This document shows positions 1 through 64,000 of a stretch of 64,000 bases of DNA, piece after piece. The position numbers were made by a program, and so were the translations under genes. The notes beneath the pieces were generated by a model. The model searched no databases, was not told the origin of the DNA, and saw nothing but the letters and a program-made list of their open reading frames with translations. Position 1 is the stretch's first letter, and the number at the start of each line of letters is the position of its first letter. The stretch is from a virus (taxonomy: Duplodnaviria; Caudoviricetes). Location: IMG/VR virus record IMGVR_UViG_2808606549_000001, positions 63,535-127,534 of that record; one strand, given 5' to 3'.

Positions 1-602
1 TTTAGTGAGGCATGAAGAATGAAACTGCCTCCACAATATTGAGCCGTCTCTTGGCAATTTCCTTTATCAGTCCAAGCCAATTTAAGACATCCAGCAGCTA
101 GGCTACCAACAATATCATCCTCAGTGTCATGAACAAAAACTGTTCCCTTTTTGCAACCAGGCATATCTTTTTGAAGAATGTATTTCTTCATCTTTTGTTG
201 ACGATTGCGATCCAATATATATGGATAATTTCTTTTGTGCATCTCGTACTCTCCATGAAATTTGCTTTTTATCGTATATTAACTTACTGGATTGTTGCTA
301 AACCTGAAGGTTAGTGTGCTGCAAAACTTTCGATTTACCGCAATGTTTCCTTCAAGCCAACAATTCTCAATCTTTTTTCGCGTCGCATTTTCTAGAAAAA
401 ACAAGTCAAATCGAAAATCTCTACCTGAATAAATCATCATCTCGTACTTTCTTTCTATATCATGATATGTACGATGCACATTAAACGAACCTTCATCATA
501 TCTGTATGATACATTGTCTACTTCCATCACAAGATATCCGTCACTCCATACTTCTCCTCTAATCATAGTACCTCCTATTTTTTCTCTCATGAAATACGCC
601 TT

Positions 603-938
603 TTATCGGACTGCCAATGCGAGTAATGCCGCCTTGCAAATAGCTTCTGGGGCAGTTGAACCGTATTGTTTGCTGGACTTCCAAACATTCTCTTTAAGTG
701 TTAGTCGGCATGTATATTGCAAGTGTTGATACCCTTCATTCATATCAGAAAGATTGATCTCGCGAGTAATAAATTTTTCACTTAAAAATACTTGCCAAGC
801 GGCTAACAAATCTGATGAATATGGACCAGGCTTAAAATACATGCTTTTCGTTTTATCAAAAACATAATACTCAATAAGTGAATCCAAATATCCACCACAT
901 TCTAACTTTTCAATCTCAATCTGATTTATCTTTAACAT
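603..938 (-). CDS. Phage protein, probably ABA-sandwich (BC1872-like) domain
   Basis: YSSDLLAAWQV ... TAPEAICKAALLA pattern; the stop codon lies inside the junction motif at 589-606. Confidence 0.55.
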   Translation of the reverse strand: MLKINQIEIEKLECGGYLDSLIEYYVFDKTKSMYFKPGPYSSDLLAAWQVFLSEKFITREINLSDMNEGYQHLQYTCRLTLKENVWKSSKQYGSTAPEAICKAALLALAVR

Positions 939-1040
939 CTCCTTCTTAGATAAAATTCGGCTTTCATGGGAATTTTCAATTTAGAAAACCCTTGATTTCC
1001 AACGGTTTTTAAAACGTAATTTTCCCATGAAAGGTTGATT

Positions 1041-1193
1041 TTATCGGAACGACTCACTCGGATGCTCAGGACGGCCATCACAATATTCGCAAAGTTCGTC
1101 ATCACACTTCTTTTCAAGCCACTCATCACATCGAGGGCAGTATTTTGTATCATAGTAATCGGAATACTTGATCAAATCGTAATGTTCGCACAT
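1041..1193 (-). CDS. Small Cys-rich protein, 50 aa (MCEHYDL...SESFR), not in the ORF track
   Basis: Translated by hand; GGAGG RBS; CxxC pairs; the stop TAA is part of the junction motif at 1027-1044. Confidence 0.6.
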   Translation of the reverse strand: MCEHYDLIKYSDYYDTKYCPRCDEWLEKKCDDELCEYCDGRPEHPSESFR

Positions 1194-1384
1194 ATTAGAT
1201 CCTCCAATCAATAGTCATGGCCTGAAGCATCGTCGTATCCGTCAATCTCCAGAGACTCCCATTCGCACCCACATTCTTTGCATACTTCAATTCCCTTGAT
1301 AACCTTTGGTTTCTTGGTGCTTCCGCAATTTAGACACTCATCTTTAAAATTCAATATTAATTCTCCCGTTTTCATGTTTTATAT

Positions 1385-2467
1385 TTATGTGTATTTGATA
1401 CGATGAGTGAAGCATTCTTCATACAGTGCCGTAAAGATATCTCTTCCTCTATCGGTGGGCGAATCCTTATCTTCTTTTGATAACAATCCTTTGCTATCCC
1501 ACATGGCGAATACCTGACGAGCAGCACCAAATTTCCTGCCTTCTTTTTTAAAAGCTTCAGCATCCTTGTCTTTGTCTAGTGCAATAATGATTTGTACATC
1601 TAAACCAAGATTCTTAATCATATCAACCTGGAAGTCACTTATACTATCTCCACCAATTGAGATGCAATTTCTAAACCCATACTGAGTAGCGAACCAGCAA
1701 CTTTTCTCACCTTCAAAGATGATTACTTCTCTCTTCTCTAGGATGTAGTATAAGGCTCGGTGCCAATTGTACCATTCGATGATTTTTATGTAGTTGTATA
1801 GATATAGGAACTTGTAAATATCTTTCTCTTTATAGTCTTCAACAGTCGTGCGTCCCTTTATTGAAATAATCTCTCCATACTGATTATGTATTGGATAGAT
1901 GATACGTTCAGAATAAAGGTCATATCCGACTTGGAACTCTACCTGGGTCTCATAGTTTAGTCCATCGTCTAAATATTTTTTGTGAGGAAACATGATGTAT
2001 TGATTCAAAATCTCATCGTCATAAGCCTTGTTCTCGGTCATTGGAACAGCGGATTTCTTGCCTCGTTGCTTCCTAACCTGTTTAAGCCATGCTAATGGAT
2101 CTTCCTGCTTCTCCTCAAAGAAACGGCCTTCTATGTATTCCTTGTACCCCAGGCGATCGCATATCCATTTCTTCGCTCGTGGGATATTCTGAAGCATCTT
2201 CGTCTCATCTTCAATGTCGAAAACTATGTAAGACACAAGGCCGTATATATCAATGTTATCCATGCCTCTTGATCTAACTCGACACTTTAAATGCTCAGAC
2301 AAGTAAACTTGCAAGGATCTCTTGTTGTCACTATGAAACTTGTCTGGAAGTTGTGCTTCGTATCGATTAGTGGATAGCCTAATGTGGTTGCAATCCAATT
2401 GAAGCAGTAGTTCTTCAACCCTGTCTTCTTCGTAAATCCTTTGCTTTATTTCCTTGAGGTCGTTCAC
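1385..2467 (-). CDS. dnaG: Phage DNA primase (TOPRIM)
   Basis: IIFEGEKS and IIALDKDKD TOPRIM motifs; YPIHNQYGEIISIKGR; adjacent to the helicase. Confidence 0.88.
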   Translation of the reverse strand: MNDLKEIKQRIYEEDRVEELLLQLDCNHIRLSTNRYEAQLPDKFHSDNKRSLQVYLSEHLKCRVRSRGMDNIDIYGLVSYIVFDIEDETKMLQNIPRAKKWICDRLGYKEYIEGRFFEEKQEDPLAWLKQVRKQRGKKSAVPMTENKAYDDEILNQYIMFPHKKYLDDGLNYETQVEFQVGYDLYSERIIYPIHNQYGEIISIKGRTTVEDYKEKDIYKFLYLYNYIKIIEWYNWHRALYYILEKREVIIFEGEKSCWFATQYGFRNCISIGGDSISDFQVDMIKNLGLDVQIIIALDKDKDAEAFKKEGRKFGAARQVFAMWDSKGLLSKEDKDSPTDRGRDIFTALYEECFTHRIKYT

Positions 2468-2489
2468 ATGACCTCCTCCATATTAATAT

Positions 2490-3983
2490 TTAAAACATTG
2501 AGTTGGACGTTCTTTGCATCTGAAGATAAGCAACTTCTTTGAATGAGTTAATTCCATAATTTACTTCATACAAAATTTGCTCATCAGTACCCCCGTTACG
2601 GTTCTTGCTTATGTAGATAATCATATAGGTTTTATCGGGATCTAATTTGTATTCTTTCTTTTTCCATTTGCCGTCAAATTGATCCTTTTCCCAGTTATAT
2701 GCGAAGACTTTGTTTTTGCCATCTGGGTATTCATCTGCATAGAGAAGTCTTCCCATCAACACAACTGAAGCAACTTCAACAATTTCAAGAGATTTACCGA
2801 TTGCGCTTAAATCAAGGTATCTAAATTCCTTACCAATCTTCAACTGAACTGTTGCTAGCAAGCCGATATTATTTGCTTCCGGTTTGATGCAGTTAAAAAT
2901 CTCTTGTGCTGCCTCGCTAAATGCTTCCCATCTCGCAGCCTCTTTTGAAGAACTATCTGGCTTGAATGTATCAAGTAGAGCGTAGTTATAATTCAAAGGC
3001 TTCAATAGTTGTAATCGAGTAAGCATGTCATCTACTCGATATTTCTTCATATCAAAAAACTTGATGAGATCCTTATTATACTTACCAAGCCATTCTTTGG
3101 CTTCGTTTAATTTTTCTAAAGTGGATTCATCAAATTTACCTTCGGATAACTTCTCGCGATTTATTGCTTTATTTAAAATTTTAGATGCAACCGTAGCTAA
3201 GATAAGATTTCTTGATTTCCAGACATTCTCCTCGTTTGTAAACATCATTCCTTTTTCCTGATGCTCAACCAATGACAAGATGAACTTCTCCATTGAAATT
3301 GAACTCTTGCCTACACCAGAGGAAAGAACTAGATAAATTAGTTCTCCCTTTCTCCAACCTTTAATCTTCTTACTGAGTCGAGGCGAGTCATGTAATGGCA
3401 ACCCCATTGACTCTCCCTGGTTCATCTTATCAATAGCCTTATCCAGATCATCGAGGAGATTGTATTCAACCACTTCACCACAATTGACGTTAGCGAATGC
3501 CTTGCCAACTTTATGTTGGAAATAAGCCTGTAACTGTTTCAGCGTCATCTTGGCTAATTTAAGCATTAACTTCTTGTTGCTCACGTCAATCAAAGATTCA
3601 GCCTGAAACAACCTTAAACACTCAAATTTTTGAATCTCGGAGAAATGGTATTCATCATTGTCTTTGTTCTTACTACACTCTTCCTTTAACTCTCTGATCG
3701 TCTCAAAACCGCCATATTCGTTGTACTCTTCAAATAGAGACTTCTTGCCAATCTCGGTTGGCTTTGACGTCAAATATGAATATGTTGTTGTGTCATCAAA
3801 ATTACGAATGCCACTTGCGTACATTTCCTTGCCCTGAATGTAAAAGTAATACCAAATTTCTTTTGTAAAGGTCTCTTTGGTCACATTACTAGAGTTGTAC
3901 TTTTCATATAGTGATGGAGTTGACCAGAGATAACCAACAAACAAGCCTTCGTGCATTTCTGATGGAGTAACAAACTCATCCAA
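2490..3983 (-). CDS. DnaB-like replicative helicase (SPbeta YorI-like)
   Basis: Walker A SSGVGKS; ALLDTFK; TVQL; SKNRNG arginine-finger motif. Confidence 0.88.
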   Translation of the reverse strand: MDEFVTPSEMHEGLFVGYLWSTPSLYEKYNSSNVTKETFTKEIWYYFYIQGKEMYASGIRNFDDTTTYSYLTSKPTEIGKKSLFEEYNEYGGFETIRELKEECSKNKDNDEYHFSEIQKFECLRLFQAESLIDVSNKKLMLKLAKMTLKQLQAYFQHKVGKAFANVNCGEVVEYNLLDDLDKAIDKMNQGESMGLPLHDSPRLSKKIKGWRKGELIYLVLSSGVGKSSISMEKFILSLVEHQEKGMMFTNEENVWKSRNLILATVASKILNKAINREKLSEGKFDESTLEKLNEAKEWLGKYNKDLIKFFDMKKYRVDDMLTRLQLLKPLNYNYALLDTFKPDSSSKEAARWEAFSEAAQEIFNCIKPEANNIGLLATVQLKIGKEFRYLDLSAIGKSLEIVEVASVVLMGRLLYADEYPDGKNKVFAYNWEKDQFDGKWKKKEYKLDPDKTYMIIYISKNRNGGTDEQILYEVNYGINSFKEVAYLQMQRTSNSMF

Positions 3984-4010
3984 ATACTTTATTGAGATAA
4001 TACCACTCCT

Positions 4011-4604
4011 TTATAGTAAATCTGAGATGTCCATTTCATCTTTTTTCTTTATGTATGCATTTTTGTTGGTTGAAAGCGAAACGGAATCTCGGACGTCTGA
4101 ACTTGTTTCTGTTTTTGCTAGTTCATTGACTTTCTTTTGTCGTTGAACCCTCTCTGCATGTTCCTTTGCATCGGCAAGATTATTGCGAACTATCGCTAAA
4201 CCATACCTTAATTCTAAAAGTTTATTTTTAAACTCGCCTTTCTTTTTATCGATTGCTGTCACTATGCTTTCACGACAATATTCATATGTATAAGCAATTG
4301 CAGGATAAGGTATGCCCTTCTTGTAGTTCTTCTTCAACTTACCGAATAGTTGACTATCGTTTCGGAGATCCTCAAGAATCGGGTAAAATGAACTTGGGAT
4401 CAACTGATAGCTACTCAAACCGTGAACATCAGCTATCTTTATGGCCAACTCCAACTGTTGCTCACGCTCTTGTTGCTTGAAGCGTTTATCTTCTAAGTAG
4501 GCTGCATGACACTTTTCTTTGTGGTAATGCTTCTTGTTAGGTTCCTGGATCATTTCTGTCTTTTCAGATTTCGCCTCACACCAATAACATTTCACAATCG
4601 CCAT
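4011..4604 (-). CDS. Zn-finger-containing replication-associated protein (YorH-like position)
   Basis: N-terminal CYWC...H..CH; immediately upstream of the helicase. Confidence 0.5.
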   Translation of the reverse strand: MAIVKCYWCEAKSEKTEMIQEPNKKHYHKEKCHAAYLEDKRFKQQEREQQLELAIKIADVHGLSSYQLIPSSFYPILEDLRNDSQLFGKLKKNYKKGIPYPAIAYTYEYCRESIVTAIDKKKGEFKNKLLELRYGLAIVRNNLADAKEHAERVQRQKKVNELAKTETSSDVRDSVSLSTNKNAYIKKKDEMDISDLL

Positions 4605-5347
4605 TCAGTTAGCATCACCTCCTTAATCACGCTGCAATAATCTCATGTGCCGCTGAGTTTCCTAAGTTCATCTTCAACTATTTTGAGCAATGTTCCTGGC
4701 TCTCCTATGGTGCCAGTTTCTTTCCATTTCTCCTCTTCATGCTCGAATACCCATCCTTCCGATGACACCTGTATATTGAAAAGGCCGAATGGATATGCGT
4801 ATTCATTCGAAGCTGTTTTTTGGAAGCCACGACTTTTTAGGTATCTATTAATGAAGTCTACAGTCATTGGGTATCCTCCTTATAAAATGTCTTCTTTTAA
4901 TGGATGCTTACCCCTTATAATGGTCTTCGGTTGTTGTACAAGAATATATAAATTTCCCATCCCAATAACTGTAGTAGTCAACTCTCCCCATAGACCAAAC
5001 GCCATATGACTTTCCATGCTCAGGATTTGGAATCTCGTCTAGGCTCATAAAAATATTGCCTTGCTTGTAATAAGCTTTAGCACACCACAATAAGTTGACA
5101 ACTCTGAACCAAGGTAATTCCTGCGATACTTCTACTGCGCGAGGATTGCCTTGATCAATCATAAAGTTTGCAACAAATTCTCGGATCTCGGTTTCGTAAC
5201 TCAATCCCATCACCCCGAACGTATGTTTGACCTTATTATACCCAAACATACGTTCGTAGTACATAGGTTTCCTGCAAATTCTATATCCTGGATGATTATG
5301 ACTATACTATTTTTAATTATTTAAAGTCAATATGTATTATTTATTTA

Positions 5348-5860
5348 TTATGAAAAACGGATATGTTTTTTCTCTGGAGCAAACTCAGCTCCCTCAACCA
5401 CCTGACCGGACTTCAGGGCCTTCAGGATGGCGTCTGAGACGATTTTATCAGGCTGTGGGACGCGATATGCAGCAGGAATCTTAGAGGCGTCTGTAATCAA
5501 TACTGAAGCGTTATTCTTTTGAATACGCACATTGAAAAGCGGAGTCTTAAGTTTTTCAATACCAGCGAGTTCAAGCATTTGCTGAGTATACAATTTAAGA
5601 CGCTCATGTTTATTTTCTAGAGTGGTGCGATTCTTCTTTAGTCGATCTTCCTCAGTTTTGTATGCTGCGATATCACCCTCGATATTTTTGAGGAACTTGG
5701 CGATGTTTTCAACCTTGTTCTCAATTGTATCCTGGATAGCATCAAGGTTGTCGATGAGCATTTCAATTTCATCTTCTTCAATGCCCTCTTCATCTAGAGC
5801 ATCGTTAGAATATTCAAGAAATCGCTTATAGTTCTCAGTTAGTTCGTATAAAGATGGCAT
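5348..5860 (-). CDS. Siphovirus Gp157 family protein
   Basis: SLYELT start; coiled coil KVENIAKFLKNIEGD; IPAAYR...LKSG.VEGA C-terminus. Confidence 0.85.
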   Translation of the reverse strand: MPSLYELTENYKRFLEYSNDALDEEGIEEDEIEMLIDNLDAIQDTIENKVENIAKFLKNIEGDIAAYKTEEDRLKKNRTTLENKHERLKLYTQQMLELAGIEKLKTPLFNVRIQKNNASVLITDASKIPAAYRVPQPDKIVSDAILKALKSGQVVEGAEFAPEKKHIRFS

Positions 5861-6164
5861 TATTTACTTTCTCCTTTTCAATCTAAATATTTAATTACTC
5901 TTCTTCTTCTTTCTTCCCTCTTGGAGTTTACGCTTATGATCATCGCTCATGGTACGCTTAGGAGCATCTACTTTTTGCTTCTTCTTTGCTCTAAAGGAGA
6001 CTTGGCTAAAGTCTAATTCATATGTATATTGACCGTCATTAGAAATTTTTGTTGGTATCGCACCAATTTTTTTTAATTTCGTTTGAATTGTCTGTTGAAA
6101 CGTAGATACTATCCATTTCTTATTGGCGTCATCGCATTGTAAGACAGTTTCTCGCTCATAAGCA

Positions 6165-7040
6165 TTATAATTCATTTTTTATTCCTTTCAGAATTTCTTG
6201 AATTTTCATTTTAGTTCTAGTTTCCAGATATTCAATGAGCTTCGTTTCTGAGTATGATTGATGCTTTGTTTTTGTGTAAAGAGTCTGATAGGGGATGTTT
6301 GTCGCCTTATGCAAATCGTCTAGACTATACTGGGAATTGTATATATTTATTCTGATAGTATTTGTCTTATTTCTAAACTGCTCCTTCTTGGGTATCCAAC
6401 AGCAATTATTAGGCTCATAATTGCCATTAACGTCAATACGTTCTATTGTTAATTCATCTGTATATCCGTTTTCTAAAGACCAGTCTTTGAAGTTGGTAAA
6501 TCCTTCATCGCCAAGCCAGTCTGAAGATAATATAATACCTCTTCCCCCATAGTGCTTATAATTTTGGGCATTCTCTGAATAGCACCTTTTTTTCATACCT
6601 TTATATATTTTATATAACCTGGTATGAGCCATCCCATGTTTTGTTGATCTTTCAGTTGTGAGTTTTCGACCTAGACAACCGCAACTTAACGTATTATTCA
6701 AAGATGAAGAAGTGTGGACTTTTAAAGAACCACATTCGCATTCACACATCCAATATGGCCTACTAACATCTTCTTTATCTAATTTGTATATCACCTTTAA
6801 CAATCCAAATATTTTTCCCGTTAGGTCTAAGCAGCGGTCTTTTGCTATTTCCTTTCGTAAACAACCACAACTCCTTGTGTGTCCACTTTTAATATGTGAA
6901 CCGGAGACAGTCAATATAGTCCTCTTATCACATTGACACTCACAAACCCATTCGATTTGCTTATGCTTATTACTCGCTGCTCTCTTAATTACTTTTAAAT
7001 TCCCGAATACCATACCAGTTATGTCTATAAATTTTCCCAT
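6165..7040 (-). CDS. Free-standing HNH homing-type endonuclease with repeated CxC/SCGC modules
   Basis: DITGMVFG.L repeats, SCGC, YGGRGI, LTIERIDVNGNYEPNNC. Confidence 0.85.
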   Translation of the reverse strand: MGKFIDITGMVFGNLKVIKRAASNKHKQIEWVCECQCDKRTILTVSGSHIKSGHTRSCGCLRKEIAKDRCLDLTGKIFGLLKVIYKLDKEDVSRPYWMCECECGSLKVHTSSSLNNTLSCGCLGRKLTTERSTKHGMAHTRLYKIYKGMKKRCYSENAQNYKHYGGRGIILSSDWLGDEGFTNFKDWSLENGYTDELTIERIDVNGNYEPNNCCWIPKKEQFRNKTNTIRINIYNSQYSLDDLHKATNIPYQTLYTKTKHQSYSETKLIEYLETRTKMKIQEILKGIKNEL

Positions 7041-7267
7041 AATCTCTTACGTCAGCACCGTCCCCCCATGAAAATGAAATTTTATTTGAATACGCACTCT
7101 ATCATCAGCACAGCAAACGTCACGCCAATAAATAATCCAACTATAAAACCATTTAGAAATACTTCTCGCTTGTTTAGTTCGTGATGATTTGAATTATATT
7201 TCTGATCCTCAATAATCATCATCGATTCTAAGTCATCAAATTTATCAGTCTCACTCATAAATATCAC

Positions 7268-7936
7268 CTACTTAAATCTAAAGACAACTCGATTAACGTT
7301 AGGAATCTTCTCAAGAAGACCATCTAGGGCATCCTTGACGCCAATCTGAGTTTTTCCCTCTATTCTCTTGTCACTCATAATCTCACCTGAAACTAGTTTG
7401 CGGATCTCCGTATATAGTTGTTGCTTTTCTGTTTCGGAAAGAGGATTTCTAATCAGTCCAGTTTGAGTCTTGAACACAATCTCATCATATGGTACATCAA
7501 GAGATACGAGCGTCGTTTTAGGAAGTGATACGAATACAGAATTTCCGTACACTCGAACATCTTCCGTTTTAATGCTGCTTAAGTCGATGCCAGTCTTAAA
7601 ATAAGCATCAACTGTATATTGAATGGTTCTCCGTCCAATATGGTCTTTTAGCCACCCAGACTTCTCAAAGATACTGTCTGTATATGTATAGGTCTTTTCA
7701 GTGTGGCCTTCTAAGCCCACTAACTGATGGACATTATTAAGTGACTTCACAACCATCTCTTTATTCACGACACCACTATCTTTTATGTATGACAACCCTG
7801 AAACTGTATTAACCTTATGTGATATGTCTATTGAGTTGCCAGTTAACAGAAACGACTTTGCATATATAATGATTCCTAGTACGACTATGACAGCGATGAT
7901 TAGTTTTTTGTATTTTATTATTGTTTGTTTTATCAA
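7268..7936 (-). CDS. DUF4230-like membrane-anchored protein
   Basis: N-terminal TM segment; FKTGIDLSSI..DV.V.GNSVFVSLP motif. Confidence 0.6.
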   Translation of the reverse strand: MIKQTIIKYKKLIIAVIVVLGIIIYAKSFLLTGNSIDISHKVNTVSGLSYIKDSGVVNKEMVVKSLNNVHQLVGLEGHTEKTYTYTDSIFEKSGWLKDHIGRRTIQYTVDAYFKTGIDLSSIKTEDVRVYGNSVFVSLPKTTLVSLDVPYDEIVFKTQTGLIRNPLSETEKQQLYTEIRKLVSGEIMSDKRIEGKTQIGVKDALDGLLEKIPNVNRVVFRFK

Positions 7937-9176
7937 CCTCGCACCTCGTTATCCACTCCGCTTACATTACCTTTAAGCGTTCAATTTCTTCTTCGAGTTT
8001 ATTTACCTTCTCAACTAGCTCATTGATCTTATCCATCATTTCTTTGTTGTCTGGGAGCCGTTCGTCAGTTCCGTTACCAAATACACCGAATTCAATCTTT
8101 TTGAACAATCTCAAAATCATCTTATCGTCTCCTCTGTTTTGGCCCCATCGTAACACCCTAAGCATACGTGATAACTGTAAAACTCACCATTCTGTAGTCC
8201 TGTGTGATATGCGCTGCCTGAGCCTTTAGGGATCATCATAGAGCAATATAAACAAGGCCAGGACTGTTTGTTCCTCTTCTGGATTCTGACTCTTAGAATA
8301 CGTGTCTCTGCATATGATTCATATGTATATGCTTGACCTTGATACTCATCATTATTTATAAATACATTCTTCATTTATATGGTGACGAATCAACTCCTTA
8401 GCAACAATATCAAAGGCCACCCAATAGCCCAATTAATCAACATCTTCCACAAAGGCATTGGGTTAATAAATTCATCAATCGAATCTCTTTTAAAGTTGAT
8501 GTATATAAAACCCATGATAATCAAACCGATTACCATGTAGGCGACAATGATTAATAAAGTGATAATCCAAATCATATAGATAAAAACCTCATTTCATCGG
8601 AATTAGTAACCACACGACTTACAATAGCCCTCAACGAAAATCTTGAAATTCACATACAATTCCTCAATAGACTTTGCAGATGTGCTAGTTCTGGGATTCC
8701 CCATAAATAGTGAAAGTTTTATATCCTTATTTAATCCATTACTATCCATGTACACAGAGAATTCCTCAAGTAGTTTTCTAAGATAGTTGCACTCAGCCTT
8801 ATTGTCATCGAATAAATATGCCGTTTCTATTCCAAGACAATACTTCTTTTCATCTCGATCATATGTAATATCTATATCATTCATGGAATACAGGTGAGCG
8901 TCTATTCCAAGTAAATTACCCCACGATGTGACTCCCCAAATATGCTTTAGTGCTCCGCAGTTATACTCATTGTCTTCATAATCTGGATACTTCCTTTTCC
9001 ACCAATACACTTGCCATTTTTGTTTAATTTCATGTGTTCTAACAGTCCATTTAATATCTAAATATCTAATCAGTTTCCTAAGAAGTTTCAATTATTTAAC
9101 ACCCCATAAAACTATAATTTCGTAACCTGTATCTGGTATGATACAATAATGTAAAACGCACTAAGGGTGATACAAA

Positions 9177-9446
9177 TTGACTAAAAAAATCTCATTTGTA
9201 GAGTTTATGAATTCTCCTACATTTCCTAAGTTCAATAATGTTGATTTGCCTCCAAAAGACTCATCAATTGTAAAGGACGCTCCATTGCTGGAGATGTCTG
9301 AAGTGGCAAACAAGATTATTCGTGAACTATTGAGAAGGTCCGAACATGGGATCGAAGAAAGCAGATTCATTGAAACAAATGGCGAACTGCTTAAGATACT
9401 TTATCCGATAACAGTTATCATTCAAGCAAAATTAGCGCAGCCCTAA
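9177..9446 (+). CDS. Hypothetical protein, inverted relative to the array
   Basis: TTG start after AAGGGTGA RBS; own terminator; flanked by junction motifs at 9106 and 9469. Confidence 0.6.
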   Translation: MTKKISFVEFMNSPTFPKFNNVDLPPKDSSIVKDAPLLEMSEVANKIIRELLRRSEHGIEESRFIETNGELLKILYPITVIIQAKLAQP

Positions 9447-9460
9447 TATGGGGCTTTTTT
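9439..9460 (+). terminator. Rho-independent terminator of the inverted gene
   Basis: AGCCC-TAATATG-GGGCT followed by a T run. Confidence 0.65.
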
Positions 9461-12400
9461 ATTTTCCAATCAAAGTAATCTTTCATTGTTACTCCTTGAA
9501 AATCAAATTCCTCCCACGTACAATTTTAAAGATATCCAATTTAACTGGACCTCGATGTGAAATTTCACAGACATGCTCTGGGTCAGTCAGCTCTCTGAGA
9601 CATTCATCGATATCGGATTGAACCATATAATCATATGGATTGAACACCATGTTATTTCGATTTCGTTTTCCTTGCTCCCAGTCAATAATAGTGTAAATGC
9701 AAGTATGCATCAGATTGTAGGGCTTCGTGCAAATCGTAAATTGACTATTTGTGGCCTTGACTGTGAATGGTCGTTTGAATTCCTGAAAGTAGATTTTATC
9801 TCCTACTTGAATTTCGCTACTATTAACCTTTACCACCTCGTCTATATTGTTTTATATGGCTCTGCATTTGGATAAGGATGAACGATTTCAAATACATAAC
9901 CACATGTTTCACCGTCTCTAATGTAATAATCTAAATCAATTCCGTCATCCCATTCTGGAATATCGACAACGAAACGGCCATCACGATACCTTACAATAGC
10001 TGGTCTACCATACCATTCATCATCACTATAAGGCCGAATTGTAACACCACTTGAAATCACTTCGCCAAATCTATCATTATACTTAGTTTCCATTCATACT
10101 CCTCTATTCCCATGAAATCCGTCTTTTATTGGCTTATAGTTGAATAATGCTCTCCTCAATTTCGATTTCCCAATGACCGTTTTCGTTGATAAATGGATCT
10201 GATTCTGCTTGAAACTCACGATTACCATAAGAATCAGAAACATAATCTCCATCTGGTTCAAACAGTCTGAAAATGTCACCTCGTATCAATGATTGAAATT
10301 GACATTCTTTCCAGTCAGCCAGAACTAATCTTTCTACTTTCCTATTCATTTTCGCACCTCCCATGAATCCCGTATTTTAACGTCTCTTACTTCTAATTTC
10401 TTGCACCTTTTTATAAGCAGCCGTGAATACTTCGTTGTAGCATGGAGTACATAAATCTAGGTGTTCTTTGCGTCCAGAAGTTGGATCACCTTTCATCGTC
10501 ACATATCCATGGCCCTTACCCTCTGCCATCTCAACAATGTGACAAAGTGGCTCAAATGTCTGAAGATAATTGTCTGCCTCTTCTAAACAGGCATCACAAT
10601 ACGTTTTTCTCAATAATATTCCTTCTCCCCATAAAAACTAAACTTTATTGGAATTAAAAGTTAATCGGTTCGTCTCCACCGTTATACCAGGAGTAACTAA
10701 CCAGTCTACATTCTGATTCCTTAACTCCGAACTTCTCATTTAGTAGCCTACAACACCCTCCAATTTCCTCCATCGATAAGTTGACGTCTGAGCCGTCACT
10801 ATAATCGCTCCCATGCGCAAGAATATAGTCTACTCCCCATTGCTTAGATTTGTATTCTTGAATTGCGACAAAATTTCCAGGTTTGTCTTCGTAGGAGAAC
10901 CTCTCAATTTCACCGTCGTATTCATCAATCCATTTGGCCTCTCCCAAAATATCCTTGAAGAATTCGTAAACTTCATTTTTACTCTTGCCTTCAAGTCCCT
11001 CAATCTTTGCGCGAATCACTGTTTTATACTCTGTATGACTCATAGATCCTCCTAATCCCTTCTTTTGGATTCCTTATATTTAGTGATTAATTCTTCTCTA
11101 GACAAACCAAGTAAATCCAAGGAGTGTGAAAGTAAAGTCAAATCGTCATAATCTTCTTTTCTACAATAGTTACAACTCGTTTCTTGTTCCCATCTAGACC
11201 CTTCTGGTTTGAATCCATCTGGTTCATGACGCCAACCCTCAGTTTCTGCGCAGTCATCGCAACACCAATTTTGGCCACATTCACATCTCGTATAGTCACC
11301 GCAATCAGGAAAAGTATCGCCGCAATAGTTACAAGCATAAAAATCTACACCCATATTTCAATCTCCTATTCTCATAAAATCTTACATTTATCGGAATCTT
11401 ACATCCATCAATTTTTGTCTGAAGGAGATGATCGGCTTCATGAACTCTTCCATCTCCAGCACTCGTTTAACATTCTCTTTCTTTGCCTCTTCTTTCTGAA
11501 TTTTTTTCAGGTCGTCAATCCTAGCGCCAATTTGGATCAGAGACGCATCGATTTCTTCTTTAGTGAACTCAACCTTGTACATAAACCCTCCCAATGAAAT
11601 TTCCATTTTATAGGTTACCTTTCACGGCTTCCCAAAGTGCGTCACACAATTCTGTTCTGCTCAATGCTCTCCCATTTGCGATGACATTGGACACTCGGAA
11701 GGAGTCATTCATTTTACGAATGTCCAGGTTCCAGTTCATATTGGTGAGCACTTCGATCATCTTCCCAATAGTCATCTTCTTATGATGATAGTTGGCCCAG
11801 TCCTTCCTATCGACCAAGCCTTCATCAAACAAAGAATAAAATTGCTCTTTTCCTATTTCTGTTGCTTGCTTGGGAAAAATGTGTTGCTTCATTTACGTTT
11901 CCTTTCTACTCGAACGATATCCATATCCACTGCTCCTCGATGTGATATCTCACACACATGTTCAGGATCGCTCAACTCACGTAAACATTGGTCGATGTCT
12001 TCTTGTTTTGTATAATCATATGGATTAAAAATCATATTGTTTCTATTACGTTTACCTTTACGCCAATCAATGATCGTATAGAGACAAGTCTTTTGAATAT
12101 TAAAAGGTTTCGTGCAGATCGCAAATGATTCATTACATGCTTTCACAGTATATGGTCGCTTGTCAGTTCTAAAAAATACTTTGTCTCCAACTTTAAGATC
12201 CCATTCTGGGTAATACTGGCGTTCTATTGCAACATCCTTAAAATCAATTGTTATTTTATCTTTAACAATGCTTTTCAACCACTCAAGACACATCGCATCT
12301 CTATAATCTATGTCGCTATGTGCTTCCCCATTGACGTACAAAAGGCAATCGTCGAGATGATTTTGTAAAACAGTAAGATTCAATATGCCACCTCACAATC

Positions 12401-14103
12401 CATTGAAATTCCGCTTTTATTCTCCCAGATCCATATCGAAATCTAAGCTCCAATAAAAATTTCCCCAATGGCTATCCAACTTTTCTAGGACACTATCGGA
12501 TACAATGCAGTTCACAAATTCATTATTTACTTCGTCATATTCTCCAACTTTGATACCGAAACTCTCAAGAAGTTCTCTGTCCTCTTTACCAGCACAAATT
12601 GATCCAAAATGCATATTAACCACTCCTGATAAATGTTCAATTTCATTTTAATAATTCGTTTCAATATCATCGATACAACTTACAATAGCCATAAATACTT
12701 TGCAGTCATGAATTCCGCCTTCTTCGTTTTCACGCAGCAAATATTTGTATTCTTCAAGTGCATCTTGTTCATTGTCCCAGAAACTCACACTAGGATAGAA
12801 TGGACGATTAATTCCTACAACCCACATTTTCTTCCTCCCGATAAAATCCTGATTTTAAGCATCATTGTGTCCAACAATGTGGAACATAGGATTATTAAGA
12901 TAATAGTTGTAATATATCTTAGACTGAATTAATGCTTCTAAATGTAAATCGTCCATTTCCTCTACGGTTGGCTTCAATTTTGTTTTTAAATGATACCATT
13001 TGTTCTTTCCATACTTTTTCTCAAGAGCATTCAACCTTTCAACCAATCCCCAGTTCTTTGGTTCCTGATAGAAATACAAGTTATCATTCTCTCCAATCTG
13101 TGTGAAACTCGAATTTTATTGTAAGTCTACTTTGTAGTTGTAATCGATTGAACCTTTAGGAACATAGATAGTTGTATCTCCCGATTCCCAAGAAGGGAAC
13201 CAGCGCTCTAGGTTTTTATTTTTGAATCGCTTATCAGTAATCTTAATTACTGGTTGCTCCTTATCTGTCTCGATCAGATAACTCTTTTCAGCACTCACGC
13301 TTTGAATCTGCATTCCTTTATCTGACTGAACCATGTAATAGTATTTCATTTCATCATCGACAGAACCTGAGCCTAGAAAGAAGCGTCCGCTTACTCCAAC
13401 ATTATCTTTCAATGCGACCATAGGTATTTCTTCTTTTATGTATTCCTCTTGATCATTGAAAGAATGAATTAACATAGCTGCAACTAACATCGGTAATAGC
13501 GCAATCAATGCTCCGATCAAACCACTAAGTACTGATATTTCTATTTCGAATTCTTCATCAAAAAAATAATACGAGAGTGCTCCAACAATAAAACCAATCA
13601 ATATTATAAGTGCGTATCCCAATGATTTACCCTCCCTCTATCACAGTCCTTGATTTCCAAGCTTTTTAATCTCTTGCTTCAGTACCTTATTGCGCTTCAA
13701 ATTCGCTTTCATTTCGGCTTTACGAAGAGCAATTTCGTGACCAACTTCCTTGTTATACTTATCGCCTGGAAGTACCTTAGCAACACCTTTGATACCGTCA
13801 GGGAAGATAACAATTGTTGCTGGATCGCTATAAATGACTTTGTAACCATCTCTTAATTCAATCTCTGGCTGGTCATCAACAAGTGTGATTTCTGAAGCCA
13901 TTACAGGAAACCAATGTTTAGTGCCTTCGCGAGTTATGTATTCAACTCTATAAGGATAATAAATATCAGTTTCATCAAAATGAGTAACAGTTCCTTCGAC
14001 ATTAACTATTTGGTGCTGTTCAGCAAGTTTGCTTTTTAAAAATACTACCTTATCCCCCACATTAAACTTTCTCATTCTGTAAATCCCCCATGAAATTGAT
14101 TTT

Positions 14104-14628
14104 TTATCGACCATCAAAATAGTTTAATACTTCTGTCCAGTTCCTCATTCTCCTGTATCGCGTTTCCGTTCTATTATGTGGAGCATCAAAGAGCAATGCT
14201 TTACCAATGAATCCTTCAAAGTTTCCTGGCTTATCATCAATGAGCCAATCAGCATTTACAATACTTTTGTTTCTTGTAAACACATAATTATCTTCTTTGA
14301 TGAATGGAAAGTACTTCTTAAGCCAATTCGATTTTGGTTCAACATTATTAGGATTATATGGTGCGGTCACAACAAAAATCTCATATGTATAAGATAGTTC
14401 TCTTACTGCTTCTATGCTGCCTTCAATTAACGGTAGAGACTCGAAAAATTCGGGATCATCCAAATACTTATAAAATTGCTTACCAGCCTTTGTTATATCA
14501 TGACAGTTCTGATGAGTCATTTGACATGTCTTCAGATTATCATTGAATTCATTATTGTATCGTCGTAACCATTCAGATAGGATATCTGCCAAACATTGAT
14601 CTTGATCAATTGCAATCCGTTTCTTCAA
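14104..14628 (-). CDS. 5'(3')-deoxyribonucleotidase, HAD family (YorS-like)
   Basis: IAIDQDQCLAD, FVVTAP, WLIDD, LFDAPHN motifs; TTG start at 14628 after GAGGTG. Confidence 0.85.
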   Translation of the reverse strand: MKKRIAIDQDQCLADILSEWLRRYNNEFNDNLKTCQMTHQNCHDITKAGKQFYKYLDDPEFFESLPLIEGSIEAVRELSYTYEIFVVTAPYNPNNVEPKSNWLKKYFPFIKEDNYVFTRNKSIVNADWLIDDKPGNFEGFIGKALLFDAPHNRTETRYRRMRNWTEVLNYFDGR

Positions 14629-15250
14629 ACGACACCTCGCATAGATTATCTTTAACGATCTGATAAATTTCATAATGAACGTCATCGATTGGCTGCTCAC
14701 CATTTACGATAAATTTCATCGGAGCTGAATATTTTTCTTTCATGAGAATGTAATTAGATCGTACCTCTTCAAGCATCGCTCTGTCTGATTCATAGCGATC
14801 ATTCTGTCCTTCATTGTGTTTACCCTTGCGTCCCATACTAACCTCTGGAGAGATATCAATTACAATGTCGATATCAGGCTTCCTCATGTATCTCTGAAGC
14901 TCTACAGTCCATTCTACGGGGATCTTATTAGCATTGGCATATGCAAGTTGGCTGAGAGTATAACGGTCTAGGATAAGGAAATCATAGCCCTCATCTTCAA
15001 GTTGTTTGTACCATTTCTGTTGTGCTTGCTTATCAGCCGTCATAATTAACTCAATGGTACTTTGATCAACATCATACTCTTTTTTAAGCCACTTCATAAT
15101 GAGTTCGCCTGTCGGTTGATCATAGCGATGATGTTCACCTTTAGCGACCTTATAACCATCTACAGTCAATCGATCCAGGAGCATGTTTGCAGCAGAGTAT
15201 TTGCCACTCTTATCGAGGCCCTCTATGGCGATGATTTTGATTGTCTTCAA
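14606..15250 (-). CDS. tmk: Thymidylate (dTMP) kinase
   Basis: IAIEGLDKSGK P-loop; LILDRYTLSQLAY; KPDIDIVIDISPE. Confidence 0.9.
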   Translation of the reverse strand: MKTIKIIAIEGLDKSGKYSAANMLLDRLTVDGYKVAKGEHHRYDQPTGELIMKWLKKEYDVDQSTIELIMTADKQAQQKWYKQLEDEGYDFLILDRYTLSQLAYANANKIPVEWTVELQRYMRKPDIDIVIDISPEVSMGRKGKHNEGQNDRYESDRAMLEEVRSNYILMKEKYSAPMKFIVNGEQPIDDVHYEIYQIVKDNLCEVSFEETDCN

Positions 15251-15729
15251 TCCTCCCTATTCGGTAAGACTTTAACTTCTAATTTCTGCTTCCCAAACGC
15301 CAATGCATCATCAAGATTCTCCATATAGATATCAATGTGATTATTTCTTATTTTTGAACCACGATCCTGGCACTCATAAACGTTATTTAATTCAGGTATG
15401 TAGATTTGAGTCCCAAACTCTAATGACTTGGCGCAAGCAATAGTGTGGTTCTCTTTAACTGTAGCGCCACTAGCTGTAATACCATAACCTTTTTCACCCT
15501 TATGTTTTTGAGTGGATTCGTAACCAGCAGTATACGCGGTTACAAGGTAGGTTTCACTTTTAATATCCGCGTACTTTTCTTCAGGTGTATCAGGCTTCTT
15601 AACTGGATTTTCAGCAGCCAACGTTATAATTGTATTTGGTTGAACGCTCTTTTGCGCTTCTTTAGTGGTTATGTCAAGATGCATGAAATTAAGTAGTAGT
15701 AACCACAAAGACAGGATTATACTTCCCAT
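15247..15729 (-). CDS. 3D-domain cell-wall protein with N-terminal signal or TM segment
   Basis: VTAYT, GITASG, DRGSKI...IDIYM, FGKQ; ATG at 15729 after AGGAGG. Confidence 0.85.
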   Translation of the reverse strand: MGSIILSLWLLLLNFMHLDITTKEAQKSVQPNTIITLAAENPVKKPDTPEEKYADIKSETYLVTAYTAGYESTQKHKGEKGYGITASGATVKENHTIACAKSLEFGTQIYIPELNNVYECQDRGSKIRNNHIDIYMENLDDALAFGKQKLEVKVLPNRED

Positions 15730-15844
15730 CCGTACCTCCTTTGATATTACATAGGCTCCACGAGATGCAGGTTTGAATTGCAAGTGCATGGAGCCTATGT
15801 CTTACGTATTATTTACTTCTTATGAAAGGTTCATTTTATCGTAA

Positions 15845-16819
15845 TTACTTGATAGACTGAGCCACATCAAGATACTTCTTAAGTTTTGCTAAGTCGCTAG
15901 TGCTCTTATACTTAGCATCGCCAACTTTGGCAGTGAAGGCATCCTGAACTTCTTTTTGCTTTGCTTGAGGAAGCGCAATGATAATTTTTGTGATTTCGTC
16001 TTTAATCTTGTCAGCATCGTCAACTGCAACATTGGTAAGGTCCTTGGCTTCGTCACTAAGAATCTGGTCAAAACTCTTAATCTCTTCTTTGGTTCTAATC
16101 TTACCTTGTTGCGCCCTTTCAATGGCGACCTTCCAGTGCTTATAGTTGGGCATTTCAACAATATCGCCAATATTAAAAGTTTTGGTGCGATCTTTTTCAA
16201 TCTTACCGTAGGATTTGCCATCCTTAATGAACGTTTGAACTACAACATCAAAGTCAAACTTACTGCCTTTTGGGAGATTCGGTTTGACCCCAACCTTAAC
16301 ACTAATTTGATTTCCTAGAGCGTCAGTGCGGCTCTCTGTTTCGTCAGATGCTTCGGCAACATATGATAGGTTTTTACCCATCTTGACATAAGTGAGTAGT
16401 CGAGCAAAGAATCGGTCGTAGTGTAGCCCCATAACGCCATATTCTTTGAATGAAAGACCTTCTCCCTCGATTAGACGATTGCCTTTTCGCGCACGTTGTT
16501 CAACAACTTTAAGTGCTGCGTGTTTCATATTTTCATGATATCGTGTGGCCGAATCAATGTTGATTGTTTCAACTTGGTTAAATAGTTCTTCGTCGCCTTC
16601 CAACTCGTCTAAGTCATCATTCATTTCTTTAAATGAAAGCGTATTGGATTCAGTAAGAATATTTTGATCATACTCATCGTAAAACTTCGTGCCACCATCA
16701 CTATCAAACAAAGCTTGATTAGGAAATGAAAGACCCGTTGGAGTTTTACCTGTAGCAGACTCTCCGTACCATAGAAATGTTACACCTTCGCGCTTTTTCT
16801 CACGTTTTTGTAATGCCAT
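15845..16819 (-). CDS. AAA_24/Sak4-like ATPase (YorG-like), putative recombination protein
   Basis: YGESATGKT Walker A; FDSDGG; INIDS Walker B; FDFDVV, KDRT. Confidence 0.75.
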   Translation of the reverse strand: MALQKREKKREGVTFLWYGESATGKTPTGLSFPNQALFDSDGGTKFYDEYDQNILTESNTLSFKEMNDDLDELEGDEELFNQVETINIDSATRYHENMKHAALKVVEQRARKGNRLIEGEGLSFKEYGVMGLHYDRFFARLLTYVKMGKNLSYVAEASDETESRTDALGNQISVKVGVKPNLPKGSKFDFDVVVQTFIKDGKSYGKIEKDRTKTFNIGDIVEMPNYKHWKVAIERAQQGKIRTKEEIKSFDQILSDEAKDLTNVAVDDADKIKDEITKIIIALPQAKQKEVQDAFTAKVGDAKYKSTSDLAKLKKYLDVAQSIK

Positions 16820-16856
16820 TTAGTTATATCATTCTCCCTTTTTCATTTTAATATTA

Positions 16857-17876
16857 TTAAGCAAATGGATCTTCAGAAGGTTGTTCTGCAAATGGGTCAG
16901 ACGAAGAGCTGCTTCCTTTTGTTTGCTCAAACGGATCGGCAGATTTGAAGAAGTCATCTTCTTTATAAACCTTTTGCTTAAACTCAGTAACGTTTGTAAT
17001 TTGCAATTCCGAAATGCGGTTACGATTAAACTTCTTGCCTTGACCTTCTGGAGCCTCGCCGCCCCAATCAAAAGCAGAAGGCTGTTCCTTGATCTCTTCC
17101 AGAACTGTGCCGTTTCGGATTTTACCTTGAACAGTTACTACATCGCCAAATTTGAATTTCTTGGCTACGTTAGCTGCTAAAGTTTCAAACTCATTGCCAT
17201 CAACAACAAACATGATGTCATTCCAGGTCTTGTTGAAGTTGATAATTCGGCCAGTAACAAACACCTTTTTATTTGCCTTATCAATATCGGTATGAATGAC
17301 TACAAATTCTTGCTCAAACGAGGCAACTTCCTTGAATCCTTCTGCGCTGAAGTCAACTGGCTCCTTTAGCAAGCCAATAGAACCAATCGTGTACTTAACC
17401 GTAGACTTTTCTTCGCCATTACTCATAAATGTATTGACGTTAAAAGTACCATTAATCCAAATAGAATCACCTTCACTTAGCGATTCCTTGATTACTTCTA
17501 CGCCATCATAGTTAAAGTAGTTCTTCTGAATCGCTTTACCCTTTTCATCCTTCTCGAATGAAGTACGAACAGCATTGAAACCAAATGGAGTGAATCCTTC
17601 AGGGAGATTGTCTTTATCGTCCCAATCAATCTCTAGTGTTTGCTTCTCACCGTTCTTGTTCGAAAACACTTTGACTTTACCTGTGGGCACTTGACCAAAC
17701 AGATCAAGATTATAAATTACGTTGTTTTCACTAGTCTTCACAGCCAGACTTGCGCTTTGATAAGGTTGGCCCTGTCCGTCCTTCGTTACACCCTTACGGA
17801 AAGTGTTCTCGTTATGTAGACCAACCACTTGACCAAATACTTTTACCGAACCTTTGTTTTGAACTAATTCCGCCAT
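16857..17876 (-). CDS. Putative ssDNA-binding protein (YorF-like)
   Basis: Beta-rich OB-like repeats; acidic tail ending DPFA; next to the recombinase-like ATPase. Confidence 0.6.
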   Translation of the reverse strand: MAELVQNKGSVKVFGQVVGLHNENTFRKGVTKDGQGQPYQSASLAVKTSENNVIYNLDLFGQVPTGKVKVFSNKNGEKQTLEIDWDDKDNLPEGFTPFGFNAVRTSFEKDEKGKAIQKNYFNYDGVEVIKESLSEGDSIWINGTFNVNTFMSNGEEKSTVKYTIGSIGLLKEPVDFSAEGFKEVASFEQEFVVIHTDIDKANKKVFVTGRIINFNKTWNDIMFVVDGNEFETLAANVAKKFKFGDVVTVQGKIRNGTVLEEIKEQPSAFDWGGEAPEGQGKKFNRNRISELQITNVTEFKQKVYKEDDFFKSADPFEQTKGSSSSSDPFAEQPSEDPFA

Positions 17877-18591
17877 ATGTATTGTTCAATCTCCTTATAT
17901 TATTGTTTAGTTTTATTAACTCACTAAGCAATTTATATAAGGGTGGACTGCGAACACGCTGTATATGATCAACCTCCTTATCTCCGTCTTGCTAACTTTA
18001 AGCATGGTATCAAATTCGTTAATTAAAAGTCAATAGTTAGCATACTTCACTTTATAATTATTTTTGTGGGGAGGTTCTTCCTCCCCTATTTATCTATGCG
18101 TTCAATGACAACCCTTCTATGTATGTTCGAGTTGTCTTCCTGATCGCTGGATAATCCATGTTACCTTCAAAGCAGTCAATCCAAGCATTCAAGTCGTCCA
18201 TTTCGCGGATATGCTCTTTCAATAAAATAAATAATTCATCGTCTTCTTGAACGCCAAAACACTCAACTAAACCAGCGAAAAACTGAGTAATGCCGCGATC
18301 CCAATTATGCAGCAAATAGTCGTAGGTAAACTCACTCATAGATTTTTTCTCCTGGTAGTTGTTGATTATTAGTTTTATACTCATTCATCATATAACGGAC
18401 AGCGGCCATACCCCTAATCCCTTTGGCCTCAAGTTCTTTAACGAACTCTGGCTTGCCGCCCATCTTGGCATGATGATCAGATGTGAATATTTTTTTGAAT
18501 ATTCCGACTATAATGGACAATTATCTTACATCCCCTTATTGGACATATAAGTTTATTTTAGTCAAGACCCATTTAAAGACTTAAGCTTAAA

Positions 18592-18700
18592 TTTACATGT
18601 TAGATAACCTGTTATATACTTTGAAAAGGATGAAGAAACGACTTCCGATAAATGAGTGATCCGCCAAGTTCAACTCATTTGTTAGAGGTTGTTTTTTTGT
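18592..18700 (+). ncRNA. Candidate small RNA: sigma-A promoter plus a long hairpin with T tail
   Basis: TTTACA(18592)-17bp-TATACT(18615); stem AAACGACTTC...ATAAATGAGT / ACTCATTTGT...GAGGTTGTTT followed by T7. Confidence 0.4.
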
Positions 18701-18868
18701 ATTGATAATTATACATCATCGCCTTCTCCCTTATTTTTTATATAGATAATGATTATATATTATCAAAATTTTCCTTGAACAATAAGACAGATTTTTTACT
18801 AAAAAATCGATATTTACATTATTATTCAGTTATGCAAGTTGTAAGAACATTGTCGAAGCTTGTTGAAT

Positions 18869-19342
18869 CTAGTTGTATTGCATTTTAAAGATACTTTGTT
18901 CAGAAATATCGTTTATTTTCCCTAGTTGTTTGGAGACTATATTTTTGATCGCAGATCTTGTAACGTCTACCTGCGCTCCATTATCAAAATACACTACATT
19001 TTTAAATGAATCGTATTGCTTCATCTTTGTCATGTTTGCTAACAAACCATAATTTAAACACTTAAAATTTTCATTGTTTTCTTCAAGGAATTCAACAAGA
19101 TCATACGGAAAAGATTTAAAGGAAACTTCGCTGCCGATAGTTCTGATTACAATGTTACCAGATTTCAACTGGCGAACGAAGACAATATTGTTTACAGGTT
19201 CAAAAGCAAAACCTTTTTCCTCATTTGGAATAGTAATAAACTCAGAACTTACACTTTGGTAAATGGAGTTTATAATTTGTGCTTTTTCAGAAGTAGTGAA
19301 ATTTTGAAATCCTTCTTTGAAGTTCTTTATAAAGTTCTCCAT
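18869..19342 (-). CDS. Stand-alone LytTR-domain protein with no receiver domain
   Basis: NIVFVRQ...IVIRT...LVEFLEE...FKCLNYGLLANM...VYFDNGAQVDVTRS follows the LytTR pattern (IxYIE...FxRxHRSxxVN...LxNG...VSR), though degenerate. Confidence 0.7.
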   Translation of the reverse strand: MENFIKNFKEGFQNFTTSEKAQIINSIYQSVSSEFITIPNEEKGFAFEPVNNIVFVRQLKSGNIVIRTIGSEVSFKSFPYDLVEFLEENNENFKCLNYGLLANMTKMKQYDSFKNVVYFDNGAQVDVTRSAIKNIVSKQLGKINDISEQSIFKMQYN

Positions 19343-19366
19343 TTACGATTCCTCCATTTTAGATTA

Positions 19367-19399
19367 ATGTAACGCACCCAATAAATGAGTGCGCTACAT
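19367..19399 (-). other. 14-bp RNA hairpin between the peptide gene and the LytTR gene
   Basis: Minus strand ATGTAGCGCACTCA-TTTAT-TGGGTGCGTTACAT pairs fully only on the minus strand (two G-U pairs). Confidence 0.7.
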
Positions 19400-19425
19400 A
19401 CTCTATGTATTCATCGACTTATCAA

Positions 19426-19527
19426 TTACTTAGTCTTTGTGTTAAAGAAAAGCCAAACCTTATCGATTACAGCTTCTGGTACGGATTCAACTGCCTTAAC
19501 TACAACTTTAGAAATAATCTTTTTCAA
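19426..19527 (-). CDS. AgrD-like pro-peptide, 33 aa: MKKIISKVVVKAVESVPEAVIDKVWLFFNTKTK
   Basis: GGAGGTGA RBS plus TTG; amphipathic basic leader, aromatic core, charged tail; in an operon with agrB; not in the ORF track. Confidence 0.7.
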   Translation of the reverse strand: MKKIISKVVVKAVESVPEAVIDKVWLFFNTKTK

Positions 19528-19545
19528 AATATTCACCTCCCTTCA

Positions 19546-20205
19546 TTAATTGTATTCTATTTGATCCCTTTTATGGGACAAATACAGGAATATTATTGAC
19601 GATACAATGGTTACAATTGTTGCAACTATCATTAGCGATATCGACAAGTATATGTAGAAACTTATACAGACCAGTCCCAAAATAAGTATAATGGCGATTG
19701 TCAAGTAAAGGAAAGCTTTATAGTTTGATTTTCTACTCTTTAAGTTAAACCCAAAACCGCCATTTGTTAATTTGATATACATTCCTACTGAGATAGCGAG
19801 TACCGCGCACAATGTTTGGAATGAATATGTCTTAGTTGAGAATGACTTATTTAGGTCGTCTGGCGATAATGCGTCCATTCCAACTCCAATAAGTGAAACT
19901 AGCCACTGAACTACAAAGTAGAAAGTAAAGCCACCAATAATCACAATGGTTGACCTTGCTAACGGCATCTTGAAAACTTTAACGAACGTAAGAATCAAAG
20001 CTGGTACTAAAATCAAAGGCAATGGAACATAGTCGAACATTTTTGCGATTACAAGTAAGTAGGATACGAACGTAACTCCGATGATCGATAATAGTATCTC
20101 CCACCTATATGATCTGAAATCAATGTTGAAGAAACTGAAGATGAGGACGAAGATTGCTAAATACTCAAAGCTTGAGAATAACATGTATTCCAAAAAGTTC
20201 GCCAT
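19546..20205 (-). CDS. Polytopic membrane protein resembling an AgrC-type sensor domain, without a kinase domain
   Basis: About 7 hydrophobic segments, 219 aa, no H-box or ATPase motifs; between agrB and the peptide gene. Confidence 0.6.
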   Translation of the reverse strand: MANFLEYMLFSSFEYLAIFVLIFSFFNIDFRSYRWEILLSIIGVTFVSYLLVIAKMFDYVPLPLILVPALILTFVKVFKMPLARSTIVIIGGFTFYFVVQWLVSLIGVGMDALSPDDLNKSFSTKTYSFQTLCAVLAISVGMYIKLTNGGFGFNLKSRKSNYKAFLYLTIAIILILGLVCISFYIYLSISLMIVATIVTIVSSIIFLYLSHKRDQIEYN

Positions 20206-20206
20206 C

Positions 20207-20752
20207 TTACATCCTCCATATCCTCATTAACCTTTGGTTACGGTAAATCAAATCAAATGACAGAATGAAGAATGTAAGCAGCATGGTGTTAGATAGGAAA
20301 TATGATAGTATACAGACCGCACATGAAATTATTTTATGTATGTTATTTCCATTATGTTTTGTGTGATATGGGCTAAGGAACAGATTAACGATTATGGCGA
20401 ACAATGTCACTGCTACATAAAAACTTTGAGGTGGATCGTTGTGACTTATCAAGGGATTTACGAGGATAGCGCCTGTCGTGACCAAAAGACATGAATCTGG
20501 AGTATTAAAGTGATTGCCACCATTCCAAATGCGAATAATCGCAAGCGATATAGTTGATATGATTACTTCCTTTAGCACCCCAAAGTAGATCCCTGTGAAA
20601 ATTAGTATTGGTAATAACAATAAGTAAATTGCTATAACTCCCAATTTCTTTTCCATTCTTAGTATATCATTATCTATATCTTCTGAGATGTAGTTTTCTA
20701 AATTATTATAAATCCCTTTTGCTATGTATTCGCATAATTTCTGTATTGGCAT
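20207..20752 (-). CDS. agrB: AgrB-family peptide-processing membrane protease
   Basis: IRIWNGGNHFNTPDSC matches AgrB RxxxGGxH...C with catalytic His and Cys; multiple TM segments. Confidence 0.85.
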   Translation of the reverse strand: MPIQKLCEYIAKGIYNNLENYISEDIDNDILRMEKKLGVIAIYLLLLPILIFTGIYFGVLKEVIISTISLAIIRIWNGGNHFNTPDSCLLVTTGAILVNPLISHNDPPQSFYVAVTLFAIIVNLFLSPYHTKHNGNNIHKIISCAVCILSYFLSNTMLLTFFILSFDLIYRNQRLMRIWRM

Positions 20753-20789
20753 GTTTCACCTCGTTTTCCACTTGGCAACTCCTTATGTA

Positions 20790-20823
20790 TGTAACTTAGC
20801 ATATTCGATTTACCAAAGTCAAT
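20790..20823 (-). promoter_or_regulatory. Putative sigma-A promoter of the agr-like operon
   Basis: TTGACT -35 and an extended -10-like TGCTAAGTT upstream of agrB. Confidence 0.45.
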
Positions 20824-20860
20824 CCTTTTTAAGATAAATATTCATTATTTACTTTAATAT

Positions 20861-20890
20861 TAAAAAAAGTCCTAGAAATTTATCTAGGAC
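20861..20890 (-). terminator. Terminator after the MrpR-like gene
   Basis: GTCCTAGA-TAAATT-TCTAGGAC followed by T7 on the minus strand. Confidence 0.8.
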
Positions 20891-21855
20891 AGATTATAAA
20901 CCTCTTTTACTGTATCTAAATTCAAGAACTCTGATCTCAATCGCTGCATGCTTTGATTGTTTGTAATATTGAACTTATCAGCAATGACCTTATATTCTTC
21001 ATCATCTAATCTTCCGGTTTGCTGATACAGTTCTTTTGCAACGAAGAGCATGGCGCTTTCAAGAATATTGGTTGGCGTAAAATTTTCCTCTCCAAGATCA
21101 TCTTTAATCGTCTTTAATCTTCTATGGACGATTGTGAAATCGGCTTCATCGAATCTGATTGTGTGTGTCTGGGCGGACCTGATGATATATTGGTTATCAA
21201 CTAATGCAGCCGTTTCCGACCGAATATCCTTGCTCACATTGCCATTCTTTTTTTCGTAATACAATTCACGTAATGCTTTTTCACAAAGAGCAATACAACG
21301 ATCATCAACTGATACTGTACGTGTGGTTCCGTCTTCGTCTGTAACCGTTAATTGGTTCTTATCAGCATGGACGTCACTGCGTTTAAGGTTGGTTATCTCA
21401 GCGTTCCTAGAGCCTTTTACACCGTTCCAGAGCAGCGACACAATGGCTGCGTCCTGAGCATTAACCAACTTGTTTAGAATGCTGTTTATCTCACTGTCAG
21501 TCCAATACTTTTTAGATGCTACTTTAAATTGTTCCTGCCATGCCTTATCAACACTATCCAATGGATTTAAACCTTTTCTATAGCCTCTCTCAATACTCCA
21601 TTCGATATATTTCGACACATATTTGCAGTTATTCCTGCTAGCATACTCTGTCGTAGGTAAGAACAAATAGAACAATCTTCTTAGTTCTTCTCTATTGAAA
21701 CTATACAGATCCTTACCAAGTTCCTCTTCCATCTTGTAAGATATCTTAAATGTTCTATCTAGAATTTTCTTTGTTCCTGGACCAAAGCCTGAATCAATAT
21801 ACTCTTTTTTTATCTCTTCGTTGTACCACTTATCTTCATACAAAACATTAGCCAT
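20884..21855 (-). CDS. yopR: SPbeta YopR/MrpR-like master repressor (degenerate tyrosine-recombinase fold)
   Basis: YNEEIKKEY, KDLYSF, YIEWSI, LVNAQD.AI..LLWNGV.G, LVDNQYII, FTPTNI..S recalled as co-linear with YopR; lacks the HxxR and catalytic motifs. Confidence 0.75.
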   Translation of the reverse strand: MANVLYEDKWYNEEIKKEYIDSGFGPGTKKILDRTFKISYKMEEELGKDLYSFNREELRRLFYLFLPTTEYASRNNCKYVSKYIEWSIERGYRKGLNPLDSVDKAWQEQFKVASKKYWTDSEINSILNKLVNAQDAAIVSLLWNGVKGSRNAEITNLKRSDVHADKNQLTVTDEDGTTRTVSVDDRCIALCEKALRELYYEKKNGNVSKDIRSETAALVDNQYIIRSAQTHTIRFDEADFTIVHRRLKTIKDDLGEENFTPTNILESAMLFVAKELYQQTGRLDDEEYKVIADKFNITNNQSMQRLRSEFLNLDTVKEVYNLS

Positions 21856-21864
21856 CGGTATACC

Positions 21865-23208
21865 TCACTTCAACAGTTTGTCAGCTTGTTCTTCAAATAA
21901 CTTACGAATCTCGCCTTTAACCTTATTGGAGTTAACTTTACCTTGGCCAGCCATCAGATTGTTCAGTTGAGTACCTTCTTTTTTCTCAAAGTTGATACTG
22001 TCAATTACCTTCACAATGTCATCAACTGGGAAGTCTTTTCCGTACTTCTTATAAAGTTTACCAGCAAGCGCAATAAAACCAACGAACATGTTGTGATGTA
22101 CAAACCAAGAAGTTTCAATTAACTTGGATTTCTCTTTACCAAATTGATCTTCATAGTTAGCCATAAAATAACCAAAAAACTTCTTCAGTGCGTCTAGAAT
22201 ATCATAACGATCTTTGGCATTTTGAGGTTCAAATACTGATTCTATTGTATCAGACAAAATGGCAAAGTTTGTTAACAAATTGAGTTTTTTATCTAGAGCA
22301 GTTTTAATTGATATTCTGTTCTTAAACTCGTGAATGTTCATTAAATCTTTTGCAATCTGAGCACCAATTGTTTCTGCTTTGTAGTGCTTTACAAGAGTTT
22401 TATCAAAGGGATTTACTGTGTTGATCTGGCCTAGTAAGAACTGAGCTTCTTCCAGTGGATAGTGTTTAATCTGAACACCAATATAACCTTCAATATTAGG
22501 TTCTTCCTCAAGTACATTCAGGATCGCAGTAAGTCGATGCATTCCATCAATTAGGTTAATTGTAGTACCTTCAAAAATAGTTAACTGTCCATCTTCAAAA
22601 GTAATCTTGTCATTACCATCAACAAGGATATTTAACAACAAAGCATCAGGCTTATACTTACCTTCAACCATCAACTTAGTAATCGCTTTAACACTCTTCT
22701 GTTGAACATCTTCTTTCTCAACAATCTGACCTGTTCTCTTACTTAATCGTTTTTTACTTAATCTTTGAGTTTGGAAGTTGTAAGTAATTACTCCTGCGTT
22801 CCAGAGGGCCGCAATTTCCTGGAAACTAATATATGTGATATAGTCTCTACCTGTCGGAAATTCGGTCACATGGCGAAGCGTATATGGATATTCAATGGCT
22901 TTCTCGTCTTCGTACTTATACTTAGCAGCCGCTTTAACCTGTTTTTGAGTAAAGAATATCGAAGGATCAATTTTTACGTTTTCTGTGACCTTATGTAGAG
23001 CCACAGTATAAAATGCAATTTCTTCATCAGACAACTGCTGTACTTTCTCTGTGTTTGCAACTAATTCAACAAATGTTCCTCTAGGTACATTGTGCTCAGT
23101 AGCGAGTGTGTCATCAATAGTTCTAATTAGTTCTTTGTTTTGTGCAATTTCAGTTAGAACCTCTGGAAGAATATCCTGAATAGATCTCGTTTCAATTGCT
23201 TCACTCAT
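21865..23208 (-). CDS. yopQ: YopQ-like DGQHR/DndB-family protein
   Basis: YNFQTQR, NLIDGMHRL, GQINTVNP; directly upstream of the yopR-like gene as in SPbeta. Confidence 0.75.
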   Translation of the reverse strand: MSEAIETRSIQDILPEVLTEIAQNKELIRTIDDTLATEHNVPRGTFVELVANTEKVQQLSDEEIAFYTVALHKVTENVKIDPSIFFTQKQVKAAAKYKYEDEKAIEYPYTLRHVTEFPTGRDYITYISFQEIAALWNAGVITYNFQTQRLSKKRLSKRTGQIVEKEDVQQKSVKAITKLMVEGKYKPDALLLNILVDGNDKITFEDGQLTIFEGTTINLIDGMHRLTAILNVLEEEPNIEGYIGVQIKHYPLEEAQFLLGQINTVNPFDKTLVKHYKAETIGAQIAKDLMNIHEFKNRISIKTALDKKLNLLTNFAILSDTIESVFEPQNAKDRYDILDALKKFFGYFMANYEDQFGKEKSKLIETSWFVHHNMFVGFIALAGKLYKKYGKDFPVDDIVKVIDSINFEKKEGTQLNNLMAGQGKVNSNKVKGEIRKLFEEQADKLLK

Positions 23209-23808
23209 TAACTCATCTCCTCACTTAGATACAACTACACTATTTTATACTGCGTTTGTCATTGACTATAGTATACACAATTAAAATTAAAAAATACACT
23301 CCCCTACATAAAAGAGGGAGTGCATTTTGAATGAATTTATTATGAAATTTCTAATTATTAGCCTCCTTGCTTTGATTCAGACGCTTATCTGTTTCAATTT
23401 TACCCTAACACTATCTTGTACTTATTATCTAAACAGTAATGGAAGGCATCAATTCTGTATGTAAAAACCTTAATTTCCTCTTGAGTTTTCTTATCAATAA
23501 CAACCCACAAATCCTTCCTGGAGCCATCTAAAGGACGTGAAATTATAACCTCTTTCAAGTTAATTGAACTCCTCATATAAGGCGTATACTTTATCTCTGA
23601 ATTCCCTTCTAATTCGATTCCTATTCATCCAATCGTCTGCATCTGAAACGCTCAGTGCTACGTCCTGCACACCCTTAATCATGCGTACAGCAGCGACAAT
23701 GGACTCAACAGTTTCTTCTCCGTAATCATCGTTTAGAGACACATAGAAACCCTTAATTGGATCAGACATAATTATTATATCACCTCATGAAAGTATGTTT
23801 TTATCAGA

Positions 23809-24630
23809 TTACAGTTTTCTATAACCTTTATTCAGAAGTTCTACTCTTTCGAGACTGAGATTTGCACTAGTTTCACCTGAAATGATCGCTTCTAATGTAT
23901 TACTTAATTCAAGTTCAATACTATTTATCAAATCCAAAAGAACATGTGGATTATTTAACTCCATTGGCATTACAACTCTACTGAAATTATCTTCACTAAA
24001 GATAACGTGTACATGACCAATGAGCAAGTCATCTTGAATCCATAAATAATTTTCTTTCTTATTCACCATGTCCTGATACATTAATCTCAATCTCAAAAGA
24101 ATCATTAAAGCAGATCTAATTTTAAAATAGGCGTCTTCACCTAAAAAAGGTCTCTGCGTTACAAGATTCTCCGTAAGAGACGTTGTGTCTAAACCTCTTG
24201 GTGAACTGCGTTCATCAATTGACTTTAAGTTTAAGTAGTCCTTGTCGTCCAAGTTATTCAAAACACTGAAATATTCAGATTGTTTAATTATAGAAAAAAA
24301 GTTGATAATCGGCGCAACATATTTTCGAGTATCGATATATTCATGCCATGCAATCTCAATTGCTTGGATACGACGATTTTGGACGACTTGACTCATGGCG
24401 TGGAAATGTTCCAGATTTTTTTGTTTTAGTGCATTCAATTGACTGATTTCAAGCTTTAGTTTCTCGATCTGTGTTTGTGTAGACGCAGTATAAGATAATT
24501 TTTCTTTCTCAAAATTTTGCTTGTTACTTTCAAGTCTCCGATCAATACTTCCTTTTATTAGAACGCCTATTACTCCTGTAATTGAAGCACTGACAACTGC
24601 ACTGGTGAGTAAAGTGGTCCAATTAAACAT
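23809..24630 (-). CDS. Membrane-anchored coiled-coil hypothetical protein
   Basis: N-terminal TM segment then a coiled coil; bounded by motifs at 23787 and about 24644. Confidence 0.6.
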   Translation of the reverse strand: MFNWTTLLTSAVVSASITGVIGVLIKGSIDRRLESNKQNFEKEKLSYTASTQTQIEKLKLEISQLNALKQKNLEHFHAMSQVVQNRRIQAIEIAWHEYIDTRKYVAPIINFFSIIKQSEYFSVLNNLDDKDYLNLKSIDERSSPRGLDTTSLTENLVTQRPFLGEDAYFKIRSALMILLRLRLMYQDMVNKKENYLWIQDDLLIGHVHVIFSEDNFSRVVMPMELNNPHVLLDLINSIELELSNTLEAIISGETSANLSLERVELLNKGYRKL

Positions 24631-27600
24631 TCTTCTTCACCTCATGAAATCGTCAATTTGATCAACTATAAAGAGCAAGTAACATTATCTTTTGTAAGCA
24701 TTGAGCAGAGTAAAACCAATGAAAGCAAAGATTTTAAAATCTGTTCTTTCAGTTTCAAAATCAACTACTTGTTGAAGTTGATCAATTATTTGCTCTTCAG
24801 TTAATTCATTTTTATTGCTAATATAAACAATTTTCGTAATTGGTCCGTTTTCAGTTGCAATCTCGTATGACACTTGATACGCGTAGTTTCCTCGTACAGT
24901 CGCTTCCAACGTCTTATTAAATGGCAAATAATTAAAGTTCATCGATCTTTATCCTTTCCTGATGAAACTGTTATTTTATCGTAATTTTTTTAATTGTATT
25001 CACACGTTCCTCAGCTTCTTTCAACCATTCCTCTTTTATTCGAGTGGCAAGATCAAGGAGTGGCTTTTTCTTCGCACAAAAATAATACACGCTATTATAT
25101 TGGGAGACTTCATCAGTTATAGATCCAATATGATTATGAAATACCTTTCTAAGTGGTTTAATTTCGATTTTCGTTTCACTCTTGTCGACATATAGATTGT
25201 ACATATGGATTCTCCTTACTTCCTATGAATGAGTCTTTTTATTGATTTAATACTTTTCGATATCGCTTTACCATTTCATACAGTAGTGGCTCGGTGATTA
25301 AATGAATCAGATACTTAACTCCACCATTCTCTTCGCAGAACTTTTCATAAGTGCTACGCAGAACTCCATCTTCTAAGACTCCCGTTTTACGCCAAGACTC
25401 ATTTTCATTGAATGCTTTCTCGATTTGCTCATCAGTTAGTTCGCTCATCATTTGCTCAATTGTTTTCATGATATTATCTCCTTATGAAATAGTATAATTA
25501 TTTACCTGTGAGGACTTCTTTTAATCTAATCCAAGCTTCTTCATAACTGCTGGCTGTCACCTCAAGCCTAACTGACCTGTCGCTTCTATAATAGAATTTC
25601 CAACATTTCCTTTCAGGCAAACGATCCGGCAGCTCCCACAGTTTTTCAAGTTCCATTAGTCATCCAACCTTCTCAGAGCTGCGTCATTGGCGTCACAAAC
25701 CTTCTCAGCCATTTCCCTAATTATCTGTCTCCTTGACTCCTTAGTGCGGTCTATAAAGCGTCTAAACATCTCATTCAACACAGCATGATTCATGTCATCT
25801 AAATTCAACTCAGATTCATATTGGTCATCATGATCATCACACCATTTTTCAAGTAATCCGCCACGTTTAAATGGTTCCTCAATAGCTTGAACCAATTCGA
25901 TATCAGTTTTATTTTCAATAAATTCTCTCTTCACTTCGTTATACATCATTTTACATTCTCCCTATCGTGGAAGTCTCAAATCAGAAACCTTACTGATCAA
26001 ATCACGCAGGAATATCATCAAGTCTCTTTCGGTTAGTTTACATTCCGCTTCCTGTACCTTTAGGATATTACCAATGCACTCATTCATCAACTCATTCTTG
26101 TATGATTGTTGAGTTGCTTTTAAATCATCAACGGCATTTCCCAGAGCATATTCAGCCCTACTCATTTCACTAAAAGCGTTCATAACATTTTCATTTTTCA
26201 TTTATATGTCATCTCCTCATGAAGTGGATTTTTTATTTACTCTTCAACAAAATCTAAAAGCATATTATCTATAACATGGGATGTATGTTTGGCCTCTCCG
26301 TCAAGGAACACAACTTTGCTGCGAATATCTTCTTTCCAGACTACTTCAGCAGTGTCACCTTCGTTTACGAGTAATCGCTCTTTTGACAAGTGTCGATAAA
26401 CAACAAAGTTCTGGTTTACAATTGCATTCATATAAATCTCCTCTCTTTTCTGATAAAACTGACATTTCATTGGATTTCTACTTTAATGCTTAGAAACTTC
26501 TTACCGCTTTTTTGATGAGAGAAACATACGTCAAATGAGTTGGCATCGCATTCGACAATATTGTAATCAACTTGATAAGCTGCGCAGACGCCAGTTAAAT
26601 ACCCAGAACTATATTTATACTCTGAAGATTCTTCTCTTTGGTAAACCACCGACTTAACCATGTAATATATATAATTTTGTGCGGCCATTTTGAGTAGTTC
26701 ATTTCTTTGATTAATATACCTCACTTCCTTTTAAATAATCACCATTTAATTTCTTCTTAATTTCATCTTTGAATTCAGTTGTAATCCTTTCGCCTTTAAT
26801 CGAGTATGTAATATCTTCAGCAAAGGGCAACCAGGACTTAATTTCCTCGAATAGTTCATCAGTTACCATAACGCGGACATCACCTTTATAAGCAGGACAG
26901 CGTTGGTAGAACTCCTTACCACGCTCAATGACGAGTACCTGTGGCCTTCCCGTTAGAACATGCTCCTGCCACTCTAGGATGCTTTGAGCGCTGTCGCTTA
27001 GATCCTTCCATTGCATTTAATCTCACTCTCGCTTTCCAATGAAATTGCATCTCTTATTTGCTTATTAGGTTAGAAAGTGTGTTAGTGCACTCGTCACACA
27101 GAACCATTTGATTTAAATTGTTTTTACTTGTGTCTCCAGCAAAGATAATATTCACCTTCTTGCTCTCTTTGCAGGAGTCACAAGTTTCAAATCCACCTCT
27201 AATTAAAATCCCCATTTCTGCATTCGCACCTCATAAAAGTGAAATATCATTGTATTATACCTCTACTAAGTATTTAGATTCTATCCAATATTTCTGCCCA
27301 ATTTCAGAAGCTACATCATGTTTCAACACTTGCACACAAACACTATCATTTCTGTATTCGGTAATTATTGCTTCTTTGATCATTACTACTGCGTCAGTAT
27401 GTGCTTTAGCAGCCATCGCTTTTGGTTTAACCTTTAGTCCATCTAGTTGTTCAGACAAAATGGCGTCGATTCGAAATTTAATATCCTTCATAACTAGCCT
27501 CCCATGAAAGTCAGTTTTTATCGCCTTTCTCCATTAAGACAATAACCACAAACGTTTTCACCTTTTACAACTTTCCATCCAAGCCTCTTTAGGAATTTAT

Positions 27601-27736
27601 CAGCAGTGCTTTTATTTTTCCCTAGATCGGATGGATTACAATCGCCACTGGCCCAATTACCACATCTGGAGCAATAACAATCATAATATCTCATTAGTTC
27701 GAGTTGTATTTTACATCACCTCATTCCCCATGAAAT

Positions 27737-28381
27737 TCAGGTTTCCTTGGAATCTAATTTCAAAATCTGATTATAAACTTTCTCATTAATCCTACTTTTG
27801 CCAAGTTCTAAAAGTGAAACATATTGTTTTGTAATACCTAACAACTCACCCATTTCAGTTTGAGTCTTTTGTAGTTTTTTTCTCAATTCTCGCAACTGTT
27901 CTCCGCTCATCAATGTAACTTTTATTTTCTTCTCTTTGAATTTTATTTTCTTCGTTTTGACTTTCTTAATTACTTTATATTTCTTACCTTTGTTGTTACC
28001 TCTTAGACAGCCACAGCTTTTAGTTGATCCATTTTTAAGGCTCCCCAATAATGGTTCACTTAGATTACCGCATTCACACAAACAGCGATATCTCTTGTGT
28101 CTGCTTTTTTCATTGCTGACTCTTTCTAATATTTTTAGTTTGCCATATACCTTTCCAATTTCCTGATCGGTTCCTACAATGCCTTTAAATTGTGTTAAGT
28201 TATATGCATTTTCTAAATGTGCTTCAGCAGCTGCTTTAGAAGAAAATCGTCTTTGCAATTCTATGGCATTTTGTTTATAAATAGTTGCGTGCCAAATTCC
28301 TTTCCACAATTCGATTACTCCACGAAACTCTTCATTTTGTGCCTCCCATCGCATACTTCCTGATCTCTCCTTAATAATCAA
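27737..28381 (-). CDS. XRE-HTH protein with CxC/SCGC module
   Basis: CLCECG...SCGC plus C-terminal LRELRKKLQKTQTEMGELLGITKQYVSLLELG. Confidence 0.7.
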   Translation of the reverse strand: MIIKERSGSMRWEAQNEEFRGVIELWKGIWHATIYKQNAIELQRRFSSKAAAEAHLENAYNLTQFKGIVGTDQEIGKVYGKLKILERVSNEKSRHKRYRCLCECGNLSEPLLGSLKNGSTKSCGCLRGNNKGKKYKVIKKVKTKKIKFKEKKIKVTLMSGEQLRELRKKLQKTQTEMGELLGITKQYVSLLELGKSRINEKVYNQILKLDSKET

Positions 28382-30606
28382 TCACATTTCCATCCGCATG
28401 GTTTCCAATAAAACAACTCTTTCATTATCTTCCTACGAATTTCTCTTTGATAAAATCTGCTGCATCATAAAACCCGAACTTATTTGCAATTGTATATAGG
28501 TCGCTCATCTGTTCATTTAATGAATCTTGTCGTTGAGTGCATTGTTTTACTTTCTTAAATTCATCTTTCCAAAATGCCTTATCCTGGAGTTCTGCAAACT
28601 CGCTTTCAGTCAATAAGTCCTCTGGTTTCTCACGATTGGTATAGTAATATAATTCGAAACCATCATACAATCCACCTTCAACTGTAAGTAAAACTTCATT
28701 GGATTCAACATAAACTAAATTCATTTTTTGGTGTTTACTAATAACTACTTCGTTGTTGTCGTCGTCAGTGGTTTCGATTTCGCTTGCTGTATAAAACACC
28801 TTATTCTTACTTAATTGTTCCCATGTTTGCATTTACCTATCTCCTTATAAGTGGGGTTGATGAAACTAGTATTTTATCTACTCATGTTCGATTAGCAGAT
28901 CCATCTTTCTTCCTTCTTCCGCAATTCGAGTGTAATACTTAAATCTAACATCATAAATGTTCCAGTCGTGTATTTTATCCTCCAAGAATGCCGTTATACC
29001 ATGCTGCAATTTAGGATTATCAATTGTTCTCTTAATAGGATTTTCAATTTTCTCGCCTGTTTGAGTATCGAATTTATCTCCTTCAAACATCCGTTCCTCA
29101 TCTAAAATTGACCAGACACGTTTTATCTTGATACCTAGCAAACCCATATCTTCTAACAGTGTATACGAAACATTAGGGATTCCTCTTACAATCTTATAAG
29201 GCATCTTTTCACCCCTTCCTCCATTCTGAATGAAACGAGTCCTTTATCGAAACATTAATCTTCAATTTCCATGTCTCTAACTCTTTCTCCGTCAACCCAT
29301 ACTTCGATTTTTCTATAAATAAATGCCTTTTTAGCAGCCTTGTATTTTAAAACGGCTTTATCAAAATCCGTTCCAACATAAATGCTTTCGTTATTATCAC
29401 TTAACATGCTCTCACCGATAACCAAATATACTTCCATTTTTGGCACCCTCTCTCTTCTTCTCATGAAACCAATCTTTTATCGCCTCTTTATTCTTGCCTC
29501 TTCAGCTCTTTTCCCGCGAGCTGCCCACTGCAATGCCTTAGTTCTATATTCACCAGCTTTGTCATATTTTCCTCTCGCCGCTGCTTGTTTGCTCTTTGTT
29601 TCCCAATGTCCTGCTCTATCATTGCAATATTTTGAAGTATCTCTACTTTGAATAATATGCTCCCCCATCTCCATGAAATCTCCGTTTCATTCAAATCTCT
29701 AATGAAGGTTCTTCTTCAATAAGTTCGCCATCCCATTTAGAGCCGTAATACCATTTTTGCAGTTCCTTAGTTGCAGCATAAATTGTCTTTGCTACTTTCG
29801 ACTCAAATCCGACTTTTACAGATACGTAATCTTGAAATTCGCATGACATGTCGGTATCGATAGTTCCATCATCATTAAATCGAATGTAGCCATTTCGAAA
29901 TTCAATTTCCCCACGATGCTCTTTGATCCATTCGAGTGCTCTAATATCACTCATATTAAACATTAAGATCACTCCTTTTGCCAGGAAATCAGTTATTCAT
30001 CGAATATCTTTAACCTTGCTTACCAAATCATTGATAAAAATCTTCAAATCAAACTCCGTAATATCTCCAGATTCTTTCTTAATCTTTATAATCCCTTCAA
30101 TACACTCTTCTATGAGTGAGTTAGTGTATGCTTTTTGCGCTACTCTCAGATCATCGTTTGCAGAACGTGCCTTATGTTCAGCTTCGCTCAATTCTTTTCG
30201 AGTTTGTTTATGAGTTTCATTCATCTCTAGCACCCCTTGAAATTAGATTTTCGTTTACTTTCTGCCGCACAACTGACCTATTTGAAAATACTTTTATTTT
30301 CTGTTTTTAAACTATTCCAGACTCCTTCATATTTCGAGATGATATCTTTTAGCGACTTCAAAATTTCGCCATTCAATTCCAAGCGCACTTCTTTGTCATC
30401 AACTCTAACTAAAGTAATAGTTTCTCGATCCTCATCTACTTCAATTTCGTTTGGAAAGTTAACATCGTTCAACCATGAAAAGGCATTATCTTGATTTGCC
30501 CATTCTGTCAAAGGATTGCTACTGATTTGCAAGTCTTCGTTAGCTTCTTTGCTCGCAAATTCTTTTTTGATTGTTGTCTTCTTCATAATTTTAACATCTC
30601 CTCTTT

Positions 30607-31101
30607 TTATTTGATCTCTTCAACATTCTCTTCTGGTATTTGAAGCAGCTCTTTCAACTTTACGAAATGTTCTTCATAAATCGCTTGGCCTCCACGTTCC
30701 CATAGCCCGACTAATTGTTTGTGGACTCCGATATATTCTGCAACATCTTGCTGCAAAAGATTCGTTGCCTTCCGAATCGCCTTCAAGTCTGCAACTTTAA
30801 ATTTACGTCTGCGTGGAGGCTGATTCTGAGCAATTTCATCTTCAATTTCTTCCTTGTCTTCATATACCTCACCGCTCTCATCAATCACCGCTACGACTCG
30901 CTCAATCGGAATGTTAAAGTGTTCGCAAATTTTGTTTATCGTTCGAAGCGTTACAGTATCAGTATCGTTATTGATTGCTACAGCAGTCGTAGTAGAAATG
31001 ATGCCGTTGTGGTGCAGATAATTCATATGCACACCATTTTCGGCCAGAAATGACCTCAATGGTTCGAAACTTATCAATTCGTATCCCTCCTCTATATCCA
31101 T
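30607..31101 (-). CDS. Tandem XRE/Cro HTH regulator
   Basis: Two HTHs: TLRTINKICEHFNIPIERV and LKAIRKATNLLQQDVAEYIGVHKQLVGLWERG. Confidence 0.8.
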   Translation of the reverse strand: MDIEEGYELISFEPLRSFLAENGVHMNYLHHNGIISTTTAVAINNDTDTVTLRTINKICEHFNIPIERVVAVIDESGEVYEDKEEIEDEIAQNQPPRRRKFKVADLKAIRKATNLLQQDVAEYIGVHKQLVGLWERGGQAIYEEHFVKLKELLQIPEENVEEIK

Positions 31102-31182
31102 ATTATAGCATCGTTTAGTTATAAAATCAATAAAATATTATTGCGATATTACCGGACAGACGACAAAAACAGAACGGATATG

Positions 31183-31196
31183 CGAACATATGTTTG
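31183..31196. promoter_or_regulatory. LexA (Cheo) box
   Basis: CGAACATATGTTTG resembles the Bacillales CGAAC-N4-GTTYG box; lies between the divergent HTH gene and a plus-strand ORF (likely ATG at 31273). Confidence 0.65.
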
Positions 31197-33700
31197 CCAA
31201 GTTGGTAAAAGGGTGATATTATACATATACCGCATCCCCACATCTAACATCAAACTAGGAGCTGGTCACTTCATGGAGCAAGACACTTATCGGGTTTATG
31301 GAGAAATCCGCATACCTCTTTGCTTCGAAACAAAGGGAGCATCTAATCAAGATGTTCTCCAAAAAACAATCGAGAAGTTTTCTAGGCGCTCCGTTCTTGT
31401 ATTGGATGGGGATCTGCATATGGCTAACGGAAAATCACATCCATTACTTGCAGACAGCATTTATATTCAATGGTTCGAGGCCACAGACAAAGAAGATATG
31501 TAATGGATTCAAGGCATGTCACATCTTATTTATGACATGCCTTTTGTATTATTTATTTCTATATTTAGTCCACTCACTCAAATCCACGTTCCTGCGAACT
31601 TCCTTATTTGTCTGCTTGTCAAATATCCTCGTATTAGAAGATAAGAATAATGATTCCAGGACGTCAACCTTATCATCACACCAACTCGTTTGCTTCCACG
31701 TTTCAATTTTCTTGTCTGGATCATAGTGAGTTAATCTCTCGATGCAGTACCTCCGCTCACTTAGTTTTTTCTTTGTCAATAGTGCCACCTACTCTCAATG
31801 TATTATGAATCTCTTGCTGCCTGATATTATGTATATGTAGGTGTATGATCATATTTTATTTATTATAATTTGCGGATTTTATTTACTTGCAATCAATACT
31901 GCTTTGCAGATTGCTTCGGGTGCAGATTTCCCTTCCGCACTAGCAACTAAAGTAATATCGTCACGCCACAAATTACAAACAATACTGTCCCCGATATATG
32001 AAACCTCGATCTCGATAGTTTGGTTTTACATGCTCCAGAACGTCCCATGCTTTGGAAATTTATTAAACCACTATATCAACTTTCTAATGAATTACCGATT
32101 TAGTTTTGTTTACAACTTAATTGCTAAGATCAAGGCAATACATGCTAATTGGACTATAATTGTTGTAAGAAAGAAATTCGTTCTATTGTTCTTCATTCTG
32201 AGTTCTCCTTTCCCGATAAAGTGATTTGATTTACTTAAACGCTGACCTTGTAATACTGAACATATGCCTCGATAACCTGAACAACCTCGCAGCCAAACTT
32301 CTTCAATGGCCTATCGTCCAGTACCAATCCACCAGGATAATTTTGTAGATGTTCAAGGAGACTTTTTTGATAACAATTAAGATTATAGTTCAATTCATTC
32401 TCCGCAAATTTTACAATGTTCATTTTTAAACAATCTCCCTTCCATAAGTTAATTGCTTCTTAATTCCATCGATTAATTTTTGTATACTTAATTCCTTCAC
32501 TTGTTCATCGTAAAAGTCTCTTGCCTCTTGATGTAGATCGATAAATGAAACGTCACATTCGGAAATATTATCAACGATTATTGTTTTATGTATTAGGCCA
32601 GATGAAGTGAGAGTAAATATGAACGTTAAATCAGAATCGCGGTTAATGAATCTCTTTCTTATTCTGTTCAAATAATCACCTTTTTCACTTTAATATCTCG
32701 ATAAAATACGGCAACACTTGTACTATTCTTTGTTTTTCCTCCGAATAAAAACAGATACTAAAATGAATAAGGCCATCACAATTACTACAATTCCATCCCA
32801 CATATCCATTTGTTGTTCAAAATTCATTCATCTCACCCCTTAAATTTGTTCATCGTCAGAAGAATCATTTCTAATTTCAGATATCAAATAATATACGAAC
32901 ATGCAGGCAAGTACACCAATCATAATAACATCCTTATTAAAGATCATTATATTTTGCCACCTCCATCAGATACATATCGTATCGTTATTTTACCACCTTT
33001 ATGGCATTTAGATAAGACCTAATTTAAAGTTATACGAAATTGCTATTTGATCGAAACTTAAATGGTTTCCTCGCTACAAAAGAGACAGTCCACCTCAACG
33101 ATTGGCCTTTTTCCATAGCATCTTTTAATGATTGATCGAACGTTTCCGGTTTGTCTATCACTTTCACCTTTAAAGTACCAAGGCAGAATGGACACATATT
33201 TTTCATCACTCCAATTAATTCGCTCTTTTATTGGAATCTTTAAACCCATTCACCTGTTGGAATTTCTCGCAACGTTTTACCAATTTTGATATCCTGATAG
33301 CGAACACCTTCATGCCTCATCAATTGAATAATTGCATCCCTAGAGCCTTCAAACGATCCAGCTCCAGTTCCCTGCAATATTCGTTCCACTCCTTTAACTT
33401 TCGCTTCAAATTCGTATTTGCAAATTTTTCTTCCCATTCATAAACCCACTCCCCATGAAAGAATCCATTTATCTAAATATCAATGCATTTGTTATCAAGT
33501 ATTCGTCTATAGTCTCTCAGGATGCCATTCGTAAACTTAACCAAACTGTATTGAAGCCCCATTTGAATAATCTCAATTTCTATACCTTCATCAACCTTAA
33601 TTCGTCGATCTGAATCATCTTTGAAGAGATATAAAACTTGATTCGTATAACCCAACAATTTTTCAACCCCCACTATTTACATTTTTTATTTCCTATACAC

Positions 33701-33750
33701 ATATTACCACCGAATTTATATTTACACAATAGTATTTTGTATTTTTTATA
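33701..33750 (-). promoter_or_regulatory. Early-type sigma-A promoter with shared upstream element TATAAAAAATACAAAA
   Basis: TTGTGT-17-TAATAT with TG extension; the same upstream element occurs at 48539-48554 and 52684-52699. Confidence 0.65.
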
Positions 33751-33786
33751 ATTTAAAAACTCGCCCTGTTTTGAGCGAGTTCCATT

Positions 33787-34020
33787 TCACCAAAGATCAT
33801 ATTTATCAACGTCATATCCCATTTTATTTAACCCTGCAATAACCTTCCGTTTAGTTAAATCTGTTCCTTCATATTCTGAATCACAACATAACTTAGTCAA
33901 CGTATTCAGTGAGACTCCGCTCGATTTAGATAACTTCCCCTGAGTAATTTGGTTCCGATCTAGGTAGACCCCTAACTTTGTTCGGTCTCTTCCTGCCCCA
34001 CTACCCCATAAGCCGCCCAT
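33787..34020 (-). CDS. Small XRE-HTH regulator
   Basis: RTKLGVYLDRNQITQGKLSKSSGVSLNTLTKLC. Confidence 0.7.
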   Translation of the reverse strand: MGGLWGSGAGRDRTKLGVYLDRNQITQGKLSKSSGVSLNTLTKLCCDSEYEGTDLTKRKVIAGLNKMGYDVDKYDLW

Positions 34021-34201
34021 GATACTGCCTCCCGTTTAAGGTGATGGCTTTATCATGGACAATCCCTTCACATTTTATACAAGCCATATGTATTTTTTGC
34101 GAATAATGCCCAAGCATCATTCCATATCATCTTATCAACCGACACAAAATCATACATTATCATGCAGGATGCCAAATTATCAGAAGGGAGTTTGCGAAGA
34201 C

Positions 34202-34489
34202 ATGGAACAGTATTTCAACGATGTTGTCGAAAGTTTAACAATTGAAGACATCCAGTTACTAAGCATACTTTTCGATAATGACGCTACAGCAGCCTTTAAA
34301 TCATTAAAGTCTAAAGACGTACTCCAAATAACCGGATACTCTGAAGCTGTCTATCGCAGAGTCCTAAATCGCCTCACCGCTAACAAATTTGTCGGTGTGA
34401 TTTCCCTTAACAAGCAACATGGCTTATACATCTCAGGATACGGAGTAAGCGCAATTTCAAAATCATTAAGTGAGGTGAGTGTAATTTGA
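34202..34489 (+). CDS. Small winged-helix-like DNA-binding protein (TubR-like position)
   Basis: RBS then ATG at 34202; helix pattern EAVYRRVLNRL, wing LYISGYG; overlaps the tubulin start. Confidence 0.5.
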   Translation: MEQYFNDVVESLTIEDIQLLSILFDNDATAAFKSLKSKDVLQITGYSEAVYRRVLNRLTANKFVGVISLNKQHGLYISGYGVSAISKSLSEVSVI

Positions 34490-35583
34490 TTGGTGTAATT
34501 GGCCTGGGAGGTTGTGGTGGCAACATCGCAGATGAAGCGAATAAACTCGGATTTCTGTCAGCAGCGATTAACTATTCTCAAAAGGATCTTGATGCTAACG
34601 ATGTTAAGCACAAACTAAAACTTGTTGGTTCAGAAGGTGTTGGAAAAAATCGTGATGAGGGAATCAAACTCGTTCAGGATCAATGGGAAGTTCCAATGTC
34701 TTTCATTAAAGAGCATTTCGCCAACACGAAAATTATTTTACTTTGCTTTTCCGCAAGTGGAGGATCTGGTTCAAGTGTTGGACCAATATTGGCAGAGATA
34801 TTGAAAGCAGAGATGTCTGATAAAGTTATCTGCGCTCTGGTTGTGATTCCCGATCATAGTGAAGCTGTTGTAAGTCAAATAAATACTATCAAGACTTTTG
34901 AAGATTTATCTAACTCCAATATCGCCATCTTTCCCATAGACAATCAGCAAGTAAAAGAGTGCTTCAATCCACCTTCCAAGAGTAAATTGTTTGAGTTATC
35001 CAATCGATACGTTGTTGAATTGCTTCTGACGCTAGTGAGTTACACAGAAAAGTCATCTAGAAACGGAAACTTTGATAAGACTGATCTTAAAACAGTCCTC
35101 TCCACCCCTGGAATTGGCCTTATCTCGGCGCTTGATTTGTCTCTGGTGGGAACATCATCTTTTAATCAGGAGTGGATTACAGAACGAATTCAGCAGTCTT
35201 GGAACCAGACAGTGTTCGTTAAACCGGATTACAGTAAGGTTGGGAGAGCTGCCGTCATATTTGATGGCCAAGAAAGTTTGCTTGAATATATAAACCATGA
35301 ATTGGTGTTCAGTACTTTCGCCAATGGTATGCCATTAGATTTATTTGAGGGCACTTATCATGAACATCAAGCAAGATTATACACTGTTTTGGTAGGTCTT
35401 CCGTGGTGTAACAAACGCTTGCAAGATATAGAAAGATTAATCAACGTAGAGAAGGTTGAAGTCGCTATGTCATCAGGAATACATCATAAATCCGAATCTG
35501 TTGGCCTTATGGACAGGATACGTTCAAATAGTAATTCTCCCAAGGTTCCGGTCAGTGAAATATTTAAAAAATATAAACGTTAA
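34486..35583 (+). CDS. Tubulin/FtsZ-family GTPase (TubZ/RepX-like)
   Basis: IGVIGLGGCGGNIA, AINYSQKDL, GVGKNR, SASGGSGSS signature, FPIDN, NFDKTDL. Confidence 0.85.
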   Translation: MIGVIGLGGCGGNIADEANKLGFLSAAINYSQKDLDANDVKHKLKLVGSEGVGKNRDEGIKLVQDQWEVPMSFIKEHFANTKIILLCFSASGGSGSSVGPILAEILKAEMSDKVICALVVIPDHSEAVVSQINTIKTFEDLSNSNIAIFPIDNQQVKECFNPPSKSKLFELSNRYVVELLLTLVSYTEKSSRNGNFDKTDLKTVLSTPGIGLISALDLSLVGTSSFNQEWITERIQQSWNQTVFVKPDYSKVGRAAVIFDGQESLLEYINHELVFSTFANGMPLDLFEGTYHEHQARLYTVLVGLPWCNKRLQDIERLINVEKVEVAMSSGIHHKSESVGLMDRIRSNSNSPKVPVSEIFKKYKR

Positions 35584-35598
35584 AAGGAGTGTATTTCA

Positions 35599-35766
35599 AT
35601 GATTAATTACGAAACGGTTCAGGTAATGTTGGAACTGCATAGAAAAGGGACTTATATCTATCTTACGGATGAAGGATGGCTTGAACTGATTCGGTCTGTG
35701 AAAATTGTTGAAACGGATTCAGAAAATGAAATCACTCTTGAACAAATTGCCCAAAGTGCCATTTGA
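35599..35766 (+). CDS. 55-aa hypothetical protein (MINYETVQV...), not in the ORF track
   Basis: AAGGAG RBS; follows the tubulin stop codon. Confidence 0.55.
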   Translation: MINYETVQVMLELHRKGTYIYLTDEGWLELIRSVKIVETDSENEITLEQIAQSAI

Positions 35767-35954
35767 ACATGAAAAAGGGAGGGTTTTATCCCCTCCCTGC
35801 TCTGTCCAATATGGGTTTTACCAATGGGCAGAATCACCCTACGGCGTTGTGTGTGGTCTCCCCACAACTTATGAGTCGTGTCTCTAACTTATGCGTGTCT
35901 ATGCATAAAATGCGAAATTAAACCGAGCTATCACCGTATAAGGAGGTTTCAAAG

Positions 35955-36443
35955 ATGGCATCCGTTCAGACCATGACAATTCCTCAATTCTTAAATTCCC
36001 GCAATAAGAAAGTTGAAGAAGACCGGATTATGAATAAGATGTTGGCTCATCTTAAGAAACACAAAATTAAATACAACATGATTGGCACAACAATAATTGT
36101 AGTAGCGTCTGCATTCCTGATTGGTGCTGTTGATATTGCTAGTGCAGCGCAAACTAATGATGCCATAGAGGTATTTAATCAAATCCCCGATTCTGTGCAA
36201 ACTTCTTCATCATCTGTTGGAATTGATGCAGGAGGAAGAAGAATCTATAGTAAATTGGTAAATATTGGTAAATGGATAATAATAGTGAAGGGTGGCTTTG
36301 ACACCCTGATGAACATGGTTAAAGGCGATTCTGAATCAGCAAAGAAATCCTTCTTCTCTTACATCATTGTTTATATGGTACTCCTTGGCCTCCCTTTCTG
36401 CCTCGATCAAGTCGATAGTGTGTTTAGCGGATTAGGGGAGTGA
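35955..36443 (+). CDS. Membrane protein, possibly TrbC/VirB2 pilin-like C-terminus
   Basis: Three hydrophobic segments; IGKWIIIVKGG...GD...AKK pattern. Confidence 0.5.
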   Translation: MASVQTMTIPQFLNSRNKKVEEDRIMNKMLAHLKKHKIKYNMIGTTIIVVASAFLIGAVDIASAAQTNDAIEVFNQIPDSVQTSSSSVGIDAGGRRIYSKLVNIGKWIIIVKGGFDTLMNMVKGDSESAKKSFFSYIIVYMVLLGLPFCLDQVDSVFSGLGE

Positions 36444-36703
36444 TTGGAATGACCAGTACAATAAAAGTCATTCTCTCCGCAAATCCAATCAAAGAATGGG
36501 CAAAAGAACAGGTACAGGAGTATATCAAGGGAGCATTGGAAGCAGTAGGAGTTGTGCTTGTCGAAGCAAGTTATTCGATTGCCCTTTTAGGTGGAGGAAT
36601 CTCAGCAATACTCTGGGTTGCAGGTTGGAAACAAGGGGCTAGATATTCTGGAATATTATTGGTCGCTCATGTATTGATAAAAGTACTTCTTGGAGGTACA
36701 TGA
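36440..36703 (+). CDS. Small two-TM membrane protein
   Basis: Hydrophobic segments; overlaps the upstream stop codon. Confidence 0.6.
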   Translation: MIGMTSTIKVILSANPIKEWAKEQVQEYIKGALEAVGVVLVEASYSIALLGGGISAILWVAGWKQGARYSGILLVAHVLIKVLLGGT

Positions 36704-36706
36704 ACA

Positions 36707-39097
36707 ATGACACCATCAGGTTTGAAATTCTCTGAGTTTATTCGGATTAATAAACCTGAATATATCTATCTTAAACTTAAACCTAATAACTCCATTAGAA
36801 ATAATAGCTCACATAAACTCGCCAGAACTATTACCACAATGTATAAGAATATCGCTCAATGTATCAAACAGGAAGAACAAAAACTAGTCAAAGTTTTGGG
36901 TAAGGATTTTCTATTCCCCTCTAAAATCTCAATTCAAACTAATAGTAAAGTGACATTCTTTATATACATTGAAAAGAAAAAAGTTGAATTCTATTTCATT
37001 ATTCCTAAACATTATTTGATGTTGCTCAAAGAGAAAATGAGTGATATTTGGTCTAATGTAACCGTCATAGAAATTGATGAAAAAGAAATACCAAAATTCA
37101 ATAATGATTCTACAAAATATCAGTTAACGTTCAAAAAAGAAGATGGCTTAAGTCTTGCTGTTGACCGTAGAAATAATGATTTATTGAATAGTAACTTAAA
37201 CATTGTAGAGGTTCTTGAAGATGGGGATCGAGTTGGTTTGCTATATAATTTCCTCCCCTCCTCGCAGCGAAGTTGGAAATATGAGCATAAACACACTCTT
37301 GATAAAATCAAAACGCATAAACCTGTAGAACGTAATAAACTTGGAATTTGGTATGTAGTAAAATATATGCTTTCTGTGATTGATGGCATAGTCAACAACT
37401 TAACCGAATCTGTTGCAGGTAAAAAAGCAGCCGCCATTCATGAAGAGAATACCCTATATTCCTTGCTCGAAAGACTAAATGGCTCAGTAAAGAGATCATC
37501 TGATGCCACGATTAAAAAGGGAGTCTCTCCAATAATTCCTGCACAAATTGTGGTTGTAAGCGAAAGCGAAAACAAGATCCGAGAAAGAAATGTTGCTATT
37601 AGCATGGCTCAAAGTTTTGATTGTCTACGTGAAGACAATGAATTAATTTATAAACCACTAAAATCAAACTTTAAACTTATTGATTACTCTTTTGGTAGTG
37701 CAGAACGAAATAAATTTAGTGATGAAGAAGCGCAAAATTTCTTATCAATAGCAGGAAGGGATCTTCTTGAGAAATACAACTTTATAGATAAAGTTGAGAC
37801 GCATGAGACGGAAATCCCGGATGATCTTTGCAGCGGAATTATGTGCATTGGCACTAACCGTTTTCGTGGGATAGATACTAAAGCGTATCTAAGCAATGAT
37901 GAAAATTATCGCAATTTATTGACCCTGCTTATAGGCCCAACCAGAGCAGGAAAGTCCAATCTGTTGGGCCACCTATGTATTGATGCAATTGAAGATGGTG
38001 GAGAATGCGTTATTGTTTTTGATTACATCGAAAACTGCGAGCTTAGTGAAAGTATTGCTTCACTATTCCCCCCAAATAAAGTAATGAGAATTAAGTGCGA
38101 TGACTTCTCAACAATGCAAGGATTAGGCTATAACGAAGTGGGATTTAGCGAAGATGTATTTACTCAATATGATAATGCCAAAAGACAAACCACCAATATG
38201 ATTGCATTAGTTAACTCAATAAATGCTGATGATAGTCGTTTAAGTCCTAAGATGGATCGATATCTGGAGAGCGCTAGTCTTGTTGTTTTTATCAGTGGGG
38301 GAAGCATTAGAGATGTTTTTGGTGTATTACAAAATCATAATACGAGAAGAAACTTTCTAAAGAAAGTACCTTCGAAACAATATGAAAATTTGTCTGAATA
38401 CATGGACTCCTTACGAGAGTTGGACGAATGTGATAAGTCAGGAACTGAAGTCGTTGGCACAAAATCTTCGCTTATTGTTGGAATAATCGACCGCTTAAAC
38501 ATTCTAAAGAGAAATACCTATATGGAGTTAATGCTAAAGAAAGACTCGAACAATAATATAGATTTGAGTAAGGAAATGCAGAAAAACCAACTTATAACAA
38601 TCCAGATGCCACAAAGTCTATTTACTACTGACAATGAACGAGATATTTGCACTACTTACTGGATAACAAAGTTATGGCTGGCTGCTCAGGTACGAGCTGA
38701 TCGTATTCGGGATAAGAGTAAAAGGACGAAGGTTAATTTGATAATTGATGAACTCTACCAAATACCAAACACCGAAAAGTTCCTAACTTCTAAGTTGTCG
38801 CAGATGGCTAAGTTCATCGTAAAACCTATAATAAGTTGTCATTACATCAACCAGTTAAAATACATGAGAGATGAACTTCGTTCAGCGAATACTTCATATT
38901 TACTTATATCTGGATCAGACTCTAAAAACTTCACCGAGTTAAAGCAGGAGCTTCAACCTTTTTCAGAAGAGGACTTACTTAACCTTCCTAGGTATCATGC
39001 ACTTTGTCTTCTCCGAGCAAGGAATCATTATGCCAAGTTCATTACAAAACTCCCTGGTAAAGTTGAGCATCGAACAAGAAAGGAACTGACTAAATGA
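36707..39097 (+). CDS. VirB4/VirD4/FtsK-HerA superfamily P-loop ATPase
   Basis: LIGPTRAGKS Walker A, VIVFD, LIIDELY Walker B, HYINQL, LLNLPRYHA. Confidence 0.75.
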   Translation: MTPSGLKFSEFIRINKPEYIYLKLKPNNSIRNNSSHKLARTITTMYKNIAQCIKQEEQKLVKVLGKDFLFPSKISIQTNSKVTFFIYIEKKKVEFYFIIPKHYLMLLKEKMSDIWSNVTVIEIDEKEIPKFNNDSTKYQLTFKKEDGLSLAVDRRNNDLLNSNLNIVEVLEDGDRVGLLYNFLPSSQRSWKYEHKHTLDKIKTHKPVERNKLGIWYVVKYMLSVIDGIVNNLTESVAGKKAAAIHEENTLYSLLERLNGSVKRSSDATIKKGVSPIIPAQIVVVSESENKIRERNVAISMAQSFDCLREDNELIYKPLKSNFKLIDYSFGSAERNKFSDEEAQNFLSIAGRDLLEKYNFIDKVETHETEIPDDLCSGIMCIGTNRFRGIDTKAYLSNDENYRNLLTLLIGPTRAGKSNLLGHLCIDAIEDGGECVIVFDYIENCELSESIASLFPPNKVMRIKCDDFSTMQGLGYNEVGFSEDVFTQYDNAKRQTTNMIALVNSINADDSRLSPKMDRYLESASLVVFISGGSIRDVFGVLQNHNTRRNFLKKVPSKQYENLSEYMDSLRELDECDKSGTEVVGTKSSLIVGIIDRLNILKRNTYMELMLKKDSNNNIDLSKEMQKNQLITIQMPQSLFTTDNERDICTTYWITKLWLAAQVRADRIRDKSKRTKVNLIIDELYQIPNTEKFLTSKLSQMAKFIVKPIISCHYINQLKYMRDELRSANTSYLLISGSDSKNFTELKQELQPFSEEDLLNLPRYHALCLLRARNHYAKFITKLPGKVEHRTRKELTK

Positions 39098-39234
39098 AAA
39101 CTAAGAAGATCATCCTCAAACTATCCATCATTGGACTTGGTGTGGCTGTTTATTTCGTTATAAGTCCATTCTTCGGATACTTAACGCTAATGGTTAGCAA
39201 CGTTGTATCTCAGCAAGTTATTGATAAACTCTAG
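39094..39234 (+). CDS. 46-aa membrane peptide (MKTKKIILKLSIIGLG...), not in the ORF track
   Basis: ATGA overlap with the ATPase stop; hydrophobic core. Confidence 0.55.
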   Translation: MKTKKIILKLSIIGLGVAVYFVISPFFGYLTLMVSNVVSQQVIDKL

Positions 39235-39249
39235 AGGTAGGTAAATCAA

Positions 39250-39750
39250 ATGAAAATAGTATTTTCTCCCCTTGGTACAGTCACTACAAGTTATGGTGCC
39301 ATAGATACCTCACACCCTCTCAGACCACACAGCGGAATTGATTTTGCAGCCCCTCTCGGCACACCAATACACTCGCCTGTGAACGGCGTAGTAAGCGATA
39401 TTGTAGACAGAGGCACACAAGGCCTAGGCAAAGGTGTGTTCATAAGAACCGACGAAGGATATCAATTTATCTTTGGACACTTATCAGAATTCAATGTTAA
39501 AGTTGGCGATCATATTCACAGAGGAGACATCATTGCACTATCAGGTAACACAGGGCATAGCACAGGTCCACACTTACACTTTGCTGTAAAAGATCCTTCA
39601 GGCCATTTCATTGATCCTCATTCGATATCACAACAAGCAAAATCACTTATGTTTGATTTAAAGGACACTGTTCAGACTGTCTTTAATCAAATTGGAGATA
39701 CGATATGTAATCTGTTTGAAGTTGTTGCTGACAACGCCGTATTAGTTTAA
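39250..39750 (+). CDS. M23-family (LytM) peptidoglycan peptidase
   Basis: HSGID and GNTGHSTGPHLHF motifs. Confidence 0.9.
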   Translation: MKIVFSPLGTVTTSYGAIDTSHPLRPHSGIDFAAPLGTPIHSPVNGVVSDIVDRGTQGLGKGVFIRTDEGYQFIFGHLSEFNVKVGDHIHRGDIIALSGNTGHSTGPHLHFAVKDPSGHFIDPHSISQQAKSLMFDLKDTVQTVFNQIGDTICNLFEVVADNAVLV

Positions 39751-40153
39751 TACACAGCGCTAAGTGGATGCCCCTTTCCTTAACTGGTGAGGGGCGCTTT
39801 GATGTATATAAGAAAAACTCCTGGTCTATTGACCAAGAGTCTTGATGCGATAAACCCATGTCTTAAGTACCTTTTTAAGTTTTCTACGCTTAGGTGCTTT
39901 GATGATTACCTCGACACCTTTTGAGCAGGAAACGACATTAGGTTTACCATTAATCATTTCAATAATTACTCTCTTCATTTTGTAACCTCCTTGAATCTCT
40001 TATAATATATTGTATGTATAGGTTTCTAGATTTAGTTCTATAGTTTTAAGAAACTAAGAAATAATCTATTTAAGAACGAGCCTCAGAATAGAAAAGAGTC
40101 CGCTCAATAAGAGCAGACTCCTCGATTTCTTGTCTTGTAACATCACATTAGTT

Positions 40154-41482
40154 TTACATATATGTATTGATACTTTCTGCAATGATTTCTTCAATGTTAT
40201 TTATATCCCAGTAGGGAATTCGAACTAATGGTATTTTATTGTTTGAACAATATTCATTTTTTATATTATCATACTCTTTAGTTTTAGGATAACTCTTTCT
40301 ATTTTCAGCAAAATGATATTCCTCGTCAAATTCAATCATAAAAGAAATCTTATTATTCTTATCGAAGACAGCAAAATCATATCGCATTGGGTACTTTTTA
40401 GGACTTTTAAGGTCTTGGAATTTGTATTCTATTTTAAATAATACGTCCCTTTTCAATAGCTCTTTAATGATAAGTTTCTCGCCAATTGATTTTTTAGCAC
40501 ATTTCGGACAGCCGCTTTTCATACCAGTTCTGCTGTCTGGTTGTGCTGACCATGAATGATCACATTTTGAACATTTCCACCACACATATTTTTTACTACC
40601 AGAATTGATGTTATAAGGATTAACATCTTTATTCTCTTTAAAATCCCACTCACTTAACAGTTCAGGGTGAGTTTTTGCTAAACAATTCGTTTCATTCACT
40701 CTCATACCCCCACAATAGGGGCAATTTTGACCACCAGAAGTTCTACTGCTTATCATCATATCGTACGAACTATCGCACTGAGGACATAACCACCATACAA
40801 CCTTGCTGCTTGAACGTGTTACATGATCAGGAAGTAATTCTTCATTCAAAGTTGGATGCCATTGTAGAGCAATCTCTTTTTCGGTCTTGGATAGGCAATT
40901 AGTATGATTCACTCTTAAACCATGGCAGTATGGGCATCCTCTATTTTGCGTTGTCCTATGTACTACTGAATCATCCCATATATGTTCATTGTTGAATCTA
41001 CATGTCCACCAAACTCTTTTGCTTGATCCGTATGCTATTTCGCTAGGGCTAAATTCATTTAACTCGATGTTAAACTCTTTAGCAATTTCAGGATACCTAT
41101 CCAGTAGAGATACTTTTACATTGGGGTTAGAAAGCTTTTCTTTTATAATTTTTGATCGTGATTCTGATAATTTCTTTGATACACACGTTTTATTGTCACA
41201 ACAATCAATCTCAATAAATTTTCTCGCTTTATTGTACGCTCTATACATGGTCGGGACTTCGGTTCCGCAATAATCACATATTTTAGTTATAATTGCATCA
41301 CTTGATGGCTGTAGATCAGTGACTAGAACTTCTATCTTAGTCCCATTCTTTACCGAAGCATCTCCCCACTTATTCTTATATCTCGGTATTTCATACTTTA
41401 ATGCTTCGTAATGAGCAATTGTTCTCCCCGTCAAAGATACAAAAACTTTAGTTTCTTTTATTGAAATAATCTTCATCCTCAT
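40154..41482 (-). CDS. Zinc-ribbon repeat protein with C-terminal PD-(D/E)xK-like endonuclease
   Basis: Three WW.C...CPYC/CPKC repeats; YDFAV...IEFD..YH, KNEYC...IPLVRIPYW. Confidence 0.75.
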   Translation of the reverse strand: MRMKIISIKETKVFVSLTGRTIAHYEALKYEIPRYKNKWGDASVKNGTKIEVLVTDLQPSSDAIITKICDYCGTEVPTMYRAYNKARKFIEIDCCDNKTCVSKKLSESRSKIIKEKLSNPNVKVSLLDRYPEIAKEFNIELNEFSPSEIAYGSSKRVWWTCRFNNEHIWDDSVVHRTTQNRGCPYCHGLRVNHTNCLSKTEKEIALQWHPTLNEELLPDHVTRSSSKVVWWLCPQCDSSYDMMISSRTSGGQNCPYCGGMRVNETNCLAKTHPELLSEWDFKENKDVNPYNINSGSKKYVWWKCSKCDHSWSAQPDSRTGMKSGCPKCAKKSIGEKLIIKELLKRDVLFKIEYKFQDLKSPKKYPMRYDFAVFDKNNKISFMIEFDEEYHFAENRKSYPKTKEYDNIKNEYCSNNKIPLVRIPYWDINNIEEIIAESINTYM

Positions 41483-41738
41483 TTCAGTTTAATTATTGAA
41501 CTATATAATAGCATATTTTACTTATAAAAGTAAATGGACGAGAGGATTTTCTCGCCCATAGTCATTGTTTATTTAACAAGCAATATTTTATGTCTTCCAC
41601 ATTGAGTAAATCCTGTCTGTTCAACTTTAGAAACCACATTTTCGACATTGACAATTCCCCACTCCCCAAGTTTACGAATAAGCTCTTCTTTAAAGATTAA
41701 TCCCTTACCAACTAATAAAAACATATCATCATCCTCCT

Positions 41739-42128
41739 TTAGTTTGTTAGACCCATACTAATTTTTAGAGCATTATCCACAAGTTCCATATCTACATCAT
41801 TAATTTTTGTTACTTTCTTAATCAATCTTCTTTTGTCAATTGTCTTAATCTGCTCAAGCAAAGCATAACTTTCTCGATCTAGATTATTATTTTCGGCACT
41901 TAGATAAACATGTGTCGGCATTTGCTTTTTAACTTTTGACGTAATTACGCATACAATGACCGTAGGAGAGAATCTATTGCCAATATCGTTTTGAAGTAAC
42001 AATACTGGTTTATTGCTGCCTCCTTGTTCTGCTCCAATCACAAGCGACAAATCAGCTAGAAATACATCACCGCGTTTATAGGTCTCATTATCTACTCTGT
42101 ATGTAGTACTTTCTTCAGTGGCCAGCAT
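41739..42128 (-). CDS. mazF: MazF/PemK (NdoA-like) endoribonuclease homolog, orphan
   Basis: RGDVFLADL..IGAEQGG..PVL..QNDIGNRFSPTVIV..ITS...PTHV...LEQIKTIDKRRL. Confidence 0.9.
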   Translation of the reverse strand: MLATEESTTYRVDNETYKRGDVFLADLSLVIGAEQGGSNKPVLLLQNDIGNRFSPTVIVCVITSKVKKQMPTHVYLSAENNNLDRESYALLEQIKTIDKRRLIKKVTKINDVDMELVDNALKISMGLTN

Positions 42129-42206
42129 CTTCTCACCTACTCACTAGGTATTATTTTGTTTTAATTTCTAAAATCATTATATTGCATATGTTACTTAATT
42201 AACAAC

Positions 42207-42220
42207 CGAACACACGTTCT
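42207..42220. promoter_or_regulatory. LexA (Cheo) box between the divergent mazF and rsfA genes
   Basis: CGAACACACGTTCT. Confidence 0.75.
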
Positions 42221-42396
42221 ATTTCACATTTTTATGGCTATGACAAGCACAATTTTATTGACTCCAATTTATCTTGACACCTCCGTGCATCTGTGTTAAA
42301 AACGCATTGTTTGTTTAATTAATGTATATTTGATTACTTAACCGGATATAAATGATATGAAACATAAAACGACAAACATATGGTGGAGATGATGAT

Positions 42397-42897
42397 ATGG
42401 AAAGAAAAGATGCCTGGACTGAACAGGACGATTCAAACCTTGCCTCTACTGTGCTTTCTCACATAAAATCAGGTAGCACACAATTAGCAGCTTTCGAAGA
42501 GGCGTCTCAAATCATTGGTCGAACTGTATCGGCATGTGGTTTTAGGTGGAATAGCGAGTTAAGGAAAAGATATGATGACTCTTTAAAGGAGGCAAAAGAA
42601 TCGAGGAAACAGCTTAGTAAGGAAGATCGCCCACAACGAACCAGACGCTCTGTAGAGCAGCCTGAGCCAATTGAGACTATTGATATGTATATGGTCTTTG
42701 ATAATCTTCAGGCGACTCTAGAGGCCGCTACAGTGGCTATCGCTCAACTCAAGAAAGGTTACGAACAGTTGCAGAAGGAAAATGAGCGACTTAATAAGAG
42801 GCTTATGGAGGTTCCAAGCGAGGATCTAACAGCAATTCTCAAACTTGTGGAGCAGGCAAGAAAACTTGGTGTAATAAAAGAAGGCGCAGCTTCCTAA
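42397..42897 (+). CDS. rsfA: RsfA-family sporulation transcription regulator
   Basis: RKDAWT..DD..LA..VL.HI..GSTQL.AFEE....GRT..ACGFRWNS.LRKRY. Confidence 0.88.
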   Translation: MERKDAWTEQDDSNLASTVLSHIKSGSTQLAAFEEASQIIGRTVSACGFRWNSELRKRYDDSLKEAKESRKQLSKEDRPQRTRRSVEQPEPIETIDMYMVFDNLQATLEAATVAIAQLKKGYEQLQKENERLNKRLMEVPSEDLTAILKLVEQARKLGVIKEGAAS

Positions 42898-42918
42898 AAA
42901 GGAGGCTACGCCTTTTCT
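42876..42918. terminator. Bidirectional terminator after rsfA
   Basis: AAAAGAAGGCG.AGC.TCC / GGAGGCT.CGCCTTTT inverted repeat between convergent genes. Confidence 0.65.
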
Positions 42919-43200
42919 CATTCGTCTACCCAATCGATATCTCTAATTATTGATTCCATTTCCTTCATATTTAATTGGTATGCTGCTTCCCAACAATAAA
43001 TAGCATTACGCTTTAGGCACATTGCCATCTCGTCTAATTCACTACGCGTGAGATCCCTCATCTTATTAACTGTAAATAGTTCAGCCATCCTCTGATGAAT
43101 AGGCAGTACATTAATGTTTTGCATCGTTCATCTCTCCCCCTGTTCTTATGCTTCATAATATTCAGGAGAGATTACTTTGTTACTTCTTCAGATAATTAAA

Positions 43201-43422
43201 TTATTCACTTTGACAACTTTCTTCTTCAACCAATATGAAAATTTCATCTGTTGGGCGACTGGTTCGAGCAGCAATCCTTAACGCCCATTCTAAACTAGGC
43301 TGACTCCTCTGATTTTCCCATTTGTTGTATAGAGTCTTATTGACACCTAGAAAAGAAGCAAAGTCGTTTTGAGCCATTTTGGATTCGAAACGAATATCAC
43401 GCAGCCTATTTACTACTTGCAT
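43201..43422 (-). CDS. XRE-family HTH regulator
   Basis: NRLRDIR...QNDFASFLGV...YNKWENQRSQPSLEWALRIA...DEIF. Confidence 0.85.
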   Translation of the reverse strand: MQVVNRLRDIRFESKMAQNDFASFLGVNKTLYNKWENQRSQPSLEWALRIAARTSRPTDEIFILVEEESCQSE

Positions 43423-45373
43423 AACAAAAACACCTCCTTACACAATAAATATGTCGATGTGACATACATTATGTAAGAAGGTGTTTATGTATATTTATTT
43501 CTTTTGCTTTTATACAAAGAACAAATAGATCAAACCAATAACAGCCAAACAAAACAAAGTAAGTGCTGTTCCAAGCATAACATTCCTTTGATTCATTTTA
43601 ATCTTCCTCCCCACGAAACAATTATTTCATTCATCGCATTCTTGGCAAATTGTCCATCCACAGTCTTCAACAAAAGTTATTTTTCTTTTTTGTGGTTTGC
43701 CGCATATTCCACAATGTCCACCAACCTGAAGTTGATCCAGTTTATAGAACCCTAATTTATTTAGAAATTTCCTAATCATACACTTTCATTCCCCTCATTA
43801 AATGGACATTTTATTGTGATACGAAAACTAAATGAATCCCATACCATTCGATAACTAATTTGTCATCTGCCGACCAAGCATCTATATACTTGCCAATATG
43901 TGCCCAGTCCTTACATTCATTTTCTAAAAGATGTCCGCACTTCTCGACATAATAATAGTCGGGATTTCTGCCATGTGAGACGCTGCTATCCAAAATATTC
44001 TTTATTGTTTCTTTTATCGTCAATCTTTCCACCTCATGAAAGATACGTTTTATTGGATTTCTAAGAGATCAGATGGACCATGAATTACACCGAAATACAT
44101 ATGATCACCGTCTCTTTTGTATCTCGCAACTACTTTATCAAACGGGAATTCATCGGAACGTGACTTATAACCTTCAAGGTAACTGACAGCTACTACTTTG
44201 CGCTTCTCGTCCACATAGATCACGTTCCCCATCTCATAATCATCGCGCTCAAGAATATTGCAATACTGGATGAATACTACTTGTTCGCCCTGCTTCAGTT
44301 CGTTATGCAGCAATCCATTCACTCCCTATGAAATATACCTTTCGTTGGAACAAAATCAGTCTGCTGTTATACAGCAATTTTACTTTTACAATTATCGCGT
44401 AGCAGTTTACATTGTACTTTGTCGTCTCGGCACATAATCATGAAGGACAACATTTCAAGTTCATCATCAAAGGTATATACGGCTTCCGTCTTATGCCCAT
44501 TCCACCATTCAGTAGTCATCACCTTGTACATATGAACACCTCCTGTTATATAAATTCCAAGCAAATTAATCTTTTATTGGATCTGCAAATGCAGTTAGCG
44601 TATCACCGACTGACTTCATGCTTGCCTGAAACATCCTATTTACTCTATCTTCATGTTCTTTCAATTGCATTTTTAGTTTAATATTTTCATTTTCCAATTC
44701 AAACATTCTTTCGAATGCAGTTACTGTTGCTTTGGCTTGTTTATATGCTTCAAACATCCAATCGTCCATATTTATATCCCTTTCTGTTATTCAGATAAAA
44801 TCAGACTTTCATTGTGTTTAGATATGATCGAACGTCGTTCCAGTTTCGCGATGAATTGCAATAATTTCATCTTTTACTCCAATGAGATGATGCTGCAACT
44901 TATCGTACTGGTTGTTATATTCCACTTCTGTTATTTGCCTTCTTTTCAATTGCTTTGTCAGATCGTCAATCTGATTTCCAATGATATCTCTTTCTTTTTC
45001 AAGATCCTTCAATTGTTTGTTCATACTGTTATCCTCCTTCTGTTATACAGCCTCATATTCATCCTTAGAAACTATTTCATAAAAGGAATTTCTTATGCTC
45101 GACATTCTGTATTCTACAACATACATCGGATCTTTCATCTTAATAGGCTGTTTACTGATAACAAACAATGTACCAGTCACCTTGACTACTTCGCCGCTGT
45201 TATAAGCCTCTACAGCTTCATCGTGCGATAGGAATTTGATTGGCTTATTCACTAATCCATCAACCTCCGATATGTAATTGTCATATTGTTATAAGTATAT
45301 TTCATGTTATATGTATGAGTAAAGCAGAATTTACTATTTTGCTTATAAACTCTGCTCTACCATTAGGCTGCTG

Positions 45374-46474
45374 TTATACAGTCTTTTCATCTTTCTTACC
45401 TATTGCCAACGCTCCCTGTAGAATTTGAATCCGCGTCTTAACACTATCTGCTGATGCAGTTTTATTGCTCTTTGTCTTGCCGTACATGGAGCCAGGAGAC
45501 TGTACTTTGATGAATGCGGCCAGAACATCTCCAAACACTTCAGGACGGTCTGTGGAGGCTACAGCGGCCCCTGCGAGACCAATAATATCTGCCTTCTTCA
45601 TTACCTTTTTGCGCGTCTTCTCATCGATCTCCGAGAACGCTTGACCGAGAAAACTAAACGTTGCTGTTATAAGAGATCTCTCATCGTCACTAAGCCCATT
45701 TATGCGAAGGTCTAAAGCAATTTCTCTAAGCGCCTTACTCCCGATATCATAGTGGCGTCCTGTTATAACAGCAATCATCTGCAAAACCATTTCTTGATCC
45801 TTAAACCCTTCGCGCTGCTTATCAGTGATTCCGGTCATTTGAATGAATGGCGTATCAATCAAAGAATTGATATAGTCAAGGTTTTCCGTGCCCAGAATGG
45901 AGCGAATCAATTCAATGCTTGAGAGCGAAGTTCCACTATTAAGCCTGCGAAACATTTCATCAATTTGATCTGGTGTCAGTTTGTCGTACTGATACACGTT
46001 GACGTTGCATTCCTCTAGAATTTCCTGAAACTCAATCGGTAGTTCAGAAAACTTCTTTCCTGCTACTTCGACTCCGAAGATGGGACGAAAATCTTCAGTA
46101 AAAGCAATTTGGTCATTCATGAATGGGATAATTGCTCTTTTAAAACGCTGCTTGCCGTCGATGCACCACGTTACATCATCATTTGATTTAACAGCATAGA
46201 CAGGCGGTACAGGATAACCCAACAAGAAGGATTCGATTAATTCGCTAACCTGAAAATCAGTCCATCGCAAATTCCGTTGAACAGTCAAATCAAAATTCAG
46301 AGAGTCGGGATTTCTACCGATGTTTCTAAGGCTTCTAGGCTGTGCCTGCGACTTGTTGAGGCGTTCAGCCTTAATGCGTTCCTTAAGCGTTGCATAGCCT
46401 CCAAACTCCCCATCGCCTTGATTTGCGTTTTCCTCTTTTACTTCCTCATCCAAGAATAACTGTTCCTGTACCAT
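45374..46474 (-). CDS. DUF262 (ParB/GmrS-like) domain protein
   Basis: VQRNLRW...SELIESFLLGYPVPPVY, IDGKQR, EMFRRLNSG..LS. Confidence 0.85.
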   Translation of the reverse strand: MVQEQLFLDEEVKEENANQGDGEFGGYATLKERIKAERLNKSQAQPRSLRNIGRNPDSLNFDLTVQRNLRWTDFQVSELIESFLLGYPVPPVYAVKSNDDVTWCIDGKQRFKRAIIPFMNDQIAFTEDFRPIFGVEVAGKKFSELPIEFQEILEECNVNVYQYDKLTPDQIDEMFRRLNSGTSLSSIELIRSILGTENLDYINSLIDTPFIQMTGITDKQREGFKDQEMVLQMIAVITGRHYDIGSKALREIALDLRINGLSDDERSLITATFSFLGQAFSEIDEKTRKKVMKKADIIGLAGAAVASTDRPEVFGDVLAAFIKVQSPGSMYGKTKSNKTASADSVKTRIQILQGALAIGKKDEKTV

Positions 46475-48503
46475 TTATAATCACTCCCTGTATTGTTTAT
46501 TTTATTCGTATTTCATTGCCTCTTTGAGGGGGACTAGTTCATTGTACATTGTAACTATGTATAATTTGCCGTCGATACGTATGCCTTTTTTATAGCGCAT
46601 GGGCTGGTAACTCCCCTCTGTTATGGATGATCATTCATAAGTGGAGCATTTCTAGTTTCATCGATAAACCATACGATTGCTGTTATATATATAGCAATCA
46701 CAATTGACCAAATCATTTTATCACCATACTTATATTTAATTTTTAATTTATATAAATGCATTATTTCATGGACAATTGTACGGTGCTCTTAATGTTAACA
46801 TTTGCTCTTTTGTTTTTGGTTTGAATTAATTTTTTCACTTCATTCTCTGCCTGCCACTTATCAAAAGCAATAACTTCTACAATATCAGACTCAACAACCT
46901 TGCTTGCCCAAACCAACTCATATTCGACCATGAATGTTTTTTGTACGCCGTACATATGACGCCGCCTCCTCACTTTATCAAAACTTACTTAATTGACTTT
47001 AGTTTTAGTCTTCTATCAATCAGCTTCAATTCATCTTCGAAAAACTTCACTTGCCCCATATTTCCTTGTTCCGTATGAAATTTGACTGCCCCTACGGTAT
47101 ACCATCGCCTGTAAATTAAGTCGCTTTTATAGTTAATCGCCATTACAGAATTGTATGCTTCAGATCCTTTGTACTCACGGTCAATATATGTCATCTGTTA
47201 TTCTCTCCTTTTCTATTGTTCTGTTATGCAGAAAATATGCTTTGTTCTTCTACACTGTTGTTAATGGAGTCTGCCAGCACATTTTCTAAAATAGTTCTGT
47301 TATTAATGTAATACGCCTTTTTCTTTGCTCCTTTCTTACGGAAATAGTAGTTACCATTAGATTTTACAATTTTTCCATCCCATCCACCATAAACGATAAA
47401 TTTATCTTTCATCTTCTCGCAATATTCAAGAGCAATTTCTTCTTCTTTATTTTTGTCATAAATCGCATGGTATTGGATAGCAACTTGAATTCCTTTAACG
47501 TCAATTTCTTTGAGTAGATTAATCATGGCATTGACTGTCTCTATCTGTTGTTCATTCGTTCGTTTATCGTTCGGACTAAGAGTTACATAGGACATATCCC
47601 TTTCCCCACATGAAGAGTTGCACCAGAAGAATAAGTCCCAATTATCATTTCGATAGCTAATTTCTTTATTTTTATACTGATAAACAATGAATTGTTCATT
47701 AAGCAAGTCAACCAATTTTTCAACTTTTTGCCCACATTCCTGCTTTGCTTGCTCACATCTTGCAATCCATTGTTCACGTGTCATGCTGTTATATTCTTTG
47801 CTATTTTGTTCTTTTTCTTCTTCGGAATAGAAGTCGGAAATCCTCAAAGAATGGACACCTAATGCAGCTACACCATTTTCAATTGCTGCAAAATCCAATG
47901 CCGACATATAGCTTTTATCCTCTTTAATTACGATCATTTGTTATCGCTCCTTTTATGTATTATTAATTTTTATGAAAACCTTATTTCATTCGAGTTTCAA
48001 TGCATACCAGAAATGCACACTTCATATTCAATGCCTTCATCCGTGAACAATTCACCTGTTTTATACTCTCTCTTGAGTACATCAAACTGATATAACGTTG
48101 CCAGTGTATCAAGGTTCTCAACACAATTGGCGATCTTCTTAGCCATCTGTTATCACTCCATTTTTTATTTTTAATGCTTATGAAATTCTGATTTCGTGGT
48201 CCGTTAAAAGTTCACTTCTACATTCTTGTCAAACCATTTTTTAAAATGATTTTTGAATTGTTTTTTTGATACAACAATTTCACCATTTTTATTTTCAACA
48301 TACGCAATATTATTTTCATAAGCATAAGTATAGAGTCCAATAATTTGATTAAATAATTTATAACAATCATCCAAGGATGGGCATTCCCAAGCTGCGCCGA
48401 ACCCTTCTTTCTTCTCTTTGATCCAAATAACAAAATTCATTTTTATTCCTCCTTATTCCGATGAAATCCAGTTTTCATTGTGTCGTCTCTTCCTTATATA
48501 TAC

Positions 48504-48556
48504 ATTATAGCATTGGTTTGCTTATTAACACAATACATTTTTGTATTTTTTATATT
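48504..48556 (-). promoter_or_regulatory. Strong sigma-A promoter with shared upstream element
   Basis: TTGTGT ... TGCTATAAT plus TATAAAAAATACAAAA. Confidence 0.7.
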
Positions 48557-51500
48557 TTTTTTGGATAGATCGGTTCTATCCTGGCTGTTATATGCGTTGC
48601 TGTTATACGATGAAATACTTGTTTTATCGCCTGTCATACAAATTCCTTTGAGTCCTGAACGAATTTCTCGAATTCCTTTTTGGGCATCGATTCGACATTA
48701 ACACAGTATTTGTCTTCTCTATCGAAACTTAAAACATAATCGCATGATCTTTCAAGAGACATGCCGTTAGACTTGTGAATTTTAGCAGCTTCATTCATAG
48801 CCAGGATGCGATCTTTCCATTTAAACATCGACAACACTCCTATAACATTAATTGAACATCGTCATTTTCATAGGATAATAATCCCACATATCAATGAAGT
48901 TAATGTATGAATTGAAATCGTCACATTCAATGTTCTTGCAGATAAAAACGCTTGCTCTCCTTCAGATTCTATAATCATTTGATTAGATCCGCAAGACGGA
49001 CATAATACCTTAAATAACATATAACCACACTCCTTTAATTGTTATTGTTATGTATCTTATTGGATGTGCTGTTATATAGTCCATGATAACATAAGCCGAA
49101 TACAGTGGACTATACATGGCTTGCTGTTATGGCAACAGTGCAACACATTCGCCTGTTTGAATATGATGAGCACGTTGCAAGAAAGTTAGAGTATGATCAT
49201 ATTGACCAGACATAGCCTCTTCTATTTGCTCCTCTCTCCATTTGAAATAAGATTCCTTGTCATTAACTTTTACGTCTCCATTCAATACTTCGTCAATACA
49301 GGCTTGTGCGTTATGGGCAAACCATTCTCTAGTCATTTGTATCGTATCTTGGGTTAATTCCACATTTGCAAACTTCATATTTTTGACTCTCCATTTCAAT
49401 TTTATTTTAACTTTTAATATGTTGGATATTCTTTGATTTTCATTTTTGCGATTGATTTCAAAATTTCAGCTTTGCACGTTTCACAGTGATAGTATTTTTC
49501 ATTCAACATTGTATCATTCATAAGTTTCATTTTGATTTTACATTTTGGACATTTCATTTTTATTCCTCCATTTTATTTTATTTTTATAACCCTTCAAAAT
49601 AAGCATTTTATCGTCTGTTATTTGTTTGACTTACTCTGTAGAGCCAATAGACCATGAACAACAATTCCTTGTTAAAGTGTAAATAGAATCATATCAATCG
49701 CCTTTGTATTGCCAGTCGAAAATTCTTCAGGGGTGCCGATTGTCCAACCATCGGAATACTTGATAAGGTAATAATTTCTCGTGTGGCGTACCCCTTTGTG
49801 TATTGCTTTACATTTTTTCTTTGCTTGTGCAAGTGTCATTTTATCATCCCTCCAACAATAATATTCGCCGTAATGCTTGCAATCCTCATTGACACACATC
49901 TGAGCCGATTCGTGACCATTCTCACCATCCAAGTATTCAGCCGTTTCCGTTTCCTGGTTACAATGCGGACATTTCATTAGTTATCGTTCCTTTCTTATTA
50001 TGCGTTCGATACGTGACTGTTATAATACAATTTAATGTAATGTTCATTGATTATTTCATATGCTACAGGCGAGAAATGATAAGCGATATTATTCTGTTCT
50101 TGCTTGCTCATTTGTTCGATAAAACTCATCATATCATCGATTTCATCGAATGTTTGCGAGTGGGAATTTTTAACGTTCATATCCGATGCATGAGACAAGG
50201 AGAGAACCAATTTATCCTTGCTGTTATACACTTTTAGTTTATTATCGCTGCTAATCTCCATTTCATACACGGTACGTCATCCCCTTTGCTGTTATAGGCT
50301 TATAGCCTTTATGGAGCCGCACAACATGGACTGTTATGCGGTCTAAAAGATACAAGCTGTTATGCAATTTGTATTGTTTTTTCTCTTGGATTTAATCCAA
50401 TCTTCAATTCGCTTGCATAACAACGAATAGTAATGCTGGATTCATCCATACTCATAAGACTAATTTGCGAGTACTTTTCGTTCAATAAATGTCTATATTC
50501 CATGTCAACCTTGTTATAAGCTTCCCTTCTTTTGCTTGCTAGTTCGTGATTCACATCATGATTATCAATCAGATTGTATCCCCTATTGTCGGCATGAACG
50601 CGATAACCGTAAAACATGTCTAATACTTCAATGGTGTCAAAGTCACAATTTAGATTAGCGTTAATCCATTCCGTAATGCTTTCTTTTGTGTAATCGGTTT
50701 TGGAAATATCCAAATGATTTAATTTTCGGTTATATGGTGGCTCAATAACTTTTTTATTCTGCCACTTTTCGTAACTTATATTATTTTTTCGATATTCAAT
50801 GTATAAATCACGGTTAAATTGTTCGGCTGCTTCGCGTTTTCGTTGATCTTCAAAACTAAAAAGGAAATCAATGCGCAACGCCCATTCAGAAATAGTTTTT
50901 CCTTTTTCGTTTCTTCTGTATCCTCTTCCCAACTCGATATAGAATTCTTCGCCTAACTTATTAGTGAATGCTGTTCTGATTCTGTAATTTCCTACGTTGC
51001 TGTTTTCATTGGCTTCATAATCCATGCCAGCACCTTCAAAGTACAATGTTTTCATATTTATCATGCTCCTTTTATTTGTTATTGGTTTATTTTGTTCAGT
51101 TCGAAAATCCATTGTTTAGTTATTAAATTTAATTTTACGCTGTTCAAACCATCTAGGCTCAACATCGAAAGTACTAAATACATCATTTATGTCTGGAGTC
51201 TCAAGCGTTTGAAGAGTGATTTTGTCATTATGGTATTTATCGCCAAACTCAATATTGGTAATTACATATTTATAAAAATTTGATTCCTTATTATGGCTAA
51301 ATACAGTTCCAACGGCTAAAATATAGGGCAAATCATTCAAGGAAAAAAGTTTATTCATTTTTATTGGCTCCTTTAATAAATTTTACTTTCAACAATTTCA
51401 ATTTCTTCATCCGTTTGCTCGTCACCTTCATAATAAATATCTACATGCTTACCGATGTAATACTTTTGTGCTTGTTTAAGCGTCATATTATGCGGAACGT

Positions 51501-52649
51501 CAAGCGTCCAAAACCCTCCATGAGAATCCTTTTTAGTGTAGAGATAAAACACGTTATCGGCTTTACTGTAGGTTACTTTGACTATAGTCGATGATACCTT
51601 GTTGGTTGTAACATCTGCATAAACTGCTATAGGTGACATAAGCGATAGTGCAAGTATAACTGTAATGAGTTTAGTTTTCATTCATCTATCTCCTTTATGT
51701 ATAGTTTATTTTATTTGAAGAAGTCTCTTATTGAGACTTGATTCATTAAATGAACCCAATATTTTCATAACCGTTTGATTTTGCCCATATTCTAGCCGTT
51801 TCTTCATCATGTCCATTACTTTCAAAAAATTCCTTAATTTCTTCTCCGCTGGATTCATCAATCACAATCCATAGCATTTTACCATCATATAGTTCGCGCT
51901 CGTCAATCACACATTTTTTCATTTGCTATTCCTCATTTCATCAATTAATTTTTCTAATAGCATTACCATATAATCCGTAGCCTCTTCTTCATCATCTATT
52001 TTACGCTCTTCGACAATCTTAGTCCATCCTCTGCTATTAGCCATTTCTACAAAGAACCTTTGCCAATCTGATCATTACCATATTGGCCTATTGACGACTC
52101 ATCATAATCATAATCAGGTACGCTGCTAATGATTTTATTTGCCCATTCTTTTAATACAGTTTTTGTGTTCTTCATGATTATCACACCCAACATTTTATAT
52201 TTATATTGTTCGGTTCTTTCTGCTCCCTGCCTAGAGCCTTAATACTTTTCACCTTTCTTAACTCCTCTAATTTTAACTGGCATCCATTCTCTTCCTATAA
52301 TCCGTGTAGTCACTCCAGAATTGTCGAAGATATAACCAATAATATAATGTTGACCATTTTCGAATTTTTTATCGTCTGTATGTGTCATGTTGTATTCTGT
52401 TTTTGAGATAGTTTTCATGATTAGTACATCCTCCCTAGACATTCTTTTATTCGGCAGGAAACACAAAGAACAGAACAATTTGTTCTGCCCTTGGCTTATC
52501 TGCATATCGGACTATCTTCTCCATCTTGACTCGCGTCATGCAAGCTTAACCGAATGGATTAGACCGCTCATACAGAGAGTTTTATTGGACTCCTCCAGCC
52601 TATTTTATTTTCAATGTGCTTTGTTGTTGTTCTCCTCTTCTGTAACTTA

Positions 52650-52704
52650 ATTATAGCATGGATGATGATTGAGTGCAATAGGTTTTTGTATTTTTTATAT
52701 TTTT
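52650..52704 (-). promoter_or_regulatory. Strong sigma-A promoter with shared upstream element
   Basis: TTGCAC-17-TATAAT (TG-extended) plus TATAAAAAATACAAAA. Confidence 0.75.
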
Positions 52705-52759
52705 ATTTTGTGGGATGAGAAAGGGAAGACAAATACGAAGAGGAAAACTTGAAAAGTGA

Positions 52760-53608
52760 TTATTCCTTGATCCAATCAATTAAAAGTTTTTCCATTCGAT
52801 AAGAAGGAAGATAAATTTTTATTTCTTTATTAATATCCGATACATTTTCAATCCATCTAATTAATATCGAAAGTGCATACTTGCCATCATCTATTTCGAT
52901 TCCTTCTTTTTTATATCTGTTTTTTAAAAAACTGTTTGGGTAACAATTTGCTGCAAAACATAATGTATTCCTGCGGTTAGAATTATCTACCTCTGCATTC
53001 ATCGATAAGAATGATTTTGTTGTTCCTCTATTTAGTAATTTGTTGAATAACTGAATGAATGATGTCCAGTAAATTTGATTACCTTTTACCTTCTCATGAT
53101 TAATAAAATAATTCTTCATAGCTTTTTTAATCATAACTGCGTTTTCGTTAGACTTCAAAAACCATGCCTTAGATAAATCTGTTGAATTCTTACCAATTCT
53201 TATAAAACTGTGTTTCTTGTCAAACACCCTTATATTCTGTTTTAATTTCATTTTGATTTCAGTGTTTAGTTGATCAACATAATTAATATTCTCTATGTAT
53301 TCTTGAGATGTTGCTGTTGTTTTAAATTTTGTATTATCCACGATATTGTATAATTCATTTATATCTTCTTCATCAAGATAACTTTGTTCGATATTCGTTA
53401 AGCTGCTTTTATTTATAACAACTTCCAAAATGGAAAATGCAAATGATGTAGCGCCAAATTTACTCCAATCATCTTGCAGTTTATAAGAATGGTGCGTTTT
53501 GTAAGTTAGATCATGAATGTGCTTCTCCCATCGTTTAATAATATTTATTGAACTACCTATGTACCTCCTTCCATTTTTCGTGTTTGTGATTTGGTAAATA
53601 CCCATCAT
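52760..53608 (-). CDS. GIY-YIG nuclease domain protein
   Basis: GIYQITN..NGRRYIGSS.NI.KRW..H...EQ.YLD...YN. Confidence 0.88.
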   Translation of the reverse strand: MMGIYQITNTKNGRRYIGSSINIIKRWEKHIHDLTYKTHHSYKLQDDWSKFGATSFAFSILEVVINKSSLTNIEQSYLDEEDINELYNIVDNTKFKTTATSQEYIENINYVDQLNTEIKMKLKQNIRVFDKKHSFIRIGKNSTDLSKAWFLKSNENAVMIKKAMKNYFINHEKVKGNQIYWTSFIQLFNKLLNRGTTKSFLSMNAEVDNSNRRNTLCFAANCYPNSFLKNRYKKEGIEIDDGKYALSILIRWIENVSDINKEIKIYLPSYRMEKLLIDWIKE

Positions 53609-54604
53609 ACTACTTTATATTCCTCCCAGTTTGATTAGTGTATAGTGTTCGCACACTACCATATTGATTATATAAAATTTGGTGGATAAAAGTAAAGTAT
53701 ATGGATGGGATGAGGGAAATAAATCTTGTAGGAATAAGCTGATACATACAAATAAATTAAATTGTATATAGTATAAACAGTTAGTGATAAGACGGTAAAT
53801 ATAGTTGTCAAATGAGAATAAAATAGTTGTGACGTTAGTGATTGCTTACATATATCATATTAGACATCTGTTAGTGTCCACTTGCATTTGATTATAAGAC
53901 AAATAATACAATTTTATAATAGTTATCAAATGATAATTTATTAATTTGAGTATAAGATAAATGACAATTCATCTAACACTGTTAGATAATATAAGATTGC
54001 ACATAGGTGTCGCCTGTTACAATGCGATTCTGGACCGATCATTCCTGTATTATGTCCTACTAGTCCTATTGGCCTTGAAAATCAACGTTATTTTGAAAAT
54101 TCTTTTCATTTTCATAATCAGCTAGTCCAGGTTAGATCCATATATAACAATTTACCATCCATTGCCAAAACCTGAATATAACTATTATTATATGTTGATT
54201 TCCAAGGGCTTTTAGCTGCATAGAGGGGGGATGGTTTACATTAGAAAAGCGGATCAGGATGGACAGATGGCGGTTAGCACTTCAATCTCCACACTCATCA
54301 CCTAATTTTCCCGATTATATTACTCACCTATATTTACCTCACATTTTCCCTAATTGTAATCGTATTTGTAATCGTATCTTCCCTTGATTATCCTCACTTT
54401 TACTAATCTCATTTCCCCCTATTTTCATCCTATTTCCTCTCATTTTCTCTTCATAATCTCCATTTTCCCCTTCAGAATCAATCATTTTTACGATTATCCC
54501 ATATCTCTCTCATTCTCAATGTTCCTCCATCATACTCCTTCCTTATAAATCAACACTTTCCCATTTCTCACGATTACATAAAAAAGACGACCTCGATTGG
54601 TCGC

Positions 54605-55330
54605 CTAATTTTTCACTATCCACTTTTTCATATTCAGATCAATATTCTTCTTATATTCCTTTTTAAATTCTCCCAGTATCCCATACTCATAGCACAACTT
54701 ATGTTCAAATCTTTCCGTTTTATTTTTCTCCCCTATAACTTCCACCTTCCAGGAATACAACAGATACCTTTTATTTAGTTCATAAACCATCCTGTGAACA
54801 GCATCCTTATCAAATTTTAATATCTTAGCCATATTCTCAATACTCATATATGACTTTCTCTCCACATTGCCATTGGATAATTTACGCAGCAGACAATAAA
54901 GTGCTATATACCTTTCCTCTAACCCTGTGTCTAGATAATGTTGGATCATCCCAAAATCAATCGGAATATTAAACTCATATTCTTCCTCACATTCCTCAAT
55001 CACAAGCCATTCCTTATTTTTAATCTCACCATTGTCATCATAAAAATATTCAGTCCTAGAGTATCCCTGTATTTTTATTAATTTGTACCTCTTTAACTTT
55101 AGCAAATAATCTAATACATCTTTTGCTGCGTAACCTGTTTCTTTAGATAGTCCTGAAATGGAGGTAACAAATACATGTTTGGAGTTTTGTTTATGTAACC
55201 TGAACCTATATAAACTCAGATATAAATAAAACACCTTCTCATTCAACTTACCAAACAATGAATTCTTATCCTCAAACCAAGCAGAATTAATGTATGTATA
55301 GTCTAAAGTAAAATTAAATTGCAATCCCAA
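54605..55330 (-). CDS. Putative replication initiator (tandem winged-helix)
   Basis: Two LY..L...S(I)..(L/M).K HTH-like repeats; iteron-like array directly upstream. Confidence 0.45.
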   Translation of the reverse strand: MGLQFNFTLDYTYINSAWFEDKNSLFGKLNEKVFYLYLSLYRFRLHKQNSKHVFVTSISGLSKETGYAAKDVLDYLLKLKRYKLIKIQGYSRTEYFYDDNGEIKNKEWLVIEECEEEYEFNIPIDFGMIQHYLDTGLEERYIALYCLLRKLSNGNVERKSYMSIENMAKILKFDKDAVHRMVYELNKRYLLYSWKVEVIGEKNKTERFEHKLCYEYGILGEFKKEYKKNIDLNMKKWIVKN

Positions 55331-55606
55331 CTATCACCTCCAGACATTACCCTTTTTCATAAATTAATTTAAATAAATTTTACTCCTATACTATACTAGG
55401 GCTACAATTACCCTCCCAACATACCATACATTCAAATTTTATATACCTAATAATAAAATTGAAGTTTAAAACACACATCTATATACATATCACCAATAAC
55501 AAAATACAAAAATAGAATACAGACCCACATATACCCCCATAGGGTATACGACAGTATGCCCTATAGATTATGTTTTTATTATTAAATTTATGTTTTTATA
55601 TATTCT

Positions 55607-55768
55607 ATCCGGTTTTGAGGGGTAAATATCAAGTTTGTTTTTCCTGATATCCGGTTTTTTGGCCTAAATATCACGTTTTTCGTGTTTTCCTATATATCCG
55701 GTTTTCGGGGGTAAATATCAAGTTTTTTTACAGGGCGCATCCGGTTTTTGAGGGTAAATATCACGTTT
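55607..55768 (+). repeat. Four 30-bp direct repeats ATCCGGTTTT-N6-TAAATATCA(A/C)GTTT (iteron-like)
   Basis: Starts at 55607, 55649, 55696, 55739 (periods 42, 47, 43); adjacent AT-rich tract at 55565-55605. Confidence 0.85.
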
Positions 55769-56050
55769 TTTTCAGGCATCAAATTTACCTTCATTATCAA
55801 CGGTTTCTGATTGCCCTGATACTTACCATGTTTTGTACACTAAAATAAATAAATTTTACATGTTACTATGATGGAGGTTACAATCCCCCTATTCTGCCTC
55901 TGCATATCTCAAATTTATTATCTGGACAATAAAATTGAAACTCAGAACATGCGTTAAAGGGTATTCCCTAACCTCACTACAAATTAAAGGTCACCGAATA
56001 TATAATTCGGCAACCTCAATATACATTTTTACCTTAGTAAAAGTCAATGG

Positions 56051-57112
56051 TTATGACCTTGCATCAATAATTTTCTTCGCTTCTCGTCTCAGTTGCATCC
56101 CTATTCCATTCTGAACGCCTTTTAGGAGTTGAATAGCCTCATCTTTCGTCAACTCATCGAATATGGTTTCGGGTTGCAGATCTTCAAACAATCCACGTCC
56201 AGCTATATTTCTTTCTTTCTCGAGGTAGGTAGAACTAGTAAGCGCAGGAGAACTATGTCCAGCTTGAATCTGAGCTGCACGGAGGCCACCAACATCAAAA
56301 GCGTACTGGATGCCCGTTTTTCGCAATGAATGGAATGACAATTTCCTGTGAGCAGCAAATCCTGCCTTCTGGCACAGGCGCTTCACCATATCATTAATCG
56401 CGGACAAGGACATCATGAAAATGTGATCGGTCTCTGCCCTGCTCCCCTTTAACTCCTGAATCAAATTATATAGGCTAACATGAATCTCCTTATCCTGGAC
56501 CATCTTCCCCTTATCAAACAGTTCATCAGATTCAATGACATACATATCCTTATCAGTTTCATGTTCATGGATGTCACAGAATCTAATCTTGTTGATAGCA
56601 TCTTTACGGATACTTGTAGCCATTGCCAGTTTAATCAGCACATGCTTCTCTTTCCCATTATGTAGTTCGTCTAGAGCCATGTCTGCAAGCTGCATAGCCT
56701 CATAAGGGTACAGGACATCTGTTTTCTTGGTGTCACGTGGTAGTTTCTTCACCTTTTTGAACATATACATGTTAATCATGTCTTTATATTGGTCATGAGC
56801 CTTCAGGTGGTCATAGAGGCTCTTCACAGCACTTATTGCCCTATTGATGCTGCCGTTCTTGTAGTCTCCACTCTTCACAAGTAGATCCTTAAAGTTGTTC
56901 ATCTCGGTAAGGTTAGTCGGCAAGTCAGTTACCGTCATAGTTTCGATCTCCTTGCCCTTAATCATTCTAAAGAACATGCGAATATCCTTCTCATATGCCT
57001 TTTTTGTGTTTTCACCATTGAAACCCAAGAAGAATGAATATATATGTTCGAGCAAATCATCCTTATTCAAAGATACCACGTTGTTCAAACCGTTCACCAT
57101 TATCCCTCCCAA
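56051..57112 (-). CDS. Tyrosine recombinase (SPbeta YopP-like) with an apparently intact active site
   Basis: N-terminal NTKKAYEKDIRMFF; catalytic R (SIRKD), K (DKGK), HSLR, GH and Y (STYL). Confidence 0.88.
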   Translation of the reverse strand: MGGIMVNGLNNVVSLNKDDLLEHIYSFFLGFNGENTKKAYEKDIRMFFRMIKGKEIETMTVTDLPTNLTEMNNFKDLLVKSGDYKNGSINRAISAVKSLYDHLKAHDQYKDMINMYMFKKVKKLPRDTKKTDVLYPYEAMQLADMALDELHNGKEKHVLIKLAMATSIRKDAINKIRFCDIHEHETDKDMYVIESDELFDKGKMVQDKEIHVSLYNLIQELKGSRAETDHIFMMSLSAINDMVKRLCQKAGFAAHRKLSFHSLRKTGIQYAFDVGGLRAAQIQAGHSSPALTSSTYLEKERNIAGRGLFEDLQPETIFDELTKDEAIQLLKGVQNGIGMQLRREAKKIIDARS

Positions 57113-57301
57113 AAGTTGGTTATAATTTGATTATACACAGATTATATCCATTGTCAAAGAAATTTATGCAAAGTATTGCTTTTTTATTTTTAATTTTGCT
57201 ATACTGCACTCGTGGTTGAGAAACCACAATCACGAATCTGTATCTACAAAATTCAGAGGAGATGATCAATATTAAAACTAAACAAGGGAGAATGATTAAT
57301 T

Positions 57302-57511
57302 ATGAAAAGAAGGAACAATCCACGTGAAGCATGGGACGCTTATTTTGACTTTGATTTTAAAGCAATGAACAATTACATTGACGATAATGAAGACTTTTTA
57401 GATCAAGATGAATATCCCTACTCTCAACGAACAGAAGATGAATATTGGGCCAGTTTAGATGAGGATGACGATGAATTCTTGAAACTTAAAATGCTACAGG
57501 AAGTTCAATAA
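57302..57511 (+). CDS. Small, highly acidic protein
   Basis: RBS; D/E-rich 69 aa; directly upstream of yonO. Confidence 0.6.
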   Translation: MKRRNNPREAWDAYFDFDFKAMNNYIDDNEDFLDQDEYPYSQRTEDEYWASLDEDDDEFLKLKMLQEVQ

Positions 57512-57544
57512 CGATCAGAAAGAAGTGAGGCGAGTAAGATAAGT

Positions 57545-60088
57545 TTGGAGAGACAGGTTCACATCTATAGTCTTGATACCAGCCACTTTTATAATACATA
57601 TGAATCCTCTATACATAGAAAATTAAATCGTTCCTACTTATTCAAAAAGACACTCAAGAAACATACAGAAAAAGCAGCAGACGAAAAACTTATCGAACGT
57701 ATGACACGAATAAACTCGCGCATTAAGGCTCTGAAGCAAAAATTATATGATGAATTTACTAAGAACCAAGATATTCGTGTTCTCTGTGAAGAATCATTAA
57801 AGAGTAAGAATATTATCTCAGTATTTGATTCGGTTCTTACCAGGACAATTGGAATACCTCAAGATGCATTGTCGGAAGATATCATTGTCGTCCAGACTTA
57901 TTTCTTCTCTATCCTAGAGGATTTGATTCTAAAGGGATTTTATTTAAAAGGTGAAAAATACATATGCTTCACGGCTTCGGCTGGTCAAATCCGAACTAAA
58001 AAGACTGTCTTTATCCGAGAAAGTCTGATCGAAAAACACTATCTCTCGCTTAGTTGCGGATTAACCATCGAAGATATCAACAATCACGGTGGAGTAAATA
58101 TTAATAAATACCTTGCCTATCTTGCCTTATGTAATAGTGCTACCGATGAATGGAACGAATTCAACATTGATAAAACAATTGTGGTTGAGGATATGGAGAC
58201 CACTGTACGCAGTCTCGTGGATTTCATTGACGAGAACACATATGAGATCACACGACAAGAGATGGACATTCTTATCAATCATACTGATGGTTGCGGAATG
58301 ATTCTTCCACGCAAGAATAAGAAAAGCATTATGATTCGGTTACCTTGGATTAAGGGTTTGCTAGTCCCCTTCCCTTTCGATAAGTTCATAAGGGAACATA
58401 AAACTCCTGGATCGAAGGTTGGCATTGTCAAAGACATTTACGGGAAAGAGCATGATGTCATCAAAGAAGGGATTGAAGTCATCCTAACCAAGAGTCAATT
58501 CAAAATGTGGAAGTACTATTCATCTTGGGAGGAATATAAAGAAAAGTACAGGCTACACAGTTGCCATGCGGGAAAGTGTAACGAAGAGGATGATGTCTTT
58601 GCTGATGCAAAATTAAATTATCAGATGCTTCAAACGCTCCCCTCTATGACTGACGATGAATTATTAAGCATTGCTACTGAAACAATTGACAATATTACCC
58701 GAATTGGCCGCGACAAAGACACAATGCTAAAAGTTCTTGGTGTCACTCCGTCCAATAAAAATAAGAATTACATACAACAAGCACTGGAAATCTACCCCGA
58801 ATTACTGAACGATACATACTGCAAGGAAATTCTGAAGCAAGTTAAGAAAAGTAAAATTAAAGCAGCTCGTGCGGGTAAGTTAGACATCAATGGCAAGTAT
58901 ACTTTCATCTCACCAGATCTGTTCGCATTTAGTGAGTTCTTGTTCTTGGGGGACACTAATCCAAAAGGACTGCTAGATAACGGAGAAGTTTATTGTGGAC
59001 TCTTTGTTAACAGGACAAAATTGGATTGCCTTCGTAGCCCCCATCTATATCGAGAACATGCAGTAAGAATCAACACTGTAGACAAGTGCAAAGGTAGATG
59101 GTTCGTCACTAAGGCGCTCTATACCAGTTGTCACGATCCTATTTCCAAAATCCTTATGTTCGACAATGATGGAGATAAGGCATTGGTTTGTGCAGATCCG
59201 GTTCTCGTTTCAGTTGCTGAACGTGAGATGCAGGATATTGTACCCCTCAACTACAACATGGCTAAGGCTGGCGCAACATCAATCAATGAACAAAGCATTT
59301 ATGCTGGATTAAAGGCGGCTTATACTGGTGGTAACATCGGGGTTATAAGCAATGACATCACGAAGATATGGAACAGCGATGATATCAATCTCGATGTAAT
59401 AAAGTGGCTTTGCATGGAGAACAACTTCGTCATAGATTACGCTAAAACGTTGTTTAAACTAGAAAGACCGGAAGATAAGAACGAACTAATAACAAGATAC
59501 ACAAATGCCAAGACTCCTTTCTTTTTCAAATATGCTAAAGATAAATTGGATAATGGTGTTGAACATATAAATAATAGTGTCGTGAATCGACTCAACAGAT
59601 TAATCCCGAATACCAGGATGAATTTTGTTGCTGCTAATCTTGGCAAGTTAGATTATAAGTTACTGCTTAGTGATCCTGATATCACTGTGGAACTAGATAA
59701 TAAAATAATCGATACATATTCTGAGTTGGACATACGAAAGAAGTTTATGTCTGATCAATCTGATAACGAGAATGAATTCTCATTCTTGTATAGAGACATT
59801 AGAAATAACCTTCTGGATGTGAATCATGACATTAACCATGTTGTCGATACATTGGTTGAATATCTATATGGTCATAAAGACAGCAGTTTTAAGACTACTC
59901 TCTGGTGTTGCTTTGGAGATATAATGATCGCCAATTTGAAGCGAAATGTATCTACTGCAACTGTTCTTTGCGAAAGATGTGGAACTCGTATTGTACGTTC
60001 TTCCAACAGTATAAAGTATTGTAAACAATGCTTTTCGGAAATACGCAAAGAGTACAAAAGAATGAATAAAAGGAAAAATAAAAAATAG
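57545..60088 (+). CDS. yonO: YonO-type single-subunit phage RNA polymerase (two-barrel, RdRP-related)
   Basis: FTASAGQIRTKK, HTDGCGMILP, RLPWIKGLL, LRSPHLYREH, catalytic MFDNDGD; C-terminal Zn ribbon. Confidence 0.92.
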   Translation: MERQVHIYSLDTSHFYNTYESSIHRKLNRSYLFKKTLKKHTEKAADEKLIERMTRINSRIKALKQKLYDEFTKNQDIRVLCEESLKSKNIISVFDSVLTRTIGIPQDALSEDIIVVQTYFFSILEDLILKGFYLKGEKYICFTASAGQIRTKKTVFIRESLIEKHYLSLSCGLTIEDINNHGGVNINKYLAYLALCNSATDEWNEFNIDKTIVVEDMETTVRSLVDFIDENTYEITRQEMDILINHTDGCGMILPRKNKKSIMIRLPWIKGLLVPFPFDKFIREHKTPGSKVGIVKDIYGKEHDVIKEGIEVILTKSQFKMWKYYSSWEEYKEKYRLHSCHAGKCNEEDDVFADAKLNYQMLQTLPSMTDDELLSIATETIDNITRIGRDKDTMLKVLGVTPSNKNKNYIQQALEIYPELLNDTYCKEILKQVKKSKIKAARAGKLDINGKYTFISPDLFAFSEFLFLGDTNPKGLLDNGEVYCGLFVNRTKLDCLRSPHLYREHAVRINTVDKCKGRWFVTKALYTSCHDPISKILMFDNDGDKALVCADPVLVSVAEREMQDIVPLNYNMAKAGATSINEQSIYAGLKAAYTGGNIGVISNDITKIWNSDDINLDVIKWLCMENNFVIDYAKTLFKLERPEDKNELITRYTNAKTPFFFKYAKDKLDNGVEHINNSVVNRLNRLIPNTRMNFVAANLGKLDYKLLLSDPDITVELDNKIIDTYSELDIRKKFMSDQSDNENEFSFLYRDIRNNLLDVNHDINHVVDTLVEYLYGHKDSSFKTTLWCCFGDIMIANLKRNVSTATVLCERCGTRIVRSSNSIKYCKQCFSEIRKEYKRMNKRKNKK

Positions 60089-60317
60089 TGGGGACAAATA
60101 GGAATTTTCTATTATCTCTTTATTTTCAAGGGACTTTAAACATGTTTTGCGGCATCTTTGGATCTGATCAATAATAAATCCCTTTGTTTTCAACTCTGTT
60201 TTAAAAAACACTTGAAAATCCTAATAGTCTATAAGGGAAGCATGATGACTAAAGTACACATGGAAGAGATTGTCGTGTCCCCCTCAACTCAATAATTAAA
60301 TAGGGAGAGTTTTAAAT

Positions 60318-60590
60318 ATGAATAAGCCAGATCTAATTAAGGAAATTTCCACAAAAACAGGACTAGACAAGAAGCAAGTTGATGCAGCGACAACGGCACT
60401 ATTTGAGATTGTTGTAGAGGTACTTCAAAATGGAGAAAAAGTTCAACTGCAAGGTGTGGGCACCTTTGAAGCCAAAGAAACAGCAGCTCGTGAAGGACGT
60501 AATCCACAAACAGGCGAACCAGTTGCTATCCCTGCTGGCAAGAAGCCAACTTTTAAATTTGCTGATTCCGTTAAGAAGTCATTCAAATAA
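60318..60590 (+). CDS. hup: HU-family DNA-binding protein (YonN-like)
   Basis: MNKPDLI...GEKVQLQGVGTFE...AAREGRNPQTGE...IPA.K.P.FK. Confidence 0.95.
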   Translation: MNKPDLIKEISTKTGLDKKQVDAATTALFEIVVEVLQNGEKVQLQGVGTFEAKETAAREGRNPQTGEPVAIPAGKKPTFKFADSVKKSFK

Positions 60591-60654
60591 TCTAACTAGA
60601 GGAGGGTCTTCCCTCCTCTTTCTTATTCTACCTAGATAGAAGGTATGTGAGCAT

Positions 60655-61968
60655 ATGAAGAAATCTTACGTGCTAGACACAAACGTATTGCTAAGTGACG
60701 CAAACGCTTTATATGCTTTCGGAGATAACGAGGTCATTATCCCATCTGTAGTCCTAGAAGAGATCGACTCCAAGAAGAAATTGATGGATGAGCTTGGTCG
60801 CAATGCTCGATACGTCTCTCGACAATTAGATGAATTGCGTTCATATGGAGCACTCCACGAAGGAATCCGTCTTGATAATGGCGGAAGTCTTAAGGTCGTC
60901 ATCCATGATTCTAACTCTTCAGTATTTAGCACTTTTGAAGATAATAAAAACGACAATGCCATTATTGCTGTAGCATTAAAGCAAACAGAGATCAATCCAG
61001 ACACAGTACTCGTCTCCAAAGATGTTCTTGTTCGTGTCAAAGCGGATATTGTCTCTGTAAAGGCTGAAGATTACCAGCACGATAAAGTGGCAGACTCTGA
61101 AGATGAATTATATATGGGATACAGTGAGTTGCTAGTTGATGATGAATTGATTGACGAATTCTTCAAAAATAAATCAATTAAAGCAAACATTAAACCATTT
61201 AAAGAGTATCCTCCTAACCATTTCTTTATATTGAAGTCCAATGTTAATGAAAAGAAAAGTGTTGTGTGTAGAAAGGTAAAAAATAAGCTTACCCCTCTAT
61301 ATAATTATGACCAAAACTCCCCTATCTTTGGAATCAATCACAAAAACGTTCAGCAAATGATGGCGTTGGAATTACTTTTGGATGACGCTGTTCCTTTCGT
61401 TACGTTATCTGGCAAGGCCGGAACAGGCAAAACACTTCAGGCACTCGCTGCTGGACTATTGAAGACGATAGATGAGCATAAATACACAAAGTTATTGGTC
61501 GCTCGTCCAATCGTTCCTATGGGCAAAGATATAGGTTATCTTCCTGGAGAGAAGGAAGAAAAATTGCGTCCTTGGATGCAGCCTATTTATGACAACTTGG
61601 AGTTTTTATTTAACGCAACTAGACCAGGAGAACTGGATAGGATTCTTATGGGATTGCAAGGGGAAATTCAAGTTGAAGCTCTAACCTACATTCGTGGACG
61701 TTCGATCCCAAAGCAATTTATCATTATTGATGAAGCGCAGAACCTAACTCAGCATGAAGCAAAGACCATAGCGACTCGTGTTGGTGAAAACAGTAAATTG
61801 ATTTTCTGTGGTGATCCTTACCAGATCGATCATCCTTACCTAGACTTGTACTCGAACGGACTTACATATATCACGGAGAAATTCAAAGAGCACGACATTG
61901 CTGGACATATCACATTAAAACGTGGAGAACGGTCAACTCTTGCTCAATTGGCTGCTGATATCCTTTAA
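60655..61968 (+). CDS. phoH: PIN-PhoH protein (PhoH2/YlaK-like)
   Basis: YVLDTNVLL PIN domain; GKAGTGKT; GYLPG; RGRS; IIDEAQN; GDPYQID. Confidence 0.92.
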   Translation: MKKSYVLDTNVLLSDANALYAFGDNEVIIPSVVLEEIDSKKKLMDELGRNARYVSRQLDELRSYGALHEGIRLDNGGSLKVVIHDSNSSVFSTFEDNKNDNAIIAVALKQTEINPDTVLVSKDVLVRVKADIVSVKAEDYQHDKVADSEDELYMGYSELLVDDELIDEFFKNKSIKANIKPFKEYPPNHFFILKSNVNEKKSVVCRKVKNKLTPLYNYDQNSPIFGINHKNVQQMMALELLLDDAVPFVTLSGKAGTGKTLQALAAGLLKTIDEHKYTKLLVARPIVPMGKDIGYLPGEKEEKLRPWMQPIYDNLEFLFNATRPGELDRILMGLQGEIQVEALTYIRGRSIPKQFIIIDEAQNLTQHEAKTIATRVGENSKLIFCGDPYQIDHPYLDLYSNGLTYITEKFKEHDIAGHITLKRGERSTLAQLAADIL

Positions 61969-62000
61969 AACAAAATTTAAAAAATAGGGAGAAAAAAACT

Positions 62001-62222
62001 ATGGCTAAGAAGGTTCATGCTTATCAACTAAAAGGTGACTATTATCATCAAAAGCAAGTTGTTGCTGAATACGACAAGAAAACGGAGTCCACTTCTTACT
62101 ACTCTCTAGTCGATATCCTAAAGAACTTCGATGGTCGCCCTATTTCGATCACAATTAAAGAAGAAGATGCCGTCGAGTCACTTGCTCAACCATTTGACGG
62201 TGACGACGATATTGAGGAGTGA
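62001..62222 (+). CDS. yonK: YonK-like protein
   Basis: MAKKVH..QLKG...E..K....Y.L..IL..FDGR.ISITIKEE; synteny. Confidence 0.7.
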   Translation: MAKKVHAYQLKGDYYHQKQVVAEYDKKTESTSYYSLVDILKNFDGRPISITIKEEDAVESLAQPFDGDDDIEE

Positions 62223-62226
62223 TTGA

Positions 62227-63423
62227 GTGACACTCACTCCAGACACGCAAAGAAAACAAGAAGAATCGATTGACGAGTACCTAATTCGCTTGGGTTCCTC
62301 TCTCTCGCTTTATGACCTAACTTGGACTAAAGTGGCTGAACTAATGAATTCTCAACCTGAGATTGAGGATGACTACTCGGAGTCTAAATACCGCAAAGAC
62401 TATGCAGCGTATGAACGTTGGAACAAGGTTATCACCGAAAGGATCGTTGATAATGATGAATACCTAAATCAGATTCAGGATGCGTCCATTAACCTTCAAA
62501 AAGAAAAGGTTAAGTTTCAGGACCAAAAACGTGAATTCGGTAACATTGTTCGGCAACAGGCTCGTTTTGAACACCTCAAAGATGAAGTAACGAAGTCAAT
62601 AAGGGAACTCGAACAAGTTAAACCTCTCTCCTTCATCCCCTACAAAGGTGAAACAACTGGTGTTAGAGCAAATACACTTTGGAGCGATTGGCACTACGGA
62701 GCTGACTTCTCAAATAGTCTGAACAAGTATAGCCCAGAGATATTTAAATCTCGACTTGAACAACTCATCTCTAAAGTGATTTACTACGGTAAACTACATA
62801 AGGTTGATACTCTTACCATTGGAGCACTCGGTGACTTCCTTTCTGGAGCAATTCATGTATCCACTCGCGTTCAAGCCAGTGAAGATGTAATCAAACAAAT
62901 TCAAGTGGTATCTGAATATCTCGCCGAATCAGTCGCTGAACTCTCTAAACACTTTAGAAAAATTCGATTCATTAATATCATCGGCAATCACGCTAGATTA
63001 ATTTCTAATAAGCATGAATCGATTTTCACTGAGAATTTAGAGCGAATACTACCCTGGTATCTCGAAAGTCGCTTGCGTGATTTTAAGAATGTAGACATCT
63101 ATAGTGATCAAGATGGATACTTTGTTGATGATACATTTAATCCTCCTCATGTCTATGTCCATGGTGATCTAGACCATGTGTCAAGCGTTGCTAAAACCCT
63201 CCCTCAGATGCTTGGTATTGTCCCTCGTTATGTTTTCTGCGGTCATATCCATCACGATACAGTTAAGGAATATGGCAAGACTAAAGTCATTTCAAATAGC
63301 AGCCTTATCGGCGTAGATGACTACGCGTTATCTAAGCGCTTCTTTGCTGAACCTGCTCAAAAGATGCACATTTTCAAGAGCAATGACAAGATTGAACACT
63401 ATATTGAAATTGATTTTGAGTGA
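62227..63423 (+). CDS. yonJ: YonJ-like calcineurin-type metallophosphoesterase
   Basis: SDWHYG, LGD, GNH, HGD, GHIHH motifs. Confidence 0.8.
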   Translation: MTLTPDTQRKQEESIDEYLIRLGSSLSLYDLTWTKVAELMNSQPEIEDDYSESKYRKDYAAYERWNKVITERIVDNDEYLNQIQDASINLQKEKVKFQDQKREFGNIVRQQARFEHLKDEVTKSIRELEQVKPLSFIPYKGETTGVRANTLWSDWHYGADFSNSLNKYSPEIFKSRLEQLISKVIYYGKLHKVDTLTIGALGDFLSGAIHVSTRVQASEDVIKQIQVVSEYLAESVAELSKHFRKIRFINIIGNHARLISNKHESIFTENLERILPWYLESRLRDFKNVDIYSDQDGYFVDDTFNPPHVYVHGDLDHVSSVAKTLPQMLGIVPRYVFCGHIHHDTVKEYGKTKVISNSSLIGVDDYALSKRFFAEPAQKMHIFKSNDKIEHYIEIDFE

Positions 63424-63994
63424 ACCATATGGATAAGGAAAAAGAACTTAAAATTAAGCGAGAAGATAAATTCGAAACGCTTATGTTTGCTGTTGACTAC
63501 ATTCAAAAAATCATCTCCATTACAGGTGAATTTAATAATGACGATATCTTTAGTTGTCTTAAGAGAATTTATGATGAAGGATATAGTAACGGCAAGCGAG
63601 ATGCTTTAGAAAACATCATTTACAATGCATATCATGAAATTGATTCTATTGAAAAAGATGAAGCATGAACCGCTGAAGCGAGTCCTCTGCTTACTAGTGG
63701 AGGTATAATCCTATGTCAGAAGATGAATATTGGGCAAGTGAACCCATGGACGATGGCGATGAGGATGAAATTCTATATGAATTTCTGATCGATGAACCAG
63801 AGGATTTAACTTTAGTAATGCTACCTATGATCGATTTCAACTTAGAAGATGCACTTGAAAACTACTACAAACAACTAAAACGTTGCCGAAATAAAGATCA
63901 AATTAAGACTGTACTTCTAAGGTTCTATTCGTATGTTGTTGCCATGACAAATCTCCAAAGTGACATCCATTACCTACAGCAAAGAAGCGCTTAG
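63420..63994 (+). CDS. Two acidic hypothetical proteins (63420..63668 and 63713..63994)
   Basis: ORF track; RBS before 63713. Confidence 0.55.
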
Positions 63995-64000
63995 ATAACG

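Follow-up and report, generated by a model that had tools for sequence, protein, structure and literature searches.

A two-armed palindrome lies between small genes

The window analysed here is a 64,000-nt stretch of the 127.5-kb record of a large SPbeta-like phage, and sites are given in window coordinates. Many of its small genes are separated by an inverted repeat, ATRAAA-N6-TTTYAT, of which there are 23 exact copies, at the coordinates given in an earlier note on this DNA; across 100 dinucleotide shuffles the count averaged 0.29 and never exceeded 2, in line with that note's expectation of fewer than one chance match. Allowing up to one mismatch raised the count to 45 (shuffle mean 5.22, maximum 10). 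There are therefore 22 one-mismatch copies, a class that the note had recognised but put at about 18, and since the shuffle mean is 5.22 about five of the 45 may be chance matches. The whole record holds 33 exact palindromes, every one with a 6-base gap: in a scan of gaps from 0 to 15, N6 gave 33 copies and any other spacing 0 or 1, while everted arms occurred at most twice and direct arms 0-4 times. A logo of 63 sites also supports the CC...GG flanks of the extended consensus proposed earlier. These data confirm that the strict 18-base palindrome between small genes is real and not a product of chance.

The upstream gene's stop codon is the TAA within the arm at 13 of the 45 sites, three more than had been noticed before. 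Six of these are exact copies, at 589-606 (centre TACGCC), 1027-1044 (GGTTGA), 7068-7085 (ATGAAA), 11594-11611 (TTTCCA), 29463-29480 (CCAATC) and 44036-44053 (GATACG), and seven carry one mismatch, at 11374-11391, 12403-12420, 12841-12858, 13102-13119, 25225-25242, 43613-43630 and 43797-43814. Further exact junction copies lie at 255-272 (TTTGCT, between two minus-strand genes), 950-967 (TTCGGC, the mirror partner of the site at 1027), 8580-8597 (ACCTCA), 10112-10129 (TCCGTC), 15822-15839 (GGTTCA), 23787-23804 (GTATGT), 24962-24979 (CTGTTA), 28408-28425 (CAACTC) and 47972-47989 (ACCTTA), and at 26453-26470 (CTGACA), where the ORF at 26237-26470 starts with the ATGAAA arm. The exact copy at 14090-14107 (TTGATT) falls in the overlap of the ORFs at 13641-14117 and 14104-14703. 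One-mismatch copies occupy further junctions at 10631-10648, 12629-12646, 26219-26236, 27233-27250, 29230-29247, 44328-44345, 46752-46769 and 48180-48197. Another, at 33455-33472, is at the first junction below an SPBRE-like box at 33724. Of the remaining one-mismatch matches, the one at 9106-9123 has typical flanks, the context of that at 9469-9486 is ambiguous, and that at 45079-45096, inside a called ORF, is doubtful; those inside a gene at 18222-18239 and at the start codon of a plus-strand gene at 39250-39267 are probably chance.

Gene context in the window was taken from our own crude gene caller. By this measure 21 of the 23 exact window copies are in same-strand junctions and two inside called ORFs, with 17 of the 22 one-mismatch copies likewise in same-strand junctions. 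In the whole phage, such junctions hold 31 of the 33 exact copies. A gap of 10-35 nt separates the motif from the start codon that follows it at 25 of the 45 window sites. Exact copies are absent from the window at 1045-7067, 15840-23786, 29691-44035 and beyond 48627, which fits the earlier statement that the primase-helicase, yopQ/R-agr, tubulin-ATPase and yonO blocks are free of the motif. Across the genome the palindromes are almost confined to 40-115 kb, and the late operon is nearly devoid of them. Promoter-like sites number 48 against 54.9 expected, and no minus-strand terminator-like site was found between 23317 and 34500; the data support the view that the genes at these junctions lack promoter signals of their own.

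The palindrome is common to the SPbeta-like group, with 14 copies in SPbeta, 38 in Perkons, 21 in Tsamsa and 13 to 64 in other relatives. The gap scan of six other genomes gave 13-64 copies at N6 and no more than four at other spacings. Same-strand junctions hold 55 of 64, 27 of 30, 12 of 13, 29 of 38, 21 of 25 and 10 of 14 sites in relatives, and SPbeta's own annotation places 13 of its 14 palindromes between genes. In five relatives the motif shows no preferred orientation with respect to the coding strand.

Centres are unique within a genome and appear to be kept at a position

The earlier note had described a centre that varies from site to site, and no centre is in fact repeated within a genome: identical pairs numbered zero in seven independent genomes, for which the null means sum to 4.15. 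Self-complementary centres are also missing (0 of 217; null 4.56, P = 0.0097). In the relatives G003 and G002, three consecutive centres are shared in order (exact-chain P = 0.0035), with unrelated genes of unequal length between them. A longer collinear chain joins G001 and G004, comprising 16 centres of which 12 are exact (null maximum 6), with an exact-centre chain of eight (null maximum 4). Of the 15 intervals that these joints delimit, ten are of unequal length in the two genomes and show no similarity by tblastx, and blastp between flanking gene pairs at the joints gave no match in 30 of 32.

For the phage studied here, which has no close relative, the best shared centre chain is with G003 and is not significant (P 0.07-0.09). 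The exact junction copies at 27504-27521 (GTCAGT), 28860-28877 (CTAGTA) and 44795-44812 (TCAGAC) have the same centres as G003 sites at 55165, 55903 and 58330, and five of six bases agree between the one-mismatch junction copy at 27730-27747 (TTCAGG) and G003 55619, and between the exact one at 29673-29690 (TCTCCG) and G003 56924. Over all distant pairs, centre sharing was not above chance (20 vs 15.8, P = 0.16), and the centre identity of 0.95 is partly circular because pairs were picked by matching centres. The centre seems to be retained at a given joint across relatives while being unique within each genome, and the Tn916-like indifference to centres suggested before finds no support in this pattern.

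Some homology breaks coincide with palindrome edges

When SPbeta, phi3T and Goe11 are compared, each ordered pair has between two and six homology-block ends that coincide with the edge of a palindrome, whereas the null model gives a mean of 0.13-0.20 (P <= 0.01 in all six comparisons). Identity begins precisely with the palindrome's first base at positions 83687 and 113663 of SPbeta. In the G001/G004 pair, 2 of 14 block ends are at a palindrome edge (P = 0.004). Coincidence of homology breaks with palindrome edges is above chance, although most block ends lie elsewhere, palindromes accounting for only 2-6 of the 46-59 per pair. Several observations speak against an exchange role. The contigs analysed showed neither strand exchange nor circles or empty joints. 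When junctions are counted as wholes, enrichment is weak (Fisher P 0.012-0.52), and those with a palindrome are wider. Goe11 is apparently recombinant exactly at the yorD/yorE site, yet the partner centres differ at two of six bases. Three hybrids of phi3T and SPbeta from the laboratory show seven switches between the parents, of which one maps to a palindrome-free interval of 41 bp and the other six map only to shared blocks of 1.4-13 kb.

Candidate recombinases

An intact Xer-like recombinase gene lies outside the window at genome 15208-16227 (PF00589, E 3e-22), and the nearest solved structure to its product is the XerA-like 4a8e. A palindrome is found 2-62 bp past the stop codon of this gene in seven genomes, and 402 bp from it in SPbeta and phi3T. 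Constant arms with diverged recombinases are unusual for an enzyme-site pair, and the candidate recombinases are merely ~25-34% identical between phages, yet the arms are unchanged. The Tsamsa genome speaks against the Xer-like recombinase as the enzyme: it has 21 ATAAAA-type sites, yet a palindrome of different sequence follows its tail-operon recombinase. In favour of the Xer-like candidate, PMC9703825 describes for Tyrovirus a 6-bp-centred inverted repeat directly after the equivalent gene as a putative attP.

The YopP/SroD-like recombinase-fold gene on the minus strand at 56051-57112, which had been named as the possible cassette shuffler, is a weak candidate. Pfam detects only an N-terminal SAM-like domain in its product, no sequence relative was found in the PDB, and no palindrome adjoins the gene within 7 kb downstream, leaving that role without specific support. 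Its orthologues in G001-G004 pass PF00589.

Operators, passive homology or exchange joints

A dimeric phage protein on the arms could instead silence or time early genes, making the palindromes dispersed operators or roadblocks in the genome arms transcribed by host RNA polymerase and gene swaps a mere by-product of conserved sequence. The strict two-fold symmetry, the scarcity in the late operon and the absence of orientation bias would all suit such a role, as would the two exact copies flanking the SPBRE-like box at 48528, one 50 bp away at a gene junction (48461-48478, TCCAGT) and the other 56 bp beyond it on the opposite side (48610-48627, TACTTG). Of the 10 SPbeta genes listed for MrpR peaks, 4 carry a palindrome no more than ~250 bp away. 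Candidate binders are the second repressor SroE/YopQ (DndB-like), SroD/YopP and the HU-like protein beside yonO; YopQ- and YopR-like proteins are present in six of six relatives, as is the HU-like protein, and bioRxiv 10.1101/2025.11.27.690993 describes the role of SroE as unclear. The MrpR-like protein, offered earlier as a possible binder, was rejected: the window has three SPBRE look-alikes, including those at 33724 and 48528, but the MrpR/SroF box is a different, asymmetric sequence bound by a monomer, and all ten MrpR ChAP-seq peaks are at SPBRE. A protein blind to the centre would also leave unexplained why centres are unique, asymmetric and collinear with unrelated genes between them, and why breakpoints fall exactly at palindrome edges. 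We regard operators as rather unlikely. Somewhat less likely again, the palindromes may be passive linkers, identical islands of 18-24 bp that serve phage annealing or repair proteins as homology patches with no dedicated site-specific enzyme. Breaks at palindrome edges and identical islands between unrelated flanks agree with this, the switches in the laboratory hybrids could be crossovers inside long shared blocks, a Sak4-like annealing protein (YorG) is annotated in SPbeta, and Lambda Red is reported to recombine diverged sequences (PMC2327257). Passive homology, however, needs neither a palindrome, nor an exact 6-bp gap, nor avoidance of symmetric centres; different joints share just 6 bp through the arms alone, and the copy beside the recombinase gene in nine genomes would have no explanation.

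Two further explanations carry little weight. The position of the motif shortly before the next start, often with the upstream stop inside it, would suit an mRNA hairpin or protein site controlling translation or processing, but ten sense-strand folds gave only 0 to -4.8 kcal/mol with the arms paired in four, z-scores were -0.9 to +1.2 for eight of the ten folded sites, and 23 of the 33 sites of this phage would have an A-C mismatch in the mRNA. Orientation is irrelevant in relatives and centres are kept though downstream genes differ, making an RNA-level element very improbable. A true integron, the strict form of the integron-like cassette system first proposed, in which an IntI-type integrase would act on attC-like sites in folded single-stranded form and Pc would drive the cassettes, is if anything even harder to credit. 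The lack of promoter signals in the genes between sites would suit such a system, but integron attC folds span 57-141 bp, a size that the phage sites of 18-24 bp already contradict. No attI or Pc was seen beside an integrase, the joints are fixed, ordered and common to phages of 100-170 kb, and the proteins with an integrase fold resemble Xer or MrpR.

The homology breaks, the unique asymmetric centres and the collinear centres with unrelated genes between them point to joints over plain operators. What stands of the mobile-unit proposal is that the sites are real, that they have recombinase-type geometry, with an inverted arm on either side of a 6-bp centre, that they lie at junctions of genes lacking promoter signals of their own and that in relatives they border units that have apparently been exchanged; integron mechanics and the named enzyme find no support. 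We give an even chance to the reading that the palindromes are fixed joints for accessory-gene exchange among SPbeta-like phages, putatively worked by an Xer-like enzyme. We infer protein binding, strand exchange, the need for centre matching and the identity of the enzyme. The two 6-bp arms would be binding places for a two-fold symmetric protein, with a tyrosine recombinase of Xer-like type forming a dimer on them and exchanging strands across the centre. Productive exchange would require a partner with the same centre, which would be the corresponding joint of a related phage, either co-infecting the cell or already resident in it. A pair of these exchanges would replace whatever gene or genes two joints enclose without disturbing gene order, the stop codon upstream or the ribosome-binding site downstream.

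A palindrome with a fixed six-base gap at gene junctions

The palindrome ATRAAA-N6-TTTYAT, which the earlier note had placed at accessory-gene junctions, is real: the window contains 23 exact copies against 0.29 expected, and 45 copies against 5.2 expected when up to one mismatch is allowed. Junctions between genes on the same strand hold 21 of the 23 exact and 17 of the 22 one-mismatch copies. At 13 of the 45 sites the TAA of an arm is the stop codon of the upstream gene, and at 25 of the 45 the start codon of the next gene lies 10–35 nt beyond the palindrome; these junction, stop and start counts for the window rest on a custom, crude gene caller. The coding-strand logo is (t)cC-r-ATrAAA-N6-TTTyAT-g-G-r-a, with the right flank continuing into the ribosome-binding site, and the conserved unit measures 18 bp, or ~24 bp counting the flanks.

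The whole-genome scan that the note had proposed alongside this junction check covered the full 127,534-bp virus record, of which the window is the second half. It returned 33 exact palindromes, and 66 with at most one mismatch. The spacing is strict: a gap of six bases gives all 33, and with any other gap between 0 and 15 the whole record has one copy at most. Nearly all copies lie at 40–115 kb of the genome, within leftward arms of small genes, and the rightward late block after the yonO homologue contains two exact copies. At 949–1045 of the window, palindromes 950 and 1027 stand in mirror orientation on either side of a 59-bp imperfect palindrome, and together form a 46-nt inverted repeat; this resembles a joint-to-joint unit that lacks a gene. 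The window's right end carries a perfect 24-nt inverted repeat (63326–63349 and 63977–64000, 627 nt apart).

The phage and its genes

The phage encodes a YonO-type RNA polymerase of 847 aa (57545–60088) with 52% identity to that of SPbeta; no match above 64% identity to it was found among IMG/VR and species genomes. The nearest relatives of the phage are prophages in Brevibacillus, Paenibacillus, Neobacillus and Cohnella. No close relative was found in the collections searched, and megablast against the phage collection returned nothing. The 22-kb loci surrounding yonO are poor in palindromes. Genes for an HU-type DNA-binding protein (60318–60590, plus strand) and a PIN-PhoH fusion (60655–61968, plus strand) directly follow the yonO homologue, and the HU-like gene is the best kept small gene among relatives, at 36–55% identity.

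Accessory genes on the minus strand at 40154–41482, 45374–46474 and 52760–53608 carry DUF4379 zinc-ribbon/DUF2726, GmrSD_N and GIY-YIG domains and likely represent defence or homing functions among the cassettes. A phage gene for a PemK/MazF-type toxin (41739–42128, minus strand; Pfam E 2e-29), also present in five of six relatives, is notable because arbitrium phages have been reported to act on host MazF (PMC10769878).

Related phages carry the same palindrome

We counted exact palindromes in related phages, with the reversed pattern as control (control counts in brackets). There are 14 in SPbeta (1), 16 in phi3T (2), 16 in Goe11 (2), 38 in Psychrobacillus phage Perkons (2), 6 in a Clostridium phage contig (2) and 21 in Bacillus anthracis phage Tsamsa (0). 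Among related IMG/VR records, G001 to G005 hold 13, 30, 64, 25 and 11 (controls 0–1), and G006 to G009 hold 8, 5, 3 and 10 (controls 0–2). In seven of seven genomes the six-base gap gives 13–64 palindromes and any other gap at most 4. Same-strand junctions account for 55/64, 27/30, 12/13, 29/38, 21/25 and 10/14 of the copies in six relatives. Orientation relative to the coding strand is skewed in the present phage alone (23 to 6) and balanced in five relatives.

Published annotations place the sites similarly. In SPbeta's own annotation 13 of 14 palindromes are intergenic, with the arm TAA serving as stop codon at three, and two are annotated as stem-loops in the SPbeta record; the annotation of Tsamsa gives the same junction layout at three of the four palindromes inspected. 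In the literature searched, of which Lazarevic et al. 1999 and Brady et al. 2023 were not part, no description of the dispersed palindrome was found, and neither 'motif' nor 'palindrom' occurs in the text of the Perkons paper. Brady et al. 2023 (Cell Host Microbe) is said to deal with SroE/SroF binding sites.

Unique, asymmetric centres, kept in order in two pairs of relatives

Within each of seven independent genomes no six-base centre is repeated in either orientation, where the null means total 4.15. Among 217 centres there is no self-complementary one (null 4.56, P = 0.0097).

Two pairs of relatives also keep centres in the same order. G003 and G002 have three consecutive centres in common (exact-chain P = 0.0035). 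The genes between these matched joints are unrelated (HExxH versus DUF262-like, and HTH versus unknown), the intervals are unequal in length, and only 22–28 bp around each palindrome can be aligned. A collinear chain of 16 centres, of which 12 match exactly, links G001 with G004 over ~44 kb (null maximum 6); with exact centres only, the chain is 8 (null maximum 4). In 10 of the 15 intervals between these joints tblastx similarity is absent and the lengths are unequal, for example 948 against 169 bp, and 30 of 32 flanking gene pairs have no blastp match; collinear similarity at the protein level covers about a quarter of the region. For flanks, arms and centres the ungapped identity is 0.29–0.37, 0.80–0.86 and 0.95, respectively, the last figure being inflated because the pairs were chosen by centre. 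In a count free of that selection bias, collinear partners exist for 16 of the 25 sites that G001 has in the region and for 16 of the 28 in G004.

For the present phage itself the centre evidence is thin. Window sites 27504, 27730, 28860 and 29673 line up with G003, two centres being exact and two matching at 5/6, and the two phages are otherwise dissimilar over the 6 kb; this chain is not significant (P 0.07–0.09). Over all distant pairs, centre sharing is not above chance. At least 112 viral stretches in IMG/VR, many on 80–216-kb contigs, contain the window 18-mer with centre TCCGTC. These form 28 left-flank and 29 right-flank clusters in which families sharing both flanks dominate, and the flanks found in the window are singletons. 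At a few of these loci (IMG/VR L239 onward) one left flank is joined to different right flanks, a pattern that is ambiguous.

Some homology blocks end at palindrome edges

We aligned relatives, as the earlier note had suggested, and homology blocks were found to end at palindromes more often than placement by chance would give. Among SPbeta, phi3T and Goe11, 2–6 block ends per ordered pair fall at a palindrome edge, against 0.13–0.20 when palindromes are placed randomly in intergenic DNA (P ≤ 0.01 in six of six comparisons), and at least seven different palindromes mark homology boundaries. The palindromes at SPbeta 83687 and 113663 match phi3T from their first base onward, and nothing is alignable leftward. 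Between G001 and G004, 2 of 14 block ends lie at a palindrome edge (P = 0.004). Palindromes account for just 2–6 of the 46–59 block ends per pair among SPbeta, phi3T and Goe11; most ends there fall in junctions without a palindrome, and junction-level Fisher tests for breaks at palindromes are weak.

SPbeta 99497, phi3T 89339 and Goe11 90553 are one palindrome, its centre reverse-complemented in phi3T (TTATCA vs TGATAA), and at 90553 in Goe11 a phi3T-like left flank meets an SPbeta-like right flank exactly across the palindrome. At the yorD/yorE palindrome, Goe11 joins partners with centres unlike at two positions, and this joint does not fit strict centre matching. In laboratory phi3T × SPbeta hybrids the crossover intervals are too long to decide whether palindromes are used.

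The palindrome is distinct from the MrpR operator

The earlier note had offered as an alternative that the palindromes are operators of an MrpR-like protein. A homologue of MrpR (YopR/SroF) is encoded at 20884–21855 (PDB 9rd5, E 6e-30, and 8a0a, E 7e-28; Pfam MrpR domains), with a YopQ-like gene that matches DndB at 21865–23208. SPBRE, the known MrpR operator, is like the palindrome a repeated A/T-rich element of SPbeta-like phages, and the protein that binds it has a recombinase fold. It differs in being 15–26 bp long, asymmetric, monomer-bound and located at about ten promoters (PMC10516654; bioRxiv 10.1101/2025.11.27.690993). MrpR ChAP-seq in SPbeta gave ten peaks, each with SPBRE (PMC10516654), and in phi3T a monomer binds the SroF box, an asymmetric A-tract sequence of 26 bp (bioRxiv 10.1101/2025.11.27.690993). 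The element that we derived as common to seven of seven tested SPbeta target regions is not the palindrome either, and the 33 copies at junctions contrast with about ten early promoters. Since both the published SPBRE and the derived SPbeta core are unlike the palindrome, the operator alternative is unsupported, and we rejected MrpR (SroF) binding as its identity.

The window does contain three copies of a 27-bp asymmetric, SPBRE-like box, ACACAATA-nn-TTTTTGTATTTTTTATA, at 33724–33750, 48528–48554 and 52673–52699. These look like the SPbeta SPBRE core read on the opposite strand and because of this likeness are probably operators for the MrpR/SroF homologue of the phage. Inspected by eye, the palindromes at SPbeta 113663 and 132746 (phi3T 105166 and 125051) have a right arm that runs directly into a sequence resembling the phi3T SroF box on the opposite strand; a joint may therefore have a repressor box immediately beside it.

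Candidate recombinases

The tail operon, which lies outside the window, encodes an intact Xer-like tyrosine recombinase (genome 15208–16227; PF00589, E 3e-22), whose nearest solved relative is XerA-like and in which the HxLRH box and the tyrosine align. A palindrome follows its stop codon at +4 bp. The same holds at +2 bp in G003 and, with one mismatch, at +2 bp in G002, +51 bp in G001 and +62 bp in G004; in Perkons and Goe11 the distances are ~19 and ~26 bp, and SPbeta and phi3T carry a palindrome identical to that of Goe11 at +402 bp. An intact Xer-like gene has a copy beside it in nine genomes and is a candidate for the enzyme that would act on the sites; Tsamsa speaks against it. There, the repeat after the tail-operon recombinase differs in sequence from the 21 dispersed ATAAAA-type sites, which counts against this candidate. 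The recombinases of these phages, moreover, are only ~25% identical to one another while the arms stay unchanged, and this divergence likewise weighs against it.

The arrangement in this phage (+4 bp) and eight relatives resembles that of Tyrovirus gp50, a Xer-like recombinase whose gene precedes that of the tape measure and has, directly after its stop codon, a 6-bp-centred inverted repeat read as a putative attP (PMC9703825). For gp50 a single such site is described, and no dispersed copies. The function of the tail-operon recombinase is called unknown (PMC9703825, PMC13245101).

The enzyme suggested in the earlier note is the YopP-like protein encoded at 56051–57112 (minus strand). Only its N-terminal domain is recognised in Pfam, even with loose thresholds, and the gene has no solved relative and no palindrome nearby; orthologues in four relatives match the integrase model. 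Between this gene and an HTH_36 gene (54605–55330), four tandem repeats of ~45 nt (ATCCGGTTTT..GGGTAAATATCA.GTTT) at 55594–55770 look like iterons or an operator array.

Comparison with known systems

Inverted arms around a six-base centre, the geometry of Xer/dif-type sites, are found in seven of seven genomes; the distinct XerC and XerD arms of such sites are absent, the arms here being alike (ATRAAA / TTTYAT). The palindrome was also compared with the B. subtilis dif sequence, and the host factors ComK, CodY, Noc and dif were provisionally set aside as its identity.

Heterospecific lox and FRT sites have identical arms and differing spacers, and since only equal spacers recombine they allow cassette exchange without internal deletions. 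The unique, asymmetric centres of the palindrome would suit the same logic of spacer variants. The lox and FRT sites differ in being engineered, with 13-bp arms and 8-bp spacers, and one natural palindrome joint contradicts strict spacer matching. In integrons, too, promoterless genes are each bounded by a recombination site, the likeness that the earlier note had drawn on. Their attC sites are long folded single strands of ~57–141 bp with paired R/L boxes; the conserved unit here is 18–24 bp, and a true integron is excluded because the sites are too small. No IntI-type integrase with attI and Pc was found; the genes with an integrase fold resemble those of MrpR, YopP and Xer, and none heads an array. 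The proposed integron-like mechanics are not supported. The stoperators of cluster A mycobacteriophages are likewise small sites, present in dozens in short intergenic gaps and overlapping start or stop codons, but they are asymmetric, bound by the immunity repressor, oriented with transcription and without a site-specific centre. We rejected this identity, as the site is a palindrome, its orientation is balanced in five relatives and MrpR peaks lie elsewhere.

Promoter or terminator function was rejected as well. The segment 20000–34500 has 48 promoter-like sites where 54.9 would be expected and 3 terminator-like sites where 6.1 would be, and none coincides with a palindrome. The PeSL elements of T4-type phages are also small repeated intergenic motifs in plastic accessory regions, shuffled among relatives, but they comprise a strong promoter of sigma-70 type and a terminator hairpin and recombine by homology (PMC2839356), unlike the 18-bp interrupted palindrome, which is without terminators; with neither signal enriched, a PeSL cassette was dropped too. 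YonO starts the late operon at a single site upstream of yonK (PMC5467207), an operon that the palindromes avoid, and on this ground a YonO promoter was rejected. The pdif modules of Acinetobacter plasmids are comparable in that many Xer-type sites per replicon flank accessory genes and delimit units that recur in different replicons. Their XerC and XerD arms are unlike each other, the sites alternate in orientation, and host enzymes are thought to be used (PMC6449649, PMC13141974, PMC7399989). The palindromes, in contrast, have alike arms and a centre of their own at each site, lie inside phage operons between stop and ribosome-binding site, and have phage-encoded candidate enzymes.

Discussion

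We consider the chances about even that the palindromes serve related phages as fixed joints for exchange, each joint with a label of its own. Each palindrome has the geometry of a tyrosine-recombinase core site, and productive exchange would need equal centres. Such a requirement would explain why the centres are unique, never symmetric and kept in order, and why the genome does not delete parts of itself. These properties of the centres suggest equal-centre recombination indirectly, with one counter-example. More tentatively, the system could be a natural cassette exchange of SPbeta-like and Tyrovirus-type phages, in which all sites have the same arms, the centres are addresses, and a phage-encoded Xer-like recombinase, made late in infection, crosses only equal addresses of co-resident relatives. 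Accessory genes would then be swapped at any joint with their order, stops and ribosome-binding sites kept, and without internal deletions.

Other readings each cover part of these observations. The symmetry of the site and its confinement to the early arms would suit a dispersed operator, but the centres are then left unexplained, and we think this reading rather unlikely. That the palindromes are passive linkers providing homology strikes us as improbable: breakpoints would be accounted for and the palindrome itself would not. An element acting in the mRNA as an RNA hairpin is unlikely because the sites fold weakly and their orientation does not matter.

Should the centres of labelled joints work as addresses, genome engineering would have in these sites a ready set of orthogonal recombination targets. 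Labelled joints would also give the spare tyrosine recombinases of these phages a job. Phage genomes are mosaics, and the origin of clean exchanges at gene boundaries is an old question, usually answered by random illegitimate recombination followed by selection or by short linker homologies. A scaffold of labelled joints would be a concrete, testable alternative for phage mosaicism, with SPbeta and phi3T in B. subtilis as a tractable model.

Follow-up and report, generated by a model that had tools for sequence, protein, structure and literature searches.

The stretch of DNA analyzed here (hereafter "the window") comprises 64,000 nucleotides of a Caudoviricetes genome record (IMGVR_UViG_2808606549_000001) and carries, directly behind YopQ-like and MrpR-like genes, a compact cassette of Agr-type genes. 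The features of this locus are as follows, ordered from upstream to downstream with coordinates in the window:

21865..23208, minus strand: YopQ-like gene of the DndB family, 447 aa (PF14072 DndB, E 4.9e-12; phrog_5732, E 7e-81)
20884..21855, minus strand: MrpR (YopR)-like master repressor, 323 aa (PF22822 MrpR_N_CB, E 2.4e-23; PF22823 MrpR_C_cat, E 9.8e-18)
20869..20890, minus strand: terminator-like hairpin at the end of the MrpR gene, an 8-bp stem with 4 G-C pairs and then a T-run, TTTTTTTAAT
20793..20822, minus strand: putative sigma-A promoter of the cassette as read from the sequence, TTGACT, 18 nt, TG-n-TAAGTT
20207..20752, minus strand: AgrB-family peptidase/cyclase, 181 aa (PF04647, E 1.4e-13; phrog_10353, E 3e-10)
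19546..20205, minus strand: TM7, a seven-helix membrane protein, 219 aa (AlphaFold model; phrog_15604, E 5e-14)
19426..19527, minus strand: AgrD-like precursor, 33 aa, MKKIISKVVVKAVESVPEAVIDKVWLFFNTKTK, with a TTG start six bases past GGAGGTG
19367..19399, minus strand: 14-bp hairpin between the peptide and LytTR genes (z -4.8; no T-run)
18869..19342, minus strand: receiver-less AgrA-like LytTR DNA-binding protein, 157 aa (domain at about residues 48-135; PF04397, E 0.002)

The original prediction had described a separate minus-strand unit of five features (AgrB, a seven-helix protein, a 33-aa peptide, a hairpin, and a LytTR protein) located 3' of yopQ-yopR(mrpR)-like genes. All five are in place, and the MrpR and DndB/YopQ-like genes upstream are recognized by their Pfam matches. 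The T-run hairpin (20890-20869) parts the cassette from this repressor operon. Together with MrpR and its YopQ-like neighbor, the phage has the repeated operator-like element that completes an SPbeta-like lysogeny module; the element occurs 47 times vs. 6.4 expected and may be bound by MrpR, by analogy with SPBRE (PMC10516654). It marks many other promoters of the phage and is absent from the cassette promoter, which fits a moron as well as a decision circuit. The lack of AimR, previously noted for the window, extends to the entire 127.5-kb record (86% complete according to CheckV), in which NF038310 has no match while a Bacillus subtilis control scored above the cut-off. The cassette had no match in PADLOC and is thus not a known defense system.

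The first cassette gene encodes an AgrB protein that scores well above the curated cut-off of PF04647 in the HMM search that had been proposed as a check (51.1 vs. 23 bits; profile positions 3-159 of 185). Its catalytic histidine and cysteine are intact as claimed, since His81 and Cys88 are seven residues apart as the catalytic pair requires (His77/Cys84 in Staphylococcus aureus AgrB) and are, like Arg74 and Gly78, invariant in 29/29 relatives. A word-based search of 5.8 billion proteins returned only the query itself for the window AgrB and likewise for the LytTR protein, and three relatives for TM7. The putative promoter ahead of agrB was not among the output of a consensus promoter scan, and by reading we found comparable near-consensus promoters at the same place in 8 of 14 other loci with the window's gene order. 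LytTR-type direct repeats upstream of agrB were not significant in any of 15 loci (lowest shuffle p 0.08), so autoinduction is not evident.

The TM7 gene starts 2 nt past the AgrB stop codon and encodes a protein without any Pfam or NCBIfam family. The same lack of a Pfam family applies to 45 members of the TM7 family, which also show no protease or transporter motifs. An AlphaFold model built from 145 sequences (pLDDT 95.8) has seven long helices and ends ca. 10 residues past the seventh, so that there is no kinase domain, in line with the predicted seven-helix protein devoid of one; neither the cytoplasmic dimerization/phosphotransfer or ATPase domains (PF14501) nor any other kinase domain of Pfam was detected. 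The concern that this gene might be a recently truncated agrC is ruled out by the size of its family, i.e., 215 cluster representatives of stand-alone proteins of ca. 220 aa. The 150 representatives listed span 115-240 aa with none longer than that, all listed open frames of the family in 136 genomes measure 213-289 aa, and no kinase-fused TM7 is among either of them.

As to its fold, the ESM Atlas model of TM7 aligns with the N-terminal membrane part of PF14501 histidine kinases over 202-214 residues (TM-score 0.71-0.78), and lipid synthases and MFS transporters in the same list reach only 0.33-0.45. TM7 is therefore predicted to resemble the membrane sensor part of AgrC-type kinases, with the qualification that the membrane domain of a GGDEF protein also appears in the list (TM-score 0.67) and that the fold is thus a general sensor module. 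Kinship with AgrC sensors is not established at the level of sequence, where hmmsearch gave a best E of 2.8e-5 (40-sequence set, ca. 57 residues), hhalign gave a probability of 1.1%, and profile comparison was not significant with the N-termini of eight AgrC-type kinases. Searches of the PDB yielded nothing convincing with Foldseek (best E 1.0), and the top rows of a wide structural aligner (Z up to 8.4) spanned helices 6-7 only, which is typical of helical hairpins and no convincing fold match.

The predicted 33-aa peptide gene is present between TTG at 19527 and its end at 19426 and has a strong ribosome-binding site; the open reading frame listing gives this frame as 36 aa from a GTG inside the ribosome-binding site. 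The product has the layout of AgrD, with an N-terminal leader that is amphipathic and then a short hydrophobic core, though not the cysteine (or serine) that would form a thiolactone or lactone five residues before the cleavage site, and indeed no cysteine at all. Lys23 instead aligns with the cysteine or serine of relatives in a registered alignment, and lysine is found by reading at this ring position in 30/55 precursors (serine in 16, cysteine in 8), which suggests a lactam as the signal. Proline is missing from the tail of five or six residues, whereas most relatives have a proline-containing motif of the P-x-E-L type (P-K-E-L in many precursors). The nearest relative of the cassette, locus L005, shares the lysine-type core and the short tail and also lacks the proline motif. 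Precursor classes cluster on the AgrB tree (10 changes vs. 21.9 in shuffles; 0/200 shuffles as low), and the lysine type occupies deep, well-supported AgrB clades.

The hairpin predicted ahead of the LytTR gene is a 14-bp stem whose surrounding 111 nt fold with -30.9 kcal/mol, a stability not reached by any of 200 shuffles. Strong hairpins are present at the same place in 11/12 loci of the window's gene order where a LytTR gene was found downstream, while their sequences are not conserved among loci. With just 47 residues N-terminal to its LytTR domain, the downstream protein has no receiver, as had been claimed, and 61 of 62 LytTR-like open reading frames in the loci are of similarly modest length (107-202 aa). 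The proposed search with PF04397 gave a divided answer, since the single protein stays below the cut-off (18.8 vs. 22.6 bits) while a profile of 14 relatives finds the LytTR domain of AgrA (4xqj) as its best solved match (E 3e-6), with ComE at E 6e-4; individually, 9 of the 14 relatives match PF04397. NCBIfam had no match for TM7, the peptide, or the LytTR protein.

These genes travel as a set. Among 70 Paenibacillaceae loci holding TM7, AgrB adjoins it in 52, an AgrD-like small open reading frame with a strong ribosome-binding site is next in 51 of these 52, and a receiver-less LytTR gene is found in 45 of them, so that the suggested comparison of neighborhoods indeed revealed a conserved module. 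The system is not peculiar to this phage; the TM7 family is common in Paenibacillaceae chromosomes (105/136 genomes, with up to eight matches per genome). No AgrB gene lies beside TM7 in 18/70 loci, and in the seven of these that we checked TM7 neighbors housekeeping genes, except in L104 with its LytTR gene; TM7 can thus exist without the set. MrpR is found directly upstream in 9/14 loci in which AgrB precedes TM7 as in the window vs. 0/38 loci of the other order. Between related prophages, the cassette proteins are 23-34% identical, compared to 50-67% for the flanking YopQ and MrpR proteins (67% for the DndB/YopQ-like protein of the window and its counterpart at the same position in L076). 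Such divergence beyond that of the flanks is as would be expected of signal-receptor specificity sets. Matches to PF14501, i.e., AgrC-type kinases, were found in 24/31 genomes of the host family.

The full set also lies beside the integrase gene of two isolated temperate phages, Brevibacillus phage Davies and Paenibacillus phage Harrison, and in Davies it adjoins XRE regulators as well. There, the TM7 profile recognizes both gp44 (E 1e-41) and gp45 (E 3e-45), gp46 is AgrB, gp47 is a lysine-type precursor, and gp48 matches the LytTR-only profile (E 2e-13). The location near lysogeny genes that had been noted for the window therefore recurs in different phages (Davies, Harrison, and MrpR-linked prophages). 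Additional TM7 proteins were found in phages Emery, Abouo, and Paisley with Davies gp45, the only query that retrieved phages from a collection of 50,697 phage records; the cassette DNA, the window AgrB, LytTR, and TM7 proteins, and the TM7 of L009 retrieved none. A viral contig collection contained no relatives of the window AgrB or TM7, and an MrpR scan of it gave two loci, of which the one that was read (L034) has no cassette downstream of MrpR.

Direct evidence covers the parts and the families they belong to, the fact that they are conserved together, and their association with lysogeny genes of phages. The explanation that we favor for them, with somewhat better than even confidence, is a self-contained Agr-type peptide signaling module without phosphorelay that is carried by a temperate SPbeta-like phage within its lysogeny-control region. 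For processing, ring chemistry, receptor role, LytTR control, and targets we infer the following course of events. The strong promoter of the cassette would drive agrB, TM7, and the peptide gene, and the hairpin would either cut read-through or stabilize the upstream RNA, leaving less LytTR protein in ratio. Using His81 and Cys88, AgrB would remove the C-terminal tail of the precursor via an acyl-enzyme intermediate that Lys23, the only conserved nucleophile, could resolve into a lactam ring of five or six residues; alternatively, a linear peptide would be released. The amphipathic leader would be lost during export, and outside the cell the peptide would bind the AgrC-sensor-like TM7. This kinase-less protein may hold or release the receiver-less LytTR protein through a conserved cytoplasmic loop around Gly150-Phe153 and its C-terminal tail, and the LytTR protein would act on promoters elsewhere. 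If the module does signal, a role in phage life-cycle decisions (lysogenization or induction) comes close to an even chance, lysogenic conversion of host traits is a serious minority prospect, and any other role would be a fairly unlikely outcome.

Different functions of the same parts are conceivable. In almost every locus, the TM7 gene directly adjoins or overlaps that of AgrB, as with the 2-nt gap in the window, suggesting partners that are made together. Instead of being a receptor, TM7 might then serve AgrB in processing, in self-protection, or in export, where it would supply the missing step of Agr systems. The LytTR protein would in this case be a constitutive regulator of the operon or its neighbors, and the peptide would act on another receptor or be bacteriocin-like. 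The sequence kinship of TM7 to AgrC sensors is not significant and the cassette promoters look constitutive and lack LytTR-type repeats, as this explanation would have it. We nevertheless consider it improbable, given that sensor domains of PF14501 are the best structural matches of TM7 and far ahead of lipid synthases and MFS transporters, that its family members have neither a Pfam family nor protease or transporter motifs, that the sets mostly include a LytTR-only gene (45/52), and that tandem copies of TM7 often accompany a single AgrB (two in Davies, three in L020) as expected of receptors. The cassette might also meddle with Agr-type signaling of the host, either because its peptide jams or mimics host signals or because TM7 and the LytTR protein eavesdrop on host peptides. 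Paralogous sets abound in genomes of the host family, as do orphan TM7 genes (up to eight matches per genome), canonical AgrC-type kinases are encoded there, too (PF14501 in 24/31), and cross-inhibition between Agr variants is established in staphylococci. Comparable roles are proposed for the agr genes of phage phiCDHM1 in what its authors write about them (PMC3901668). Yet the phage unites a producer, a candidate receptor, and an output, as required for a private channel, and the far greater divergence of the cassette than of its flanks is better explained by private specificities than by mimicry of one signal, which makes host interference an unlikely explanation.

Finally, the cassette could be a decaying remnant of a canonical agrBDCA operon that has lost kinase and receiver, has a mutated cysteine, and no longer signals. 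The peptide without cysteine, its tail without the common motif, the weak LytTR match, and the absence of close relatives of the window AgrB and LytTR protein among 5.8 billion proteins in the word-based search could all be seen as marks of decay. However, each of the four frames is unbroken and has a good ribosome-binding site, AgrB retains its catalytic residues, and the nearest relative L005 has the same lysine-type core and short tail. Moreover, the lack of kinase and receiver is the norm in hundreds of loci and no accident, and lysine-type precursors fill deep and well-supported AgrB clades. We therefore disfavor decay as highly improbable.

Building on the preferred reading of a signaling module without phosphorelay, a more ambitious proposal, which we put forward tentatively and as rather doubtful in its entirety, is that temperate phages of Paenibacillaceae/Brevibacillus have a second phage-to-phage communication system that is built from Agr parts and unrelated to arbitrium. 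An AgrB-made, lysine-closed lactam would be sensed by a kinase-less AgrC-like membrane receptor that directly gates a receiver-less AgrA-like regulator, and fast-diverging private pherotypes would report kin lysogens or infections and bias lysogeny or induction. Three kinds of temperate phages that are unrelated to each other carry the set within their lysogeny region, SPbeta-like prophages after MrpR and the groups of Davies and Harrison by the integrase, and owing to this recurrence the idea of a second, membrane-sensed system of phage communication can be tested directly. If true, Agr-type peptide sensing would be possible without kinase and receiver, and orphan systems of a LytTR regulator plus membrane protein would gain a concrete ligand together with its biosynthetic route. 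To our knowledge, the rings of autoinducing peptides are only closed via sulfur or oxygen; a lysine-closed ring, if real, would be new natural chemistry for these molecules, and a lactam would resist hydrolysis. Soil- and plant-associated Paenibacillaceae hold the family in abundance and in several copies per genome, so that it probably constitutes a major unstudied signaling layer in these bacteria.

Kinase-less Agr parts in Brevibacillus phages have been remarked upon before, while the module as a set is uncharacterized in print. Three Brevibacillus phages, Davies among them, are mentioned in passing in a 2014 paper as encoding AgrB, AgrD, and AgrC-like proteins without kinase. The module of Davies is the same as that of the window, and the paper does not note its LytTR partner. 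The Davies set is ordered TM7-TM7-AgrB-peptide-LytTR and located between integrase and XRE-type repressors of a 46-kb myovirus, whereas the order in the window is AgrB-TM7-peptide-LytTR, after MrpR, in a phage of ca. 130 kb. Besides this remark, we found no published study of the module other than a mention in a figure legend (PMC4909266) and a 2025 review, which restates the case of phiCDHM1 (PMC11945551); the supplementary AgrD lists of PMC12180512, a study showing autoinducing peptides of Paenibacillus polymyxa, may already include its precursors. For the same species, a canonical agrABCD with kinase and response regulator has been annotated and hypothesized, not validated (PMC13700820).

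The module shares with canonical agrBDCA of the S. aureus type an AgrB peptidase with its His/Cys pair, a small precursor with amphipathic leader, short hydrophobic core, and C-terminal tail, a multi-helix membrane protein with predicted AgrC-sensor fold, and a LytTR protein closest to AgrA. Unlike agrBDCA, it contains neither the DHp/HATPase kinase part nor a receiver domain and thus no phosphorelay, has lysine (in relatives serine or cysteine) at the ring position, differs in gene order, and showed no LytTR-type repeats at its operon promoter. Like the agr3 locus of Clostridioides difficile phage phiCDHM1, it combines agrB, agrD, and an agrC-like gene in a temperate phage, but the phiCDHM1 AgrC of 453 aa is described as a kinase and that phage has no response regulator (PMC3901668), whereas the sensor in the window is kinase-less and accompanied by a LytTR output protein.

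The streptococcal LytTR regulatory systems such as HdrRM and BrsRM of Streptococcus mutans, as portrayed in PMC6193735, likewise pair a receiver-less LytTR regulator with a membrane protein and thereby set a precedent for phosphorylation-independent control through a membrane inhibitor. They are portrayed there as two-gene operons with the regulator gene first, while the order of our module is reversed and includes AgrB and a peptide gene; their membrane proteins are assigned to other families (e.g., DUF2154), while TM7 has no Pfam family; and they autoregulate via direct repeats, of which none were found at the module. That account features no AgrB or precursor and gives their ligands as unknown (PMC6193735). 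As to the suggested hybrid of Agr and LytTR regulatory systems, the module resembles the latter in pairing a receiver-less LytTR protein with a membrane protein and differs from them in gene order and membrane-protein family.

With arbitrium (AimR-AimP-AimX), the module has in common that SPbeta-like phages with MrpR encode a secreted-peptide system, here a predicted one, within their lysogeny-control region. Arbitrium relies on a TPR receptor inside the cell and on a linear hexapeptide imported by the Opp permease, whereas the record studied here contains no AimR and the module would instead sense its peptide at the membrane.

The four minus-strand genes that follow the MrpR gene, encoding AgrB, a seven-helix membrane protein without a kinase domain (TM7), a small peptide and a LytTR protein, form a real and intact cassette in the window, the latter half of a virus record of 127,534 bp with 86% completeness (CheckV). 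Coordinates, frames and the hairpin were re-read in the window, and every item of the cassette as described in the original prediction was correct:

21865-23208, minus strand: DndB/YopQ-like gene
20884-21855, minus strand: MrpR-like gene (PF22822, E 2.4e-23; PF22823, E 9.8e-18)
20890-20869, minus strand: terminator-like hairpin with T-run, after the MrpR-like gene
20822-20793, minus strand: putative sigma-A promoter (TTGACT, 18 nt, TG-n-TAAGTT), read by eye
20207-20752, minus strand: AgrB, 181 aa
19546-20205, minus strand: membrane protein TM7, 219 aa
19426-19527, minus strand: peptide gene, 33 aa
19367-19399, minus strand: hairpin, 14-bp stem
18869-19342, minus strand: LytTR protein, 157 aa

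The promoter was identified by reading the sequence and is absent from the output of the promoter scan. Around the LytTR gene, a tandem 14-15-nt duplication (19337-19365) spans its ribosome-binding site and start and creates a four-codon mini-ORF just upstream. The 348-bp gap 3' of the gene (18521-18868) holds a 14-codon mini-ORF with a good ribosome-binding site (18719-18675), followed by an inverted repeat (18633-18657 and 18673-18697); it may serve as a regulatory leader or as the region targeted by the LytTR protein. The 96-aa ORF downstream of this gap (18094-18384) is matched by a homologue in the corresponding position of L076, one of the related loci compared with the window.

AgrB matches PF04647 well above cut-off in a Pfam profile search, and aligning it with 28 relatives shows Arg74, Gly78, His81 and Cys88 to be invariant, so that the catalytic His and Cys, originally described as intact, indeed are; their His-x6-Cys spacing is the same as between the catalytic residues in S. 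aureus AgrB. The LytTR protein alone scores weakly against Pfam (18.8 bits, below the cut-off of 22.6); when it is combined with 13 relatives in a profile, the AgrA DNA-binding domain comes out as the closest solved match (E 3e-6), followed by ComE. The predicted lack of a receiver domain holds, as there is no room for one.

No Pfam, NCBIfam or PADLOC family covers TM7; it matches phrog_15604 ("membrane protein"). Searching 1.84 billion cluster representatives with a TM7 profile returned 215 relatives, and the 150 listed are stand-alone proteins of 115-240 aa; this large family of similarly short proteins rules out that TM7 is a truncated agrC, an origin that the original prediction had considered. 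Named members are "hypothetical proteins" of Paenibacillus species, and a six-frame search of the family holding Paenibacillus chitinolyticus found matches in 105 of 136 genomes, often several each, with all open frames among the matches listed measuring 213-289 aa. The AlphaFold model (pLDDT 95.8, from a 145-sequence alignment) comprises seven long helices, for which our reading by the positive-inside rule places the N-terminus outside and the C-terminal tail inside. The ESM Atlas model aligns 202-214 of the 219 residues to the N-terminal membrane part of PF14501 histidine kinases (387-452 aa) at TM-scores of 0.71-0.78. At the sequence level, TM7 showed no significant similarity to the N-termini of eight PF14501 kinases from the same bacterial family, and structure searches found no TM7-like solved structure, so TM7 may be called AgrC-sensor-like on the basis of predicted folds only.

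Neighbourhood conservation, proposed originally as a check, was assessed in 70 loci from the six-frame genome search. The 30 top-scoring TM7 matches were taken with 1.5-kb flanks, and another 40 of high rank, chosen by hand, with 2.5-kb flanks; the AgrB, TM7, peptide and LytTR genes do recur together. An AgrB gene adjoins TM7 in 52 loci; in 51 of these, the pair is directly followed by a small ORF with a strong ribosome-binding site, and 45 have a LytTR-only gene. All LytTR-like ORFs but one (61/62) encode 107-202 aa, the remaining one reading 570 aa, and the short-form proteins (about 113 aa) hit PF04397 with an E of about 1e-11. The genes are ordered AgrB-TM7-peptide-LytTR, as in the window, in 14 loci and TM7-AgrB-peptide-LytTR in 38, a split across one branch of the AgrB tree. 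TM7 lacks an adjoining AgrB in the other 18 of the 70 loci, and the neighbours in seven of these that were checked are housekeeping genes (SprT-like, CorA, ABC transporter, cardiolipin-synthase-like) or, in L104, a LytTR gene.

TM7 is an orphan without AgrB or LytTR neighbours in L077, L082, L087, L090, L094, L096, L097, L099-L103 and L105, and tandem TM7 duplicates often lie next to a single AgrB gene (L020 with three, L088, L083, L106:26243-27647). Many sets include a second LytTR-only gene (L023:3169-3570, L072-L084 and others; L008, L012, L016, L086), which is divergent and 133 aa long in the TM7-AgrB layout and a tandem copy in some prophage-type loci; this points to a two-regulator output.

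The window peptide, MKKIISKVVVKAVESVPEAVIDKVWLFFNTKTK, has a TTG start six bases after GGAGGTG. The loci yielded 53 small ORFs, two sets being present in L083, and two phages one peptide each; all 55 precursors share the AgrD layout of basic amphipathic leader, short hydrophobic core and tail, many relatives with a P-K-E-L tail motif. Precursors were put in register and classed by the residue five before the tail. A script rule gave Lys 27, Ser 17, Cys 7 and 4 unassigned or none (total 55); after the unassigned rows and an ambiguous one had been judged by eye, the counts were Lys 30, Ser 16, Cys 8 and 1 unassigned or none (total 55). With the latter labels, precursors of one class group together on the AgrB tree (10 changes versus a shuffled mean of 21.9; 0/200 shuffles as low), to which relatedness alone contributes. 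Lysine is the only conserved possible nucleophile in Lys-type precursors, including those of the window (Lys23) and of the phages Davies and Harrison. AgrB forms a thioester acyl-enzyme that is attacked by an internal Cys or Ser, so a lysine amine at the ring position would yield a lactam ring, the alternative being a linear product.

MrpR lies directly upstream in 9/14 loci of the window's order versus 0/38 of the other, and P. chitinolyticus keeps the whole series of YopQ-like, MrpR, AgrB, TM7, peptide and LytTR genes. Brevibacillus phage Davies encodes two TM7 proteins, AgrB, a 39-aa precursor and a 121-aa LytTR-only protein (gp44-gp48) between its integrase (gp43) and XRE-type regulators (gp51-53), and Paenibacillus phage Harrison (L107) encodes TM7, AgrB, a 42-aa precursor and a 118-aa LytTR-only protein (gp38-41) near its integrase; TM7 also occurs in phages Emery, Abouo and Paisley. 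Harrison gp41 (L107:5297-5653) is annotated as "peptidase", probably wrongly, and matches the module's LytTR-only profile at E 1e-16. The cassette belongs to a widespread, uncharacterised Agr-signalling variant found time and again within phage lysogeny regions. When the window is compared with L076 and L086, the nearest loci with shared synteny, YopQ and MrpR are 50-67% identical versus 23-34% for AgrB, TM7 and LytTR, and the cassette proteins of these loci are no closer to the window's than those of distant prophages, as one would expect if specificity sets diversify or are exchanged. The reported lack of an AimR-like gene (arbitrium receptor) extends from the window to the whole 86% complete record.

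Our reading finds a near-consensus cassette promoter in the window and 8/14 other loci of its order. Direct repeats with LytTR-type spacing were not significant in any of 15 loci (lowest shuffle p 0.08). Of the 12 loci that have the window's order and a LytTR gene found downstream, 11 show a strong hairpin between that gene and the peptide gene, with unrelated sequences; in the other order, 23/30 loci have a spacer of at most 25 nt and no hairpin. The imperfectly palindromic element CATGAAA-N6-TTTTATCG occurs 47 times in the window (up to 3 mismatches) versus 6.4 +/- 2.7 expected, across 254-48629 (e.g., 588-608, 14089-14109, 23786-23806, 27503-27523 and 29462-29482) and mostly in the intergenic spaces that precede minus-strand genes. 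In this phage it probably corresponds to the SPBRE operator, to which MrpR binds in SPbeta (PMC10516654). The window search found no copy at the cassette promoter (nearest, 23786 and 15821), and by this analogy the cassette may not be subject to the repressor and may be expressed during lysogeny. Elsewhere, a unit of about 43-47 bp is repeated four times in tandem (55594-55770), the copies sharing the core ATCCGGTTTT...TAAATATCA; this looks like an iteron or origin array.

We consider it somewhat probable that the cassette is a phosphorelay-free Agr-type circuit, in which AgrB would make the peptide, TM7 would sense it and the LytTR protein would be gated directly by TM7. TM7 could instead be AgrB's partner in processing or export, which we regard as unlikely. 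Interference with host Agr-type signalling appears similarly improbable. That this intact and recurrent set is a decayed remnant seems very improbable.

For Davies, Emery and Abouo, Hargreaves et al. 2014 (PMC3901668) had listed AgrB, a putative AgrD and membrane proteins as possible AgrC homologues without the ATPase domain; the accessible part of that paper does not mention a LytTR partner. The work on Paenibacillus polymyxa deals with an autoinducing peptide of the cysteine type and with agrABCD genes annotated as a canonical locus (PMC12180512, PMC13700820). Our literature search, which covered main texts, found no study on the kinase-less module, lysine-type precursors or the MrpR link. 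For the favoured phosphorelay-free circuit, the streptococcal LytTR regulatory systems, in which receiver-less LytTR regulators are under membrane-protein control (PMC6193735), offer a precedent for the proposed TM7-type control of such a regulator.
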